A DNA stretch of 57,385 nucleotides from a virus (taxonomy: Duplodnaviria; Caudoviricetes). Positions 1-57,385 of the stretch are shown in pieces. Numbering within the stretch: the first letter of the stretch is position 1; the number at the start of each line of letters is the position of its first letter. The DNA lies in the IMG/VR virus record IMGVR_UViG_3300021182_000018, positions 1-57,385 of that record; one strand, written 5' to 3'. The position numbers were made by a program, and so were the translations under genes. Below the pieces are notes generated by a model, which searched no databases, was not told the origin of the DNA, and was given only the letters and a program-made list of their open reading frames with translations.

Positions 1-94
1 TTTCTAACTTAGAAGCATTAGTCTCTTTCAGAGACAGTCTAGATGCTCTTACTACATCTTCTGCTTGGTTCAATTTTTCATTAACGGTGGTCAT
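1..94 (-). CDS. tnpB: N-terminus of probable IS607 TnpB (runs off the window edge)
   Basis: Manual translation MTTVNEKLNQAEDVVRASRLSLKETNASKLE...; ATG 8 nt downstream of the tnpA stop, the usual IS607 tnpA-tnpB arrangement. Only 31 codons visible. Confidence 0.55.
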   Translation of the reverse strand, partial: MTTVNEKLNQAEDVVRASRLSLKETNASKLE

Positions 95-102
95 AAAAGT
101 AT

Positions 103-690
103 TTAGTTAACTTCTTGATTCATGTGAACCAAATCTTTAATTTGTTGAACTTTCTTTTTCGTTCTACGGAGACCGTATAGTCTACAGCAAAATGATGTAA
201 TCACTGAAACTAAATCTTTAATCAAATCTTGTTCATCGTTAGAATTAGGATTCATTACGTCTATGCTGCAACCGTTGCGAAGCAACAGTTTGTCCAAATA
301 GTTAAATCCGAATCTAGTTAGTCTATCTTTATTTTCAATTACAATTCTAGTAGGATTAGAATCTAGCATCTTCCAAAATTCTTTTCTATTATCATTCATT
401 CCAGAAGCAACTTCTTTATAAACTTTATTTACTGATAATCCTTTAGCATTACAATAAGTCAGGCATCTATCAACTTGATAGTTTAATTCTTCCTTTCTAG
501 ACTGATTAGAAACTCTACAATAGACAACTATGTTGTCTTGAGATTGCTTCGCAGAAGCAATCTCATCCTCTACGATTATCGTAGAGGATTCTGTCTGATA
601 CGCCTTACAAGGAAACTTACCATCCTTAAACCACTTATATGCAGTATTATAATGAACGCCCTGCTTTTTTGCCCAGGTGGATAACTTCAT
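103..690 (-). CDS. tnpA: IS607-family serine recombinase (transposase TnpA)
   Basis: N-terminal HTH (MKLSTWAKKQGVHYNTAYKWFK), serine recombinase motifs YCRVS, EVASGMN, KDRLTRFG and C-terminal DLVSVITSFCCRLYG. Start reassigned to the ATG at 690. Confidence 0.93.
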   Translation of the reverse strand: MKLSTWAKKQGVHYNTAYKWFKDGKFPCKAYQTESSTIIVEDEIASAKQSQDNIVVYCRVSNQSRKEELNYQVDRCLTYCNAKGLSVNKVYKEVASGMNDNRKEFWKMLDSNPTRIVIENKDRLTRFGFNYLDKLLLRNGCSIDVMNPNSNDEQDLIKDLVSVITSFCCRLYGLRRTKKKVQQIKDLVHMNQEVN

Positions 691-738
691 ATTTTTATTT
701 ATGTAGACAATAAAATTCAAGTAGATTCAATTAAATTT

Positions 739-834
739 TCATCGAAATGACTTTACACAACCAAAAGTCTTAGAGAAAATTTCTTTCTGGGCTTTGGTTG
801 GATAGATGCGATATTTGTATGAAAGCATTGACAT
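739..834 (-). pseudogene. tnpB: Truncated IS605/IS200-type tnpB 5' fragment interrupted by IS607
   Basis: Manual translation MSMLSYKYRIYPTKAQKEIFSKTFGCV-KSFR*; matches the HTH_OrfB_IS605 N-terminal signature YKYRIYP..Q......TFGC, then breaks off. Confidence 0.8.
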
Positions 835-858
835 AAAAGTATTTAGTTCAAAAGAATC

Positions 859-1578
859 TTAAATAGCTCTCCACCCAGTACATAATCTATCTTCTATTCT
901 AAATGCCCCGGCACTAGGACCAAACCAATTTTTAGGGATAATAACATTCTTAGAATCGGATAGATATGCTCCCCACCAAGAGAAAGAAGAGTTTGCGATA
1001 ACTGCACCTTTACATTTCTGCATAAGTTTTAGATCTTCTATTTCGGAAGTATTTTCTATAAAATGTATTCGAGAATCTTTGAGATTTTCCTTGCACCATC
1101 CTATATCATCCGAGAAACAAAAGTAATGATCGTAACCTAAAAGATCCATTCCTTCTTTATAATATTCCCAAGCTAGGTTTGTGTGGTATGAAGAAAGGTT
1201 TAAATAATCACCTCTTCTTAAATGTACCTGACCGCAATTAAAATTCGTCTCGTCTGTCTTAAAAATATCTAGAATATCTTTCTTACAATGGCTAAAATAC
1301 TTCTCTGATTGAAAGTATCCTACAAAGTTTATATTACCCATTTGAGGAAGATAGCTAGGAATTTCAGTATAGTTTAGAGAATCTGCTTCTTGAATTATAG
1401 TATCAATATCACAGGGATGTTCATAATCTTTTAAATTGAAATGTTCATCATACTTCCATTTAGAGAAAGAGTATTGCTGATTATATTTTTTAGCATAACC
1501 TACAACAGCCGCAATTTGATGCATCTGATTTCCGAGTCTTCCCATAGCACCTAAATTTTGAAAAGTCATTGTTCCCAT
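859..1578 (-). CDS. GT11 alpha-1,2-fucosyltransferase-like
   Basis: GRLGNQM, GYFQSEKYF, HLRRGDY, FSDD, NSSFSWWGAYL motifs. Confidence 0.9.
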   Translation of the reverse strand: MGTMTFQNLGAMGRLGNQMHQIAAVVGYAKKYNQQYSFSKWKYDEHFNLKDYEHPCDIDTIIQEADSLNYTEIPSYLPQMGNINFVGYFQSEKYFSHCKKDILDIFKTDETNFNCGQVHLRRGDYLNLSSYHTNLAWEYYKEGMDLLGYDHYFCFSDDIGWCKENLKDSRIHFIENTSEIEDLKLMQKCKGAVIANSSFSWWGAYLSDSKNVIIPKNWFGPSAGAFRIEDRLCTGWRAI

Positions 1579-1582
1579 TATT

Positions 1583-1906
1583 TCAATCCTTTTCTAGAAA
1601 ATATTTATCTCCAGGAATACTAGGAGTTTTAAGAACTAACAACGCGCAATTTTCTAAACACTCAAAATCAGAATAAGTTTCTCTCGCTACAAATACTATA
1701 TCCTTTCCTTTATATTCTACACCATTCATAAAAACTTTTCCGAAAATTATTATAGTATATTCGTCGGAAATTTTATGAACATGCTTAGGTTCTTTATCTC
1801 CAACAGAATAATATTTAATTCCGACTTCTATATCTTTAGACTTTATTAAAGCTGGAAAAAAATCTCCTACCAACCAACCATTAGTGTATTCATTTAGTTT
1901 CATCAA
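1583..1906 (-). CDS. Cupin-domain protein of polysaccharide loci
   Basis: GWLVGDFFP N-terminus, HxH (KHVHK) cupin motif, KTPS..DKY C-terminus. Confidence 0.7.
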   Translation of the reverse strand: MMKLNEYTNGWLVGDFFPALIKSKDIEVGIKYYSVGDKEPKHVHKISDEYTIIIFGKVFMNGVEYKGKDIVFVARETYSDFECLENCALLVLKTPSIPGDKYFLEKD

Positions 1907-3275
1907 AATTCTCCAAAAAATAATTTAAATCTTCTGGAGTTCCTAATCCAAACATTTTTTTAACCCCATATGTTTTGAAAACTTTCCCGTCTAAAATTGC
2001 TTCATTATAAACTGGAGCAACATAAAATTCTCCTTTACCATTAAAATTAGAGCCGTATCTAATATCTTTTGAAATCATTTGTTCAGCATATTTTACATAG
2101 TCTGAACCTTTAGACCAATGATAAATTCCTATAGTTGCTTGGTTAGATATGACTTCTTTTTCTTTTACTTCGGTTACATTATTATTTTCGTCTAGTTTCA
2201 CATAAGACCATTTCGGATGATTATTTTCAAAAGTTAATATACCACCAGACAAATATTCGCTGTTCATAGAATGATAAAATTCACAAGAATCCCAAACAAC
2301 ATATTGGTCAGAATTTGCTATTAAAAGCTCTTGGTCATTGTCTATAAATTCTTTCGCTAATAACGTAGTGCAAGCGGCTCCATCTGTCAAGGTATCTACG
2401 TCTACTATCTCGCACTCGGGGACTATCTGATTCAATAAAGATTTAATTCCGAATTTCTTATCATGTTCTTTTCTAATGATGAATATAAAATTCGCATCTA
2501 TGTTAAGATTCTCTATGACTAATTGTATCATAGGCTTTCCGAAAACTTCTACTAAAGGTTTCGGAAAAGTATAACCAGCTTTTGAAAATCTAGAACCTTC
2601 TCCAGCCATAGGTATAAGAACATTCAAATTTTTATTTGTCCATTTCATATTAGTTTTTGATTTCCCTAGATAAGATTTGATAAGAGGTGGGGTTAATTCT
2701 GTAGAGTTTTTTACGGGACACACTACTGCACCCGAGTCAAATGCCGCCGTTCTACCCACATAGGAATCCTCTACAACAACAGTATTTTTAGGAGATATTC
2801 CAAATTTATACATACATTTAAGATACATTTGTGGATTTGGTTTCGGAAATTCTACATCTTCATTTGACACGATATAGTCTACGAAATTTGTTATTTCTTT
2901 TTTGTTAAGAATCAAATCTATAGTGGCTTTAATAGAGTTTGACGCAACACATATAATATGGTTTTGTAATTTCAAATAGGAAAATATTTCTATGAGTTTA
3001 TCATCTTTAGCAACTTCAGAAGATAACAAGTCTAAAGTAATTTCTTGTTTTCTTTTCCAAATCTGTTTATGAAAAGTTTTCGGTAATTTCTTATCTATTG
3101 TTAATTTCTCTAATTTTTTGTTCGTCGGTAATCCATCATATATAGATAAATGTTCTTTCAGTGTTATCATATATTTTGAATCGACTTCTTTAAGAGATTC
3201 ATTAAACGCATCGAAATGAAGCTCTCTAGAATCTATCAAAACTCCATCCAAGTCGAATATAATTAGTTTTTTCAA
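1890..3275 (-). CDS. HAD phosphatase fused to sugar-phosphate nucleotidyltransferase
   Basis: HAD motifs FDLDGVL, KPNP, EDS..G in the N-half; LIPMAGEGSRF..PKPL and EFYVAPVYN, GLGTPEDL in the C-half. Confidence 0.9.
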   Translation of the reverse strand: MKKLIIFDLDGVLIDSRELHFDAFNESLKEVDSKYMITLKEHLSIYDGLPTNKKLEKLTIDKKLPKTFHKQIWKRKQEITLDLLSSEVAKDDKLIEIFSYLKLQNHIICVASNSIKATIDLILNKKEITNFVDYIVSNEDVEFPKPNPQMYLKCMYKFGISPKNTVVVEDSYVGRTAAFDSGAVVCPVKNSTELTPPLIKSYLGKSKTNMKWTNKNLNVLIPMAGEGSRFSKAGYTFPKPLVEVFGKPMIQLVIENLNIDANFIFIIRKEHDKKFGIKSLLNQIVPECEIVDVDTLTDGAACTTLLAKEFIDNDQELLIANSDQYVVWDSCEFYHSMNSEYLSGGILTFENNHPKWSYVKLDENNNVTEVKEKEVISNQATIGIYHWSKGSDYVKYAEQMISKDIRYGSNFNGKGEFYVAPVYNEAILDGKVFKTYGVKKMFGLGTPEDLNYFLENFDETK

Positions 3276-3283
3276 TGCTATGA

Positions 3284-4006
3284 TTACTCTTTAATAATAT
3301 ATGCTGTAGGGGCATTAAAATCCAAAGTTTTTATTGTTAGATTTTTTTCGGAAACAAATTTATCTACGCCAACAGATTCTGACCACTGGTGATATCCATA
3401 TTCATCAAAAACAACCATACCACCTTTCGAAACTCTTTCCCAAAAATTATTTAATGCTTCGTATGTAGGCTTTTCCAAATCTAAATCCATGTATAATATA
3501 GAAATTTTTGCTCCGACTCTTTCTTTAACATATTGTTTACTAGTCTCACAAACATCCCCTTCAATTAGTTCAAAATCATAATTCTCATAAAAATTAGAAT
3601 CCTCTAAAGTTTTTTTCAAATCATTTTTAAATATAGAAGTAAATGAAAAATTTCTATTGCTAAACAACTTTCCCATCATTTCTTTATCTTCGTAGTGTAA
3701 CGTATTTAATAATTTAGTATCGTTAAACATATCGAACCCGACGACTTTCTTAAAAGAATTCGGAGATAATATTTTTTTAATTTTTAACCAAGACATTATT
3801 CCGGATCCTTTGAAAACGCCACACTCTAATATATCACCAGGAACATCTAGTGTTTTATTAAATAAATTCACTCTAGCAATTAGTTTAGCCATAATTTTTG
3901 TATCATTGCTAAAAATAAAATCATTAAAACTATCAAATATTTCTTGTTTGGTAGTTACTATTTCTTCTTTATTATTAGCAAATTCTTTATTCATTTTCTT
4001 CTCCAT
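3284..4006 (-). CDS. TylF/MycF-family sugar O-methyltransferase
   Basis: VPGDILECGVFKG, GFDMF, LYMDLDLEKPT, GGMVVFDEY. Confidence 0.88.
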   Translation of the reverse strand: MEKKMNKEFANNKEEIVTTKQEIFDSFNDFIFSNDTKIMAKLIARVNLFNKTLDVPGDILECGVFKGSGIMSWLKIKKILSPNSFKKVVGFDMFNDTKLLNTLHYEDKEMMGKLFSNRNFSFTSIFKNDLKKTLEDSNFYENYDFELIEGDVCETSKQYVKERVGAKISILYMDLDLEKPTYEALNNFWERVSKGGMVVFDEYGYHQWSESVGVDKFVSEKNLTIKTLDFNAPTAYIIKE

Positions 4007-5034
4007 CAGATAGAATGTTCCGTAATCCCTTCCATTTTATAGCTTCTTAATTTTACAGAACCCAGGTTCATAGATTTTATAAAATCCAAATCCAATGGGT
4101 TGCTAGAGTCATTATATCTATATATGTGTGTTTGATTTAGAGCAACCGCACATTTTAAGTTTTCTGTTCTAACCATATGACAAACATGATGTTCGGATGC
4201 CATTGTTACGTTTTCGGCAACTATGCAATCATTTTTTCCACATCTAGGGCACGCGGGAATTGCTATTAAATTTTTATGAGATTTTTCGTCTACTAAAGAA
4301 TAATTACACCTACTACAACTATACAACCAAGATTCTCCAGCGGCTAATGTATTCCCCAATTTATTATACATTGTTAGATAATGATGCATAGCTTTCCTAT
4401 TTCCAATAGCAGACCAATCGAAATAAACAGGACCCTTAATAAAAGGAACATACAAATCAACCGAATTAAAGTTATACGCGGCTAGATTTATATTAGGAAC
4501 AATAACATTATCAAATCTAGACTTTATTATGACATCATATTTTCCATTTATACTTTCGTAATTACATATCTCATCATATGCCAAAAAAGATTTTCTATGC
4601 TGAGATATTAAAAATTCTGGGATGCTTCCTGCGTTTGTATTTCTTTTTAAGAATTCATATTTGGAATCTTTTGTTACATCATATGGTTCATTTATTATCA
4701 AAGACTTCAAAGAATTTCCGAAAAAGTTTTCCAATTTTGGTTTCAACAATTTATAAGCATCTTCATATTCTATAAATTCTATCTTATTATGAAATCGCAT
4801 ACTATCAAAATTATACGTTTCTAATATTTTTGTTTCTTCTAATTTATCCTTAACATAAAAATATTGAACACCATCCAAATAAAAATTTTCAGTATCCGTG
4901 CTAATATAAACATCGGCATTTGTAGAGGTAACGACATTATTTAACAAAACATCACAAACCCTAATACTAGGATTTTCTCGCAAAGGCATAAAAAATGTCC
5001 GCAAATTCCCAGAAAAGACTACAGCAGTTTTCAT
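4006..5034 (-). CDS. Glycosyltransferase-like protein with a CxxC...CxxC insertion
   Basis: MKTAVVFSGNLRTF start and YDVIIKSRFD motif typical of GT-like proteins of glycan loci; CSRC/CPRC pair. Confidence 0.55.
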   Translation of the reverse strand: MKTAVVFSGNLRTFFMPLRENPSIRVCDVLLNNVVTSTNADVYISTDTENFYLDGVQYFYVKDKLEETKILETYNFDSMRFHNKIEFIEYEDAYKLLKPKLENFFGNSLKSLIINEPYDVTKDSKYEFLKRNTNAGSIPEFLISQHRKSFLAYDEICNYESINGKYDVIIKSRFDNVIVPNINLAAYNFNSVDLYVPFIKGPVYFDWSAIGNRKAMHHYLTMYNKLGNTLAAGESWLYSCSRCNYSLVDEKSHKNLIAIPACPRCGKNDCIVAENVTMASEHHVCHMVRTENLKCAVALNQTHIYRYNDSSNPLDLDFIKSMNLGSVKLRSYKMEGITEHSI

Positions 5035-5043
5035 AATAAATCC

Positions 5044-5937
5044 TTATATTGTTTCTAAAATTTTTAATAGATTACTTATTCTATTTACGTATGTGTGTTT
5101 TTCTTTAATAAATTTTACTAAAGATTGCAGATGAGTTTTCGAAACACTTGCGTAAGACTGTTTAGAAACTTCATATAAATTGTTTTCAGAAGATACGGGA
5201 ATCTTATATTCAAAAACTTCTGCAACATATTCCGAATTTGTAGCTGTAAATTTTCCGTAGCTTAGATTCTTAAAAATTCTACAAGGAACATATCCACATT
5301 CTTTGTGCCATTCTCCTCTTACATCAGGACACACCAAAGATTTTTGAATTAGTTGTTTATGTTCTTCGTCAGATACATTAACACGGTTTATGAATTGTCT
5401 CCCATCTCTTATGCAACTTTCAGCAAATGGTTTTAATTGATTTATATTTTCGTTCCAAATAGACCCTACATAATAAATTTCTTTAAGATTGTTGTCGAAA
5501 GGAATTACTAAAGTTTCATCGATTTCATTAGGAGTTAAATCAGTTGCCCACATTTGATATAAGAGAATATTTTTAGAATCGTAATATACTTGGCTATCTA
5601 ATTTTTCTAAAGAAGCGCCTGGATAATAATGGTTCTTTCCTTCAGTGCAAAATTTCAAATAGTTTCCAAGTTGAAGATATTTACATCCTATATTTTTATA
5701 CTTTTCTAAATTACAATGATGAAGAATGTAATAAGAATTTTTCGAAAGTGGTATGTTAAAATCTACCTGACCCTCGGTAAAAAATAAACAGTTATCTATA
5801 GAAGATATTTCTAAAGGATTATCTAACCAATACGTTTCATATCCTAGATGTTTAAACGCTCTATAATAACTACTATGAATATGAGAATGAGTATGATTAG
5901 TTTTATGCCCCCAAATAATTACTTTGTCTATTTTCAT
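5044..5937 (-). CDS. Putative glycosyltransferase (CgeB-like C-terminus)
   Basis: GYVPCRIFKNLSYG and HTYVNRI C-terminal motifs; locus context. Confidence 0.6.
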   Translation of the reverse strand: MKIDKVIIWGHKTNHTHSHIHSSYYRAFKHLGYETYWLDNPLEISSIDNCLFFTEGQVDFNIPLSKNSYYILHHCNLEKYKNIGCKYLQLGNYLKFCTEGKNHYYPGASLEKLDSQVYYDSKNILLYQMWATDLTPNEIDETLVIPFDNNLKEIYYVGSIWNENINQLKPFAESCIRDGRQFINRVNVSDEEHKQLIQKSLVCPDVRGEWHKECGYVPCRIFKNLSYGKFTATNSEYVAEVFEYKIPVSSENNLYEVSKQSYASVSKTHLQSLVKFIKEKHTYVNRISNLLKILETI

Positions 5938-5940
5938 AAA

Positions 5941-6816
5941 TTATCCTAAAAAGAATTGTGGATAGGTAGCAACATTTTCTCTAATATATTTCGGAAAACT
6001 TTCATCCAAATCTGCCTTGAAATATCTTTCTCCGGGTCGATTAAATATATCTTGAAACGAATTTATCTTCTGTTCTAAATTTTGAAATATATAATCATTA
6101 GCGTATTCTATATGCCCGTAGCTAGAAATCTTAGTTTTAATTTTATCTATTCCACCCAAAAATGTTAAGTGATTTCCACCATTCTCTATTTGAACACCTT
6201 CGTTTTTATGGTTTCTCATATAGTTAGATTCTAGATTTTTTAATAACCCATATCTTAAAACTTTAGTTCCAAACCATCTTTCGTCTTTTCTTACATTGAT
6301 ATAATACTGAGACATCTTCATCATCAAATGTAAGAAAGTGTTATTAGGAACATTTTCGAAAACGTTTCTTAAAATTTCTGGATTTGGTATTTCGTCCAGG
6401 TCTGAAAGCATTATAATGTCTTCATCTTCACAATCCACCAAACCTCTCTTTACGAATTCTCTTTGGCAAAAATCTCTAAGCCATTGGTGTTCGTTTAATC
6501 CCAATTCTCTATTTTTATCTATTGCCAAAATTATCTTATTAAACTGTATATCATCTTTAGAAAGTTCTGGTTTTAACAATGCTGGAATGTTTGAGCTTTG
6601 TTCTGGACAATCTGTAAACATCTTATGAATAATCTTATGATGAAATTTCTTAAATCTTTCTTTATTTTCATTGTAATAAAATGGTTTATCTAATCCTGAA
6701 AATGTTTTATTACATTCAGAAATCACAAAATAGTCTACATATTGGTCGAGAATATTAAGACGTATTTCTAAAAGATCTAATTCATTAAACAACATAAATG
6801 CATCATATACTTTCAT
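5941..6816 (-). CDS. GT17 beta-1,4-N-acetylglucosaminyltransferase-like
   Basis: YDAFMLFNELDLLEIRL, VDYFVISE..TFSG..KP, QRE, SDLDEIP, KISSYGH. Confidence 0.9.
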   Translation of the reverse strand: MKVYDAFMLFNELDLLEIRLNILDQYVDYFVISECNKTFSGLDKPFYYNENKERFKKFHHKIIHKMFTDCPEQSSNIPALLKPELSKDDIQFNKIILAIDKNRELGLNEHQWLRDFCQREFVKRGLVDCEDEDIIMLSDLDEIPNPEILRNVFENVPNNTFLHLMMKMSQYYINVRKDERWFGTKVLRYGLLKNLESNYMRNHKNEGVQIENGGNHLTFLGGIDKIKTKISSYGHIEYANDYIFQNLEQKINSFQDIFNRPGERYFKADLDESFPKYIRENVATYPQFFLG

Positions 6817-6818
6817 AA

Positions 6819-7712
6819 TTAAACTCCGAACCCATTAGTTATTAGCCAGTTGTTACAATCTTTTCGAGAATCTTCATAATTTTTTAGAACGCCATTTCGA
6901 TCTAAGTATTCCCATCCAGGATAAATGTTTTGAGAAGTCGCCCAATAGCCAGTAGAAATATTCCATCTAGCCCAATAAGCCGGAGCGATAATTTTCTTAA
7001 GATTATTATTCGTGAGTGCTGCGAAAATTGGGAAAGACGAATTACAAAGAATAAGATATTTAGAATGATTTATTAAAGTGTAATCAACAGCTATAGAAAA
7101 ATGATAAGCAGGAATTCCTGGAAGAAATTGATTAGCACATTGGACATCGTCTGTAATAATTATAAATTTTATATTAGAGGTTTCTTCTAACATACATTGC
7201 ATAGCCTTATAATAATATTCAGAACGTATAATCAGATTTCCATAATTTCTATATTCCCCACCTCTAAAATTTATCAAACATGTATTATCATCTAAGTTGA
7301 TGTTATTAGAAGTCGCTATATCGTTAGTTTCTGCTATAGTTTCTTGCTTTATCTTTAGCCATTCTTTTATATCGTCTAGTCTATCATAAAAATAAACAGG
7401 AGATTGAAACACACCAAACAGTTCCGTATTGTCTTGAATAGAAAAAACATCCCAATCAACTGGCCTAATATCTATATTATCTCCCATATGATTAAATCTT
7501 ATGTCTTTCTCTCTAAACTCTTTTTGAATATTTTTCGGAAACTCTCCATAATCAATTTCCATAAAATCCATTTGTCGAGAACCATTATAATAATCATAAG
7601 AAGGGGTAGGATTAAATCCCCAAGCGTATCCTAATCTTTCGGCCATGGCTCTGGTAGAAACATAATAAGCAAGGTGGTTACCTAAGTTTCCTGTAAATTT
7701 TGTAGTTATCAT
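6819..7712 (-). CDS. Second GT11-like glycosyltransferase (divergent)
   Basis: GNLGN, G.FQS, FRGGEY, ITDD, NSSF motifs. Confidence 0.8.
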   Translation of the reverse strand: MITTKFTGNLGNHLAYYVSTRAMAERLGYAWGFNPTPSYDYYNGSRQMDFMEIDYGEFPKNIQKEFREKDIRFNHMGDNIDIRPVDWDVFSIQDNTELFGVFQSPVYFYDRLDDIKEWLKIKQETIAETNDIATSNNINLDDNTCLINFRGGEYRNYGNLIIRSEYYYKAMQCMLEETSNIKFIIITDDVQCANQFLPGIPAYHFSIAVDYTLINHSKYLILCNSSFPIFAALTNNNLKKIIAPAYWARWNISTGYWATSQNIYPGWEYLDRNGVLKNYEDSRKDCNNWLITNGFGV

Positions 7713-7724
7713 TTTATTCTCTTT

Positions 7725-8378
7725 TTATAATTTTTCTTCAAACGCACATGAAAAAATTGTCCAGAGCATTCTTTCAAAAATATATGCCTCTGCTTGATTT
7801 ACATCTTTAGAAAGCATCTCTAAAAGCTTTCTCCACCATTCTTTAGAATAGTGTAATATTCTTTCTTTTTCAACTATATACATTCCACCAGGAGCAAATT
7901 TTATATATTGTGGATAATAAGGATTTTTGAAAACATTATCTAACGCTTGATTATAGGTTTGAAATATGCTTGCATAATTCCTTGGATGTGATATTATCAT
8001 TCCATTATTATTTTCTTCTGTCCACCCAGCAGTAGCATCTTTCATTGCGGTTCTGTGGTCAGCAGCATTTTCGTAAGACTCTAAACAAGTAAAAAATTTG
8101 TTATGAATAATCCTATCTAATTTTTGTTTATTACAATGGTCAAAAGGATGACCTTCTAAGAACGCGACCAAGTTCGGAAGATTATTATAATTGCTGTAAC
8201 AATAGTGAAATATATCATGTAAATTGTGCCCAACGTTTTCGAATTTAATTACTTTAGGTCCTTCTGGAAGAGTATTAGATTTATCATAAATTATGTAATC
8301 GTCTGTATATTCTTCTATCCAACTAACATCATTATTCCACTGGCTTACTACAAAAAATGCTTCTGGTTTCATTTTCAC
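7725..8378 (-). CDS. DUF3431-like protein
   Basis: VVSQWNNDVSW, IYDK, NVG, FLEGHPFDH, FAPGGMYIV, FERMLW. Confidence 0.7.
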   Translation of the reverse strand: MKMKPEAFFVVSQWNNDVSWIEEYTDDYIIYDKSNTLPEGPKVIKFENVGHNLHDIFHYCYSNYNNLPNLVAFLEGHPFDHCNKQKLDRIIHNKFFTCLESYENAADHRTAMKDATAGWTEENNNGMIISHPRNYASIFQTYNQALDNVFKNPYYPQYIKFAPGGMYIVEKERILHYSKEWWRKLLEMLSKDVNQAEAYIFERMLWTIFSCAFEEKL

Positions 8379-9031
8379 CCCACAAAATCTCTATATTTTA
8401 TATGATCGTTATTTCCAAATCCGTGAAAAGCAAAAGATTCTCTACTCAATCCAGGTATCCAAGCTTCTGTAGAAAAATTTGCGGCAAGTTCTTTCGAAGC
8501 ATATTTAATACCATTTTCTAAAAACAGTTTTCTATAATACACACAAAAATTTCCATCATCATTATAAAATCCTTGACGATGTGACAAAGGAATCCCCAAT
8601 TTTGTAGGTAATTCTAAAATCTTTTTCGAACGCAAGCAAACACCACCATTTCCAACTTCTACGTGCTCTCCATCATCTGTTAAATATGAAGAATCTGACC
8701 ATGCCCAAGGTGCCCCGATATAATCAAAATTTAGAAACTCGCTATCCCATAAATCAGGTCTCACTACAAATCCGTCATGATGAACTAATAAACTATGCGA
8801 AGTATCTATGTGTTGCCAAAGTTTTAGAAAAGTATATTCCGAAAATCCATCGTAACTTAATTTATCACAAGGAACATATTCTACGGTTTCTGGAAGATCT
8901 GGTTTAACGTCAGATATAAATTTAACGGCACCATATTTAATTCCTTCCATACTTTTCAACATTGCTTTAACGTTTTGTTCAATTTTTACGGAAGTTACTA
9001 TTGTAAGTGTTACGTCTTTTAAGTCTAACAA
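8375..9031 (-). CDS. DUF5672-like GT-A protein
   Basis: LLVHHDGF, FLNFDYIGAPW, VGNGGVCLRS, FAFHG. Confidence 0.75.
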   Translation of the reverse strand: MLDLKDVTLTIVTSVKIEQNVKAMLKSMEGIKYGAVKFISDVKPDLPETVEYVPCDKLSYDGFSEYTFLKLWQHIDTSHSLLVHHDGFVVRPDLWDSEFLNFDYIGAPWAWSDSSYLTDDGEHVEVGNGGVCLRSKKILELPTKLGIPLSHRQGFYNDDGNFCVYYRKLFLENGIKYASKELAANFSTEAWIPGLSRESFAFHGFGNNDHIKYRDFVG

Positions 9032-9705
9032 AAATATTTTCTCCTAATATATAATTCTTCATTGTTTCTTAATTCATTATTTGCTATAGTATTTGTGGTT
9101 TGATTTTCATGTATATAATTTACCATGGTATCATTTTCGGAAACATTTGGAAAACTATATTTAAGAAACATTCTTTTATAAAATTCACAATCATACATAT
9201 ATTTCAAATTCTCATCAAACAAAACCCCTAAGCCGTTTTTGATAATCAATGCACTCGGGGTTCCTAAAGTATTTGTCAATTCTATATTATTATTAAAACT
9301 AGGAACATGTCTTCTTTCTAAATTTCTTCTGTCGGTAGAGTGCCAGTAAGAATTGAATCCCCAAACTTTTCCGGAATTTTCTAAATCATTTAAGCAAGTT
9401 TCTAAAGAATTTTTATCTATTAGAAAATCATCTTGACACAATAATTTAATATATTCTCCAGAACAATTTTGTAATCCTAGATTCGTATTGCTTGCAGGAT
9501 TTCCTCTATCCTTTTCATTTCGAATATATTTTACGAAGTGATAGTTCTTAGATAAAATTTCTATATCATTATTTTCCGAATGGTCTGTAACAATTACTTC
9601 GAAATCTTTTAGAGATTGTTTCGAAAGTATATCTAAAGAAATTTTCAAAACATCTTTACCTACACCATTCATACTCCAACAAGGAATTGCTACAGACAAC
9701 TTCAT
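9025..9705 (-). CDS. GT2 glycosyltransferase
   Basis: LSVAIP, FEVIVTDHS, GEYIKLLCQDD, FDENL...DCEFY. Confidence 0.85.
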   Translation of the reverse strand: MKLSVAIPCWSMNGVGKDVLKISLDILSKQSLKDFEVIVTDHSENNDIEILSKNYHFVKYIRNEKDRGNPASNTNLGLQNCSGEYIKLLCQDDFLIDKNSLETCLNDLENSGKVWGFNSYWHSTDRRNLERRHVPSFNNNIELTNTLGTPSALIIKNGLGVLFDENLKYMYDCEFYKRMFLKYSFPNVSENDTMVNYIHENQTTNTIANNELRNNEELYIRRKYFC

Positions 9706-10400
9706 AGAGATAAAAATTCCTTCATCTTAGAAAGATTCATAGTAACATCTTTAGGCATTTTTGGATTATTTGGTTCTCCTAAAATCACAAAAGGATTGGT
9801 TCTGTGTGCAAGTACTAACATATTTTTTCTTTCAGTTCCTACGTTAAAAACTCCTTTAGCATCCTTTTCTATCAATTGAATAATGAGTCCTGCAATAACA
9901 TCTACATAATCAAAATTCCCTACTTGAGGAACTGCGGTAGGATATTGAAAAGGAGTCTTCTTAAAGCTGGTTCTAATCACCAAGGAATCGTTTGAGAGAG
10001 TTGAAGCATACATATCGCCAATTTTTTTCGAATGCCCGTAGAACGTATCTAAAGGAAAAATCTCCGAATCGGATTCCTTACCATCTGTTCTAGAATTTGC
10101 GTAAAGATAATCTGTAGAAATATGAACCAACTTAATTTTTTCTTCATTACAAAAATTAACCAAATCTAAAACTCTTCCAGCATTTATAGAAAGATGTTCT
10201 TGTTCATCTCCTCCATAAGTGTCCGTGTTAGCTATGCAATTTATAACAACATCATATTCATTGTAACGAATTATGTTAAAATAATATTCTATATCTGTGC
10301 CGAAATCAAACCCGTGAGACTTTCTTGAAATAAAATCACATCCAGTTTGTTTCCTCAATTCTGTTCCTAGTAATCCATCCCCTAAAATTATTGGTCTCAT
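9702..10400 (-). CDS. NDP-4-keto-sugar reductase (RmlD-like SDR)
   Basis: GDGLLG Rossmann motif, HISTDY, YGHSK (YxxxK), IRTS. Confidence 0.85.
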   Translation of the reverse strand: MRPIILGDGLLGTELRKQTGCDFISRKSHGFDFGTDIEYYFNIIRYNEYDVVINCIANTDTYGGDEQEHLSINAGRVLDLVNFCNEEKIKLVHISTDYLYANSRTDGKESDSEIFPLDTFYGHSKKIGDMYASTLSNDSLVIRTSFKKTPFQYPTAVPQVGNFDYVDVIAGLIIQLIEKDAKGVFNVGTERKNMLVLAHRTNPFVILGEPNNPKMPKDVTMNLSKMKEFLSL

Positions 10401-11701
10401 TTGAAATTCCTAATGGTTTCTTCTATGTATTGTAAGATTTCTTCTGTGTATTGAGGAGAGGATCCTATGAAAAATACGTGAGAAAGAACTTTATTTGCTT
10501 CCGGATAATCTCTAAAGTTTCCTAAGTGTTTATATCCAGGATGTAATAGAAGATTCCCAGCAAAATAGTGTCTAGTCTGAATTTTCTTTTCTTCAAAATA
10601 TGCTACAAGTTTTTCTTTATATTGTCTATCTTTACAAACAATAGGCGTTCCAAACCAAGAAGTTTCCGCTAATGATAATTCTTCTGGGACATGAACATCT
10701 AGATGTTTCTTAAGCATTTTTGAAATAGTTTTCTTAACAAACTTACGCTTTTCGTGTATTTCATCAAATTTTTTCAATTGAACCAAACCAATTGAGCCTT
10801 GCAAATCTAGTGGCTGAAGATTATACCCCATTGTAGAAAACACATACTTATGATCGATTATTCCATCATAATCATCAAGCCATGTATCAAATCTATTTCC
10901 ACAAGCACCGTTAGGAAGTAAATTTCCTGCACCACAACAGTAACACGCTCTCGACCATAGCGCAAAACTTCTAGCTAATTGAATTAAGTCTTTATCATTC
11001 GAAACAACCATTCCCCCCTGTCCGGTCGAGATATGGTGCGATGGATAAAAGCTAAAAGAAGAAACATATCCATACTCATTTAAGAAAATCCCATTCCATT
11101 TACTTCCAAGAGAATCACAATCATCTATTAAAAGTTTAAGATTATGTCTGGTGCAAATGTCTACAAGTCTATCCATGTCAGGAGGATTTCCTAAAACTGG
11201 TGATAAAAAGATTGCTTTAGTTTTTTCGGAAATCTTCTCTTCAATTAGATTCAAATCGAAGTTCAAACTATTCATTTCGATATCTATAAAAACTGGAACC
11301 AAATTATTCTGAACAATAGGAGCAACAGTAGTAGGAAACCCAACAACAGATGTAATTATTTCATCTCCATCATTCCACCCAAGATGTTTTTTTGTTGCGG
11401 CTATTAAAACTAAATTTGCAGATGAACCAGAATTAACCATCAATGCATGTTTTTGATTTATTTTTCTAGAGAATGCTATTTCGAATTTTCTAACTTCTTC
11501 ACCAGACGAAATCCAAGCTCCAGTTAAAAGAGTTTTAGTAGCAGCAATAATTTCTTCATTATCAAAATAAGGACCCGAATAATAAACAGGAGTAACACCA
11601 GGAACAAATTTAGAACCATTGTTATAAACGTATCTTAAAACACTATGTTCCTTTCCTATGTTCTCGATAACTTCTTCTAACTGTTCTTCAATAGTTTTCA
11701 T
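10397..11701 (-). CDS. rfbH: RfbH/DdhC-like NDP-4-keto-6-deoxyhexose 3-dehydrase (DegT/DnrJ fold)
   Basis: VNSGSSANL, DDCDSLGS, SFYPSHH (His replacing the Schiff-base Lys), CYC...C cluster, DHKYVF..GYNL. Confidence 0.88.
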   Translation of the reverse strand: MKTIEEQLEEVIENIGKEHSVLRYVYNNGSKFVPGVTPVYYSGPYFDNEEIIAATKTLLTGAWISSGEEVRKFEIAFSRKINQKHALMVNSGSSANLVLIAATKKHLGWNDGDEIITSVVGFPTTVAPIVQNNLVPVFIDIEMNSLNFDLNLIEEKISEKTKAIFLSPVLGNPPDMDRLVDICTRHNLKLLIDDCDSLGSKWNGIFLNEYGYVSSFSFYPSHHISTGQGGMVVSNDKDLIQLARSFALWSRACYCCGAGNLLPNGACGNRFDTWLDDYDGIIDHKYVFSTMGYNLQPLDLQGSIGLVQLKKFDEIHEKRKFVKKTISKMLKKHLDVHVPEELSLAETSWFGTPIVCKDRQYKEKLVAYFEEKKIQTRHYFAGNLLLHPGYKHLGNFRDYPEANKVLSHVFFIGSSPQYTEEILQYIEETIRNFK

Positions 11702-12429
11702 TAAAATAACCTCGGATATCTTTGTTTAGCTCTTATCAAATTGGAATACTCTTGTTGCATTCCGCCATTCACTTTAAAATCGTTCAAGTCAGTCTCTACG
11801 TTATACACATAATTTATATCATTTGTAAAGTAGACATTTTCTTTTCCTACCATTTCTAACATAGGATATATAATCGCTTGGTCTCCAGTAACTTCCCAAA
11901 AATTTCCGGAAGGACTTCTCAAATCCTCTTCCAAAATTTTTCGAAAAACCTTTGCCTTAAATGTTCTTAAATGTGAAGTAGTCCAAGCAGAACCTCTCAA
12001 ATTATTAAAATCTGGAGCACATGTAAACCCATTTGAATATTGATTTTCACCATGATACTGAATAAACTGCCCAAAAGACATTAAGAAATTTGTCCGGAAA
12101 TAATATCCGAAAACTCTTCCTAAAGTATTGACCTCGGAAAACCAATCATCGCCGTCAAGGGTCACTAAAACATCTTCATCATCTACAAAAGGAAGTCTAG
12201 AAATTTGCCAGTAGTTCCCAGGTTGATAAAATTTAGTTTGGTTCTCTATTAGAATAAATCTTGGATCATCTTTAATCAAATCTTTTACAATAGCTTTGGA
12301 ATTATCGGAAGAAATATCATCTGTAATTACCATGAGAAAATTTTTGAAAGATTGACACTTAACAGAATCAATACACTTTTGAATGTATTTCTCTGCGTTA
12401 TAAAGGGTGGTCATGATTACTAGTTTCAT
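11701..12429 (-). CDS. GT2 glycosyltransferase
   Basis: YNAEKYIQKCIDSV, TDDISSD, TLDGDDW, SHLRTF. Confidence 0.88.
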   Translation of the reverse strand: MKLVIMTTLYNAEKYIQKCIDSVKCQSFKNFLMVITDDISSDNSKAIVKDLIKDDPRFILIENQTKFYQPGNYWQISRLPFVDDEDVLVTLDGDDWFSEVNTLGRVFGYYFRTNFLMSFGQFIQYHGENQYSNGFTCAPDFNNLRGSAWTTSHLRTFKAKVFRKILEEDLRSPSGNFWEVTGDQAIIYPMLEMVGKENVYFTNDINYVYNVETDLNDFKVNGGMQQEYSNLIRAKQRYPRLF

Positions 12430-12435
12430 AAATGT

Positions 12436-12672
12436 TTACTTATAATATAAATAAAAGACATCAACATAATTAGGATGAGAATATTCTATATGATGGCCAC
12501 GAATAACCTTTTCGGAATATTTCCACAAAGTATGCGTTAAGTGTCCATTGTAACTATAATATTGTTTAGGGTCATCATTTACTTCAATAAATCTCTCATC
12601 ATCTGTAGAGTCATTGTCTAATACATTTTCTTTTTCATCTATTAAATTTTGAATTTCGTGTATCTTCATCAT
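12436..12672 (-). CDS. Small hypothetical protein with a possible gp55-like segment
   Basis: 78 aa; WKYSEKVIR resembles gp55 FKISEGLLR, and SHPNY resembles RRPNF. Confidence 0.5.
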   Translation of the reverse strand: MMKIHEIQNLIDEKENVLDNDSTDDERFIEVNDDPKQYYSYNGHLTHTLWKYSEKVIRGHHIEYSHPNYVDVFYLYYK

Positions 12673-13466
12673 ATTTCAAAAACCTCTTTCCATTTGTTTA
12701 CAATTATATCTGGATCTATTTCGTAATAACAATTAACATAATTTTTTCCTTCAATTAAATGCAAATTAGTTCCCGTTATCCTACACTCCCCAAGAACTAG
12801 CGGACAACATTCCATTTTACTTGAAAAATATACGTCAGTGATTGAGTCATACATTTCTTGTTTGTTTTCCGAAAATTTTGGACCTTTAATTTTATATTTT
12901 TGTATCAATGGTTTGACTGCGATTTCAAAATATTTATGATCGGTAATTTTTCCGAAAAGTGTAATATCTTTGAATCCATCTGCTATAGCTTTTTGAATAG
13001 ATACATGAACTTGCTTGTTCTCATCTATAGACCCAATGATTCCTACTGCCTTTTCTTTCGTCTTAGGATTTGGTAAAAGTTTGTCCATAACATTCGAAAG
13101 TATAAAGTAAGGTTTGTTGTAATTTTTAATGTTGTGGTATTCGGATTGGTGCTGACTTACAAAATGTATGGTATCAATTTTCTTAAGATTTGTGGTGGCT
13201 AGATTGAAAAGATTTTGTTCATGTACTGATAATACAATCTTATTAGCTTTAATGTGGTCTGGAATTTGAAGGAAATGAAATATTAAATTGTCATCTTCTG
13301 ATATAGACAATTCAGAAAAGTTTCCGAAATTGCACTTACCACGGCTCCATTCTTGAGGGCCGTAGAACTTTGTTTCAATTCCTCTTTCATTCAAAGCATT
13401 ACAAAGATTTATATGCGCGACTGAACTTCCACCCTCTGCGGACCAGCCTGAAATTATTTTAATCAT
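12669..13466 (-). CDS. GT-B (GT4-like) glycosyltransferase
   Basis: GGSSVAHINL, SVHE, IGSIDENK, ECCPLVLGEC (ExxxxxxxE). Confidence 0.75.
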   Translation of the reverse strand: MIKIISGWSAEGGSSVAHINLCNALNERGIETKFYGPQEWSRGKCNFGNFSELSISEDDNLIFHFLQIPDHIKANKIVLSVHEQNLFNLATTNLKKIDTIHFVSQHQSEYHNIKNYNKPYFILSNVMDKLLPNPKTKEKAVGIIGSIDENKQVHVSIQKAIADGFKDITLFGKITDHKYFEIAVKPLIQKYKIKGPKFSENKQEMYDSITDVYFSSKMECCPLVLGECRITGTNLHLIEGKNYVNCYYEIDPDIIVNKWKEVFEI

Positions 13467-13636
13467 TCTATTCCCCCATTTATATATTTTTCATAACTCC
13501 CACTAGGTAAATATACAGCCTTAAGAAGAATTTTATCAAAACATGGAGCATTAGATTTGTCACAGATAAAATCAACATCACCAAATAAGTCAATGTGAAC
13601 TTCCAATATTTTTATCAATTCACTAGCTTTCATCAT
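13463..13636 (-). CDS. Small hypothetical protein (57 aa, not in ORF track)
   Basis: MMKASELIKILEVHIDLFGDVDF...; AGGAG upstream; stop overlaps the next ATG (ATGA). Confidence 0.65.
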   Translation of the reverse strand: MMKASELIKILEVHIDLFGDVDFICDKSNAPCFDKILLKAVYLPSGSYEKYINGGIE

Positions 13637-13643
13637 ATCTCCT

Positions 13644-13973
13644 TTAAAACAGAATTTTCAAAGTATTTTCTAAAATATTCTTAAAATCTTTTTCGAAATG
13701 TTTATCCGAATTCCAATCTCCATGATATGCTAATCCGCTTTTAGTTTCCATTAAAGATGTAGGAATAGAATATACATGATTCCAAGTTAAAGAGTGTTCA
13801 CTAAAAACTTCCGAAACAGCTTTTGATTGCATTTGATAAGAATCAGAAGAAATAATTATCTTGATTTTCATATTTTTAATTTTTCCAATCCATTTCCAGT
13901 TAGCTTTTTGCCCAACATTTGATATACCTGAGACAAACGTTTCGGCACCTTTTGGTAAAAAATCTAAAATCAT
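13644..13973 (-). CDS. Hypothetical protein
   Basis: 109 aa ORF translationally coupled to the upstream ORF. Confidence 0.6.
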   Translation of the reverse strand: MILDFLPKGAETFVSGISNVGQKANWKWIGKIKNMKIKIIISSDSYQMQSKAVSEVFSEHSLTWNHVYSIPTSLMETKSGLAYHGDWNSDKHFEKDFKNILENTLKILF

Positions 13974-14164
13974 ATGACATCATTATCTATAAAATATTCA
14001 GCACTCCACCCATTTGAACTTCTTGATACTGGACGATATGTATACTTTATAGTAGCAGTCTCCAACCATCTCATTTCTCTATATGTAAAAACAGGAAACC
14101 ATAAAAATTTAGTAACAATCTTTTCGTCCCACAATTCTGGATCTCGTTTCAATTTAATTTTCAT
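13970..14164 (-). CDS. Small hypothetical phage protein (FLWFPV...RWLE type)
   Basis: 64 aa, overlapping start/stop junctions. Confidence 0.6.
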   Translation of the reverse strand: MKIKLKRDPELWDEKIVTKFLWFPVFTYREMRWLETATIKYTYRPVSRSSNGWSAEYFIDNDVI

Positions 14165-14439
14165 CTCTTCATCTCCCGAGAAATTTTAAAAAGTTTCATT
14201 CCAAGTTTACTCCAATGTCCCTCTGTGTTCGGTCTACCAGCCATACAAATATTTCCTTCATAACCTAATATAAGTGTTCTTTTGAAATCTAATATATGTA
14301 ATTCTTGCTCGTTATAATAATACATAGAACTCATTACATCATAATATATTAAATCTTTAATATCAATATGAGTTTTTTCTATATGTCTTTCAGGCTCACC
14401 ATATGAAAAATTAAAATAAGTATATAAATCAGTTTTCAT
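14161..14439 (-). CDS. Array-1 mini-protein with gp55-like C-terminal helix
   Basis: Ends SKLGMKLFKISREMKR; paralog of 14855..15052 (LDFKRTLILGYEGNI vs LDFKKTFILGYDENI). Confidence 0.7.
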   Translation of the reverse strand: MKTDLYTYFNFSYGEPERHIEKTHIDIKDLIYYDVMSSMYYYNEQELHILDFKRTLILGYEGNICMAGRPNTEGHWSKLGMKLFKISREMKR

Positions 14440-14660
14440 AAAATACCTTGAGAAATTTTGTAAAGATTTTCTGCAAGCATATCTCCAGAAAATCTTGCTA
14501 AATCATTTATAAATCTTTTCTTAAAAATGTCATTACTTTTCATTCCAACAAATTTAATATTTTTATCGTTCATATGTGGATATCCAAATACCGAAGAATA
14601 TTCTAAAAGACTATCTCCAATATAATAAATGTAAAATATATCATTATCTGGAATAATCAT
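14436..14660 (-). CDS. Array-1 mini-protein with gp55-like C-terminal helix
   Basis: Ends DMLAENLYKISQGIL. Confidence 0.7.
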   Translation of the reverse strand: MIIPDNDIFYIYYIGDSLLEYSSVFGYPHMNDKNIKFVGMKSNDIFKKRFINDLARFSGDMLAENLYKISQGIL

Positions 14661-14854
14661 TAAGAAAGTCCTTTAGAAATTTTGTAAAGATTCATAGAAA
14701 ATCTATCGCGAATAGTATATGTTCTATGTTTCATAAAATAATTTTCAATATATAATAACGTGATAAATTTCCGATCCTCTAATTGTATAGACCATCTAGT
14801 AGTATATCCTAATAGTTTATTATCTTCCAACCTAGAATAATGCTCTAATATCAC
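14660..14854 (-). CDS. Array-1 mini-protein with gp55-like C-terminal helix
   Basis: Ends DRFSMNLYKISKGLS; GTG start. Confidence 0.7.
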   Translation of the reverse strand: MILEHYSRLEDNKLLGYTTRWSIQLEDRKFITLLYIENYFMKHRTYTIRDRFSMNLYKISKGLS

Positions 14855-15052
14855 TTAAGAAAGTCCTTGAGAAATTTTGTAAGCAAGTTTTCCGAAAATG
14901 CTCCAATTAGTTTTTGTTTTCAGACTGTGTATTGTAATATTTTCATCATATCCTAATATAAAAGTTTTCTTAAAATCTAAATCACTTCTATATCTATAAT
15001 AATCCTGATAAAGAATATCAAACATAATTAAATCTGGAATCAATCTATTCAC
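14855..15052 (-). CDS. Array-1 mini-protein with gp55-like C-terminal helix
   Basis: Ends SIFGKLAYKISQGLS; start overlaps the primase stop. Confidence 0.7.
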   Translation of the reverse strand: MNRLIPDLIMFDILYQDYYRYRSDLDFKKTFILGYDENITIHSLKTKTNWSIFGKLAYKISQGLS

Positions 15053-16050
15053 TTAAACCACTCTCCATCGAACGCATCTGCTGTAAAGTATTTCTCTAAG
15101 TCCGAAAAAGACCATTCCAATTTTCCTGTCGCTAATACCAAATCATTTACATCTTTAATCTTATCAGTAATACCAAAATCTCTTAAGAAACGTTCCCAAC
15201 AAAACACATACTTCCCATCATTCAATAATTTCAAACTATTTTTCTTACCATCTTTATCATTGTCTAACAAATAAAAACATCTTAGTTCACGTATTTCTTT
15301 CTTAACCTTTTCTGTGAATTTAAGACCTAAAATAGAAACACAATTCTTTATAAAAAAACTATCTATAGGTCCTTCTACAACTATAACAGGAAGCTTTCTA
15401 TCTATCCCGTAAACGCCGTAAATCTCTTTATCTCCAAATCTTCTGTTCAAATACTTAGGATCGCTCCCTATCAAAGTTCTTCCCTGGTAGTAATAAATCT
15501 TTCCGAAAGTATCGTAGAAAGGTATTATCATTCTTCCTTGAAAGCATCCGCCAGTAGCTACGAAAAACTCTTTCCAAATGTTTTCCGGCAATTTTCTCCG
15601 AATACATTCTTCCCTAGCTTTCTCAAATATTTCCGAATCACCTTTTAAAATTGGTTGGAAATGCTTTACGTCATCTTTTTCTAAAATTATTTTCTCAGGA
15701 ACGTTTCGAGTATTTTTCGGAAAGTTTGGAGAATATTCTTGGAAATAATTCTCTCTGCGGTAATCTTCAAAGAGCGTTGTCCCATATAGATAATCACATT
15801 TCTTGAATAAATTTACTACAGATATTCCCTTATCATTAGCTTCACAATCCCCATTATGACAAATATATACATAAGAATCTATTCGAGAATTACCTTTAAG
15901 AATATACCCACGCTTCTTAGTCTTGTTTGTTTTAGAATCTCCACATAAAGGACAACGACAAGTAATATAATTGTCCTTGTATATTGCCTTTGATGGATAA
16001 TTGGACAACATCTTTTCAATATATTTTTCTAAAACGAAAGTGTTTTCCAT
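15049..16050 (-). CDS. gp61: T4-like DNA primase
   Basis: Zn finger CPLCGDS..KKRGY..CHNGDC, RMIIPF, YQGR, TOPRIM EGPIDS, DND, KDVND. Confidence 0.95.
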   Translation of the reverse strand: MENTFVLEKYIEKMLSNYPSKAIYKDNYITCRCPLCGDSKTNKTKKRGYILKGNSRIDSYVYICHNGDCEANDKGISVVNLFKKCDYLYGTTLFEDYRRENYFQEYSPNFPKNTRNVPEKIILEKDDVKHFQPILKGDSEIFEKAREECIRRKLPENIWKEFFVATGGCFQGRMIIPFYDTFGKIYYYQGRTLIGSDPKYLNRRFGDKEIYGVYGIDRKLPVIVVEGPIDSFFIKNCVSILGLKFTEKVKKEIRELRCFYLLDNDKDGKKNSLKLLNDGKYVFCWERFLRDFGITDKIKDVNDLVLATGKLEWSFSDLEKYFTADAFDGEWFK

Positions 16051-16056
16051 TTTGAG

Positions 16057-16085
16057 ATTATAACAAATTTAATCTAGGTTGTCAA
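16057..16085 (-). promoter_or_regulatory. sigma70-type promoter for primase (probably leaderless)
   Basis: TTGACA-acctagattaaatttgt(17)-TATAAT, ending 6 nt before the primase ATG. Confidence 0.8.
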
Positions 16086-16300
16086 GAGGAAAGTTTGCTT
16101 ATATGGTGGTAATATTTATCTAGATTATTCCAGTTCCAGTCATAATCTTCACAAATGGATTTGACAAATATATTTATATCACAAGAAATGATTACAAAGT
16201 TATTTCTTGGCAATGTTATGAGATGCTTAAAATTCATAACAGATGTATTTTCATTTTTTACATTATAATAATAAAAATTACCGTTTTTAATTTTACACAT
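16082..16300 (-). CDS. Small hypothetical protein, possible distant array-1 member
   Basis: 72 aa ending NLDKYYHHISKLSS; own TTGACA promoter at 16327-16355. Confidence 0.55.
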   Translation of the reverse strand: MCKIKNGNFYYYNVKNENTSVMNFKHLITLPRNNFVIISCDINIFVKSICEDYDWNWNNLDKYYHHISKLSS

Positions 16301-16506
16301 CCTTTGAAAAGTTCTGAGGAGTTTTTAAGATAACACTTCTAGAAAGGTTTGTCAAGGACTTTTTAGAGAATTTTTCTGGAAAGAAAAGGACCAACTTTCG
16401 AAAAGCCTTTGGAAATAGTTTTTAGCAATCTTCCGACAAAACAAATACTAAGTCGTTTTTCAAAAAATTTATCACATTCTTTTCTAAATCTTCATCTTCA
16501 TTATAC

Positions 16507-16540
16507 AAAAGAAAAACGCCTGAGAAATTTCCCAAGCGTT
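16507..16540 (-). terminator. Rho-independent terminator after gp32
   Basis: Minus strand AACGCTTGGGAAATTTCTCAGGCGTT followed by T-rich run. Confidence 0.6.
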
Positions 16541-16572
16541 GTATCAAATGAGTCTCCAATTTTAACTATCGA

Positions 16573-17445
16573 TTATCCTTCACGAAGCTTTCTAAGGAAT
16601 TCCTCTTCAGCATCATCTTCTAATGCCTCTTTGACAGGACTAGAAGAACCACTAGAACGTTCTTGTGCCTGACCAGAAGAACTTTGAGTAGTTACACCAA
16701 GAACCCTATCAAGCCTTCCCTGAGCTTTTTCGAAAGTGTCTATGTCATTTTCTAAATATGGGATCAATGAAATAAGTTTACTGTCAATTTTAGCGATTTC
16801 TTCCTCAGTCCCAATCCGTGTTGGTGACGAAAATTCTGAAAGGTCATAATCACGGACGAGGGAGCTATATCCCGGAACTTTCTTAGAACGAATCTTAAGC
16901 TTGAAATTAGACCCCTTTACGAAATCCAAAACAGGCTCAGGACTCTCGCCATCGTCTGGAGGAGGATTCATCTTATTTACGATCTTAGCATAAATTTTCT
17001 TAGGAATTCTCATCACCTTAATGAGACCGTTATTTTCAGGAGTGTTGTTATCCTTTATAATAAGGACGTTAAGGTAATATGACGCCTTCTTAAATTGTTT
17101 TGCTGTTTCCTTATTTTGGAATGATTCGTCAGTTCCTTCGGCAGCATTGCGGTGCCATTTAGAAGATGCATACTGACATATGGGACAGGCATGAGTTCTT
17201 CCTAGTGTCTGGCTACACTTACCTATGTACCATTTTCCATTCACTTCAAAAGAGTGAGAATATACAGTAGCAATCTGAACGGTTTCATTTTCTGGAGCAG
17301 GTAAAAAGCGAATAATTACGTCTGCCGAACCATCAACTAATTTTGGTTCGTAAAGATTGTTGTCAATTACTCTTTCAAATTTCTTCTTTTCTGACCCTGC
17401 CTTAAGTTCAGCACCAATCGCGGTCCAGTCTAATGTTCTAGCCAT
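16573..17445 (-). CDS. gp32: ssDNA-binding protein
   Basis: IIRFLPAP, HSF..NGKWY..C....G....CPIC, YYLNVLIIKD...PENNG, GSNFKLK, YDLSEF, acidic tail. Confidence 0.95.
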   Translation of the reverse strand: MARTLDWTAIGAELKAGSEKKKFERVIDNNLYEPKLVDGSADVIIRFLPAPENETVQIATVYSHSFEVNGKWYIGKCSQTLGRTHACPICQYASSKWHRNAAEGTDESFQNKETAKQFKKASYYLNVLIIKDNNTPENNGLIKVMRIPKKIYAKIVNKMNPPPDDGESPEPVLDFVKGSNFKLKIRSKKVPGYSSLVRDYDLSEFSSPTRIGTEEEIAKIDSKLISLIPYLENDIDTFEKAQGRLDRVLGVTTQSSSGQAQERSSGSSSPVKEALEDDAEEEFLRKLREG

Positions 17446-17556
17446 TTTTCATTTTCTCCATTGTTTGTTTTTAGTTGTCTCATCGCAAAATTTCTCGAAA
17501 ATCATTCTAAAAGTTTTCCAAAACCATTATTCAAAGTCTCTCCATCTTACCTCCTT

Positions 17557-17585
17557 ATTGTATCATATTTAATCTTAGCTGTCAA
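17557..17585 (-). promoter_or_regulatory. sigma70-type promoter with AGATTAAA spacer, upstream of gp32
   Basis: TTGACA-gctaagattaaatatga(17)-TACAAT. Confidence 0.8.
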
Positions 17586-18111
17586 GAACCTTTTTAAGAA
17601 TTTTCATCAAAGTCACGAAACGTTTGTGTTCGGCAGTTTCCTTGTCATCATCCTTAAAAAATCTAGAGTATTTTGCTATAAAGAACATAGAGACCATTTT
17701 GTTATCGTAGAAGTATTTAGCTAAACTCTCACCATTAGTATTTATATTAAAATAGGTTTCTAAAGATTTCTGGCAAGTTTTCTGAGAAATTTTTAGAATA
17801 GTTTCTTCATCTTGTTTAATCAAAATTTCTACGTCATAATTCTTAACTGTATCTGAAGACCATTTGAAAAAGTTTTCTAAAAATGTCTCATCTTTTATGA
17901 CACTCTCTATGAAAAATATTTGGAAGTCTTTTTCGGAAAAGTGGTGCGAAAGATACTTAGTATAGAATGGTTGAAGAGCTTTTGTAATCCTAGGATCTAA
18001 ACGCTTTCCCAAAAACCCTTTACAAAAACTCCAGTCTACTTTTTTACCAGAGATGCCTAACTTAAGTTTTTTAATGTAAAGATAAAAGCAATCAAAGTCA
18101 CAGGTGTTCAC
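17575..18111 (-). CDS. Probable helicase loader (gp59-like)
   Basis: Position directly upstream of gp32 as in T4; N-terminal YLYI..K..ISGK resembles gp59. Weak by-eye similarity. Confidence 0.5.
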   Translation of the reverse strand: MNTCDFDCFYLYIKKLKLGISGKKVDWSFCKGFLGKRLDPRITKALQPFYTKYLSHHFSEKDFQIFFIESVIKDETFLENFFKWSSDTVKNYDVEILIKQDEETILKISQKTCQKSLETYFNINTNGESLAKYFYDNKMVSMFFIAKYSRFFKDDDKETAEHKRFVTLMKILKKVLDS

Positions 18112-18115
18112 AAAG

Positions 18116-18496
18116 TTATTCCTCTATCAAAAAATTCAGATTAGATTTCTTCTTTTTGCTATACTTAATTGCTAATTCTTCTCTTAACAAAAATAGATTT
18201 TCTTCGTTAAAACAAGAGAGAACAGTTTTCGTATCAAACATATCTTCTTCCATAAAGTAAAAAATATCTTGCATTAAAATTCTACTTTCATACATATCTT
18301 TTACGAACAAATTGAATCTATGAAACTGCTCATTTTTATTCCTTCTACCATTTATTACGACTTCCATATCGAGACCCATTTGAGAAAGACTTTCGAAAAA
18401 CCTTTTCTTTAATACGGAGCGCACTATATCATCTTCAATATTTTTGTAAATTTCTTTCTTCGGGGTTAGAGATTGTGGCATAAATTCTGAGAGCAT
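18116..18496 (-). CDS. Probable late-transcription coactivator (gp33-like)
   Basis: T4 order 33-59-32; FMEED segment and C-terminal SNLNFLI resembling the gp33 clamp-binding motif TLDFLL. Confidence 0.6.
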   Translation of the reverse strand: MLSEFMPQSLTPKKEIYKNIEDDIVRSVLKKRFFESLSQMGLDMEVVINGRRNKNEQFHRFNLFVKDMYESRILMQDIFYFMEEDMFDTKTVLSCFNEENLFLLREELAIKYSKKKKSNLNFLIEE

Positions 18497-18514
18497 TTTT
18501 AAGAATCCTTTTGT

Positions 18515-19900
18515 TTATTCTATTCCGGTTAATTTTGAGCGAGCTTGTTGAGTGTTGTTCTTAACATTTTTGAGTACTTCTACGGAAGCTTGATCGACTA
18601 TATCTTTTGGTGTTATTACTTGACTTAGATCTTGAGATTCATCTACGTCATAAATTCTCATCTTAAAATAATCGACTCCGACATAAAAGTTGTAAGATGC
18701 TGGCCCATACCTATTTTTAAGAATAGACCACTTATATTTTCCTGCTTCTTTTAATTCAGGATTTGACATAATTCCAACAACAAGATCTGATGTATTGATT
18801 ACACCTATACTCTCGGCAATGTCTACGATTTGGAGGTCAAGAGAGCCATAGCCGCTTCTGGTAGTCTGGACGGAACTTATAATAGGAAACCCATAATCAA
18901 TTGCTAAACATCTAAGCTCTTCCGATATTAACTTCAACTCACTATAAGTATTAGTATCTTTAGTTTTATTATTAGTTGTCATTAACCCTAGATAGTCTAC
19001 AATTAAAATGTCTGGCTTAAAATTTTTCTTTATTTCATATTCTTTTAATATAGACCTAATTTTATTTGAAGAGACTGTTTTAGAACCAAGCTGTAAAATT
19101 TTTAAGTCGGATTTAATAACAGATTTGATAAGATCGAATTTTTTATTAAACTTTTCTTTAGACATATTCTTAAGTTCATTTATATTCTCATCAAAAATAT
19201 TTGCCAAAACTCTTTCCATAATCTTTTGTTCAGACATTTCCAAAGTAATGTATAAAACTTTCTTATTCTTTTTTAAGAAATTACAAGCCAAAGAAGTTTT
19301 AATTAAACTTTTGCCCATATTAGAACTGGCAAGGATTAAATTCAAACTTTTTTCGTGGAATCCGGAATCAATTAAATTATCTAAAGCACTGATTCCACTT
19401 GGAAAAACTAAATCCTTATTATGCATCGAATTAAAAATAGAATCTCGATCATCTAAAAGAGATAATCCAATACTATTATCGAATGTGAAACTTAAGGCAG
19501 TTCTAATATCATCAGAATATTTTTGAAGTTCATTAGATGGTTTATGAAAATTATCCTTCATATCCATTTGTAAATTTAATAACAAACTCTTTCTGTAAAA
19601 CTCCTCGATCTCACCAAGTATAAATTCTCTATCGAACTCGGAAGAATCATAGTTCATTATCTCTACAAGCCTATCATAATCTTCACTAGACTTGATAAAA
19701 AGTTTCAGTTCATTCATTCTAGGAAAGTGCGTATGTCTTTCCATAAATGATAAAATGTGACCAACAATATGACTGTTAATAGTATTAGAAAAAACCAAAG
19801 GATTCAAATAAGGAACTAGTCTATCTCTTACTTCTTCATCTTTGAATAAGAATTGAATCAACAGATTTTCATACAAAGTTTTAGTTAATGTTTCTTCCAA
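18515..19900 (-). CDS. gp41: Replicative DnaB-like helicase
   Basis: ASSNMGKS, YITLEMSE, PDILIVDYLGLM, SEELRCLA, QTTRSG, AESIG, KNRYG. Confidence 0.95.
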   Translation of the reverse strand: MEETLTKTLYENLLIQFLFKDEEVRDRLVPYLNPLVFSNTINSHIVGHILSFMERHTHFPRMNELKLFIKSSEDYDRLVEIMNYDSSEFDREFILGEIEEFYRKSLLLNLQMDMKDNFHKPSNELQKYSDDIRTALSFTFDNSIGLSLLDDRDSIFNSMHNKDLVFPSGISALDNLIDSGFHEKSLNLILASSNMGKSLIKTSLACNFLKKNKKVLYITLEMSEQKIMERVLANIFDENINELKNMSKEKFNKKFDLIKSVIKSDLKILQLGSKTVSSNKIRSILKEYEIKKNFKPDILIVDYLGLMTTNNKTKDTNTYSELKLISEELRCLAIDYGFPIISSVQTTRSGYGSLDLQIVDIAESIGVINTSDLVVGIMSNPELKEAGKYKWSILKNRYGPASYNFYVGVDYFKMRIYDVDESQDLSQVITPKDIVDQASVEVLKNVKNNTQQARSKLTGIE

Positions 19901-19909
19901 AGATATCTC

Positions 19910-20311
19910 CTAAACCCTATCAACCAAGGTCGTTTGAAACTCATAAGAATTATTATAAAAAGCTTGCAGAAAGATCGAATTAAACTCCGGCAAACCTTGA
20001 GCAAATTTGTAACCATGTTTCTCTAAATTTTCTACAATAATCTTTCCTATATCATTCCTGTTCAAATTGTCTACATCAAAAATCTCTGAAAGTTTAACCG
20101 AATCATTTCCAATTTTTATTTCAAAGTTTACACCAATCTTCAAAGACTTTTCCGAATAGATTTCCTTTACCTTAGAAGGCTTTTGGAAAACATTTGGAAA
20201 CATCGGATTATTTTTCTCTACGGTAGGCCAGATTCGGAAAACGTTTGGAGAATCTTTTCGGAAAAATCTCCACATAGCTATTTCAGAATCTTTTCTTAAA
20301 AGTTCTATCAT
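19910..20311 (-). CDS. Hypothetical protein
   Basis: 133 aa with GAGG RBS and a dedicated promoter at 20327-20355. Confidence 0.65.
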   Translation of the reverse strand: MIELLRKDSEIAMWRFFRKDSPNVFRIWPTVEKNNPMFPNVFQKPSKVKEIYSEKSLKIGVNFEIKIGNDSVKLSEIFDVDNLNRNDIGKIIVENLEKHGYKFAQGLPEFNSIFLQAFYNNSYEFQTTLVDRV

Positions 20312-21981
20312 AAGTCCTCTAGAGATATTGTAACATCTTTAATGTAGACTGTCAAGGAAGATTTGGTCAACCTTGACAGACTGTTTTTCGAAGGATATTT
20401 CGGAAAAGGTTTTAGAAAACTTTCAAGATAATATTCTCTAACGTTTAAGTAATTTGATTCTTTATTTTGTTCAATGTTTTCCGAAACATCTAATTCAATT
20501 TTTAAAGTATTTTTCAAAAAATCTATAAGCATATTTTCTGGAGATTTTTCGAAATATGGTATACAAAGAAGAGGTATTTGATTGGTTCCGCAATATGTCT
20601 TTTTGATGGTGTCTCTTGCCTGTCGTTCTTTTAATTCCTCTTCCATTTCTTCTAAGGTCATGCTAGAAGTAAAATCGGTAGGAATATAATGTTGTTCTCC
20701 ATGATATTCAACAAGTCCTAATAATTTTTCGCGATCATCTAAAATACCAAAATCAAACGGCAATGGAAGTATATTTTTACAGTCTAGGAATTTATATTGT
20801 GGTTCGTTTTTCATATTATACTTTTTTAATAGTTTTAATATCTTTCGTTCGCCCTGAGACATATTACAAGTAGGACATCCACAGCCGGCTAAATGGTCAT
20901 GTGGAACTTGCCAGAATGGACCATGTTTTTCGCAAATTATCATTAAAGGAGTTTTTGAATTTACATAAGTTGCAGAAATATACGAATAACCCTCTCCATG
21001 TTCTTCAATAGCATCGTCTATAAATTCCAGAGTAGTTTTTAATTGATTCCCATAACATTTTCGACAACCAGCACCTTGACTAGTATGAGAATTCGGAGTT
21101 TGATAAAAAGCACCATGATCTGGGCATATAATTTTAATTTTTGTTTTGCTTCCAACATATTCATCAGGATACTCATATTGGTCACCATGAACTTTCCTAG
21201 CTTCTGTTAAAAACGATTTAGTATCAAAAATTGGTCTAGAGCACTGCGAACAACCTTCGCCAAATGTGTGTTTGCTTGGAGCTTGATAAAATGGGCCATG
21301 CTCAGGACATATAATTTTAATTTTTATTTCCGAACCTTTGTATTCTTCTGGGTATTCGTATTTGTCTCCGTGTTCTTCTCTAGCATCTATTAAAAATTCT
21401 TCGTGAGTTTTCTTTTTTGTTCCGCCACATTCATCGCAACCATGTCCTCTTAAGTGATCGCTTGCTGTTTGTAAAAATGTTCCGTGTGTTGGACATTCAA
21501 TTTCTATTTTATTATTCGCACCAGTGTATAATCCAACATATTTATATTTGTTTTCGTGTTTATCGCTGGCCTGTTTAACATATTCTTCGTGAGTTTTCTT
21601 TTTTGGTTTTGCGCAAAAAGGGCATCCACAACCATTGGTATGCATATATGGTTTTAGAAAAAACTCACCATGTTCTGGACATATGATACGAATTGGTTTA
21701 TGAGAACCTAAATAATCATCAGGATATTTATATTTGCTATCATGAACAAAATTAGCATCTATTATAAACTGCTCTGTAGTTTTTCTTAAATTTCCGCCAC
21801 AAACTTGACAACCATGTCCTGCTAAATGATGCCCGGCGTTACATAAAAATTCTCCATGATCTGGACAAATTATTTTAATATATTTCGAAGAACCTTGATA
21901 TTCCTCTGGATATGAATAAAAGAAATTAAATTTATTGTTAACTCTTTCTAAAAATTCAATGTTAGTTATTTTCTTAGCCAT
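20308..21981 (-). CDS. Hef-like free-standing endonuclease: six DUF723-type repeats plus C-terminal PD-(D/E)xK-like domain
   Basis: Six ~60 aa repeats Y.Y...Y......I.IICP.HG.F......H..G.GC..C; C-terminal LPFDFG...LVEYHGEQHY. Confidence 0.82.
   Translation of the reverse strand: MAKKITNIEFLERVNNKFNFFYSYPEEYQGSSKYIKIICPDHGEFLCNAGHHLAGHGCQVCGGNLRKTTEQFIIDANFVHDSKYKYPDDYLGSHKPIRIICPEHGEFFLKPYMHTNGCGCPFCAKPKKKTHEEYVKQASDKHENKYKYVGLYTGANNKIEIECPTHGTFLQTASDHLRGHGCDECGGTKKKTHEEFLIDAREEHGDKYEYPEEYKGSEIKIKIICPEHGPFYQAPSKHTFGEGCSQCSRPIFDTKSFLTEARKVHGDQYEYPDEYVGSKTKIKIICPDHGAFYQTPNSHTSQGAGCRKCYGNQLKTTLEFIDDAIEEHGEGYSYISATYVNSKTPLMIICEKHGPFWQVPHDHLAGCGCPTCNMSQGERKILKLLKKYNMKNEPQYKFLDCKNILPLPFDFGILDDREKLLGLVEYHGEQHYIPTDFTSSMTLEEMEEELKERQARDTIKKTYCGTNQIPLLCIPYFEKSPENMLIDFLKNTLKIELDVSENIEQNKESNYLNVREYYLESFLKPFPKYPSKNSLSRLTKSSLTVYIKDVTISLEDL
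20327..20355 (-). promoter_or_regulatory. sigma70-type promoter
   Basis: TTGACA-gtctacattaaagatgt(17)-TACAAT. Confidence 0.75.
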
Positions 21982-22074
21982 TTTAATATAATCCTAAGAG
22001 ATTGGTTTGTTTTCTATAGCGCGAGATTTCTCTCAAAACAAACCAACCTGCTATAGAAGATCTGTTTCTATTAT

Positions 22075-23226
22075 TTAGGGTTCTTCTCCTTCATCGACAA
22101 ATACAAGATTCTGAGCAACTACAGTATTATCCTCTTCTACATTTAGAGAATCTTTTGAATGTTTTCCTAATTGATACATACATTCAATTCTATAAATTAA
22201 ATCGGTTTCCTTAAAAATAGTTTGCCAAAATTCTTCAGCATCATCAATATCCTTTTCTAACACTTTCAAAACATTTCCTGAAATAGTTTGATATTGATAA
22301 GCATTTCGTTTCCCTTCTTTAGCCTTATCTATGATGCCCAAATCAACTGCAATAACATCTAATCCAGAATACTTTGACATACTCCCATCCCACTTAATCG
22401 AAAATGGTATTACGGTTCCTTCTTTAACGTCTCTAGATTTATTAACTTTAAGAAGAAATTTATATCCAACATGGGTTTCTCCTTCCTTAAGCTTTTGTTT
22501 AGTCGTTACGAAAATACTATTACTAGCCAAAACCGAACCTTGACCCCCTCCAATAACGACGCTGGGATAAAAAGTTGAAATATCATTGTAAATATGGTTA
22601 ATTACTATTGTCGGAATTTTCTTCAAACAAATTTTTGGAGTAATTATTCTAAATAATGACTTCAAACTTTTTGGTCTCGATAAATCAAGAGCTGACTTCA
22701 TATTTTCTGCATCATTTAATTCTTTTAGAGAACTAGAAAGTCCCAAAGAATCAATACCAAAAATCACTTTATCGTCAATAGTTAACATGTCTAATTGTTT
22801 TACCATTTCAAATTTTAATTCTTCTATTGATTGAAATGGAAGATGCACCACAGAATTTGGGTCTATATCAAATAATTCGAAGTAAGATTTTCTAGTTCCA
22901 AATTCATTATCAAAAAATAAAAATAACGACCCTGGATTTGCTTTCAAATATGCACTAGCCAAAAGTAACATAAACGAAGACTTAAACGTTTTAGATACCC
23001 CACAAAATTGAATAATTCCAGGAGTAATCCCACCATCTAGCAATTTTCCCTTAAGAGCAACATTCATCATGGGGTAGTCTGTTGGAATTGGCTTATCTTC
23101 ATCTAATATTTGAGACTCTGATAATTTACAAGCCAGAGGTATACTACTATTCTTCAAAATACGATCCATCAAACTCGCAGCTTTCCCCATTCCACCGATT
23201 TCTTTTTCTTTCTTTTCTTTAGCCAT
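22075..23226 (-). CDS. uvsX: RecA-like recombinase UvsX
   Basis: GVSKTFKS Walker A, FFDNEFG, IDSLG..S.KE, KSLFRI, INHIY, GGGQG, KSRDVKE. Start reassigned to the ATG at 23226 (AAGGAG upstream). Confidence 0.95.
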   Translation of the reverse strand: MAKEKKEKEIGGMGKAASLMDRILKNSSIPLACKLSESQILDEDKPIPTDYPMMNVALKGKLLDGGITPGIIQFCGVSKTFKSSFMLLLASAYLKANPGSLFLFFDNEFGTRKSYFELFDIDPNSVVHLPFQSIEELKFEMVKQLDMLTIDDKVIFGIDSLGLSSSLKELNDAENMKSALDLSRPKSLKSLFRIITPKICLKKIPTIVINHIYNDISTFYPSVVIGGGQGSVLASNSIFVTTKQKLKEGETHVGYKFLLKVNKSRDVKEGTVIPFSIKWDGSMSKYSGLDVIAVDLGIIDKAKEGKRNAYQYQTISGNVLKVLEKDIDDAEEFWQTIFKETDLIYRIECMYQLGKHSKDSLNVEEDNTVVAQNLVFVDEGEEP

Positions 23227-23292
23227 TTCGAAAATTCTCCTTAAAAGTTTACGCAAAAGTTTTCACAAAAATTTCTCTAAAAACAATTCAAA

Positions 23293-23457
23293 TTATGATT
23301 CCATTTGTTTATATTCATATGGTCTTGACAAAGCATATGCTAAAGCCATTGGTGGTTGCATTGCAGAAACACCAACAATAGGTAAAGCAAATTCCGGAAA
23401 ATAAAAATTTACATTAACGTTAATTCTCTTTTCTTTTGTTCTGTATTTTTTGCTCAT
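23293..23457 (-). CDS. 54 aa mini-protein containing a major-capsid-protein (gp23) fragment
   Basis: Not in ORF track. MSKKYRTKEKRINVNVNFYFPEFALPIVGVSAMQPPMALAYALSRPYEYKQMES; 15/29 ungapped identities to gp23 YYEHFAHRVVGLQAMNGPVGLAYALRRAY. ATGA overlap with the upstream stop. Confidence 0.8.
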   Translation of the reverse strand: MSKKYRTKEKRINVNVNFYFPEFALPIVGVSAMQPPMALAYALSRPYEYKQMES

Positions 23458-23693
23458 TTTCTATTTCCTACAGTTATTATTTCTTTAACTCCAAATTCTT
23501 TCAAATATTTTCTAAACATATTTCCAGCATGTGTCAAATACTGTTGTTCTTTTTGTGGTGGGAAGTTTGGAAGAGGGATTTGAACTATTAGAACATCACC
23601 AACTTTTTCAAAAAACCATTTAGAATAATTTTCAGAAATCTTATTAGCAAGGTTTTCGAAAAGATTATCTAAAAGTTTTTCAAATATTTTCAT
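23454..23693 (-). CDS. 79 aa mini-protein containing a portal (gp20) clip-like fragment
   Basis: PPQKEQQYLTHAGNMFRK vs portal PPGKAEEYLKGLIARYRK (7/18 identical, ungapped); start overlaps the gp43 stop. Confidence 0.65.
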   Translation of the reverse strand: MKIFEKLLDNLFENLANKISENYSKWFFEKVGDVLIVQIPLPNFPPQKEQQYLTHAGNMFRKYLKEFGVKEIITVGNRK

Positions 23694-26122
23694 TAATCAT
23701 CCTCAATCATTTTTAAAAGTTTACTATCTTTTAAAGTAATGGTTCCAAATTTTAGTGTATCAAACATTCTTTGTGCAGGAGCTAAATATTGTTTTTCGAA
23801 TTGTGTTTCGTAATCTATTTGAAAAAGTTTATCGAAAGCCGCTGGCCAATTTCCTATGTATCCTATAGCATTTGTTTTATATTTGTTGTTTGGATTTACG
23901 TATACATATTTCATTTTAGTTCCGTTTACAATTTTAGTCAATGGTAAATTGTTATCTTCTACTACATGATTATAAATTATAGATGCACGATTATATATTG
24001 GAGTCCCTTTATTAAAGTCTGTGAAGCCTTCTACTGAATATTTATCATAATCGTTAATACCTTTTGGTGCGGAAATGTCAGAAATTTTTTGAAGTTTGAA
24101 CTCTTTATATGCCTTCCTAATGTGAGTTAACATGTTTTCTCTATTAGGAAGTTCATCAATTTTTCCAGCAAACATAATGTGTAGAAGTTGTTCAAGATTT
24201 TTTCTAGAGAACATACACAAATCTGATTTCTTAATTTCCAGTCCGGTAATTGCGAAGTCTGGTGTTTCATAAATTTCTTCTTCATTTGCTAAGTTTAATG
24301 TAGCATATTTCTTCTTTTGTTGAACATAAATCTTAGCAATAATCTTTTCTCTTTTGAAATGGATTAGGTTCTTTGTATTGTATTTTTCGGCAAACTCTTC
24401 CATAATAACTTTCAAAAATGGTTCTAAAACTTTTTTCTGAAAGTCTAAAGAAAACTCTAGGAATGATTTTTCTGGTGCTAGACTACTATAAAGATAGGAT
24501 AAATCGAAAAACCGAGAATCTGTGTCGCAGAGGATGGACAAAGACTTTTTAATTTTTGTATGATTGAATGTATTATTTGGATAAATTTCGTCTGCAAGTT
24601 TCTTAAAATCTTTCTTAATATATTCATCAAATTTTGTTTTAACGTGAACAATTGCTTCTCTTCCAACTGCCGTAATTACCGAACCATTATCGAAATCATA
24701 GAAATGAAAATGAGCTTCCAAACAACTTCCAAAAACACCATTCGCCAAAATTTTTATAATTGCTTGTTGTGAGTTATAAAATTCTGCTTTTACTAAATCT
24801 TTTTCTTTCTTTGCTTTCTTTCCAGCATCCTTTAATGCCTTTCTATCATCAAACAATTTTTTAACAACAATTGGCAAAATTCCTTTAACGTTTTTTCTAT
24901 AATATATTCCAGGAAATTGTGTTTTAATTAGGTTAGGTATTTCTTCTTCTTTTGGATTTATTACTTTTGTTTCTGTAGATATATTAAACATCATAATAAT
25001 ATGCGGATAAAGAGCAGTAGCATCTATAGACAAAGAGTTTAGATAAAATCCAGGTTCAGTTTCTACCCATCCTCCTTTAATAGATCGCTCTTGTTCTGCC
25101 TTTATATCATGAGAAATATCAGACATTACAATATTGTTTTTATGCATATGTCTTAAAATATATCCTTCAATAACAGCAATTGTAGAAGATATTTTCGAAA
25201 AAGGAGTCCTAGTATGTGTGCAAAGGTCTATTGCAAGTTTTATAAATTTTTTCTTATCGTCTATCTTTTTAACTAATCGCAAATCTTGAAAATTATAATC
25301 TACAAATCTATTCCAATCGGCTTTCCAAAAATCGTTAATTGTTCCTTCGTATTCTAGCTTTCCTTCATTTACTTCCAACATTCCGATATAATTCAAAGAA
25401 AAAGATGGTTGGCTTTTTGCAGTAAACTTTTTATAAATATCCATACAATCTAATATGTCTATTCCTGGTATTACTATTTCTCCGTCATATTTTCTAATGA
25501 TTTTTCCAATAGAGGACAAACAACATTTAAGATTTAATGCATCAATTCTTTCTTGAATTTTCGGAATATCATACTTTGTCAAATTCCACCCAATAAGAAC
25601 GTTAACATGTTTTAGATGAAGAAATTTACAAAGTCTTTCTAAAAGAACTGATTCAGAATCGCAGTGTATATACTTTGTTTCTTTATTGTCTCCTGTATAT
25701 GGTTTAAGTCCTAATTGAAAGATTTCTCCAGTATGAAAATCTTCTAACCCAACTAGATTTATGGTTTCTGATTCTGGATATTCTGTTTCTATATCTATAT
25801 TAAAAATTGAATAGTCTTTTATATTAACTATATGTTCTTGGTCACCATATCTTTTATGAAGAAATTTTACCTCTTCTGATAAATCGGATTCGAATAGTTT
25901 TTCTCCAGAATCTCTAAGATCTTTCAAATTTTTCTTTGAATCTGTTATCTTTTTTGTAACAGAATTTCCGAAAATATCTTTAATAGGACTCTTACCACTC
26001 TTGTCTAAAACGTAATACTCAATATCATGCTTAAAAACATTATAAACAGTTTTACCATCCTCTCCAATTTCCCAGAGGTGCATTTTGTTATTCCAAGAGT
26101 CGTAATAAATATTCTTAAACAT
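23693..26122 (-). CDS. gp43: Family B DNA polymerase
   Basis: Exo motifs DIETE, GWN...YDIP, YNFQD; polymerase motifs DATALYP, KILANGVFG, DTDS, KKKY. Confidence 0.96.
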   Translation of the reverse strand: MFKNIYYDSWNNKMHLWEIGEDGKTVYNVFKHDIEYYVLDKSGKSPIKDIFGNSVTKKITDSKKNLKDLRDSGEKLFESDLSEEVKFLHKRYGDQEHIVNIKDYSIFNIDIETEYPESETINLVGLEDFHTGEIFQLGLKPYTGDNKETKYIHCDSESVLLERLCKFLHLKHVNVLIGWNLTKYDIPKIQERIDALNLKCCLSSIGKIIRKYDGEIVIPGIDILDCMDIYKKFTAKSQPSFSLNYIGMLEVNEGKLEYEGTINDFWKADWNRFVDYNFQDLRLVKKIDDKKKFIKLAIDLCTHTRTPFSKISSTIAVIEGYILRHMHKNNIVMSDISHDIKAEQERSIKGGWVETEPGFYLNSLSIDATALYPHIIMMFNISTETKVINPKEEEIPNLIKTQFPGIYYRKNVKGILPIVVKKLFDDRKALKDAGKKAKKEKDLVKAEFYNSQQAIIKILANGVFGSCLEAHFHFYDFDNGSVITAVGREAIVHVKTKFDEYIKKDFKKLADEIYPNNTFNHTKIKKSLSILCDTDSRFFDLSYLYSSLAPEKSFLEFSLDFQKKVLEPFLKVIMEEFAEKYNTKNLIHFKREKIIAKIYVQQKKKYATLNLANEEEIYETPDFAITGLEIKKSDLCMFSRKNLEQLLHIMFAGKIDELPNRENMLTHIRKAYKEFKLQKISDISAPKGINDYDKYSVEGFTDFNKGTPIYNRASIIYNHVVEDNNLPLTKIVNGTKMKYVYVNPNNKYKTNAIGYIGNWPAAFDKLFQIDYETQFEKQYLAPAQRMFDTLKFGTITLKDSKLLKMIEDD

Positions 26123-26342
26123 TGTATCCTTTAAGTTGTTTATATAAAAAGTTTATGTAATTTGGTCTTTGTAAAATCTTTTCTAATTTATCTATTTTAG
26201 AAAGTTTTAAGAAATTATTTTGAAAATCACTTTCGAAAGATCTTACATAATTTTCAGAAATTAGTTGTATGGTTGTATAAAAAGTGTCAGAAACATATAT
26301 TGAATATAGATATAATAAAGTTTTATGGTTGATTTTTATCAT
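26115..26342 (-). CDS. Array-2 mini-protein
   Basis: KLEKILQRPNYINF resembles gp55 ISEGLLRRPNFCNY. Confidence 0.65.
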   Translation of the reverse strand: MIKINHKTLLYLYSIYVSDTFYTTIQLISENYVRSFESDFQNNFLKLSKIDKLEKILQRPNYINFLYKQLKGYNV

Positions 26343-26344
26343 AA

Positions 26345-26551
26345 TTATTCCAAAAAAGTCGCACTAAATTTTTCATGTATGTCTAACCATTCTTTATTAG
26401 TTTTTTCTAAAATTATATTTACGTCTGGAATCCAAATATCTCTTTTAAGTATATAATTAAAAACTGAAGAAAATATTCTATTAGGATTTTTGTAATAATT
26501 TTTCAAAAATAGAATCCATAAATTTCGTCTTTTATATTTAATTCCACCCAT
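26345..26551 (-). CDS. Array-2 mini-protein
   Basis: 68 aa; VNIILEKTNKEW motif. Confidence 0.55.
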   Translation of the reverse strand: MGGIKYKRRNLWILFLKNYYKNPNRIFSSVFNYILKRDIWIPDVNIILEKTNKEWLDIHEKFSATFLE

Positions 26552-26758
26552 CTATCTACCATTATTTTTTATCCATTTCTCATAAGAAGGCTTTCCTAAA
26601 ATCTTTTCTAAAAGTTTATCAGAATGCTTGTAAAAATCCTTAATTAAAGCATTTTCGAAATATTCTCTTAAAATATATTTGAAGCAATGTGCAGGAACAT
26701 AGTAGGAATACCAATTATCAGATATGTTTATAGTTCCAAAATTTTTAGGATAATTCAT
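26552..26758 (-). CDS. Array-2 mini-protein
   Basis: 68 aa; LLEKILGKPSYEKW motif. Confidence 0.62.
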   Translation of the reverse strand: MNYPKNFGTINISDNWYSYYVPAHCFKYILREYFENALIKDFYKHSDKLLEKILGKPSYEKWIKNNGR

Positions 26759-26943
26759 TTGTAGATTCTTCTTAAAATAATATTAACTTTATAAACATCT
26801 CTAAATTTTAATATATAATTGTCTCCACCTCTGTCCGTAAAAATATAAAGATTTTTCATATCATTAGGATTCGGAAAATAAGAATAACCATAATTCCAAC
26901 TATTATAAAAATCCACATAAACAAATTTAGGAAGATAAATCAT
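26755..26943 (-). CDS. Array-2 mini-protein
   Basis: 62 aa; ends VYKVNIILRRIYK. Confidence 0.55.
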   Translation of the reverse strand: MIYLPKFVYVDFYNSWNYGYSYFPNPNDMKNLYIFTDRGGDNYILKFRDVYKVNIILRRIYK

Positions 26944-27101
26944 ATATAATAAAAATCTTTCTTATATGTTAAATTCAAAATTTTCTCTATAGATTCTGTA
27001 TAATACCTTTTCAAAAATATATGGTCATAAACATTCAAAATAAGAGTTCCATGATTCTTAATTTTTATATATTGATAAAAAGGATTAAAATCGGTGGTCA
27101 T
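26940..27101 (-). CDS. Array-2 mini-protein (53 aa, not in ORF track)
   Basis: MTTDFNPFYQYIKIKNHGTLILNVYDHIFLKRYYTESIEKILNLTYKKDFYYI; ATGA overlaps at both ends. Confidence 0.65.
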   Translation of the reverse strand: MTTDFNPFYQYIKIKNHGTLILNVYDHIFLKRYYTESIEKILNLTYKKDFYYI

Positions 27102-27331
27102 AGATAATCGTAAGTTCCAAACTTGTTCATAGACTTGTGTATTTTGAATCCTTTATAAGACTTTTCTAAAACTATTTCTAAAAATGTCACTATATTTTTA
27201 TTACAAATTTCATTATATTTTTCCGAGTATAGTTTCCATTGGCTGTTCGGTTTTAATTTAGACAGATCAAAATTTCTTTCATATCCAGTAGAAAATGAAC
27301 CACCTTGAAATAAAATTAGTCTAGAATCCAT
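27098..27331 (-). CDS. Array-2 mini-protein
   Basis: 77 aa; FLEIVLEKSYKGF motif. Confidence 0.55.
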   Translation of the reverse strand: MDSRLILFQGGSFSTGYERNFDLSKLKPNSQWKLYSEKYNEICNKNIVTFLEIVLEKSYKGFKIHKSMNKFGTYDYL

Positions 27332-27338
27332 TAACCTT

Positions 27339-28253
27339 TCATCTTCTTATTTCAGGAAAGTTTTTGAAAAGATATCGTTCAACTTTCTCTATACTTTCTT
27401 GAATGTCATCGTATTCTTTTAATTTAAAGGCCCCACTAGCATGATGTCCACCACTTCCCGGAAAAATGCTTTGTAAAACATTTCCAATATGTATTTTTTC
27501 ATTTCTATTTCTAACGGAACAACTATTAGTCCTAGGATTTATGCAGAAAACCATATCTAAATTCTTATCTATCATTAGTCTGTGGCAGATATCGTTTATA
27601 AAATTTCCTCCAATATAAAACCCAGACTTAATAGATTCTAATTCATAAAATGTAACACTCTTATAAGTTTTTTCTAAAAGTTTTCTTTGTTCTAATATAT
27701 ATTTTATTTCTATATCATTAAACTTTACGTCACCATTTCCGAAACGTTTTCTAAAATCATTCGAAAAGTAATAATAATACAAGCAATTAAATGACCAAGA
27801 CTTTTCGAAAAACTTTAATTCCCACATATCAAAATCATTTATATATTTGCAAAGTTCATCGAGATATGATAAGTCTAGATTAAAAAGATTTTCGAAAAAG
27901 TTTTTGCAAAGTAAGCAAGCAGATTTTCCGGCAATTACGATTTGATTCTTTTCAGGATTATTGAAACGAACCGCAGTGTCATGATGATCGAGAAGAAATA
28001 GTTTATCAGAAAGATTAAAAACTTCCTCTGTCTCTGGAGAAATGTCTGTCATCAATACTACATCATATTCCGAAAAGTCTAAGTTCTTTAAGAAAATATC
28101 TACTTGTCCGTATTTCAAATCTATGAAGGAAACGTTTTTAAAAACATTCTTTACAACTATGCTAGAACCAACTCCATCTAAATCGAAATGGCAGATATTA
28201 AGTATTTTCGCATCTCTTCTCAAAATTTGCTGATATTGTTTTGTTAAATTCAT
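27339..28253 (-). CDS. DHH/DHHA1 phosphoesterase
   Basis: HFDLDG, MTDIS, LLDHH, DFDMW, SVRN, GGHHASG. Confidence 0.88.
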   Translation of the reverse strand: MNLTKQYQQILRRDAKILNICHFDLDGVGSSIVVKNVFKNVSFIDLKYGQVDIFLKNLDFSEYDVVLMTDISPETEEVFNLSDKLFLLDHHDTAVRFNNPEKNQIVIAGKSACLLCKNFFENLFNLDLSYLDELCKYINDFDMWELKFFEKSWSFNCLYYYYFSNDFRKRFGNGDVKFNDIEIKYILEQRKLLEKTYKSVTFYELESIKSGFYIGGNFINDICHRLMIDKNLDMVFCINPRTNSCSVRNRNEKIHIGNVLQSIFPGSGGHHASGAFKLKEYDDIQESIEKVERYLFKNFPEIRR

Positions 28254-28274
28254 TTAGTTCTCTTTTCTTAAATC

Positions 28275-28303
28275 ATTGTAGCATCTTTAATCTATGGAGT
28301 CAA
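28275..28303 (-). promoter_or_regulatory. sigma70-type promoter driving DHH-array2-gp43-mimics-uvsX
   Basis: TTGACT-ccatagattaaagatgc(17)-TACAAT. Confidence 0.72.
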
Positions 28304-28605
28304 GGAAAAATTTCGGACCATTTCTTCCTGGGGCATTTCACATTTTTCATACCGCATTTGTTTCTTAATTCTGCATCTGGCCAAAATTTAGTTTCAGGGC
28401 AAAAGCAAGCTCGACAATAGTTTCGAGTATCTTTCTGAATATTCCAAGAACAATCTTTACAAACGATTAAACGATTTATAAAAACATCTAAAGAAACTCT
28501 TGGTCCAAACTTTGCGGAAAGATATGACCAAACATATTGAAAAGGTTTCTTAAAATTTATCTTATGCACTATAAATAACCCTTGCGAAGATTTGGATAGC
28601 GTCAT
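28300..28605 (-). CDS. Small Cys-rich (Zn-binding) protein
   Basis: CKDC...CRACFC...C....CPRKKW; true start may be downstream. Confidence 0.55.
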   Translation of the reverse strand: MTLSKSSQGLFIVHKINFKKPFQYVWSYLSAKFGPRVSLDVFINRLIVCKDCSWNIQKDTRNYCRACFCPETKFWPDAELRNKCGMKNVKCPRKKWSEIFP

Positions 28606-28960
28606 TATCTTCGTCAGGATTCATTATTCCAACGCCTTCGAAAATCTTTCTTACGTCAATTTGCATACGTTTTTTCGAAAGATGTTCTGGAAGTTCTAAT
28701 ATATCTACACCAATAAAATATCCTTTATCAAAATCTTCTTCTGGATAAAACACACAATTTTCTGTAGATAACATAATAACATTTTTCATATAAGGAACTT
28801 CTTTATAATCAAATGCTTGAAAAAGTGCTGACAAGAAATCCAAAAGATTCATCTTGTCGTCATGTTCTTCCATAGCGGCTTTTTTTATTTCTAGAAGCAA
28901 ATCTTCCGGAAAATACGTTCCACACATAACAACTGGATAATAAGTTTTCTTTTTAGTCAT
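28562..28960 (-). CDS. Hypothetical protein
   Basis: 132 aa, AAGGAG RBS. Confidence 0.65.
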   Translation of the reverse strand: MTKKKTYYPVVMCGTYFPEDLLLEIKKAAMEEHDDKMNLLDFLSALFQAFDYKEVPYMKNVIMLSTENCVFYPEEDFDKGYFIGVDILELPEHLSKKRMQIDVRKIFEGVGIMNPDEDNDAIQIFARVIYSA

Positions 28961-28974
28961 TTCGGAAAATCTCC

Positions 28975-30177
28975 TTAAAAATAATTATCAACTAGTTTTT
29001 GAACATATTGTGGAGATTCGAGATATCCTCCAGTTCTATCTAAAAATTCATATTGCTTTCTTACAACGTCATTATATTTCTCAGGATTTTCCGAAAGACT
29101 GAACACAATTTTCTCAATATCTTCTACAGAGCAAACGTCCTTAACGGTAAGTTCACAAGTATCATAAGGACTTGGCTTACCATTTGTGAAAACGCTTCCT
29201 ATAAAAGGAATTCCTTCACAAGCAAGTTCCTGATACTTAATGTTTGATTTAGAGTAGTTGAAATTGTTTCTTACAAGTGGTCCAATTCCAAAATCAGCAT
29301 TTACAGACTTTACTCCAAGATGGTATTGATAAGAATTTAACCAACCCAACACTTGAACCTTTGTCTTAATACCTTCGAAAAACCACGGCAAATCTCCCAT
29401 ACAAACGAAATCAATTTTATCATTTAAGACATTTTGAATAACGAAATCTTTGAAAGAGTTTTCGAAATCTCCTAACATTCTTTCCTGATTAGAATAATGA
29501 GTAGGAGAACCAGTATAGATTACTTTAGGTTTCTTGATAGGATTTTTCTTAGGAGCTTTCCGTTTGTTTCCCCAAAAATACATAGGAATAGAATTAGGAA
29601 GAACTGAAATAGAACATGTAATTCCTAATTCATTTATCATATAATCTTTTAAGAATTGGCTTGTAACAGTAACGTGGTCCATTAGTTTAATAATTTCTAC
29701 AGAGTATTTCTTAACTGGTTCTGTAATTCCATGCCAACCAAAGTTATAACTAGGAACGCCGTCTTCCTTATCTCCACCCTGTTTTTCGTTATGTCCCCAA
29801 ATAAAATCATCTATATCATAAACCATTTTATAACCATACTTAGCTTGGTTCTGTTTATACCACTGGACATGTTGATGATGTTCTGGAGCCATGTTTCTCT
29901 GAAATAGGATTGCCTTTGCCTTGACTAAAATGTCTTCTTGTTTAATAAAAATTGGAGAAATGATAGGAATACAAACTTGTTCTTTTCCGAAAAGTGCGTT
30001 CAAATAAGTCATCGGGAACACGTTTCTAATATGTCCACAACCAGTAGCATCAGAAACGAAACTCAATAATACATTCTTTTTAATTTGAACTACATTAGAC
30101 AAACTTTCTGGTCTAATTACTTCTACATTTTTCGTAGCAAGTTCTTCAATAGATTCCTTAAACTTTTCAAAGTCCAT
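28975..30177 (-). CDS. GT-B glycosyltransferase in the replication region
   Basis: DATGCGHIR..P, FQR, YDIDD, TVTSQFL, PNSIP, G.PTH, PL..NNFN.SKSNIKY.E. Confidence 0.8.
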   Translation of the reverse strand: MDFEKFKESIEELATKNVEVIRPESLSNVVQIKKNVLLSFVSDATGCGHIRNVFPMTYLNALFGKEQVCIPIISPIFIKQEDILVKAKAILFQRNMAPEHHQHVQWYKQNQAKYGYKMVYDIDDFIWGHNEKQGGDKEDGVPSYNFGWHGITEPVKKYSVEIIKLMDHVTVTSQFLKDYMINELGITCSISVLPNSIPMYFWGNKRKAPKKNPIKKPKVIYTGSPTHYSNQERMLGDFENSFKDFVIQNVLNDKIDFVCMGDLPWFFEGIKTKVQVLGWLNSYQYHLGVKSVNADFGIGPLVRNNFNYSKSNIKYQELACEGIPFIGSVFTNGKPSPYDTCELTVKDVCSVEDIEKIVFSLSENPEKYNDVVRKQYEFLDRTGGYLESPQYVQKLVDNYF

Positions 30178-30190
30178 TCATTTATTCCTC

Positions 30191-30409
30191 TTAAATTTTT
30201 TCAAGACTGTTTCTATCTTCTCTGTCAAGTATTCGTTCAATTTTTCGAAAATCTTTGTTCATATCTAGATTCTTTTCTTTAGCAACTTTCTTAAATCTCT
30301 CTAACCAAGCGTTAGCCTTAGCTTCTGCAACATCTTTATTTACGAAATCTTCTTCAGTTTTTACTTTTGCGTGAATCATATCAAGGTTCCTTACATTGAG
30401 TTTTTGCAT
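30191..30409 (-). CDS. Hypothetical protein
   Basis: 72 aa charged helical ORF. Confidence 0.55.
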   Translation of the reverse strand: MQKLNVRNLDMIHAKVKTEEDFVNKDVAEAKANAWLERFKKVAKEKNLDMNKDFRKIERILDREDRNSLEKI

Positions 30410-31428
30410 TCATTATAAAATTCAAAAACCATTTCTAAAATTTCTTCTTTGTTTTCTATCGTTTGAGCATTTACATATTCATTTATCAGTTCTGGTATAG
30501 AGGCTCCCTGCATTTCATCTGGAGCGTTCAAGTCTATTTTATTAACTGTTTTCTTGTTTATAGGAAACGCTGGTTCAAATTTCTCAAGCCTTTCGAAATA
30601 TTTATCTACAAGCTTTTCGTCAGTCTTCTCGTCAATGTTTATGAAAATATCGACATGATTTCCTTTGATATGATGTTCTTCCAAAGGTTGAGGATAAAAA
30701 TATTTCACAAACTTTATAGACTGTGTATTTTCTACAAACTCCAAACTAAGATCGTCAGTGTTAAGTATAGAATATCCTCTAGGGTCATCTATATCATTCC
30801 TAGTCATGTGGAACGGATTACCTATGTAAACGATCCTAGAGCTTCCCAAAACCTTTTCTGAACGTGTATGAAAGTGTCCGGAGATCGTGAGCTTAAACTT
30901 TTCGAAAAATGGGGCGGAAGGGAGACCGTGTTCGCATTCTTGCCCTTTGTGCATTAAGAAAGATGAGAAGTTGAAATGCCCTACGCAGATGTCATGTTTT
31001 TTAATTTGAGAAAGTTCTTCTAAAAACTTTTCGGAATTTGTAACCCAAGGAACAAAATAGAATGACTTGTTTGCTAGTTTAATTGAATTAGATTTTTCGA
31101 AAACAGTTACATTAGAAAAGTGTTCTAAAACTTTCAGAGAATTTATATGAATAGAACTTTCCAAATAAGAATCATGATTTCCTACTATGATATAAATTTT
31201 AAAGTCTTTGAAATCGTTTTCGAAAAGTTCTAACACACTATCTAAAATTCTGGAGTCGAGTGCTAGGCGATTATCGAAAAAATCTCCTGGAATTATTATG
31301 GTGTCTATCTTACGCTCTTTCAAATCAGGTATGAACTGGTTTTTGAAAAACTTTAAGTGAGATTTTAGAAAAACTTCCGAACCTCTACGGCAACCCATGT
31401 GGATGTCAGTTACAAAAGCTATTTTCAT
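30391..31428 (-). CDS. gp47: Mre11/SbcD-like recombination nuclease
   Basis: TDIHMG, GDFFD.R, GNHD, GHF, SGHFH, YIGNP. Confidence 0.95.
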   Translation of the reverse strand: MKIAFVTDIHMGCRRGSEVFLKSHLKFFKNQFIPDLKERKIDTIIIPGDFFDNRLALDSRILDSVLELFENDFKDFKIYIIVGNHDSYLESSIHINSLKVLEHFSNVTVFEKSNSIKLANKSFYFVPWVTNSEKFLEELSQIKKHDICVGHFNFSSFLMHKGQECEHGLPSAPFFEKFKLTISGHFHTRSEKVLGSSRIVYIGNPFHMTRNDIDDPRGYSILNTDDLSLEFVENTQSIKFVKYFYPQPLEEHHIKGNHVDIFINIDEKTDEKLVDKYFERLEKFEPAFPINKKTVNKIDLNAPDEMQGASIPELINEYVNAQTIENKEEILEMVFEFYNECKNSM

Positions 31429-31847
31429 TCCCCTGCTCCATCATCTCCAGCTTCCATGTTCTCTATATGTGACAATGGAAGAATCAATCCAGAACGTTTT
31501 TTCAAATTTTTAATATTCAAGATAAAAGCATTCCAAGAAATTTGCGTAAAGTATGCATGAGGCTTATCAAACTTTACGTCGTAATTATCACCAGCTTTAA
31601 GACAATTATAAACTGCATCAGAAATCATCTCGGACTTTGTAGCAATATCATAATTACAAAAGTTAGGTCTACGCAAAAGTCCTTCGGAAATCTTGAAATA
31701 TAGAACTCCCAACTTTTCTTTAATCTTGAATAACTCTCTATCTTCTTGAAATGTTCTTGTTTCGAGAGACTTTAAGAAATTTCTTCTCTTAAAAAATTCT
31801 AAAACTTCTTCATTATTAAAATACCCTTCTTTCTTTTTCTTAGCCAT
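31425..31847 (-). CDS. gp55: T4-type late sigma factor
   Basis: YFNN, KISEGLLRRPNFCNY, EMISDA...CL, PHAYFTQI.WNAF. Confidence 0.93.
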   Translation of the reverse strand: MAKKKKEGYFNNEEVLEFFKRRNFLKSLETRTFQEDRELFKIKEKLGVLYFKISEGLLRRPNFCNYDIATKSEMISDAVYNCLKAGDNYDVKFDKPHAYFTQISWNAFILNIKNLKKRSGLILPLSHIENMEAGDDGAGE

Positions 31848-33600
31848 TCGTTTTTACCTCAACTTTGGAAAACCCATTCACTTTCTTTATCTCTATAATC
31901 CTATCATATAAATCTTGCATAGACTCACGATGAGAAACTACATAAGAACAAATGTTAGAATCTTTCAAAGTAATTTCTTTAATAGACCCTAACAACTTTT
32001 CTAAACCATCCGCATCCGTAGCGGAATCAAGAATTTCGTCGAATACTAAAAGATTACAATTCCAATTAGAAATAGTCTTCATGGTGCTTATAAAGGAAAG
32101 AAGAATAGCAATATCTATACGTTTCTTCTCACCTTCAGAAAAACTCATGTAAGAAACTCCCTTCTCAGATGAACCCACAATATCTATAGACTCTTCCATG
32201 TTTTCATTAAAATTTATCACAACTGGAAGATCAAATATATTTAGTTGTTCGTTTATCTTAGCGTTGAGAACAGGAACCAACCTTTTGAAAAAATAACTTT
32301 TAATACCTTCTTCGGAAAGCATCTTAACAACCATCTCAAGCTTCTTCATTTCTTTGGAAAGGTTTTCGAAATTTTCCGCATATTCTTTGTAAGTCTTTTT
32401 CTTTTCTTCAAACTCTTTCTTAATGTTTGTAGAGTCTAAATTAAAAACTCTTTCTTCTACATTTTTAATTTGTTCTTCTAAATCTTTCTTATTCTTTTCT
32501 AAATTCTTAATCTTCAAATTCGTCATAGAAACATTTGAATTAGTTTCTTCGGAAAGTTTTTTAATTTCCTTTTGCTTAGTAATTTTCAAAAGAATTTCCG
32601 AAAGTTTTTTCTTCAACCCGTCAATCTTTGTTTGAAGTTTAGTATTGTTGTCATTTAATTTTTTCAACTCTTCTTTCTTATGTTCTTCTGTTAACTCATG
32701 TTTGCATAGAGGACATTCAGTATTCTTTTCTAAAAACTTTATCTGTGTTTTATTCTCTTTAATCTTAGCTTCGGAAACTTTTATATCAGTGTCTATTTTA
32801 ATTTGTTCAGATACATAATCATTATTATCTAATTCAATTTTGATAGATAACATTTCCTTAAGTTTTTTGGAAAGTTCTTTAATATCCTTTTCTATAATTT
32901 CTTTCCTAGTCTTTAATGATTTAATTTCTTCGTCTTTCTTAGAATCAAAATCTTTAATCGAATCATCTATTTCTTTAATCTGAGAATTCAATGTTTTCAA
33001 AAGACTTTCCAAATTCTTTACATTATTTTGATAGATAGTCTTGTCAGTTTTTGTAGTGTTAAGTTTCTTCCGAGCTTTTGAAAGCATCTCTCCGAAAATG
33101 TTTATAGAAAAAATAGACTCCATTACTTTACGTTTTTCAGGAAGTCCTAAAGAAAGAAATGGAGGATTTGTAGAAGTAGCTATTGCGATTACAAGTTTGA
33201 AAATATCGTAATTGATTCCTATTAAAGTTGTGATTTCGTCTTGGTCTAACTTTTTCGAAGAGGCTGATTCTAAAGGAACTGTTTCTTCGTTTTTGTAAAT
33301 TTCTAATTTTTGTGGAGCATATGTTCTAATAATTCTGTAAGTATCTTTTCCGTCAATTGTGTAAGAACCTTCTGTATACAATCCTTTACCATTTTTACGG
33401 TTTACTAGTTCTGCTATCTTAATATTTCTATAAGGCTTTCCGTAAAGATTGTAAGAAACTGCATCTAAAAACAGAGTAGACTTTCCACCTCCATTTTTAG
33501 CAGTCACCAAAGAAAGCCCTGGTTCAAATTCTAACTTAGTTTCAGAATTTCCATAACTAAGGAAGTTCTTTACAATTTGATAATTTACGCGAACATACAT
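31840..33600 (-). CDS. gp46: Rad50/SbcC-like ATPase
   Basis: KNFLSYGN, KNGGGKST, Zn-hook CPLC, FSEGEKKRID, LVFDEILD, SH. Confidence 0.95.
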   Translation of the reverse strand: MYVRVNYQIVKNFLSYGNSETKLEFEPGLSLVTAKNGGGKSTLFLDAVSYNLYGKPYRNIKIAELVNRKNGKGLYTEGSYTIDGKDTYRIIRTYAPQKLEIYKNEETVPLESASSKKLDQDEITTLIGINYDIFKLVIAIATSTNPPFLSLGLPEKRKVMESIFSINIFGEMLSKARKKLNTTKTDKTIYQNNVKNLESLLKTLNSQIKEIDDSIKDFDSKKDEEIKSLKTRKEIIEKDIKELSKKLKEMLSIKIELDNNDYVSEQIKIDTDIKVSEAKIKENKTQIKFLEKNTECPLCKHELTEEHKKEELKKLNDNNTKLQTKIDGLKKKLSEILLKITKQKEIKKLSEETNSNVSMTNLKIKNLEKNKKDLEEQIKNVEERVFNLDSTNIKKEFEEKKKTYKEYAENFENLSKEMKKLEMVVKMLSEEGIKSYFFKRLVPVLNAKINEQLNIFDLPVVINFNENMEESIDIVGSSEKGVSYMSFSEGEKKRIDIAILLSFISTMKTISNWNCNLLVFDEILDSATDADGLEKLLGSIKEITLKDSNICSYVVSHRESMQDLYDRIIEIKKVNGFSKVEVKTNG

Positions 33601-33626
33601 TTTGGAAATCTCTCTATTATATTCTT

Positions 33627-33655
33627 ATTGTATCATATTTAATCTCCATTGTCAA
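33627..33655 (-). promoter_or_regulatory. sigma70-type promoter for the gp46-55-47 operon
   Basis: TTGACA-atggagattaaatatga(17)-TACAAT. Confidence 0.8.
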
Positions 33656-33734
33656 GTAGCAGTTTAGAGAAATTTTAGAGAATATTACTAAGAAAGTTTT
33701 CGAAAACGAGACAGGACCGACATAAATAAATTCA

Positions 33735-34208
33735 ATGAACAACTTGAAGCTCTACAATAAACTGATAGAACATGCCAAGGAACAAAACCGAAAGAAAGGC
33801 TCAGACTATTTAGAAAACCATCACATCATTCCTAAGTGTTTGGGTGGGTCTAATAAAAAAGAAAATTTAGTTTTGTTAACTGCTAGAGAACATTTTCTTG
33901 CACATAAATTATTATCAAAAGCCTATCCTGAAAATAAAAGTTTGTTCATGGGCTATCATAAGATGTCTCTAAGTTCTTCCGAAAATCAACAAAGAATAAA
34001 ATTAAGTTCTAAAGAATACGAACAACTAAGAATTAAAAATGCATATTTCAACACTGGAAAATTAAATTGGAAAAGTCGCCCTGTAAAAATATATGATAGA
34101 GTTTTCGAAAGTGTTTGCTTGGCATGTATCGAAATGAGTATACCAGACACTACGATGAGAAGAAGGCTAAATAAAAAGATGAACGGATATATTTACCTTG
34201 ACACATGA
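33735..34208 (+). CDS. HNH homing endonuclease with C-terminal HTH
   Basis: ENHHIIPKCLGG.N...NLVLLTAREHFLAH; ATAAATA at 33722-33728. Confidence 0.88.
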   Translation: MNNLKLYNKLIEHAKEQNRKKGSDYLENHHIIPKCLGGSNKKENLVLLTAREHFLAHKLLSKAYPENKSLFMGYHKMSLSSSENQQRIKLSSKEYEQLRIKNAYFNTGKLNWKSRPVKIYDRVFESVCLACIEMSIPDTTMRRRLNKKMNGYIYLDT

Positions 34209-34226
34209 GATTAAATATGATATGAT
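34198..34226 (+). promoter_or_regulatory. sigma70-type promoter firing into the non-coding region
   Basis: TTGACA-catgagattaaatatga(17)-TATGAT. Confidence 0.7.
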
Positions 34227-34229
34227 GGA

Positions 34230-35080
34230 AAAGTTGAAGAAAACTATCGGAAAATGTTTCTGAAAAGTTTTCTAAAACACAAATCTGAAAATGGTTTGGG
34301 TAGAAGTTTCTCAATAAGGTGTTGGCTCTGAAAAAAAGACCAAAAGAAAGCCTCTAGCAAATAATAAGTCTTCTGGAGAAATGGAAGAATAAAATTGTTA
34401 AAGAAATGAGAGAAACTTCGAAGAAATGTTACGGTTTACGTTTCTTGCAAATTTGAAATTCTTATAATTTATTTTCTAGGATTTCAAATAAAAAGAGTAA
34501 AACATTTCTTGGGTCTAGATATTCCTTAAATTGTCTTCTAAAAATTTTTATATTTTTTGGGAGGGATTTAGGGTGGGTCTGTCAGAAATTTTTCGAAAGT
34601 TGAACTGAAACGGAACCATGAATTAGAAAGGACTTGAGCGAAGCGATTCAATCGAGGAACGAGATTGACTGAAAGACCATGAACAGAATTGTAATTAAAC
34701 TTTCTAGAAAATGATTATAAATTGAACTGCATTGAACCATATTGAAGTGAAGTTTTTAGAAAATATAAATCACAATCTATTGAAGTTAAAGATTTCTATA
34801 AATTCGAACCTATAGGACCATTGTAATTAAATCTATCTTCAATAAGAAAATTATAATTCAATCGAACCATTTTTAATTCATACGGTTCAAACTTTCTAAA
34901 CAATGAATAATTATGCTCATTTTGAAATTATCATTTTTAGAAAAAACTTAATCACAATATTAAAGTTCGTCCTTCGGACTCAGAAATGGCTCCCTACGGT
35001 CTCCATTTCAATTACTTTTATTGAATTAGAATTAACAGCAATTTAATCTTAAAAATCACGGTTCATCATTAACTTCAAAG
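34230..35080. other. Long non-coding region, candidate replication origin
   Basis: No ORF of 60 aa or more; near the strand switch; repeated GAAC(C) motifs in both orientations, hairpins, upstream promoter. Confidence 0.45.
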
Positions 35081-35108
35081 CTAAATAACTATAGAGGAAA
35101 TTTAATTC

Positions 35109-35522
35109 ATGACTAAACTTGAACTTCAAAAATTGAAACCATTGATAGAAAAGGAACTGACTTTCAATGAAGATTCTATTCAATCTAAACTTCAAGAGTT
35201 AGTCATTAAGAGATGTTTCTATCTAGATATATTCACTAAGGAAACAACTAAACTGAAAGACCTACGGCTCGATAAAGAAGTCCTCTATGGAGAACTTTAT
35301 GAAAAAATTAAATTTTACTCAGATATCAGAAGAGAGAAGCGGGATGAGATTGAGTCTCAAATGTATAAAGACCCAAGATTCTTCAATATTTGTAAAGAAA
35401 TAAATTTTCAAGAAGAGGTTGTAATATATCTCGAAAACACTCTACAAAATTTTAGAGACTTAGGATTTCAAATTAAAAATTCAATTGCTCATATGCGTTT
35501 CAAAGCTGGTTTAGATTTCTGA
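35109..35522 (+). CDS. uvsY: Recombination mediator UvsY
   Basis: L.F.E..IQ..L..L, D.......EI..QE..V.YLE..L...RD.GFQIKN.I...RF.AG C-terminal pattern. Confidence 0.85.
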   Translation: MTKLELQKLKPLIEKELTFNEDSIQSKLQELVIKRCFYLDIFTKETTKLKDLRLDKEVLYGELYEKIKFYSDIRREKRDEIESQMYKDPRFFNICKEINFQEEVVIYLENTLQNFRDLGFQIKNSIAHMRFKAGLDF

Positions 35523-35533
35523 TAAATAATTTC

Positions 35534-35839
35534 ATGCGATTTAAAAAATTTATTCAAGAAAATTCCGAACAAACTCCTAAACCAGACATGTCAGTTTCCG
35601 ATGATATTTTAGAAATAGCTCGGGAATTATACTCTCAAAATCAATATCAAACTGCCGAAGACCTTTATATGGTAGCTTCCGAAATTTATGCGAAAAGAGT
35701 TTTAGAAGAAGTTAAGAAAAAAATTCAAGATGGTCTTGTATATACTACAGATTTGATTAAACAAAAATATCCGCAAAAAGATTTGAATAGTTTTATAAAT
35801 AAAGATAAAGAGGAATCAGAAAATGACTCAGAAAAATAG
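35534..35839 (+). CDS. Probable internal head protein
   Basis: N-terminus MRFKKFIQE resembles the T4 capsid-targeting sequence; ATAAATA 5 nt before ATG. Confidence 0.55.
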   Translation: MRFKKFIQENSEQTPKPDMSVSDDILEIARELYSQNQYQTAEDLYMVASEIYAKRVLEEVKKKIQDGLVYTTDLIKQKYPQKDLNSFINKDKEESENDSEK

Positions 35840-36347
35840 TATTGGAAGTTTGGTAGAATCTTTGCTTTCAAAAAACACACTCACAGAAACTGAACGATTC
35901 GGTATTGTAGATGTGGCACCGACTTTCATTCAAAATGAACCTAAAGGACTTCAAGACCCAGATGAAGTTGAAAAAGAAAATGATAAGACTGAAGTTTGGG
36001 TAGTTATGAAAGATGGTGAAGTAAAGTGGGAAGGTCCTGCTGCCGATAAGGGTGACGCTCTAAAGAAAGCTGAAGCCGAACTTGGATATGATCTTGGTGG
36101 CAATCTTAAAATTGAAAAGAGAGAAGCAACTGCGCCAAAAGCTCTTAAAGAAGATTTCGTAAAGCTTTCTCCAAAGTCTGTCAGAAGTCTTTATAATGCA
36201 CACTTGGCAGAACGTATGGTAAATGAGGAAATTGTTGCCGATGATGACTTGGTTCAACATGGTCTCCTAACTGAAGAAGATAAAAAGCTTACTAAGAAAG
36301 GAAGAGCTTGGTTAGCTGGATACTTACCAACGATTTATAATTCATAA
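35823..36347 (+). CDS. Late hypothetical protein (possible head-associated)
   Basis: TATAAATA at 35794-35801; several L/V-x-E motifs. Confidence 0.6.
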   Translation: MTQKNSIGSLVESLLSKNTLTETERFGIVDVAPTFIQNEPKGLQDPDEVEKENDKTEVWVVMKDGEVKWEGPAADKGDALKKAEAELGYDLGGNLKIEKREATAPKALKEDFVKLSPKSVRSLYNAHLAERMVNEEIVADDDLVQHGLLTEEDKKLTKKGRAWLAGYLPTIYNS

Positions 36348-36367
36348 GTTTAATTTTATTATGTTTT

Positions 36368-36402
36368 AAAAAGGCTCTTCGAAAGTTGGGCCTTTTCTTT
36401 TT
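36368..36402 (+). terminator. Rho-independent terminator
   Basis: AAAAGGCTC...GGGCCTTTT followed by T run. Confidence 0.7.
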
Positions 36403-36439
36403 GATAAACTTTGATAAATATTTCTAAAAGAGGTTTACT

Positions 36440-36862
36440 ATGGATTTTTCAGAACTTGTAGAAAATGAAATAAACAAAAAGAGAATATTGAATGAAGCTA
36501 CTGAAACAGAACTTTCGAAAGAGATTATAGAACTTTATGTAGCATTAACCGACAATCTTTCAGACGCTTTTAGAGACACAGCATCAAAAGCTACTCTAGA
36601 TGGTAATGGAAAAGTCTCGGAAGATTTAAGAACAGCCGAAGTAACTATTCAAAAGATTAAGAAAATTTTGAAAACAGTTTCCGGAAGTAAGACTAAAGAA
36701 AAGCTTGGTTCCGATGTTAAGAAAATTTTCGGAGAAATTGCTAATAGTTTAGAGAAAGTCAGAGATAGATTTCAAAACGAATTGTTACCTAAGTTCGAAA
36801 TAGATACTACAGAACATGAGTTTAACCCTAGCGAAGAAATTCCAACCGAGGACGAAGAATAA
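36440..36862 (+). CDS. Late hypothetical protein (possible internal head protein)
   Basis: ATAAATA 36414-36420, GAGG RBS, ILNEA motif. Confidence 0.6.
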   Translation: MDFSELVENEINKKRILNEATETELSKEIIELYVALTDNLSDAFRDTASKATLDGNGKVSEDLRTAEVTIQKIKKILKTVSGSKTKEKLGSDVKKIFGEIANSLEKVRDRFQNELLPKFEIDTTEHEFNPSEEIPTEDEE

Positions 36863-37206
36863 TGAAATTTCCAGAATATATGAAGATGTTAACTGAAGCA
36901 AAAAATGATTATGATTTTTCCGAAAAAGTTGAAGCAGACCTTAAGAAAATTGGGATCGTTTCTAAAAATGATTTCGGAAAGTATAAAGATTTCTTTGGGG
37001 GTGGTAAGGTCCAGAAAACTCTTTATGTTAAGCCTACAGAAGACGAAGATGTAGTAGAGGTTTCAATCGTAGATAAAGCCGGAAAAGTTTTTGATACTAC
37101 TGAATTAAATGTTTCTGAATTTTTTAAACTAAAGGCTTTTCTAAAAGATGTAGAAGAATTTGTAGAAGCTGAAGACAAGTTCTACAAGTCCTGGCATAAT
37201 CTATAA
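36862..37206 (+). CDS. Probable internal head protein
   Basis: MKFPEYMKMLTEA capsid-targeting-like N-terminus. Confidence 0.55.
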   Translation: MKFPEYMKMLTEAKNDYDFSEKVEADLKKIGIVSKNDFGKYKDFFGGGKVQKTLYVKPTEDEDVVEVSIVDKAGKVFDTTELNVSEFFKLKAFLKDVEEFVEAEDKFYKSWHNL

Positions 37207-37214
37207 GTTTCTTC

Positions 37215-37332
37215 TTTACAACCTAGATTAAATTTGTTACAATAGATTTGAAGTAAGGAGTTTATTCTTTATTAGCTGTTTTTCTCCTCCTATAAAACGA
37301 TCTGAAGTTTACTTTGGGTCGTTTTTCTTTTT
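37215..37332 (+). ncRNA. Candidate small RNA 1 (promoter plus terminator, no ORF)
   Basis: TTTACA-17-TACAAT at 37215-37243; 14-bp GU-containing stem 37294-37325 plus U tract; contains CTCCTCCT. Confidence 0.5.
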
Positions 37333-37333
37333 G

Positions 37334-37433
37334 ATAAATAAAATTGACATTAGAGGTTTACCTTTAGTCGGCTTATTTTATGCTCATGTAATTCATACTG
37401 GAACCTTTCGGAAGTTTTTCTGGAAGGTTTTTT
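37334..37433 (+). ncRNA. Candidate small RNA 2 (late promoter plus terminator, no ORF)
   Basis: ATAAATA 37334-37340; 5' hairpin; 12-bp stem 37402-37429 plus U tract. Confidence 0.45.
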
Positions 37434-37513
37434 ATTGTCTTTTCCGAAAATATTTCTTAAAGTTTTCTTATAATTTCTCTTGACTTTTCTTAAATGTTTG
37501 ATAAATAGTTAAT

Positions 37514-38995
37514 ATGGACAAGATACATGTAAGAAAGTTTTCGGAAGTTTTTCTTCAAGCGAATTTAGATAAGTCTCAATATAATGAATTGAAACCTTTA
37601 ATGGAATTTTACGCAAAGGATTATAAGTTTTCTCCAGCGTATAAGTGCTCTCAGTGGACTGGAAAGATATCATTTCTAACAAGAGATGGTCTATTTCCAA
37701 TTGGCCTTCTATCAAAGTTTTTAAAATTTTGTGAAAGTTATTCTTATGAGCCTGTATTAGAATTTAAGGTATCAGAGTTTGGAGAAAAGGTTTCCGAAGA
37801 ATTTTTGCAAAAGTTTTTAGAAGTAGTTTTTCCACCTTCTGTAAATATTTTTCCATATGACCACCAAATAGAAGCAATATCTAGAGCTATAACTTTCGGA
37901 AGAGGTGTATTAAATCTTGCTACATCTTCTGGAAAATCTTTAATAATATATTCTTTAGTGAGATATTTAATTGCTAAAGGGAAGAAAGTTATATTGATAG
38001 TTCCTTCTATATCTTTGGTAGAACAGCTTTACTCTGATTTTAAGAATGACTACTCCTGGAATAATGTTTTAGATAATGTTTGTTTGAATTATGGTGGAAA
38101 AATTCTAGACCTATCTAAGAATGTTTTAATAACTACATGGCAAAGTGTTTACAAAAATGATGAGAGATTTTTCGAAAAGTATGATGCGTTGATTGTAGAT
38201 GAATGTCACCAGATGCAAGGAAAATCCATTTCGGAAATTGGTAAGAAATGTTCTAAAGCAAAATTTAGAATTGGTCTTACTGGTTCTATGCCTGATAATG
38301 AAGCAGATTTTAATACAGTTGTAGGATATCTTGGTCCAGTTATTCATAAAGTTATGTCGAAAGAATTGATAGACAAGGGAATCATTTCTCAGATTAAGAT
38401 TAAAAATTTGATTCTTAGATATCCAGAAAGCATGAAGATTGCTAGAAGTTCTTATCAAAAAGAAGTAGATGATATAAATTCATATGCTAACAGAAACTTG
38501 GCTTTAGACCACATTGTTAAAAATTCTAAAGATACTGATAACATTCTAATACTTGTAACTAAGATAGAACATTTGAGAAGTATTAAGATATACCTTGAAA
38601 AAAAGTTTCCTAAAAAAGTTGTTCATGAGATTTACGGAAAGACTGAAGCAGATGTTAGAGAAAATATTCGGAAAGGTTTAGAAAACGAATCTGGCTCAAT
38701 TTTGGTGGCATCTTATGGAACATTTTCTACAGGTGTTTCCGTTAAAAAATTGCATCATATTGTATTATTCTCTTCATACAAATCTCAGATAAAAATTTTA
38801 CAAAGCATTGGAAGAGGTTTGCGAAAACATGAATCGAAAGAATATGTAACAATACATGATGTGGTGGATGATTGCCGTTATTCTGATGGAAAAAAAACTT
38901 ATAATAATTTCTGTTATAATCATTGGAAAAATAATAGGCTCCATTATTATGAGGAGCAACAGTTTGATTATGAGAATGAAACAATAAATATATAG
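37514..38995 (+). CDS. uvsW: UvsW SF2 helicase
   Basis: WTGKI, ATSSGKS, TTWQS, DECH, GLTGS, ASYGTFSTG, QSIGRGLR. Confidence 0.96.
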   Translation: MDKIHVRKFSEVFLQANLDKSQYNELKPLMEFYAKDYKFSPAYKCSQWTGKISFLTRDGLFPIGLLSKFLKFCESYSYEPVLEFKVSEFGEKVSEEFLQKFLEVVFPPSVNIFPYDHQIEAISRAITFGRGVLNLATSSGKSLIIYSLVRYLIAKGKKVILIVPSISLVEQLYSDFKNDYSWNNVLDNVCLNYGGKILDLSKNVLITTWQSVYKNDERFFEKYDALIVDECHQMQGKSISEIGKKCSKAKFRIGLTGSMPDNEADFNTVVGYLGPVIHKVMSKELIDKGIISQIKIKNLILRYPESMKIARSSYQKEVDDINSYANRNLALDHIVKNSKDTDNILILVTKIEHLRSIKIYLEKKFPKKVVHEIYGKTEADVRENIRKGLENESGSILVASYGTFSTGVSVKKLHHIVLFSSYKSQIKILQSIGRGLRKHESKEYVTIHDVVDDCRYSDGKKTYNNFCYNHWKNNRLHYYEEQQFDYENETINI

Positions 38996-39010
38996 AAAGG
39001 ATATTAAACT

Positions 39011-39514
39011 ATGTCTTTAGAAAACATTGAAAATCTAATAGCATCACTAATTAAGTCTGGTGATAAAGATACTATTTCGGACTGTATTAGCCTTCTTGAA
39101 GAGATAAGAGACTATAAAAAGCCTGTTAAATCTTCTCATCATTCTTCAAAACATTCCGAAAAACCTTCTCAAAAAGTTTCCGAAAAATCTCAGAAAAAAC
39201 CTTCAAGTCCACTTCAAGAAGAATTAGGAACTGCCGCGAGTCTTTTAGATTATGATTGGAAAGAAGGACAATTAACAGAAAGACAACAATATCATCAACC
39301 ATTATACACTCCAGGAATGAGTAGACAACCTCAGTATTCTCCCCCTGGCCCATCTCAAGATTATCAGAGAGGGTTTGGAAGTCTTAATGGAGCGCCACAA
39401 CAGCCAGATTACGGAAACCCTGCTACAAACCTTCCGCAAGATGACCTAGTATTTTCGAAAAATCCTAATCCAGTTTTAGATGATATGACTAGTTTTGCGT
39501 CTAACTTGCTTTAA
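39011..39514 (+). CDS. Late hypothetical protein (Ser/Pro/Gln-rich)
   Basis: ATAAATA 38984-38990, AAGGA RBS. Confidence 0.6.
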   Translation: MSLENIENLIASLIKSGDKDTISDCISLLEEIRDYKKPVKSSHHSSKHSEKPSQKVSEKSQKKPSSPLQEELGTAASLLDYDWKEGQLTERQQYHQPLYTPGMSRQPQYSPPGPSQDYQRGFGSLNGAPQQPDYGNPATNLPQDDLVFSKNPNPVLDDMTSFASNLL

Positions 39515-39522
39515 GGAAAATA

Positions 39523-40101
39523 ATGAACTATAACGAATTCGGATTTATGCCTAATGGATTCTTTGTAAAATGCACTTCGGCTTATGACAGTGAACGAAGT
39601 CTTTATGAAGTTTTACAAATGGAAGGCTTTAACGAACGTGGGGTTCAAATGATTTATTATCCTGTAGACCTTGTAAATCCGGATTATCTTTTTGGCGAAA
39701 CTAACAACCTTGTAATAAACCGAAAATTCGAATATATGGGTTATTATGAATTACCGAATGAAGGAAGAAATGTAGGGATTTTAGGAATAGTAGGAACAGA
39801 TAATTTTCCGATATATGTTTCGAAACTTCATTATGATTTTGTTTCTACATATGATTCTTCAGGAACTTCGGCAGTTTTTCCGACATATCTTCCGAAAATT
39901 GGAGACCTTGTTTACGCAAAATATAATCAACAATTTTATAGAATCAATATGGTGAAATTAGAAGACGTAATATTTCTTCAAGGGAAACATACATATACAT
40001 TTTATCTAGAGAACTTTAGAAACAAAAATTATACATTAGGTCCAGCATTTGACAATCTTCCAAATGATCCTATACAATTGGTTGCTGGACAATGCAGTTA
40101 A
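39523..40101 (+). CDS. gp14: Neck/head-closure protein gp14 (main part)
   Basis: E....RG....YYP......D.LFGE, PKIGDLVY....Q.Y.I..V....FLQG. Confidence 0.8.
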   Translation: MNYNEFGFMPNGFFVKCTSAYDSERSLYEVLQMEGFNERGVQMIYYPVDLVNPDYLFGETNNLVINRKFEYMGYYELPNEGRNVGILGIVGTDNFPIYVSKLHYDFVSTYDSSGTSAVFPTYLPKIGDLVYAKYNQQFYRINMVKLEDVIFLQGKHTYTFYLENFRNKNYTLGPAFDNLPNDPIQLVAGQCS

Positions 40102-40367
40102 TTATTCCTAGTAATGTTAAGGTAGCTTGTGGTGATTTATTTCAAGATAATTGTGAAGTAAATTTTGAAAAAGTTTCTTATCTATATGTTCCAGGGTTGA
40201 CTGAATGTCTTCCGAACGATCCTTTTAATAATTGGACTTTAGATAATTGCATAGTAATAATTTATATATATTCTGATTTTGTGGATGGAATAATAACAGA
40301 TCCGGAAGAATTAGATTTTTACGACCAAACTTTGGAATATGACGGCAACGAATTTATAGATGTTTAA
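40092..40367 (+). CDS. Probable C-terminal part of gp14 in the -1 frame
   Basis: DLFQDNCEVNFEK...Y.P......NDPFNNW resembles gp14 C-termini; overlaps the previous ORF by 10 nt; no clear RBS. Confidence 0.45.
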   Translation: MQLIIPSNVKVACGDLFQDNCEVNFEKVSYLYVPGLTECLPNDPFNNWTLDNCIVIIYIYSDFVDGIITDPEELDFYDQTLEYDGNEFIDV

Positions 40368-40403
40368 TTTTCCATAAATATTTCTAAACGTTAAGGAAAA
40401 TAA

Positions 40404-43400
40404 ATGCCATCAGCGATTCAGGGTAGATTTTATTACAAACAAGATACTAGAACTAATCTAAACGCAAATATTAGGACAAATTCTCTAGTTTTTGATTTAG
40501 ATAATAATAGAATTTTATATTCTCCAAGTGCGACTGGTTATTTCGAATTCTATCCTGGTCAAACCGTATTAAATGTTAGTTCGACTTCATTATCGGTTTT
40601 GTCTACGTCTTCTAGAAATATTTCCGTAGAATTATCTGCAACTGGTGTAACTCCTGGATTATATGGTTCTTCTACACAGATCCCGCAAATAATTGTAGAT
40701 AATTTTGGGAGAATTGTTTCTGCAAATTTTATTACAATTTCTGGTGGTTCTGGAACAAGTGGAACCGGAACTGTTACATCTGTCGGGGTTTCTTCAACAA
40801 CATTAACAATTTCAAATACTCCAATAACTGTCGCTGGAAATATAAATGTAAATCTTTCTGCGGTATCTACTCCAGGAATTTATGAAAAAATAGTTATAGA
40901 TAGTTTTGGTAGAGTTCTTTCCGGAAGTCTTTTAACAAGTGCTGACATACCTTTATTAAATTATCTTCCATCTTCAGGAACATCTTTACAAACAATTAAA
41001 TTAGCTACTTCTCAAAATTTTTCTATAATTGGTGATATATCTGCCGCAAACGTTTCTTTTAATGGAACGTCGGGAGTAATATTAAATTCTATTCTTTCTG
41101 CAACTGGAGTATCTGCTGGAACGTATGGAAGTTCGAATCAAATACCGCAATTAGTAATAGATTCTAAAGGAAGAATTTTATCGGCGTCTTATGTTTCTAT
41201 ACAAATTCCTACTACTTCTGGAACAGTTACTTCAGTAGGAATTACTTCAAATACATTAAATGTAGGTTCAAGTCCTATAACATCTTCGGGAAATATTTCG
41301 GTAAATTTGAATTCGTTTGGAACATCCGGAACTTTTTCTAAAATATCTTCGGATCCTTATGGCAGGGTTATTTCAGGAACAACTTTAACTTCGGGAGATA
41401 TTCCTCAACTTCCGTATGATGCTATTTCTGCGTCATTGGCTTGGTCTAGAATTTCTGGAACGCCGACAACTTTGTCCGGATACGGAATCACAAGTTCTGA
41501 TACACTATTTGATAAAAAATATCTATCAGCGATTCCATCATTAAATTACGGTTCCGTATCTTCAGTAGGTGTATCTTCAACAACCCTGATAATTGGATTA
41601 AGTCCAATCACCACATCAGGAAGCATTTCCGTAAACCTTTCAGCGACTGGTGTAAGCGGTGTATATATTAAAGTTCAAACTGATACCTTTGGTAGAGTAA
41701 TTTCCGGAACAACTTTAACATCTGCTGACATTCCAGTTCTTCCATATATTTCCGCAATTGGGACTTTACAATGGTCTCAAATTTCTGGAACTCCTACAAC
41801 ATTATCTGGTTATGGAATAACGAGTTCAGACCAGCTTTTTAATAACAAATATGCTCAAATTTCGGCAATACCTTCTTTATCTGGATTATCTTTGTATCTT
41901 CCTTTGAGTGGTGGAACATTAACAGGAAATTTATCTGGTCAGAACATTTCTGGGATACATTTCGGAAATCTTTCAGGAACGGCCAACCAATCTAACCAAT
42001 TAACTACTCCTCAGAATTTTGGAATAACTGGCGATGTATCTGCTGTAAATATTTTTTTCAACGGAACATCTTCAGTTACTTTTAATTCCGTTCTTTCGGC
42101 AACTGGCGTAACTCCTGGAATTTTTGGAAACGGGGTTAATGTTTCACAATTTCAGGTAGATGCTAAAGGAAGAATAATTTCCGCGTCAAATGTTGCAATT
42201 CAATTTCCGGGTGGTTCCGGAGGGGGTTCAGTTTCTTCCGTTGGAGTATCTTCTACTACATTAACTGTTGGGTTAAGTCCTGTAACAACTTCTGGAAATA
42301 TTTCCGTAAATCTTTCTGCCACTGGTGTAACTCCTGGTTCTTATGGAACAACTACACAAATTCCAGTATTAAATATAGATTCTTTCGGAAGAATTTTGAA
42401 TGCGTCTTTCGTAAATATTTCTGGTGCTGGTTCTTCAGGAACAGGAACCGTAACCTCTGTAGGATTAACATCAACCACGTTGACAATAGCTGGTTCTCCT
42501 GTCACGTCTTCTGGAGTTTTAACTGCTAATTTAAGTCCTTTTGGAACATCTGGAACATTTACAAAATTTTCTTCAGATCCTTATGGAAGAGTTATTTCAG
42601 GAACTACTTTAACCTCTGGAGATATTCCGGTTCTTCCTTATATTTCCGCAATCGGGACTTTACCATGGTCTCAAATTTCCGGAACTCCTACAACTCTTTC
42701 TGGGTATGGAATTGTTTCCGGGGATGTTTTATTTAATAACAAGTATGCTCAAATCTCAGCAATACCGTCTTTGTCTGGATTATCTCTGTATCTTCCTTTA
42801 AGTGGTGGAACATTAACTGGACCATTAACAGGAACCAACATATCTGCCAATAATATTTCTGGAACACATTTCGGAAATCTTTCTGGAGTATCTTTACAAA
42901 GTCTTACTGCAAACCAATTATTAAATTCTCAAAATTTTGGAATAGTCGGTGATATAGTAGCTTCAAACATTTCTTTCAATGGAACCGGATCTGTAATACT
43001 TTCTTCATCACTTTCTGCGGTTGGGACATCTGGCATATATACTAAAGTTCAAACGGATTCGAAAGGCCGCGTTATTTCCGGGACTACTTTAACATCTGGT
43101 GATATTCCTGCTCTTTCTTATCTTTCTGTAATACCTTCATTAAATTATGGTTCGGTTTCTTCCGTTGGTATTTCATCAACCACGTTAACAATAGGGTTGA
43201 CTCCGGTAACAACTTCCGGAAATATTTCTGTAAATCTTTCTCCCATTGGAACTAGTGGAGTTTATACAAAGATCCAATCAGATACTTTTGGTAGAGTAAT
43301 TTCAGGATCTACTTTAATCGTTTCTGATATACCTTCTTTATCTACTCTATATATTTCTACAACACTTTCTGGAACGGCTAATGGTGTAGCTCCTTTAGAT

Positions 43401-45056
43401 TCTACAGCGAAAGTCCCTACATCATTTTTACCATCTTCAGTATTTGGTCAAGTCCATTATTTAGGAACTTGGAACGCTTCTTCTGGGGCCACTTTACCTG
43501 CGGCTTCTGCTGTATCTGGTGGGTATTATATAACACAAATTTCCGGAAGTTCTATTCCAACTGGTGGTTTTAGTTCTGCCACATCTATTATAATTTCGGC
43601 TGATGCTTTTGCCGGCCTTCCATATTTTCAGGTTGGGGATTGGATAGTCTCTAATGGAATTACTTGGGATAAAATAGATAACACCGATTCGATCTATACT
43701 TGGAATGGTAGAAATGGTTCCGTATTTCCAGTTTCTGGAGACTATTCGGCAACTCAAATAAATTTTACTCCGATTGGAAGTATTACGGCAACAAATGTTC
43801 AAACAGCGTTACAAAATTTAGATGCAAATAAATTAGCATCCTCCGCATTATTCGGATTTACCTCGGCATATCTTCCATTATCTGGTGGGGCATTAACTGG
43901 AAGCATATCTGTTCCGAACATTTCCGCAAGCAATTTTTATGAAGGCGGACAGCTTCTAGTTAATAGATATGTAACCGTTTCTGGTGATATTATGACTGGT
44001 GGATTGGTCTCTCCATTCGTATCGGCAACTAATATTTCAGGAACACATTTTGGAAACCTTTCGGGAACGGCGAATCAAGCTAATCAATTAACTATCTCTC
44101 AGAACTTTAATATCGTTGGTGATGTATCTGCCGCAAATATTTCCTTCAATGGAACATCTTCTGTTACATTAAATTCGGTTCTTTCTGCCACGGGAGTTTC
44201 TTCTGGAATATATGGAAATAATATAAATGTTCCTCAATTTCAAGTTGATTCTAAAGGAAGAATAATTTCAGCATCTAATGTGGCTATTCAATTTCCTGGC
44301 GGTTCTGGCGGAGGAAGTGTTTCAAGTGTCGGTATTGCTTCCACCACATTAACAATTTCGAATACTCCTATAACAACTTCTGGAACTATTTCCGTAAACC
44401 TTTTTCCGTTTGGGACTTCAGGGACATTTCCGAAAATTTCTACAGACCCTTTCGGGAGAGTAATTTCAGGAACTACTTTAACTTCTGGAGATATTCCGAC
44501 TCTTCCATATTATCCTTCAAGTGCTTCAATTTCTTGGAATAACATTTCAGGCTCGCCTACCACACTTTCGGGATATGGAATCACAAGTGCGGATCCGCTT
44601 TTCAATTCTAAGTATGCTCAAATTTCGGCAATACCTTCTTTATCTGGATTAAGTCTTTATCTTCCTTTATCTGGAGGAACTTTATCTACTCCCGGAAATC
44701 TAAACATTTCCGGAACTACTATTTTCGGTGGATTGTTATATTTAACTCCTCCAATAACAACTACAGCATCAACTAGTGGATACATACAAATTGATTCTCA
44801 AGGAAAACTTTTTGCAAATACTGGATTAACTGACCATAAAACATATACGACATCAGCTATAATTTCAGCAACGTCTTATTTGTTGTCTGCTACACACAAT
44901 CTCAATTATCAGTATGTTAATGTTTTTATGTTTGACTTTACAAATAATGTGGAAATACTTCCAGATGTTAAATACAATTTATCTACCAATAATGTTGTGG
45001 TCATAAATATCGTTAATGGTAATCAATTTAATTCAAACATTATTGTTCAGTCTTAA
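40404..45056 (+). CDS. Very long Ser/Thr/Gly-rich repetitive virion fibre protein (1550 aa)
   Basis: Repeated module VSSVGVSSTTLT...PITTSGNISVNLS..G..G.Y.....D.FGRVISG, plus PTTLSGYGI and YLPLSGGTLTG fibre motifs; late promoter 40374-40380. Confidence 0.8.
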   Translation: MPSAIQGRFYYKQDTRTNLNANIRTNSLVFDLDNNRILYSPSATGYFEFYPGQTVLNVSSTSLSVLSTSSRNISVELSATGVTPGLYGSSTQIPQIIVDNFGRIVSANFITISGGSGTSGTGTVTSVGVSSTTLTISNTPITVAGNINVNLSAVSTPGIYEKIVIDSFGRVLSGSLLTSADIPLLNYLPSSGTSLQTIKLATSQNFSIIGDISAANVSFNGTSGVILNSILSATGVSAGTYGSSNQIPQLVIDSKGRILSASYVSIQIPTTSGTVTSVGITSNTLNVGSSPITSSGNISVNLNSFGTSGTFSKISSDPYGRVISGTTLTSGDIPQLPYDAISASLAWSRISGTPTTLSGYGITSSDTLFDKKYLSAIPSLNYGSVSSVGVSSTTLIIGLSPITTSGSISVNLSATGVSGVYIKVQTDTFGRVISGTTLTSADIPVLPYISAIGTLQWSQISGTPTTLSGYGITSSDQLFNNKYAQISAIPSLSGLSLYLPLSGGTLTGNLSGQNISGIHFGNLSGTANQSNQLTTPQNFGITGDVSAVNIFFNGTSSVTFNSVLSATGVTPGIFGNGVNVSQFQVDAKGRIISASNVAIQFPGGSGGGSVSSVGVSSTTLTVGLSPVTTSGNISVNLSATGVTPGSYGTTTQIPVLNIDSFGRILNASFVNISGAGSSGTGTVTSVGLTSTTLTIAGSPVTSSGVLTANLSPFGTSGTFTKFSSDPYGRVISGTTLTSGDIPVLPYISAIGTLPWSQISGTPTTLSGYGIVSGDVLFNNKYAQISAIPSLSGLSLYLPLSGGTLTGPLTGTNISANNISGTHFGNLSGVSLQSLTANQLLNSQNFGIVGDIVASNISFNGTGSVILSSSLSAVGTSGIYTKVQTDSKGRVISGTTLTSGDIPALSYLSVIPSLNYGSVSSVGISSTTLTIGLTPVTTSGNISVNLSPIGTSGVYTKIQSDTFGRVISGSTLIVSDIPSLSTLYISTTLSGTANGVAPLDSTAKVPTSFLPSSVFGQVHYLGTWNASSGATLPAASAVSGGYYITQISGSSIPTGGFSSATSIIISADAFAGLPYFQVGDWIVSNGITWDKIDNTDSIYTWNGRNGSVFPVSGDYSATQINFTPIGSITATNVQTALQNLDANKLASSALFGFTSAYLPLSGGALTGSISVPNISASNFYEGGQLLVNRYVTVSGDIMTGGLVSPFVSATNISGTHFGNLSGTANQANQLTISQNFNIVGDVSAANISFNGTSSVTLNSVLSATGVSSGIYGNNINVPQFQVDSKGRIISASNVAIQFPGGSGGGSVSSVGIASTTLTISNTPITTSGTISVNLFPFGTSGTFPKISTDPFGRVISGTTLTSGDIPTLPYYPSSASISWNNISGSPTTLSGYGITSADPLFNSKYAQISAIPSLSGLSLYLPLSGGTLSTPGNLNISGTTIFGGLLYLTPPITTTASTSGYIQIDSQGKLFANTGLTDHKTYTTSAIISATSYLLSATHNLNYQYVNVFMFDFTNNVEILPDVKYNLSTNNVVVINIVNGNQFNSNIIVQS

Positions 45057-45065
45057 TGGAGATTT

Positions 45066-47747
45066 ATGAAAATTGTAAGTAATTTAGAAGTAGATGGTAA
45101 TTTTAATATAGGGGTAACATCTGCAACCATATCCTCTGCTGGTAATGCGTCTTTTCAAACAGTTTCCGGAACACATTTCGGAAATCTTTCTGGCACCGCC
45201 TCCAATTCAGTTCAATTATTAAACACGCAACCATTTTCTATAATTGGTGATGTGTCCTCATCTTCTATATCTTTCAATGGAACTGGTGGGGTCTCTTTAG
45301 TTTCTGTTCTTTCTGCAACTGGTGTAACTCCTGGAATTTATGGAACAAATACTTCCGTTTCTCAATTTCAAGTAGATTCTAAGGGGCGAATTATTTCGGC
45401 GTCGAGTATATCAATTCAATTTCCCGGAGGAGGGTCCGGTGGATCAGTTTCTTCCGTGGGAATTTCATCAACAACGCTAAACGTCGGCTTGAGTCCAATA
45501 ACAACTTCCGGAAATATTTCTGTAAATCTTTCCGCAACTGGTGTGTCTGCTGGTTCATATGGTTCTACAAATAATATACCAGTAATATCTTTAGATTCTT
45601 TTGGAAGAGTAATTTCCGCATCAACTATATCGTCTGTATTTTATCCGGCATCCACTTATTATTCTATAACAACTCCTCAAATTATTTCTTCTTCTGTTAC
45701 ACTAACTTCTATACTTCCAGGGATGCCTTCGTTTAGTGTATTAACACAATCTCCCGGAAACGTAATATATATTAAAGGTAGTGGAAACATATCTTGGGCA
45801 AATTTAGCAAACACATTAACTTGGAATTTTGTGGATGGGTTTAATACTTTGGTTTCTTTTGGAGTTTCTGGAAACGATATTTCAAATTCCATAATCAATA
45901 CTTTATACAATTGGGAAATAGATGCTAAATTAGAACCACAAACATCTGCTGGAACATCTGCAACTGTTATTTTAGTCGGGACAATGAAATTTTATGATTC
46001 TTCTACATTTACTTTAATAAATTTGAATGAATCCGCAACCGTAAATACAACTATCCAAAACTCTTTGAATATTTCTGTCCAGTGGTCTAATGCTGCTACA
46101 AACAATAAAGTAACAGTAAACGAAATGACTGTTTCTCAAGCATCCTCTAATTCCGGGATAATATATACTGGAGTCGGTGTGTCCTCCGTTGGAATTACAT
46201 CGACCACATTAACGATAACTGGGTCTCCGGTTACTACTGCCGGATATATAAATGTAGATTTGAATACTTTTGGAACGTCAGGAACATTTACTAAAGTGAC
46301 GACAGATATATATGGTAGAGTTGTTTCTGGAACATATTTGACTAGTGGTGATATTCCGGTTCTTCCATATTTGTCTGCTATTCCGTCATTAAATTATGGT
46401 TCTGTTTCATCTGTAGGTATTTCATCAACCACATTAACAGTTTCCAACACGCCTATAACAACTTCTGGAAACATTTCCGTAAATCTTTCGGCAACTGGTG
46501 TTTCGGCTATAATTGGTGCTCCAAATTTCTTTCCTATATTTACTGTAGATACTTTTGGAAGGGTTATTTCCGCGACATCAGCATTCGATTATGATCCATA
46601 TTTTCCTTTATCAGGAGGAACTTTATCTGGGACAGGTAATATATATTCTCCTGGATATATTTCTGGAACTTCTGGTAATTTTAATTTATTGTATTCGAAT
46701 GATATTAATATAATTCTTACTAGTGCCATATATAAAGCTTTTCCAGGATCACCTTTAGAAATGGACGGGTATATTAATTCATATTTTCAAACAATTTCTC
46801 AAAATCAATCATCTGGTATTTCTAATTCTACAGATTTTGTTGCTACATCTGATATTGGAAATGATACTAATTTTTATATAGATTTTGGAATAAATGGTTC
46901 AAAATATTTACAATCTGCTAATAATTGGTATGTAAATGGTCCGAATGATGGATATATTTATACACAAGGAAGCAATTTATCTATTGGATCTATAGGAAAC
47001 TCCGCAACATCTGGAAACTCGATAAACTTTTTCGTAAACTCTACGTCTGCCCAAAATATAATAGTGAATATAACATCTTCTGGTATTTCTGCTACAAATA
47101 TTTCGGCGAATTCTCAAACATTAACATCTACAGTAGATTCTCCATTAACAATAAACATGTCTGCTACTGGTGGGTTTATACATCCTATTATTGCTTTGAA
47201 TACTGGAATGTCCGCCACTGTTGGTAATCGATTTAATTTCGATTTTGGTTTACAGGAAGCTACAAATAATGCTGCGAACTTTGGTTTTTGTTATCAAGGA
47301 AATGGTTCTTCGAATAATTTTATAACATTTGGAGTTTTCGGAACAAATGATTTATTAACAATTTCTGCGAACAAAACCGCGACATTTTTAGGACCTGTTT
47401 ATGGGTCCTCGGGAATAGGTTATAATATTGGTTCTGGTGGTCAAATTGTTCAAGCAACCAATAAGGCGACCGGCGTTACTTTGAATAAGCTAACCGGAAA
47501 TATTATAATGAGTAGTGCTGCATTAGCTTCTGCAACTACAGTAAACTTTGTTCTTACGAATTCGTTTATAGGCGCAAATGACTTTGTAAATATAAATCAC
47601 ACATCTGCTGGAACTTTAGGTGCATATGGTTTCGCTGTGACTCCTGCAAATGGTTCAGCAACAATATTCATTAGAAATAATACGAATGCGTCATTATCAG
47701 AAGCTATAGCAATAAAATTCATGGTTTTCAAGGCGGCAATTTCCTAA
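45066..47747 (+). CDS. Second Ser/Thr/Gly-rich fibre protein (893 aa)
   Basis: Shares the repeat modules of the previous gene; distinct C-terminal domains (QATNKATGVTLNKLTGNI). Confidence 0.8.
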   Translation: MKIVSNLEVDGNFNIGVTSATISSAGNASFQTVSGTHFGNLSGTASNSVQLLNTQPFSIIGDVSSSSISFNGTGGVSLVSVLSATGVTPGIYGTNTSVSQFQVDSKGRIISASSISIQFPGGGSGGSVSSVGISSTTLNVGLSPITTSGNISVNLSATGVSAGSYGSTNNIPVISLDSFGRVISASTISSVFYPASTYYSITTPQIISSSVTLTSILPGMPSFSVLTQSPGNVIYIKGSGNISWANLANTLTWNFVDGFNTLVSFGVSGNDISNSIINTLYNWEIDAKLEPQTSAGTSATVILVGTMKFYDSSTFTLINLNESATVNTTIQNSLNISVQWSNAATNNKVTVNEMTVSQASSNSGIIYTGVGVSSVGITSTTLTITGSPVTTAGYINVDLNTFGTSGTFTKVTTDIYGRVVSGTYLTSGDIPVLPYLSAIPSLNYGSVSSVGISSTTLTVSNTPITTSGNISVNLSATGVSAIIGAPNFFPIFTVDTFGRVISATSAFDYDPYFPLSGGTLSGTGNIYSPGYISGTSGNFNLLYSNDINIILTSAIYKAFPGSPLEMDGYINSYFQTISQNQSSGISNSTDFVATSDIGNDTNFYIDFGINGSKYLQSANNWYVNGPNDGYIYTQGSNLSIGSIGNSATSGNSINFFVNSTSAQNIIVNITSSGISATNISANSQTLTSTVDSPLTINMSATGGFIHPIIALNTGMSATVGNRFNFDFGLQEATNNAANFGFCYQGNGSSNNFITFGVFGTNDLLTISANKTATFLGPVYGSSGIGYNIGSGGQIVQATNKATGVTLNKLTGNIIMSSAALASATTVNFVLTNSFIGANDFVNINHTSAGTLGAYGFAVTPANGSATIFIRNNTNASLSEAIAIKFMVFKAAIS

Positions 47748-48133
47748 TGAATAAAATACAAGTCGTCTCCACAAATTCCATAAACAACATAACATACCAA
47801 ACTTTATATCTTGTTAGTGCCGCAACATCTTCTACTTCGTCTGCAACCTCCGCAAGTTTACAAACATTTCGATATGTAGTTCCAAACTTAGTAGCATTTC
47901 TCGTAAGTGGAACTTCTGGAACGTCTTCTACTTCATATACTGCTTCTTTTAATATATATTCTGGAGTAAATTCTACATTATCGAACATATCATCAGGTTC
48001 TATATCAAATAATTCTAATGTAGATAGCATAGTTATTATAAACGCATTTGGTGTTAATTCTTTTGCAGCGGATCTAACTGTCTCTGGAACATTATCTGGA
48101 GCAAATATTTCTATAATTGCTAAAAACTCTTAA
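47747..48133 (+). CDS. Small Ser/Thr-rich virion-associated protein
   Basis: 128 aa, coupled to the fibre gene; SAATSSTSSATSAS, VSGTSGTSS. Confidence 0.65.
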   Translation: MNKIQVVSTNSINNITYQTLYLVSAATSSTSSATSASLQTFRYVVPNLVAFLVSGTSGTSSTSYTASFNIYSGVNSTLSNISSGSISNNSNVDSIVIINAFGVNSFAADLTVSGTLSGANISIIAKNS

Positions 48134-48162
48134 GATAAATACTTCAAAAGAGGGTTTGCCAA

Positions 48163-48684
48163 ATGCCTACAGGACTAATGAAATCGCTTGCAAAACAATC
48201 TGGGAAGAAACCCAAGACTGTAGAAAATCTTTGGAAAAAATGTGAAAAAATTGTAAAGAAAGAATATGATATAGATGAAAAGTCGGAAAGATTTTACCCT
48301 TTAGTTGTAGGATGTCTTAAAAATCTATTAGATATTAAAAAAGAAGAGCAGAAAGATGTTCCTATGGCTCCTGGTGCTGCTCCTCAAACGACTACATTAA
48401 CTATGGGGAATTATGTATTTGCACCAAAAGCTGCAACATTTTCTAGACAGCCAATTAGTCCTATGTCAGTTGAAGATAGTAAGTTAGAAAAAAAATTAAA
48501 GAAGATTAAGAAAACAATAGATGAAGATTTGACACAAGTTAAGACTTTGGATGAATTACTTTCGGAAAATTTGAAGTATTTTTCTGAAAAATTTGACGAA
48601 AGTAATAAAATAATCAACTCCTCAATATCTATGGTAGCTAAATATTTGAAGTTGGAAGAATCAAATCTTAATGACTTGAAATAA
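48163..48684 (+). CDS. Late hypothetical protein (basic helical N-terminal domain)
   Basis: ATAAATA 48135-48141; GAGG RBS. Confidence 0.6.
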   Translation: MPTGLMKSLAKQSGKKPKTVENLWKKCEKIVKKEYDIDEKSERFYPLVVGCLKNLLDIKKEEQKDVPMAPGAAPQTTTLTMGNYVFAPKAATFSRQPISPMSVEDSKLEKKLKKIKKTIDEDLTQVKTLDELLSENLKYFSEKFDESNKIINSSISMVAKYLKLEESNLNDLK

Positions 48685-48695
48685 TAAGGAACTTC

Positions 48696-50390
48696 ATGAA
48701 CATCGGCATAAACCCATTTAGTCACAATTTCTTAAAAGCTAGAAACAAGTTTGACCAAGATACAGATGATGCTATTGTAAGAAATTCTCAAGGTGTTTCT
48801 CAAGAAGAGTCTATGCTTATAGATGCTTCTCAAAATCTTTATGGGTCTTATTCATCTAGTCCTAATGCGATGTTTACTTCTAATCAAGCTGCCTTCAAAT
48901 CAATTTTCGCATCAAAGGCTCAAAAAATCGCTACTTATAGAGACATGTCTTTTTTCCCAGAAATTTCTAACGCTCTAGATACCATTTGTGACGAAGCCAT
49001 TACTCCAGACGAACATGGTAAATATGTAAAACTAATAATCAAAAAAGATTTACCTACAAGAGATGAAAAACATATTAGAAAAGTTTTTGATTATATTGTA
49101 GATGAAGTGATAAAATTTGACCAGCGTGGATGGAATCTTTTCCGAATGTGGTTAATAGATTCTGAATTGTTTTTAGAAAAAGTTATGAATGACCAAGGCA
49201 CAAGAATTATAGGAATGAAAGTTCTTCCCGCCGTAAATACATATCCAATTTATAACGGAACAACTATAGAAAAATACGTTCAGTCTACAAAAAGATTTGC
49301 TTTGTCTACTCTTTATTCTCAAAATCAAGATACTGCATTTGAAACCAATCAAATTTGCTATGTCCATTGGAATAATTATTCTCAATCTCGTTTAGACGTA
49401 AGAGGATACTTAGAAGGAACTATCAGAACTTGGAATCAATATAAAAATCTTCAAGACTCTTTGGTTATTTACCGACTAGTAAGAGCACCTGAAAGAAGAC
49501 TTTGGAACGTAGAAGCTGGAAGACTACCTCCTGGAAAGGCTGAAGAATATTTGAAAGGTTTGATTGCAAGATATAGAAAAAACTATACTTACAATTCTGA
49601 ATCCGGCACTGTTGACTCTACAAAAATGTTTCAGGCTCTTACTGATGATTACTGGTTTATTAAAAGAGAAGGGCAAGGAACAGACGTAACTACTTTGCAA
49701 TCAGGAATGAATCTTGGTGAGATAGAAGATGTAAATATGTTCTTAACCGCTTTATATACATCTCTAAAAATTCCTAAAAATCGCTGGGCGGATAATCTTA
49801 ATTCAGTAGTTTCTAATACTGCTCCAGGAGAAATCACTAGAGAAGAATTAAAGTTCGAAAAAATGATTAGAAGATTTAGAGGAATGTTTAAGAAAATTTT
49901 CATAGATTTTCTCTGCACACAATTGGTTCTTTCTAATCAAGTAGATTCAAAATTTACTAGAGAACATTGTTTTGATATAGAATTCTGTAATGATAATGCC
50001 TTCGCTGAACAAAAGAAACTTCTAAACTTAAAATCTCGCTTGGAAGTAATTAACATGGCATCTTCTCTAATTGCTAGTAAAGATAATCCAAACGGTCTCT
50101 TCCCGGTTAAATATGTTATGACAGAAATTTGGGGAGATAATGAAGAAGAATATCAAGAAAAGAGAAATCAAATTGCTGAAGAACTTTCCGAAAATGCAGA
50201 AAAAGAGGAAGATAAAGAACCAGAAGATAATGCCGAAGAAGAAGAACCTACACCAGACCAAGAAATGAATCAGCAAAACCAAGAATCTAATGCTGAAGAA
50301 ACTGGTGCGGAAAAAGAACAAACACCTGAAGGATCTAAAGAACAACCTCCTCCAGAAGAAGCAGAAACAGGCGCAATACAACTTCCTTAA
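48696..50390 (+). CDS. gp20: Portal protein
   Basis: YRDMS..PEI..A...I.DEA, W.ID..L, VIYRLVRAPERR, DDYWFIKREG..T.V.TL, LY.SLKIP, EITREELKF. Confidence 0.96.
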   Translation: MNIGINPFSHNFLKARNKFDQDTDDAIVRNSQGVSQEESMLIDASQNLYGSYSSSPNAMFTSNQAAFKSIFASKAQKIATYRDMSFFPEISNALDTICDEAITPDEHGKYVKLIIKKDLPTRDEKHIRKVFDYIVDEVIKFDQRGWNLFRMWLIDSELFLEKVMNDQGTRIIGMKVLPAVNTYPIYNGTTIEKYVQSTKRFALSTLYSQNQDTAFETNQICYVHWNNYSQSRLDVRGYLEGTIRTWNQYKNLQDSLVIYRLVRAPERRLWNVEAGRLPPGKAEEYLKGLIARYRKNYTYNSESGTVDSTKMFQALTDDYWFIKREGQGTDVTTLQSGMNLGEIEDVNMFLTALYTSLKIPKNRWADNLNSVVSNTAPGEITREELKFEKMIRRFRGMFKKIFIDFLCTQLVLSNQVDSKFTREHCFDIEFCNDNAFAEQKKLLNLKSRLEVINMASSLIASKDNPNGLFPVKYVMTEIWGDNEEEYQEKRNQIAEELSENAEKEEDKEPEDNAEEEEPTPDQEMNQQNQESNAEETGAEKEQTPEGSKEQPPPEEAETGAIQLP

Positions 50391-50460
50391 ATTTGGTATA
50401 AAGTTTTCGTAAAATTTTTCAGAAAGTTTTTATAAATAATTCTAAAAGAGGACCCTAAAA

Positions 50461-51297
50461 ATGGATTTTAAAGACCTTGCTAATAAGATTTTAAACGAAG
50501 GAGCCGAAACTCCTAAAGCAAAAGATGTAGATTCTGTAGAAAGTATTCTAGAATCACTTGACCAAAAAATGAACGAGGAAGCTTCTTCAACATCTGACGA
50601 AACTTCTGACGAAAAAGAATTTAAGAAAGATGCTAAGAAAGCTGCCGCATATGTTAAGTCAGATCCTAATGAGCTTGTAGTAGATATGGGCAAGGGAATG
50701 AAAGCTCCTAAAAACGTAAATGTTTCTCCAAAGTTTTTAGGAAAGCTGAATTATATGCCTAATCCTTTGGAACATACTCCTGGAACTACTTTCAAACACG
50801 TTAATGAAGGTGTTGTTTATATTAGAACCGAAGGCGAGAATCTTTGGGAATCTCTAGTATCTGATGGAAAGCCCGGAAAGAATGCTTATCCTTCAGGTGG
50901 TGGTGGACTTGGGTTGAGAGATGTTAATAAGGCTATCTCTGATTCTACTGGTGGTGTTTCCGTATACGTTTCCGGAGCTACTTCAGGAACTTTGTTTACT
51001 AATAATCTTATCGTTAACAACATCATTTATCAAACTACTATCACATCATCCTCCGTTCAGTTGGATCCTTCATATGATAATCAGGTTGTTATAAATGCTT
51101 CAGCGGTAACAATTAAACTTCCTAATCCCCCTATTACTGGTCTTGAATATACATTTTTCAATAGAAACTTTGCATATACTCTTTCCGCCGCACAGTCAAT
51201 CTATTATAATGGAACAGTTGCCAATACTCAGTCTATAGTTTCTGGAACAAATATACTATTTTGCGCATATGATGGTTTGGTCTGGGCTGCAAAATAA
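50461..51297 (+). CDS. Head-associated hypothetical protein (acidic N-half, beta-rich C-terminal domain)
   Basis: TATAAATA 50431-50438; ILNE/VNE motifs; C-terminal ITLP-type beta domain ending YDGLVW. Confidence 0.6.
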   Translation: MDFKDLANKILNEGAETPKAKDVDSVESILESLDQKMNEEASSTSDETSDEKEFKKDAKKAAAYVKSDPNELVVDMGKGMKAPKNVNVSPKFLGKLNYMPNPLEHTPGTTFKHVNEGVVYIRTEGENLWESLVSDGKPGKNAYPSGGGGLGLRDVNKAISDSTGGVSVYVSGATSGTLFTNNLIVNNIIYQTTITSSSVQLDPSYDNQVVINASAVTIKLPNPPITGLEYTFFNRNFAYTLSAAQSIYYNGTVANTQSIVSGTNILFCAYDGLVWAAK

Positions 51298-51379
51298 TAG
51301 ATTAGAAAGTCTTTAATAAAACTTTTTAAAAAATCTCTAAACCCTCTATCATAAATACTTTGAAAGAGGGTTTTTAAAT

Positions 51380-51541
51380 ATGTCTAAGAAAATTATCGAA
51401 ATGGTTAACGAAGGTGATTATGTCTCATTAAAGCCAGTTCTTGAAGAAATGGTTGCTAAAAAAATTGTAGAAAAGATTGGTAAGAAGAAAGAAGAATTTA
51501 TCGCAGACCTTAAAGAAAAACGGGCCGGAAAGAAAGGATAA
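51380..51541 (+). CDS. Prohead core protein gp67-like (53 aa, not in ORF track)
   Basis: MSKKIIEMVNEGDYVSLKPVLEEMVAKKIVEKIGKKKEEFIADL...; position between portal and protease; ATAAATA and GAGG upstream. Confidence 0.65.
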   Translation: MSKKIIEMVNEGDYVSLKPVLEEMVAKKIVEKIGKKKEEFIADLKEKRAGKKG

Positions 51542-51603
51542 TTTTTAATCGGGATTTTTAGAGAAAGTTTTAGAGAAAGTTTTCGGAAAACTTTGGGGGA
51601 ATT

Positions 51604-52266
51604 ATGGCGGAAGAAAGATTAAAATTACTGACTGAGTTCGTGAATTCTTCGGATTTGGATTATCTGGTTGAAGAGAAAAATGATGGTTCTAAAGATAAAA
51701 CTTATAGAATTAAGGGGCCATTTATAATGTGTGAACAAAAAAATCAAAATCAAAGAATTTATAGAAAGAGAGTAGTTGCCCCAGAAGTTGAAAGGTATAC
51801 TAATACACATATAAAAATGAGAAAATCTATAGGAAATCTTTCACATCCTGAATCGCCCGTATTAAAATTTGAGGACAGTTGTATATTAACAGAGAGTTTA
51901 ACAGAAGAGGGAGATAATTATATTGGAACTGCTTTGGCTTTAGATACTCCGAATGGGAAAATATTAAAAGCACTTATGAATGACCGTATTTTAATCTCCT
52001 GTAGTACGCGTGGTCTTGGTTCAGTTTTATCAAATGGTGAAGTGAATGACAATTTTAAACTTATTGCTACTGATTGTTGTGTAGATCCTTCAGCAACAAT
52101 CGCAGTAACCGAAAGCTTGGTAGAACAATTTGATTGGATTGTTGATGGTGACTCTTTTAGACAAGTTGCTGTAGAAAATTTTCAGAAAGATCTTTCGAAA
52201 AATGGAACCAGAAATTTAGAAGTTGATTTAAGAAAGTTTATAGAAAATTTTCGAAAAACTTATTAA
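51604..52266 (+). CDS. gp21: Prohead protease
   Basis: IKGPF...EQKN.N.RIY, G.LSHP, LDTPNG, STRGLGS, D...DPSA. Confidence 0.95.
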   Translation: MAEERLKLLTEFVNSSDLDYLVEEKNDGSKDKTYRIKGPFIMCEQKNQNQRIYRKRVVAPEVERYTNTHIKMRKSIGNLSHPESPVLKFEDSCILTESLTEEGDNYIGTALALDTPNGKILKALMNDRILISCSTRGLGSVLSNGEVNDNFKLIATDCCVDPSATIAVTESLVEQFDWIVDGDSFRQVAVENFQKDLSKNGTRNLEVDLRKFIENFRKTY

Positions 52267-52328
52267 AAAATTATAGTAGACATCCGAAGGGTTAAACTAC
52301 CTATGAATTATTATACTATAATTTTTTA

Positions 52329-52357
52329 TTGACTATTAAGATTAAATATGATAAAAT
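52329..52357 (+). promoter_or_regulatory. sigma70-type promoter for the GIY-YIG gene
   Basis: TTGACT-attaagattaaatatga(17)-TAAAAT. Confidence 0.7.
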
Positions 52358-52383
52358 TATTTTAAGAAATAAAGGAGTTCGTC

Positions 52384-53865
52384 ATGGCTAAAAAGAAAAT
52401 ATGTGGAATATATAAATTTACGAATAATATTAACGGAAAATTATATATTGGACAAAGCAATGATGTTTGGAAAAGATATAAATCACATAGTCATTTTAAT
52501 GATGATTGTCCTTTTCATAAAGCTATTAAAAAATATGGATTTGAAAATTTTTCATTTGATATTTTAGAAGAATGTGTTCCTGAAAGATTAGATGAATTGG
52601 AAATAAAATATATAAAGGAATTAGATTCAACCATACAAAATAGAAATGGCTATAATTGTGATGGTGGTGGGCAATTTTTTCAAGATTATGATTCATCTAA
52701 AGAAAAATGGAAGGCGCATGCGAATTCTGATAAAAATCCTTGGAAACAAAAAGATGGTGCCTGGAGATTAGGTGGAAATAATTACAATGCTAGAAAAGTT
52801 GCCGACAATACAGGAAGAATCTGGAGTTGTGTAAAAGAATGTGCAGATGCGTTAGGAATAAAATCGCATTTTCATGACATGCTTGGTGGTTTAAAACCAA
52901 TGAGTAGAACTATAGTTCATTTAGATTTACATTATGAAGATGATATATATTGGGTCCCAAAACCTATAGACGAATTGGAACGATTATCAAAAATAGAATA
53001 TAAAGGAATGAATACGCCAAACAATAAAGAAGTATTTGATAGATATGGAAATAGTTTAGGTTGTATTATAGATGTCGCTAGAAGATATAATATTGTTCCA
53101 TCAACATTTTATAATATGATGAATGGAACTTTAGATTTTCCAAAAGCCTTGGCATTATTAGATTTTCATATATTTTCCGAAAATTATATACCAAAACCAA
53201 TAGATGAAATTGAAAAATATTACAATGAAAAAGAATTAGAGAAATATCATGTTGCTAGTAATGATGGAAGATTTTGGAAATATGTAGAAGATGCTGCAAA
53301 AGAATTAAAAATACAATATAATAACCTATGTTCTATGTTATCTGGAAGAATTAGATTTAGAAAAGATTTGTATTGTTTAGATTTACACTATACAAATAAA
53401 GAACATATAAACAAAAATAAAGAAGAATTAGAAAAAGAATATAATGAAATAGAAAGAATTGTTTATAGAGGAGGAGAATCACCAAGAGCAAGAAAAGTTG
53501 CCGACAATACTGGAAGAATTTGGGGATCGATTGGTGAAGCTGCTAAAGACTTAAAAATGAATACATCAGATTTAACATCTACGTTAACTGGCAAATTAAA
53601 AACAAGAAAAGATTTATATTACTTAGATTTACATTATGCTGATGATATAAATTATATTTCGAAAACTCCTGAGCAAATATTAGAAAAGATTAAACAAGAC
53701 AATCCTAAAAAAATTGTTTATGATAATTCTGGAAGATTTTGGATGTCTGCTAAAGAATGTTCTAGAGAACTTGAAATATCTTCTAGTAATCTTTTAATTT
53801 ATCTTAAAGGAGAACGAAAATTTCCAGACAAAATCAAACACTTAGGTCTTCACTACAAACCCTAA
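52384..53865 (+). CDS. GIY-YIG homing endonuclease with five C-terminal NUMOD1-like repeats
   Basis: GIYKFTN..NGKLYIGQS...R...H, E..YI, NGYN; repeats (R)KVADNTGRIW.....A..L......LDLHY. Confidence 0.9.
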   Translation: MAKKKICGIYKFTNNINGKLYIGQSNDVWKRYKSHSHFNDDCPFHKAIKKYGFENFSFDILEECVPERLDELEIKYIKELDSTIQNRNGYNCDGGGQFFQDYDSSKEKWKAHANSDKNPWKQKDGAWRLGGNNYNARKVADNTGRIWSCVKECADALGIKSHFHDMLGGLKPMSRTIVHLDLHYEDDIYWVPKPIDELERLSKIEYKGMNTPNNKEVFDRYGNSLGCIIDVARRYNIVPSTFYNMMNGTLDFPKALALLDFHIFSENYIPKPIDEIEKYYNEKELEKYHVASNDGRFWKYVEDAAKELKIQYNNLCSMLSGRIRFRKDLYCLDLHYTNKEHINKNKEELEKEYNEIERIVYRGGESPRARKVADNTGRIWGSIGEAAKDLKMNTSDLTSTLTGKLKTRKDLYYLDLHYADDINYISKTPEQILEKIKQDNPKKIVYDNSGRFWMSAKECSRELEISSSNLLIYLKGERKFPDKIKHLGLHYKP

Positions 53866-53972
53866 AAAATTCCAACCACCTATTTATCAAAATTCTCTAA
53901 AAACTTTTCCGAAGCTTTCCAAAAAAATTCTTTCAAATTTCCTAAATAATTTAAACAAGAGGAACATATAAA

Positions 53973-54950
53973 ATGGCTAACAAAATCCTAGAAAAATTTA
54001 AAGACGGACTTTCTCCAGAATCATACGCAGAACTTGAAGAATCCGTAACTACACTAATTGAAGATAAAGCAAAGATAAGGGCCGAAATTCTTATTGAAGA
54101 GGAAAAGGCTCGTCTAGAAGAACTTGCCGAAAGCTTTTGCGAACAGGAAGTCAAAACTCGTCTAGAACTTGCCGAAAAGACTTTGAAAGAATCTTACGAA
54201 ACTAAGACTAACGAATTTAAGGAAACTGCTGTAGAAAAGCTTCAGGCTCTAGCTGATAAGTATGTGGCAGAACAATTGACAGAAGCCGTTGCAAAAGAAA
54301 CCGAAAAGCTAGAAGAAAAGTATGCAGAGAAATTCGAAAAGCTAGAGGAATCTGTTTTAGACAATCTTGATAAATGGCTAGACATGGAAATCACCAACAA
54401 AATTTCAGATGAAGTCCTAAAGGAACACGCAATTCATCAGGCTTACGCTCCTATTGTAGATGGTATTTTCAAGCTTTTCGAAACATCTCTCGTAGGGCTT
54501 GATACAGATGGAGAGAAGACTATTAAAGAATCTGAAGAGAAGACTACCGAACTGACTAAGAAACTAAACGAATCCTATCAGGCTACTATCAATCTCCAGA
54601 AGAAGAATGACGAACTAAAGACTGGTCTCCTAATTGCTTCTAAGATTGACGGACTTTCTAACAAACAGAAGAGTCGCGTAATCACTATGTTCGAAGGAAA
54701 GTCTTTTGATGAAGTTGCTTCTAAGATTGATACTTTCGTTCAAGTATTAGAAGAAGCTGAATCACCTTTTGGAGAAGAGAATGAAAAGCCTTCTAAGTCT
54801 TCTAAGAAATCATCTAAGAAAGAAGAAATAAACGAAGATATTTTTGCCGAAGATACTTTAGATACCCTGGAAGAAGATAAGAAAGAAGAGAAAGATGAAC
54901 GTAGCCAAGATGAAATTAGATTGGGTCGCGTTGCAGATCTTTTGAAGTAA
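53973..54950 (+). CDS. gp22: Prohead scaffold protein
   Basis: Acidic coiled-coil between protease and capsid genes; LDKWLD, many LxE sites. Confidence 0.85.
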   Translation: MANKILEKFKDGLSPESYAELEESVTTLIEDKAKIRAEILIEEEKARLEELAESFCEQEVKTRLELAEKTLKESYETKTNEFKETAVEKLQALADKYVAEQLTEAVAKETEKLEEKYAEKFEKLEESVLDNLDKWLDMEITNKISDEVLKEHAIHQAYAPIVDGIFKLFETSLVGLDTDGEKTIKESEEKTTELTKKLNESYQATINLQKKNDELKTGLLIASKIDGLSNKQKSRVITMFEGKSFDEVASKIDTFVQVLEEAESPFGEENEKPSKSSKKSSKKEEINEDIFAEDTLDTLEEDKKEEKDERSQDEIRLGRVADLLK

Positions 54951-55000
54951 GTTTTTGATTGTTTTCTGATTGTTTTTGAGAAAGTGTTCGGGAAATTTTT

Positions 55001-55034
55001 AAGAGTTCTGATTTAATTATCAGGACTCTTTTTT
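55001..55034 (+). terminator. Rho-independent terminator after gp22
   Basis: AAGAGTTCTGAT...ATCAGGACTCTT followed by TTTT. Confidence 0.65.
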
Positions 55035-55165
55035 AATTGTTTTCGGAAATACTTTGTGAGGATTTTTCGGAAAATCTTTTAAAGTAGTTTTTCGAAAACC
55101 TTTGAGAAAATTTTTTTAATACTTTCTAATAAATATTTTTAATAACTCTAAAGGAGAAATTAAAA

Positions 55166-56458
55166 ATGAGTAAACTAAGTAGAGATCAGATTTTAGAAAA
55201 GTGGATGCGTATGCCCGGAAAGCTCTCCGTTGCCTCCATCCCCAATCCAGAGCTTCGCGCTAATCTTGCCGTTCTAATGGAAAACCAAGTTTCTCAGGAA
55301 TCTTTTAGCCTTACCGAAAGCGTAACTGGCGAAACTACCACTGGTAACTACGGTTCAAATAACGGCGCCGGTGCTCAGTTCCAACCTATCGCCCTTGCCC
55401 TCGTTCGCAGAGCTTACTACGAACATTTCGCTCACCGCGTAGTTGGTCTTCAGGCTATGAATGGACCTGTCGGACTTGCTTATGCTCTTCGTCGTGCATA
55501 TGTTCAGGCCGGTGTTCCTGGTGCTGGAACAACTGGTGGAAACGATCTTTACGAAGCCGGTTTCCGTGCTCTTAACGAATTCTCTGGATATTCAGGTTCA
55601 CAGGCTGGATCTGCTCTTACCACTGCTACTTCTGCCATCTATACCCTCTCCGGAGCGTCTGCTGGTCAGTTCGGTACTGGTATTGCTACCTCCGCCGCTG
55701 AAGCTTGGGGAATTGGAAATGGAATGCCTCAGCTTACTCTATATCTTGACAAGGTTGCTATTCAGGCAAACGTTCGTATGCTTGGAGCCAGCTTCTCACT
55801 CGTAGCCGCTCAGGATCTAAAGGCGATGCACAATCTAGATATGGAACGTGAGATGCTTGACATCCTATCCATTGAAGTGCCTGCCGAACGTGACCGCGAA
55901 ATTATCGGTCGTATGATTCAAGCCGCCGTAAACGTTTCTAATGGTGGAGCAGTCCCCGTTACATTCGATGCTTTCAATAGCGACGGTCGTTGGTCTCAGG
56001 AAAAGTTCTCTAATCTAGTTAACGTAATCACTAAGGCTTCTAATGACATTGCAACTGCTACTTTCCGTGGAGCCGGTAACTTCGTTATCGTCAGCCCTCG
56101 CGTAGCTACTGCTCTACAGTCTGCCGGGCCTCAGTTCACCGCCAACACTGCCGAAGTAAATGCAACTACCACCGTTACTGAAGTAGGTAAGATCAATGGA
56201 ACTATCACCGTTTATCGTGACGCTCTCGCTCCTCTAGACTATGCTCTTGTTGGTTATAAGGGTCCTAGCATTAATGATGCCGGTATCATTCTTTCCGACT
56301 TTATCACTGGTCTGTTTAACTCTGCTGTTCGCCCAGATGACTTCGGGAGAAATATTGGAGTTATGTCGCGCTATGCTATCACAGATTCCCTTTTGGGTTC
56401 TGGTCGTTACTATCGTGCTATCCAGGTAGTAAATCTAGACAAGGTTATTGGTTCATAA
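55166..56458 (+). CDS. gp23: Major capsid protein
   Basis: KW, MENQ, LVRRA...VGLQAMNGPVG..YALR, AQDLKAMH, REII, GAGNFVIVSP, VGYKG, SRY; ATAAATA at 55129-55135; strong codon bias. Confidence 0.97.
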   Translation: MSKLSRDQILEKWMRMPGKLSVASIPNPELRANLAVLMENQVSQESFSLTESVTGETTTGNYGSNNGAGAQFQPIALALVRRAYYEHFAHRVVGLQAMNGPVGLAYALRRAYVQAGVPGAGTTGGNDLYEAGFRALNEFSGYSGSQAGSALTTATSAIYTLSGASAGQFGTGIATSAAEAWGIGNGMPQLTLYLDKVAIQANVRMLGASFSLVAAQDLKAMHNLDMEREMLDILSIEVPAERDREIIGRMIQAAVNVSNGGAVPVTFDAFNSDGRWSQEKFSNLVNVITKASNDIATATFRGAGNFVIVSPRVATALQSAGPQFTANTAEVNATTTVTEVGKINGTITVYRDALAPLDYALVGYKGPSINDAGIILSDFITGLFNSAVRPDDFGRNIGVMSRYAITDSLLGSGRYYRAIQVVNLDKVIGS

Positions 56459-56484
56459 TAAAAATCAATAGTCGCTAAATTTTT

Positions 56485-56515
56485 AAGAGAGATTCTGCAA
56501 AGGGTCTCTCTTTTT
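56485..56515 (+). terminator. Terminator after gp23
   Basis: AAGAGAGATTCT-GCAA-AGGGTCTCTCTT followed by T run. Confidence 0.8.
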
Positions 56516-56607
56516 ATTTGTAAAAATATTGTAAAACTTTGTAACATCTTCGTGATTTAGGGGCGAACATGCATAAATAAAAGAAAGCTAAACATGGAGA
56601 ATTGAAA

Positions 56608-57270
56608 ATGAATTACATGAGAATTTATAACAAAATTATTAAAAATGCTCAGACAAAATATCGAGTAAAAAGGCAAAGGAGAATATTTGAGAAACATCAT
56701 ATTATTCCTAAATGTCAAGGAGGAACTAATAACCAAAACAATTTAGTTTTATTAACAGCTAGAGAACATTATCTCTGTCATAAACTTTTGCAAATGGCTA
56801 ATCCGCATAATAGAGAACTTGCTTTTGCTTATCAATGTATGATTACTAGAAAGACAGGGGAACGAAAAGTTGCAACTGCTAAAGAATATGAATATTGTAG
56901 AATAAAAATTGCAAAGTTGAACGAAGAATATTTTAAACATAATCCTGGAAATAGAAAAGGTTCTCACCAATCTCAGGAAGCAATAGAACAACAAAAAGCA
57001 AAACTAAAAATATATTACGAAAACCTTTCTCCAGAGGATAGACAATTATGGGTAGATAAGTTTTCTGGAGAAAATAGTCCAACATACGGAATCCCTAGAA
57101 CGGAAGAGGTCAAAGAAAAAATTTCAGATGCAACTTCGTCGGAAATTATATACGCTGGAGAAAAATATTCTTCAGTAAAAGTTGCAGCAAGAAAATTAAA
57201 TATGAACGAAAAGGCTATTAGAAGCAAAATTATTAGAGAAGAAGAAAAAGGAAATCCAGATTACAAATAG
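56608..57270 (+). CDS. HNH homing endonuclease with NUMOD3-like segments
   Basis: EKHHIIPKCQGG.N...NLVLLTAREHYLCH; GENSPTYG..RTEE.KEKIS; GGAG RBS before the ATG at 56608; ATAAATA 56573-56579. Confidence 0.88.
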   Translation: MNYMRIYNKIIKNAQTKYRVKRQRRIFEKHHIIPKCQGGTNNQNNLVLLTAREHYLCHKLLQMANPHNRELAFAYQCMITRKTGERKVATAKEYEYCRIKIAKLNEEYFKHNPGNRKGSHQSQEAIEQQKAKLKIYYENLSPEDRQLWVDKFSGENSPTYGIPRTEEVKEKISDATSSEIIYAGEKYSSVKVAARKLNMNEKAIRSKIIREEEKGNPDYK

Positions 57271-57274
57271 TTTC

Positions 57275-57385
57275 CTAGCCCATAGAAGAATGTAGAACAT
57301 TCGACTTTTTAGGTTTCGGTTGGCCCGAAGGGGCAGACGGAGTTAAGCGTCTTGGGCTAACTACAAAGCCCTTTATCCTGTTTTC
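57275..57385 (-). CDS. 3' end of a minus-strand ORF entering from outside the window, possibly TnpB
   Basis: Open frame ENRIKGFVVSPRRLTPSAPSGQPKPKKSNVLHSSMG*; RI.G.VV.P.R resembles TnpB C-termini; region is GC-richer and structured. Confidence 0.35.
   Translation of the reverse strand, partial: ENRIKGFVVSPRRLTPSAPSGQPKPKKSNVLHSSMG

What the first reader, a model, noticed from the sequence alone, without database searches (positions are those of the whole stretch)
12436..27331. Self-mimic mini-gene system: small ORFs copy segments of the phage's own capsid, portal and late sigma factor
Seen: a dozen or so 53-92 aa ORFs sit in translationally coupled runs inside the replication arm (downstream of primase, between DHH and gp43, between gp43 and uvsX). 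Each carries a short segment matching an essential protein encoded in this same window (gp23, gp20 or gp55) on an otherwise unrelated body. Match strength varies and several gp55-like matches are weak. Established: bacterial defences sense conserved phage proteins (Lit via the gp23 Gol peptide, CapRel via capsid, Avs4 via portal), and gp55 binds RNA polymerase core through its sigma region-2-like part. Inference: these ORFs are expressed from sigma70-type promoters before the real late proteins. They may act as decoys that pre-occupy pattern-recognition sensors, or as competitors at the same interfaces. An array of epitope fragments from three unrelated proteins is not a system I recognise.
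Basis: partly seen in the sequence, partly recalled or inferred. Interest (0 to 1): 0.92.

Follow-up and report, generated by a model that had tools for sequence, protein, structure and literature searches.

The report
One capsid-peptide mimic among ordinary mini-genes
Of seventeen small genes packed between the replication genes of an uncultured T4-like phage, only one truly copies a piece of the phage's own capsid protein, so the proposed three-protein decoy system is not there, although that single gene belongs to a recurring, unexplained class.

Summary
The window is a 57-kb fragment of a distant T4-like phage.

- **gp23: real, one ORF.** In Smith-Waterman tests with shuffles, only 23293-23457 (54 aa) stands out. 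Its residues 18-47 match gp23 residues 83-112 (z 13). This segment aligns to T4 gp23 102-131, overlapping the conserved Gol/N-arm region.
- **gp20: chance.** All portal matches are at chance level.
- **gp55: borderline.** The matches reduce to a roughly 16-residue C-terminal motif in a four-copy paralog family. That family lacks the gp55 helix that contacts RNA polymerase.
- **The capsid-like ORF is a discrete cassette.** It is absent from 5 of 6 related loci and from contigs of two other runs.
- **Other phages fuse the same gp23 segment to unrelated bodies**.

The arrays are ordinary, fast-turnover accessory genes and the three-protein "system" is not supported. The function of the capsid-peptide gene is untested. 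Unchecked notes from this scan report similar Gol-like mini-genes in at least 8 other genomes.

The parts
23293..23457 (-). 54-aa ORF (m23293). It has a basic 17-aa head, a 30-aa gp23-like segment and a 7-aa tail. Its ATG overlaps the TGA of the upstream ORF (ATGA), and AGGA lies 8 nt upstream.
   Evidence: Intact homologues at 94% and 77% identity are P0001 and P0002.
23317..23406 (-). The gp23-like segment of m23293 (residues 18-47).
   Evidence: 15 of 29 residues are identical to gp23 84-112 and 46 of 87 nt are identical. 8 of the 15 identical residues use different codons. GC3 is 0.13 here against 0.27 in the gp23 segment.
55166..56458 (+). gp23 major capsid protein (430 aa).
   Evidence: PF07068 at 1.9e-70 and phrog_138 at 7e-69.
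55412..55501 (+). gp23 residues 83-112, the copied segment. It aligns to T4 gp23 102-131.
   Evidence: (alignment to PDB 6uzc chain a).
14161..15052 (-). Family A: four tandem paralogous ORFs (92, 74, 64 and 65 aa), all ending in (F/Y)KIS(Q/K/R)(G/E).
26115..27331 (-). Array of six coupled ORFs (53-77 aa) between DHH and gp43. Some are weak paralogs (26115, 26552, 26940). The array is polymorphic in related contigs.
23454..23693 (-). 79-aa ORF conserved in 6 of 6 related loci. The proposed portal likeness is at chance level.
12436..14164 (-). Further small ORFs (78, 57, 109 and 64 aa) and a 265-aa ORF downstream of family A. None matches gp23, gp20 or gp55.
   Evidence: (13644-13973 hits phrog_10108 at 3e-16; 13970-14164 hits phrog_11031 at 5.5e-9).
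16082..16300 (-). 72-aa ORF upstream of primase.
   Evidence: Conserved in L010, L011 and L012. Sub-threshold Pfam Fin hit.
31425..31847 (-). gp55 late sigma factor (140 aa). Residues 44-59 carry the motif that family A resembles.
   Evidence: phrog_234 at 1.7e-22. Its profile finds T4 gp55 in PDB 7d7c at 2.6e-24.
48696..50390 (+). gp20 portal (564 aa).
   Evidence: phrog_213 at 3e-105.
16057..16085 (-). Perfect sigma70-type promoter match (TTGACA, 17 nt, TATAAT, with TG) just upstream of primase and the first run of mini-ORFs.
28275..28303 (-). Sigma70-type promoter match (10/12, with TG) upstream of DHH and the second run.

Best explanation
The 15-kb stretch holds two ordinary 'hyperplastic' arrays of small accessory genes. 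They are co-transcribed and translationally coupled with the early replication genes of a distant T4-like phage.

The arrays are built from lineage-restricted tandem paralog families and from cassettes that come and go between near-identical phages. They are not a coordinated set of fragments of gp23, gp20 and gp55.

One cassette, the 54-aa ORF at 23293-23457, really is a free-standing, diverged copy of the most conserved peptide of the major capsid protein. That peptide is the end of the N-arm and the first ordered stretch, overlapping the T4 Gol region.

By inference, it acts as a soluble stand-in for that peptide. Made before gp23, it would engage whatever normally reads the peptide. In T4 that is EF-Tu domains II/III (shown). 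The scaffold or neighbouring capsomers, or a motif-reading host sensor, are also possible (not shown here).

The resemblance of family A to gp55 is a short helix motif of uncertain meaning.
For: **Shown here.**
- Only 1 of 883 mini-ORF versus protein comparisons stands out: z 13.2, with the next at 5.4 and 4.7.
- The capsid-like ORF is a clean ~160-nt indel between otherwise near-identical flanks.
- It is present in 1 of 6 related gp43 loci and in a contig of run X2. Contigs of runs X3 and X5 join 23257 to 23460 without it.
- It stays an intact ORF at 94% and 77% identity, with the core VVGVSAMQPPMALAY unchanged.
- Its similarity to gp23 is at the amino-acid level rather than the DNA level.

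**The same gp23 segment occurs on unrelated small bodies elsewhere.**
- A 118-128-aa family has the segment at its C-terminus. It includes a gene downstream of primase in a complete 253-kb phage that also has a full gp23 (Pfam Gp23 46.6 bits).
- An 81-92-aa type has the segment at its N-terminus.
- 28 of the 30 nearest ESM Atlas clusters are small viral proteins carrying PF07068.

**The arrays are ordinary accessory-gene arrays.**
- Family A has 4 copies here and 2 in L010. Among 1.84 billion representatives it has only 7 relatives, all 64-92 aa.
- The DHH-gp43 array shows exact cassette loss and replacement in other runs.
- Two of its ORFs are 100% identical in loci whose gp43 is only 64% identical.

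**From the literature (passages read).**
- The gp23 N-terminal region is inside the prohead, probably on the scaffold, and later forms intercapsomer contacts (PMC9546572).
- Lit and CapRel read the capsid protein through short motifs (bioRxiv 10.64898/2026.01.04.697583).
Against: - No binding partner of the 54-aa protein is shown.
- The ORF does not reach the Pfam Gp23 model at E <= 10. It has substitutions at otherwise conserved positions (GVSAM for GVQ(A/P)M; QPPMA for xxPVG), so it may no longer bind what gp23 binds.
- It is short, rare (3 sequences known) and dispensable in relatives, which also fits a decaying fragment.
- Translation is not shown.
- Against calling the gp55 likeness meaningless: gp55 is the top hit of the family A profile among 72 window proteins (hhalign P 1.6e-4, next 0.014). 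It is also the top non-member hit by HMMER (9.9 bits; 16 of 23,100 shuffled decoys reach this). A second mini-ORF (26115-26342) is the best non-self hit of the gp55 profile (7.9 bits; 24 of 23,100 decoys).
Confidence: 0.7

Rival explanations
1. The mini-ORFs form one early-expressed system of epitope decoys or competitors that copy gp23, gp20 and gp55. They pre-occupy host pattern-recognition sensors or the RNA polymerase interface.
For: - One genuine gp23 copy.
- A gp55-like motif in family A and in 26115-26342, each at roughly 1e-3 per pair against shuffled decoys.
- Operon position behind sigma70-like promoters.
- Motif-reading capsid sensors exist.
Against: - gp20 matches are at chance.
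- 11 to 12 of the 17 ORFs match none of the three proteins.
- No ORF hits the three families' HMMs at E <= 10.
- Family A lacks the gp55 H3 helix that contacts RNA polymerase.
- Family B against gp55 gives P 0.02-0.26.
- The ORFs are gained and lost independently rather than as a set.
Confidence: 0.05
2. The 54-aa ORF is a functionless relic. A scrap of a capsid gene was moved by recombination or homing-endonuclease traffic, happens to remain open, and is on its way out.
For: - Present in only 1 of 6 related loci and missing in contigs of two runs.
- Only 3 sequences are known.
- No Pfam hit.
- Homing endonuclease genes flank gp23 in this window.
- Homing endonuclease genes lie near the gp23-segment genes of L013 and L021.
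Against: - The frame is intact in three variants down to 77% identity, with an invariant core.
- It has an ATGA overlap and a Shine-Dalgarno-like AGGA.
- Composition is fully matched to its surroundings, and 8 of 15 conserved residues use changed codons. This means amino-acid conservation over a long time.
- The same segment was captured at least three times on different bodies, and one type forms clusters of up to 204 members.
Confidence: 0.2
3. The 54-aa protein works in head assembly rather than in defence. As a free N-arm peptide it binds scaffold, portal or gp23 and so tunes or caps capsid assembly, or poisons the assembly of a co-infecting relative.
For: In T4 this part of gp23 lies inside the prohead near the scaffold. 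It later makes intercapsomer contacts, and Met98 of the N-arm contacts the portal whiskers (PMC9546572, passages read).
Against: - The gene sits in an early replication operon with no late-promoter motif nearby.
- It is dispensable in close relatives that presumably build the same head.
Confidence: 0.12
4. Family A (14161-15052) descends from the N-terminal part of gp55 and acts on transcription, for example by binding a partner of the gp55 H2 helix.
For: - gp55 is the top window hit of the family profile.
- The shared motif is the most conserved element of both families.
- Only 2 of 150 column shuffles reach the observed hhalign score.
Against: - The match shrinks to 15-16 columns against gp55 family profiles: P 4e-4, then 0.004, then 0.07 as the profile widens.
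- It does not grow when family A is enlarged to 9 sequences.
- An exhaustive HMMER search finds no gp55.
- Reversed window proteins reach 7.9 bits and another mini-ORF 8.9 bits, against 9.9 for gp55.
- The RNA polymerase-contacting helix is absent.
Confidence: 0.1

Closest known systems
Gol region of T4 gp23 (Gol / EF-Tu / Lit exclusion by prophage e14)
   Same: The 54-aa ORF copies the homologous stretch of this phage's gp23. Window gp23 83-112 aligns to T4 102-131. It therefore overlaps the short, most conserved gp23 peptide that binds EF-Tu and is read by Lit (PMC3014915).
   Different: - Gol is part of the 521-aa capsid protein and is made late. Here the peptide is a separate 54-aa product of an early operon.
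- It is diverged (15 of 29 identical) and covers only about the C-terminal two thirds of Gol. The Gol limits 93/94-122 are recalled, not taken from a call.
- Binding to EF-Tu or Lit is untested.
Unnamed small phage proteins carrying the Gp23 N-terminal segment (P0003-P0010 type, P0011/P0012 type; ESM Atlas clusters with PF07068)
   Same: The same gp23 segment sits on a small non-capsid body, in non-structural gene neighbourhoods, in phages that also have a full gp23.
   Different: - Those proteins pass the Pfam Gp23 cut-off (46.6 and 43.5 bits) and have their own conserved N- or C-terminal parts.
- m23293 shares only the segment with them, is shorter and is more diverged.
- Searches found no paper on such proteins.
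Hyperplastic (plasticity) regions of small early ORFs in T4-like genomes
   Same: - Runs of overlapping small ORFs between conserved replication genes.
- Tandem paralogs.
- Presence/absence and replacement between close relatives.
   Different: None in kind. That such regions are typical of T4-like phages is my recollection and comes from no call.
gp55 late sigma factor, sigma region-2 homology domain (PDB 7D7C)
   Same: Family A ends in (F/Y)KISQG(L/I), which resembles the gp55 helix FKISEGL.
   Different: - Only about 16 residues match.
- There is no H3 helix with the clamp-helix contacts.
- There is no HMM-level relation.

Membership tests
Pfam PF07068 Gp23 (T4-type major capsid protein), for ORF 23293-23457 | Scores over the family's gathering cut-off (24.4 bits). 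| tested here: not met
   No hit at E <= 10. The family search of the window found gp23 only.
Pfam PF07068 Gp23, for ORF 23293-23457 | Local similarity to the conserved N-terminal segment of the family. | tested here: met
   SW z 13.5 against own gp23. Scores 57-68 against the gp23 or gp23 segments of other phages. HMMER E 1.6e-5 on the window.
Pfam PF07068 Gp23, for ORF 23293-23457 | Complete HK97-type capsid fold. | tested here: not met
   The protein is 54 aa, of which about 30 are gp23-like.
Gol peptide (functional class: EF-Tu binder, Lit activator) | Corresponds in position to the Gol region of T4 gp23. | tested here: inconclusive
   Maps to T4 102-131. This overlaps Gol only if Gol is about 93-122, a figure recalled and not seen in a call. 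The review read gives '29-residue region' without numbers.
Gol peptide (functional class) | Binds EF-Tu domains II/III and allows Lit cleavage of EF-Tu. | not testable with these tools
   The host is unknown and there is no assay.
P0003-type Gp23-segment small proteins | Conserved N-terminal helical part (M-x-x-W ... DIL ... W). | tested here: not met
   Alignments of m23293 to P0003-P0010 cover only the gp23 segment.
gp55 / phrog_234 late sigma factor, for family A (14161-15052) | Family HMM match. | tested here: not met
   No PHROG or Pfam hit at E <= 10. No gp55 among the 7 hits of the exhaustive profile search.
gp55 / sigma region-2 domain, for family A | Helix H3 with acidic residues that contact the RNA polymerase clamp helices. 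| tested here: not met
   Family A ends at the H2-like motif. The H3 contacts E70, D74 and E77 lie downstream of it.
gp55 / sigma region-2 domain, for family A | Profile-profile similarity beyond chance. | tested here: inconclusive
   hhalign P runs from 1.6e-4 to 0.004, reaching 0.07-0.08 against distant gp55s. 2 of 150 column shuffles reach the observed score. Decoy-calibrated expectation is 0.05 per window proteome.
gp20 portal (phrog_213), for all 17 mini-ORFs | Any similarity above composition-matched shuffles. | tested here: not met
   Best p is 0.048 of 17 tests. Best rank is 4 of 52. No tblastn place in 12436-27331 below E 3.5.
Pfam PF10955 Fin (anti-sigma-F), for ORF 16082-16300 | Scores over the gathering cut-off (23.7 bits). 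| tested here: not met
   19.1 bits, E 0.0016.

The most novel reading that the evidence does not exclude
The 54-aa ORF, and the unrelated small proteins of other T4-like phages that carry the same gp23 segment, are early-made molecular mimics of the capsid protein's most conserved peptide. They bind EF-Tu, or a host sensor that reads that peptide (Lit-like, CapRel-like or unknown), without triggering it. This would protect the phage when gp23 floods the cell: counter-defence by epitope mimicry, acquired repeatedly and traded as a cassette.
Probability: 0.2. Interest if true: 0.8.

Novelty: new variant of a known kind. Interest (0 to 1): 0.4.

Why it matters
The attractive idea of a phage-encoded array of decoys for capsid, portal and sigma factor does not survive controls. 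This saves follow-up effort on 16 of the 17 genes.

What remains is small but concrete. A phage keeps a separate early gene for the single most conserved peptide of its capsid protein. The same peptide has been captured onto other small proteins in other T4-like phages.

That peptide is the one known to bind EF-Tu and to be read by the Lit exclusion protease. These genes therefore give a direct handle on two questions: why the peptide is so conserved, and whether phages use copies of their own 'pattern' against motif-reading immunity.

The cassette's presence or absence between otherwise near-identical phages offers natural controls for such tests.

Tried and rejected
- **Complex prediction** of gp23 (residues 60-430) with the 54-aa protein gave no verdict (score 0.00, controls not run). 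It says nothing either way.
- **AlphaFold2 of family A** (9 sequences) gave mean pLDDT 46.5. **AlphaFold2 of the P0003 family** (7 sequences) gave 48.9. Both were too poor for fold searches, so none were run.
- **P0003-family N-terminal part against the gp23 propeptide region.** hhalign gave P 0.13, so there is no support for a whole N-terminal gp23 fragment. The long tblastn alignments to cyanophage gp23 had suggested it.
- **tblastn of P0003 against 50,697 phage records** gave 666 records with one place each. All 40 listed rows fall at a single locus per genome, most of them annotated as head proteins. No second, small copy was seen in cultured phages at E <= 1e-3.
- **megablast of 12000-27500 against phage records** found no match.
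- **T4 late-promoter motif TATAAATA.** 10 matches against 11 expected, and none upstream of 23293-23457 on its strand.
- **RNA-library contigs (run X20)** do not cover 23266-23476. This is no evidence of silence. The RNA library may also contain DNA.
- **Family B (26115, 26552, 26940 and relatives) as a gp55 mimic.** hhalign P 0.02-0.26.
- **Literature.** Searches for a description of capsid-peptide mini-proteins or capsid decoys found none among the listings and passages read. Subscription papers (for example Bingham et al. 2000, JBC, cited) and all supplements were not available. The residue-level Gol mutagenesis could therefore not be compared with the ORF.

Full report
**What the window is.** The window is a whole IMG/VR virus record of 57,385 bases, classed as linear and about 27% complete. 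Its DNA polymerase is only about 27% identical to those of cyanophage T4-likes, and megablast finds no close phage record. PHROG and Pfam scans give the map.
- Minus strand: primase 15049-16050, gp32-type SSB 16573-17445, gp41-type helicase 18515-19900, UvsX 22075-23256, gp43 23693-26122, DHH phosphoesterase 27339-28253 and gp55 31425-31847 (phrog_234, 1.7e-22).
- Plus strand: portal gp20 48696-50390, prohead protease 51604-52266, scaffold 53973-54950 and gp23 55166-56458 (PF07068, 1.9e-70).

Contigs of public runs labelled peat metagenome hold the stretch.

**The observation: layout.**
- Nine lie around primase: 16082-16300 upstream, and eight between 15052 and 12436.
- Six lie between DHH and gp43 (27331-26115).
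- Two lie between gp43 and uvsX (23693-23293).

Neighbouring ORFs overlap by 1-8 nt or are 0-7 nt apart, so 'translationally coupled runs' is correct. Sigma70-type promoter matches are not enriched overall (91 against 88.5 +/- 9.3 in shuffles). The best ones do sit upstream of the operons: 12/12 at 16085-16057 before primase and 10/12 with an extended -10 at 28303-28275 before DHH.

**The observation: matches to gp23, gp20 and gp55.** I ran Smith-Waterman (BLOSUM62, gaps 11/1) of each of the 17 ORFs against the three proteins, with 1000 shuffles of the ORF each.
- One pair is far outside the null. ORF 23293-23457 scores 76 against gp23, where shuffles give 25.1 +/- 3.8 (z 13.5). Residues 18-47 align without gaps to gp23 83-112.
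- For gp20 the best of 17 has p = 0.048.
- For gp55, four ORFs have p between 0.005 and 0.045.

I widened the test to all 52 window proteins of 100 aa or more, giving 883 pairs with 150 shuffles each. The gp23 pair has z 13.2. The next are unrelated pairs at 5.4 and 4.7, and 13 pairs have z >= 3. The gp55 pairs (2.3-3.4) are inside this tail.

Three further checks agree:
- tblastn of the three proteins against the six-frame window finds a second place only for gp23 (23317-23403, E 4e-4). In the finding's range nothing is below E 3.5 for gp20 or below 0.76 for gp55.
- None of the 17 ORFs hits a capsid, portal or late-sigma family in PHROGs or Pfam at E <= 10.
- Two ORFs belong to PHROGs of unknown function (phrog_10108 and phrog_11031).

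**The gp55 question in more depth.** The four ORFs at 14161-15052 are tandem paralogs: 14161 against 14855 gives E 2e-10, and the others are weaker. All end in (F/Y)KIS(Q/K/R)(G/E). The gp55 family has a near-invariant F(L/F)KI(S/A)EGL.

Evidence for a link:
- The family profile's best hit among 72 window proteins is gp55 (hhalign P 1.6e-4, 51 columns, probability 50%; the next protein has P 0.014).
- HMMER with filters off ranks gp55 first after the four members (9.9 bits). It also ranks ORF 26115-26342 first after gp55 for the gp55 profile (7.9 bits).

Evidence against:
- Against a gp55 subfamily profile the match shrinks to 16 columns (P 4e-4). Against 26 diverse gp55s it is 15 columns (P 0.004, probability 8%). 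Against the distant gp55s alone it is P 0.07.
- Enlarging family A to 9 sequences does not strengthen it (P 0.0012, 3.4e-4, 0.0023 and 0.08).
- 2 of 150 column-shuffled profiles reach the observed score.
- Calibrated on 23,100 shuffled window proteins, the HMMER scores correspond to 0.05 and 0.08 expected chance hits per window proteome. Reversed real proteins reach 7.9-8.5 bits and another mini-ORF reaches 8.9.
- An exhaustive HMMER search of 1.84 billion representatives with the family A profile found 7 proteins at E <= 0.001. All are 64-92 aa, four of them are the window's or L010's own, and none is a gp55.
- The second array (26115, 26552, 26940 and relatives) gives P 0.02-0.26 against gp55.

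Functionally, the T4 gp55 structure paper states that clamp-helix contact is made by H3 residues E70, D74 and E77 (PMC7892883, passages read). In the alignment these lie downstream of the IAEGLSKR helix that the motif matches. Family A proteins stop at that motif. So the likeness is a short helix motif: statistically arguable, structurally insufficient for the proposed competition.

**What the capsid-like ORF is.**
- Its ATG overlaps the TGA of the upstream ORF (ATGA), and AGGA lies 8 nt upstream.
- Against gp23 it has 15 of 29 identical residues but only 46 of 87 identical bases. Eight of the 15 identical residues use different codons. Its GC3 (0.13-0.18) matches its neighbours rather than gp23 (0.38). 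This is old divergence with the amino acids kept.
- It aligns about as well to the gp23 of a distant phage (67) and to gp23 segments elsewhere (57-68) as to its own gp23 (76). 'Self'-mimicry is therefore not specifically shown.
- The window gp23 aligns to T4 gp23 (PDB 6uzc) so that 83-112 equals T4 102-131.

The review read (PMC3014915) says three things about Gol. A 29-residue gp23 region defines Gol. It binds EF-Tu domains II and III. It is the most conserved part of gp23 in T4-related phages. Its numbering (about 93-122) is my recollection.

The T4 capsid paper (PMC9546572) places residues before L106 in a region that is disordered and internal in the prohead, probably on the scaffold. That region later forms the N-arm and N-fist, which make intercapsomer contacts.

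**It is a cassette.** Among six related loci found with gp43, only L004 (gp43 98% identical) has the ORF, at 94% identity. L005-L009 (gp43 93% and 64% identical) go from the conserved 79-aa ORF straight to uvsX. The alignment shows a clean indel of about 160 nt between almost identical flanks.

In public runs, a 4-kb contig of X2 runs through the ORF. Contigs of X3 and X5, from two studies, join 23257 to 23460 with 60 other letters between.

The database of 5.8 billion clusters holds two relatives in the 29-95 aa range: P0001 at 94% identity and P0002 at 77%. Both are intact, with the core VVGVSAMQPPMALAY unchanged.

**The same peptide on other bodies.**
- Just downstream of the primase of a complete 253,664-bp phage (G001, primase 38% identical), an ORF ends in IALPLVRRTFPTLFANQIVGVQAMSSPVGLAYALRV. 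That genome also has a full gp23 (288 bits), and the small gene passes the Pfam cut-off (46.5 bits).
- Its family (P0003-P0008 and P0010; 90-128 aa) shares a helical N-terminal part. That part is unrelated to the gp23 propeptide (hhalign P 0.13) and is followed by the gp23 segment.
- P0011 and P0012 (81 and 92 aa) carry the segment at the N-terminus with a different tail. P0012 lies about 675 nt upstream of an HNH endonuclease gene in L021.
- P0009 looks like a truncated true gp23.
- In the ESM Atlas, 28 of the 30 nearest clusters to P0003 are small viral proteins with PF07068 in part of their members, for example a 204-member cluster with a 117-aa representative. Some of these clusters may be gene fragments.
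- In 50,697 deposited phage genomes, P0003 finds only one place per record, on the capsid gene. The class is so far a metagenomic one.
- Earlier unchecked notes of this scan describe Gol-like mini-genes in at least 8 other genomes. I did not test those.

**The arrays as a whole.**
- Family A has four copies here and two in L010, where different small ORFs follow.
- Two ORFs of the DHH-gp43 array are 100% identical in L008 and L009, although gp43 there is 64% identical.
- Contigs from other runs show exact loss of 26755-26939 and replacement of other cassettes.
- RNA-library contigs of a related variant lie on parts of the array (for example 26399-26754) and on gp43 and DHH. The tool warns that DNA may be present in such libraries.

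This is the behaviour of fast-turnover accessory gene arrays.

**Mechanism and odds.** I put 0.7 on the overall reading: ordinary arrays, one genuine capsid-peptide cassette, and no three-protein system.

For the cassette itself I favour a soluble peptide mimic that binds a reader of the gp23 N-arm/Gol segment, whether EF-Tu, a sensor or an assembly partner. A relic (0.2) and an assembly role (0.12) are the alternatives.

The specific counter-defence version has about 0.2. One argument against a simple decoy is that in the T4 system the free Gol peptide, together with EF-Tu, activates Lit. An early copy would have to bind without activating.

**Limits.**
- The host is unknown.
- There is no evidence of translation.
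- Both structure predictions were poor, and the complex prediction gave no verdict.
- Supplements and subscription papers were not available.

Noticed in passing
window 16082-16300 (-): The 72-aa ORF just upstream of primase gives a sub-threshold Pfam hit to Fin, the anti-sigma-F factor (PF10955, E 0.0016, 19.1 bits against a cut-off of 23.7, covering 50 of 76 profile positions). From recollection, Fin binds the RNA polymerase sigma-docking site. The ORF is also the second-best non-member hit of the family A profile.
   Followed up: no
L008 9514-9860 and L009 4396-4739, against window 26755-27101: Two mini-ORFs are 100% identical in amino acids in loci whose DNA polymerase is only 64% identical to the window's. 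This points to recent exchange of small-gene cassettes between diverged phages.
   Followed up: partly
window 26251-27126: Contigs of other runs show exact deletion of ORF 26755-26943 (joint 26754 to 26940, in a DNA run and in an RNA-library run). They also show several replacements of neighbouring cassettes.
   Followed up: partly
window 52384-53865 (+), 56602-57270 (+), 33735-34208 (+): Homing-endonuclease-like genes flank the head genes. A 493-aa ORF with a GIY-YIG-type N-terminal part lies between protease and scaffold. An HNH/NUMOD3 ORF lies right after gp23. Another HNH ORF starts at 33735.
   Followed up: no
window 103-720 (-): A 205-aa ORF matches a transposase family (phrog_6620, 1e-48) with a weaker DNA invertase match, at the edge of a phage contig.
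   Followed up: no
window 31425-31847 (-) and alignment A3: This phage's gp55 belongs to a short subfamily (139-155 aa). It lacks about 55 C-terminal residues present in the ~198-aa gp55 proteins of other T4-like phages. In T4 the C-terminus carries the sliding-clamp-binding motif.
   Followed up: no
L013 5199-6005, 8103-9041, 10063-10773: Three GIY-YIG-type endonuclease-like ORFs lie within 6 kb around the primase and the gp23-segment gene of the 253-kb phage G001.
   Followed up: no
window 859-13466 (-): A long run of glycosyltransferase-like and sugar-modifying genes adjoins the first mini-ORF array (glycosyltransferase phrog_2644 at 8e-50; weak GtrB-like hit at 11701-12429).
   Followed up: no

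Follow-up and report, generated by a model that had tools for sequence, protein, structure and literature searches.

The window analysed in this study is a 57,385-nt stretch of DNA, taken at its full length from an uncultured virus record with an estimated completeness of about 27%; its GC content is 32%. The sequencing runs that contain it are labelled peat metagenomes, and no RNA run is among them. It comes from a divergent T4-like phage whose gp43 is about 27% identical to cyanophage polymerases. The gene under study, a 79-aa ORF (P0001), follows the DNA polymerase gene on the minus strand. The main features are:

23693–26122, minus strand: gp43, a family-B DNA polymerase, with a stop that shares 1 nt with the start of the 79-aa ORF
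23700–23704, minus strand: ribosome-binding site GAGGA, 6 nt before the ATG of the 79-aa ORF and within the 3' end of gp43
23454–23693, minus strand: 79-aa ORF P0001, member of a small-protein family
23517–23582, minus strand: P0001 residues 38–59, a strand-turn-helix that hhalign pairs with the portal clip tip
23532–23570, minus strand: P0001 core motif, residues 42–54, within the segment aligned to the clip tip
23293–23457, minus strand: 54-aa ORF P0003, of which 29 residues match the major capsid protein
22075–23256, minus strand: UvsX recombinase (phrog_97, E 3.5e-61), the next downstream gene
48696–50390, plus strand: T4-type portal P0002 (T4 gp20 chains, E ~1e-49; homologues with PF07230)
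49506–49571, plus strand: portal P0002 residues 271–292, clip tip (T4 gp20 286–307), the segment matched by the family profile
55166–56458, plus strand: major capsid protein, source of the segment matched by the 54-aa ORF

The 79-aa ORF is a real, conserved gene. The original prediction had placed it at 23454–23693, coupled to the genes on both sides, and this is what the DNA contains: the minus-strand ORF shares one base of its start with the gp43 stop (TAATG at 23691–23695), and its own stop overlaps the start of the 54-aa ORF (ATGA at 23454–23457). Orthologues occupy the same position after gp43 in all eight related loci (six IMG/VR relatives and two metagenome loci), and the one-base overlap with gp43 is kept in each of them. 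Pairwise dN/dS values of the orthologues are 0.21–0.32, calculated from small counts (1–12 synonymous and 1–13 non-synonymous differences). Promoter-like sites were no commoner than in shuffled sequences, and a search for terminators found none.

Gene order around the locus

The minus strand carries, in this order, gp46, gp55, gp47, a glycosyltransferase-like gene, a DHH phosphoesterase, several small ORFs and gp43. After gp43 come the 79-aa ORF, the 54-aa ORF, UvsX, an HNH homing endonuclease, a 133-aa ORF and the gp41 helicase, followed by two ORFs without assignment (126 and 178 aa), gp32 and primase. On the plus strand are UvsY, a helicase, neck-like genes (neck proteins at 39011–40101), a 1550-aa repeat protein and a sheath-sized ORF, followed by the portal, prohead protease, scaffold protein and major capsid protein. 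The large terminase profiles PF03237 and PF17289 match nothing in the ~27%-complete window record or in six related virus records. The plus-strand region 40404–48684, upstream of the sheath-sized, tube-sized and portal genes, has no large terminase where T4 has gene 17; it instead encodes the 1550-aa protein, which has repeated tail-fiber or decoration-like domains.

Further features of the window deserve mention. Between UvsX and the 133-aa ORF, the gene for an HNH homing endonuclease (20308–21981, minus strand) is polymorphic among the relatives: it is full-length in some (L003), shrunk in L001, L002 and L009 to a 57-aa ORF that apparently joins both of its ends (L001 7577–7750), and swapped in L004, L006 and L010 for an unrelated 602-aa ORF (L004 7586–9394). 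Three further homing-endonuclease-like genes lie on the plus strand at 33735–34208, 52384–53865 and 56602–57270; a 493-aa gene of the GIY-YIG type sits between the prohead protease and scaffold genes, and one homing-endonuclease-like gene directly follows the capsid gene. The left end (103–12429, minus strand) carries a serine-recombinase or transposase-like gene at 103–720 and a long run of glycosyltransferase, aminotransferase, epimerase and methyltransferase-like genes.

The 54-aa ORF had been described as a capsid mimic that forms a two-gene head-mimic cassette with the 79-aa ORF. Its capsid match is well founded, since residues 19–47 align to residues 84–112 of the major capsid protein with an E value of 2e-8 and 15/29 identities. 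The cassette is not: beside the window, the 54-aa ORF is present in one of the eight related loci (L005), and in the other seven the family gene leads directly to UvsX. The pairing is thus not conserved, and the 54-aa ORF is an accessory neighbour. We presume that its capsid match may cover the same stretch as the Gol region. Capsid residues 84–112 align to residues 38–66 of a T4-type mature capsid chain. The Gol region is described as a 29-residue, EF-Tu-binding segment in the first quarter of gp23, and as the most conserved part of that protein (PMC3014915).

The small-protein family and its predicted fold

An exhaustive HMMER search of 1.84 billion representatives returned 16 proteins at E <= 0.001, two of which are long repeat proteins and were discarded as false matches; a profile search of a clustered collection returned 21 proteins. 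Together these searches define a new, previously unnamed family of at least 24 metagenomic proteins of 64–101 aa. The 24 full-length members that were aligned are 27–86% identical to P0001, and M1, V34 and P40 are the only invariant columns. No fused long form was found, the two repeat proteins being the only long matches in the exhaustive search, which had no length limit. No significant Pfam or PHROG family was found for P0001 or any of the 24 members, and a search of the PDB with the family profile gave no match at E values up to 10, so the profile does not reach T4 gp20 itself. In cultured phages, tblastn of P0001, P0014 and P0017 against 50,697 phage records gave nothing significant; blastn of the region gave no match, and the ESM Atlas no usable one.

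Further scans of viral contigs for distant loci recovered the same six close loci or none, and a scan of genome contigs gave a single 16-residue match that was not trusted. A metagenome scan yielded two close loci and one distant locus (L008), where the gene order is gp45 sliding clamp, a 214-aa ORF, the family member and gp44 clamp loader, and where the member overlaps its upstream gene as in the gp43-type loci. The 214-aa ORF (L008 826–1470, plus strand) is acidic at its N-terminus and basic in its tail; it contains a CxxC...CxC cysteine cluster and has no PHROG match. The order gp43, family member, UvsX recurs in nine loci including the window. Both known contexts thus lie among replication genes, so that the family gene counts as an accessory of T4-like replication modules.

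An AlphaFold2 model built from 24 sequences has a mean pLDDT of 82.6, with residues 27–79 mostly above 90 and the N-terminal helix at about 58; this helix is variable and amphipathic across the family. The predicted elements are a helix at 2–22, strands at 27–31 and 34–40, helices at 46–61 and 64–67, and a strand at 71–77. The confidently predicted core consists of a beta-hairpin followed by a helix and another strand, and in the model the clip-tip copy falls on the loop between strand 2 and the helix and on the start of that helix. This core has three strands and one helix in the order strand-strand-helix-strand, which differs from the strand-helix-strand-strand order of the portal clip. Conserved and exposed charges on the family helix (K48, E50, E51 and K54) are more suggestive of a binding face than of a core. 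The gp20 clip has been assigned to residues 279–358, with three strands and helix alpha6 (PMC4493910).

Structure searches of the model gave no firm relative. Portal chains are absent from the best 50 matches of each of four structure searches (Foldseek and VIA), and Foldseek against the PDB and BFVD gave nothing at E <= 0.001. A PD-(D/E)xK cap-snatching-type endonuclease in the top Foldseek rows (E 0.04 or worse) was rejected, as the family does not conserve the acidic and lysine catalytic residues of such enzymes and has no invariant columns beyond the three named above. Two VIA searches of 48,161 chains peaked at Z 6.1 with model 1 and at Z 4.8 with the better model 2, both within the stated noise range. 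Ring-building-motif domains (PrgK, EscJ, FliF, SpoIIIA) and other small alpha-beta-beta-alpha-beta units have the same order of elements as the P0001 model; they are the top VIA rows for model 1, aligning over 71–75 residues at an rmsd of about 3 A with a Z of 5.5–6.1, within the noise range, and against the better model 2 their Z drops to 3.2–3.5. Their sequence identity to P0001 is 4–10%.

Likeness to the portal clip tip

According to the original prediction, the 79-aa ORF carries a segment like the portal clip. The two peptides on which this was based occur as described, at P0001 residues 36–62 and portal residues 269–295 (nt 49500–49580), with 7/27 identities, and the portal segment does follow RAPERR in P0002. 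Compared as single sequences, the two proteins match at chance level: BLASTP gives an E value of 0.13 over 19 residues, and the Smith-Waterman score of 33 is reached by 162 of 500 shuffles of P0001. The segment emerges at the family level, when the 24 members are compared with an alignment of 50 portals that are 32–69% identical to P0002. Here hhalign gives a probability of 92.1, a P value of 6.3e-7 and a score of 48.3 over 22 columns, pairing residues 29–50 of P0014 with residues 271–292 of P0002. The proposed pattern PPxKxxxYLx6(F/Y)RK survives in part: its core appears in the family as G-x-[LM]-P-P-x-K-A-E-E-Y-L-K, and the (F/Y)RK end is not conserved. The fuller family consensus for strand 2 and the helix start is V-H-[IV]-P-x-G-[NRK]-[LM]-P-P-x-K-A-E-E-Y-L-K, and column counts give a modal or co-modal residue common to family and portals at 13 consecutive positions.

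This match withstood the controls applied to it. None of 130 column shuffles of the family reached the real score (mean 14.0, sd 2.5, maximum 23.8, against 48.3), and the reversed family profile scored 13.0. Omission of the window's own clade left a P value of 4.8e-7, and comparison with the 33 lower rows of the portal alignment alone gave 1.1e-6. Among 150 window ORFs (all six-frame ORFs of at least 50 aa), the portal was the best non-self match, at 38.4 (P 1.9e-5), and the next scored 16.4. With an HMMER profile of 20 distant members, 103 of 121 portals outscored each of the 242 decoys, which were reversed or shuffled sequences, and in 102 of the 121 the match started no more than 15 residues after RAP[ED]R[RK]. 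A profile of the family type also matched the portal ORF in three of five related virus records, at an E value of 0.002–0.01 per record.

Curated collections point in the same direction. Pfam Portal_T4 (PF07230) weakly matches three of the 24 members, all from one 96-aa subclade, and does not match P0001; the best of these matches reaches 14.4 bits against a gathering cut-off of 22.9 (E 0.016, model positions 209–231). PHROG 213, 'portal protein', is likewise weakly matched by three of the 24. The portal family had been named beforehand, and it ranks second by members matched both of 24,736 Pfam families and of 38,880 PHROG families. In statistical terms, then, the motif match is real at the level of sequence profiles. 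The four sequences of the window's clade alone give a P value of 0.0094, and the motif in P0001 itself is degraded (KEQQYL); the clip-like segment of P0001 is thus, as judged from the profiles, a weak shadow of a strong family-level feature. The case illustrates how a motif that escapes notice in one sequence can be recovered with profiles of its family. The likeness is confined to 22 columns, with no extension in a low-mact hhalign run, and it may have arisen either by descent, as a captured portal fragment, or by convergence.

The copied segment can be placed on T4 gp20, since P0002 numbering is converted to that of the T4-type portal chains by an offset of +15. P0002 residues R276, L277, G280 and K281 correspond to gp20 N291, M292, R295 and K296, which have been reported as probable contacts of gp17 residues D325, E326, N338, N341 and S344 (Sun et al. 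2015, PMC4493910). The same report describes loss of packaging in the gp20 mutants N291A-M292A and R295A-K296A, as well as a 24-residue gp20 peptide, 288–311, that binds gp17 and inhibits packaging (PMC4493910). This peptide corresponds to P0001 residues 40–63, and the clip-tip match covers most of it. At the tip the portal consensus is G-[RN]-[LM]-P-x-G-K-A-E-E-Y-L-K, with a strand-turn-helix as in the family. The proteins otherwise differ: T4-type portals are dodecameric, with subunits of 500–600 aa that have crown, wing, stem and clip, whereas the family members are free-standing, 64–101 aa long, with a small fold of their own, encoded among replication genes and without likeness to the portal outside the 22 columns.

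At a later stage the same alpha6 helix and strand of gp20, with R295 and K296, are reported to bind gp13, the neck adaptor, by its C-terminal arm, which inserts between two adjacent alpha6 helices (PMC12929587). A second point of comparison is T4 gp40, the head vertex assembly chaperone. It is described as necessary for portal assembly and encoded between uvsX and 41 (PMC9958956), and is thus a small, portal-linked protein whose gene adjoins uvsX in the replication and recombination block. The gene orders differ, as gp40 follows uvsX in T4 whereas the P0001 gene precedes UvsX. No sequence similarity was found between gp40 and the family (hhalign probability 0.1, with a single gp40 sequence), and the 133-aa ORF between UvsX and gp41 has no similarity to gp40 either. 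By eye, T4 gene 40 (L024 3050–3394, minus strand) has a strand followed by '...ERKAEL...', loosely like '...ARKAAEH...' of the T4 portal tip. A literature search at the level of abstracts found no description of a natural portal mimic or decoy, or of a portal-tip mimic.

Possible roles of the 79-aa protein

Our leading reading, held tentatively and at somewhat worse than even chances, is that the 79-aa ORF encodes a soluble stand-in for the clip tip that binds the large terminase and acts as a regulator or inhibitor of packaging. It draws on the profile match and on the analogy with T4. A conserved small protein of uncultured T4-like phages would be produced together with the replication genes and would present the portal clip tip in soluble form, so that it could bind a ligand of the portal clip. 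Among clip ligands, the large terminase is the best documented, through its ATPase domain, and the protein may keep the terminase away from proheads or act as a competitor for it; both the binding of terminase and its consequence are inferred. The clip-like segment maps on the gp20 tip and on the gp17-binding peptide, which makes the terminase-docking competitor put forward in the original prediction a well-founded hypothesis. The large terminase is the best candidate ligand because an isolated peptide suffices to bind it, whereas the gp13 site requires two neighbouring subunits. A complex prediction that combined P0017 (alignment A8) and residues 1–360 of T4 gp17, its ATPase domain, as a non-cognate stand-in gave no answer (score 0.00) and weighs on neither side. 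Several points count against a terminase-binding role: the match spans 22 columns, is degraded in P0001 and does not carry the family profile as far as T4 gp20; the order of predicted elements is not that of the clip, and the best 50 structure matches include no portal; both known contexts are replication modules and not packaging modules; and it is not apparent how a phage would put an inhibitor directed at its own terminase to regulatory use.

The main rival, possible and on balance doubtful, is that the protein is an accessory of the replication or recombination machinery, binding for example the polymerase, the clamp loader or UvsX, and that the motif is an old relic of a portal fragment or a convergent strand-turn-helix without a common ligand. 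The gene is always embedded among replication genes, between gp43 and UvsX in the nine loci and between gp45 with the 214-aa ORF and gp44 in the distant one; it is translationally coupled to its upstream gene in both contexts, and its portal likeness is limited to 22 columns. Yet nothing significant links the family to a known replication protein in Pfam, PHROGs or the PDB, and convergence without a common ligand does not easily account for 13 consecutive consensus residues in common, some of them exposed charges. T4 gene 40, moreover, indicates that head-assembly genes can occupy the replication module, which weakens the argument from position. That the portal resemblance arose by chance is very improbable: the single-sequence comparison stands at chance level, but the profile statistics and three kinds of control contradict this explanation, as does the second place of the pre-named portal family in both collections.

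A different ligand of the clip tip is an unlikely target, though one with precedents in T4. The protein would then bind a gp13-like neck adaptor, or factors at the membrane site of prohead initiation, and serve as a gp40-like helper or timer of head assembly. The binding of the gp13 arm to the alpha6 helix and strand, the dependence of portal assembly on gp40, the position of its gene and the variable amphipathic N-terminal helix of the family are consistent with such a role; against it, gp13 needs a groove between two alpha6 helices that a monomer cannot offer, and the family has no sequence similarity to gp40. Still less probable is an anti-defence decoy that occupies a portal-recognising host sensor of the Avs4 type without activating it, the other role proposed in the original prediction. 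Avs4 senses portal proteins, and a gene that is small and accessory, lies in a variable early region and, in two of nine loci including the window, adjoins an ORF that copies a conserved capsid segment would be in keeping with a decoy. However, portal sensors read larger surfaces than the clip tip, and here the copy is limited to the clip tip and leaves out the portal fold. An early portal look-alike is also expected to trigger such a sensor rather than to blind it, and the Avs4 half of the earlier reading is therefore unsupported.

To return to the reading of a soluble clip tip that binds the terminase, its extension to the biology of these phages is a possibility about which we are doubtful. 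T4-like phages of peat and fresh water may encode, among their replication genes, a natural terminase-docking tip that is made before heads, binds the large terminase and gates when, or whose, motor docks; in some genomes it is paired with a second early mini-protein, which copies a conserved segment of the capsid protein. If this is true, the pairing would point to a wider phage habit of making free-standing copies of the ligand-binding segments of their own head proteins.

In T4-type packaging, it is an open question how the terminase is restrained until proheads are ready and by what means it locates the portal. To our knowledge, the only portal-mimicking inhibitor is a synthetic peptide. 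If the proposed role is correct, the family would also supply a small tool for work on the portal-terminase interface, of which a T4 head review reports only a map at ~30 A (PMC9958956). A conserved natural protein that carries the clip tip would then represent a packaging regulator of a new class, or a weapon that phages use against their competitors.
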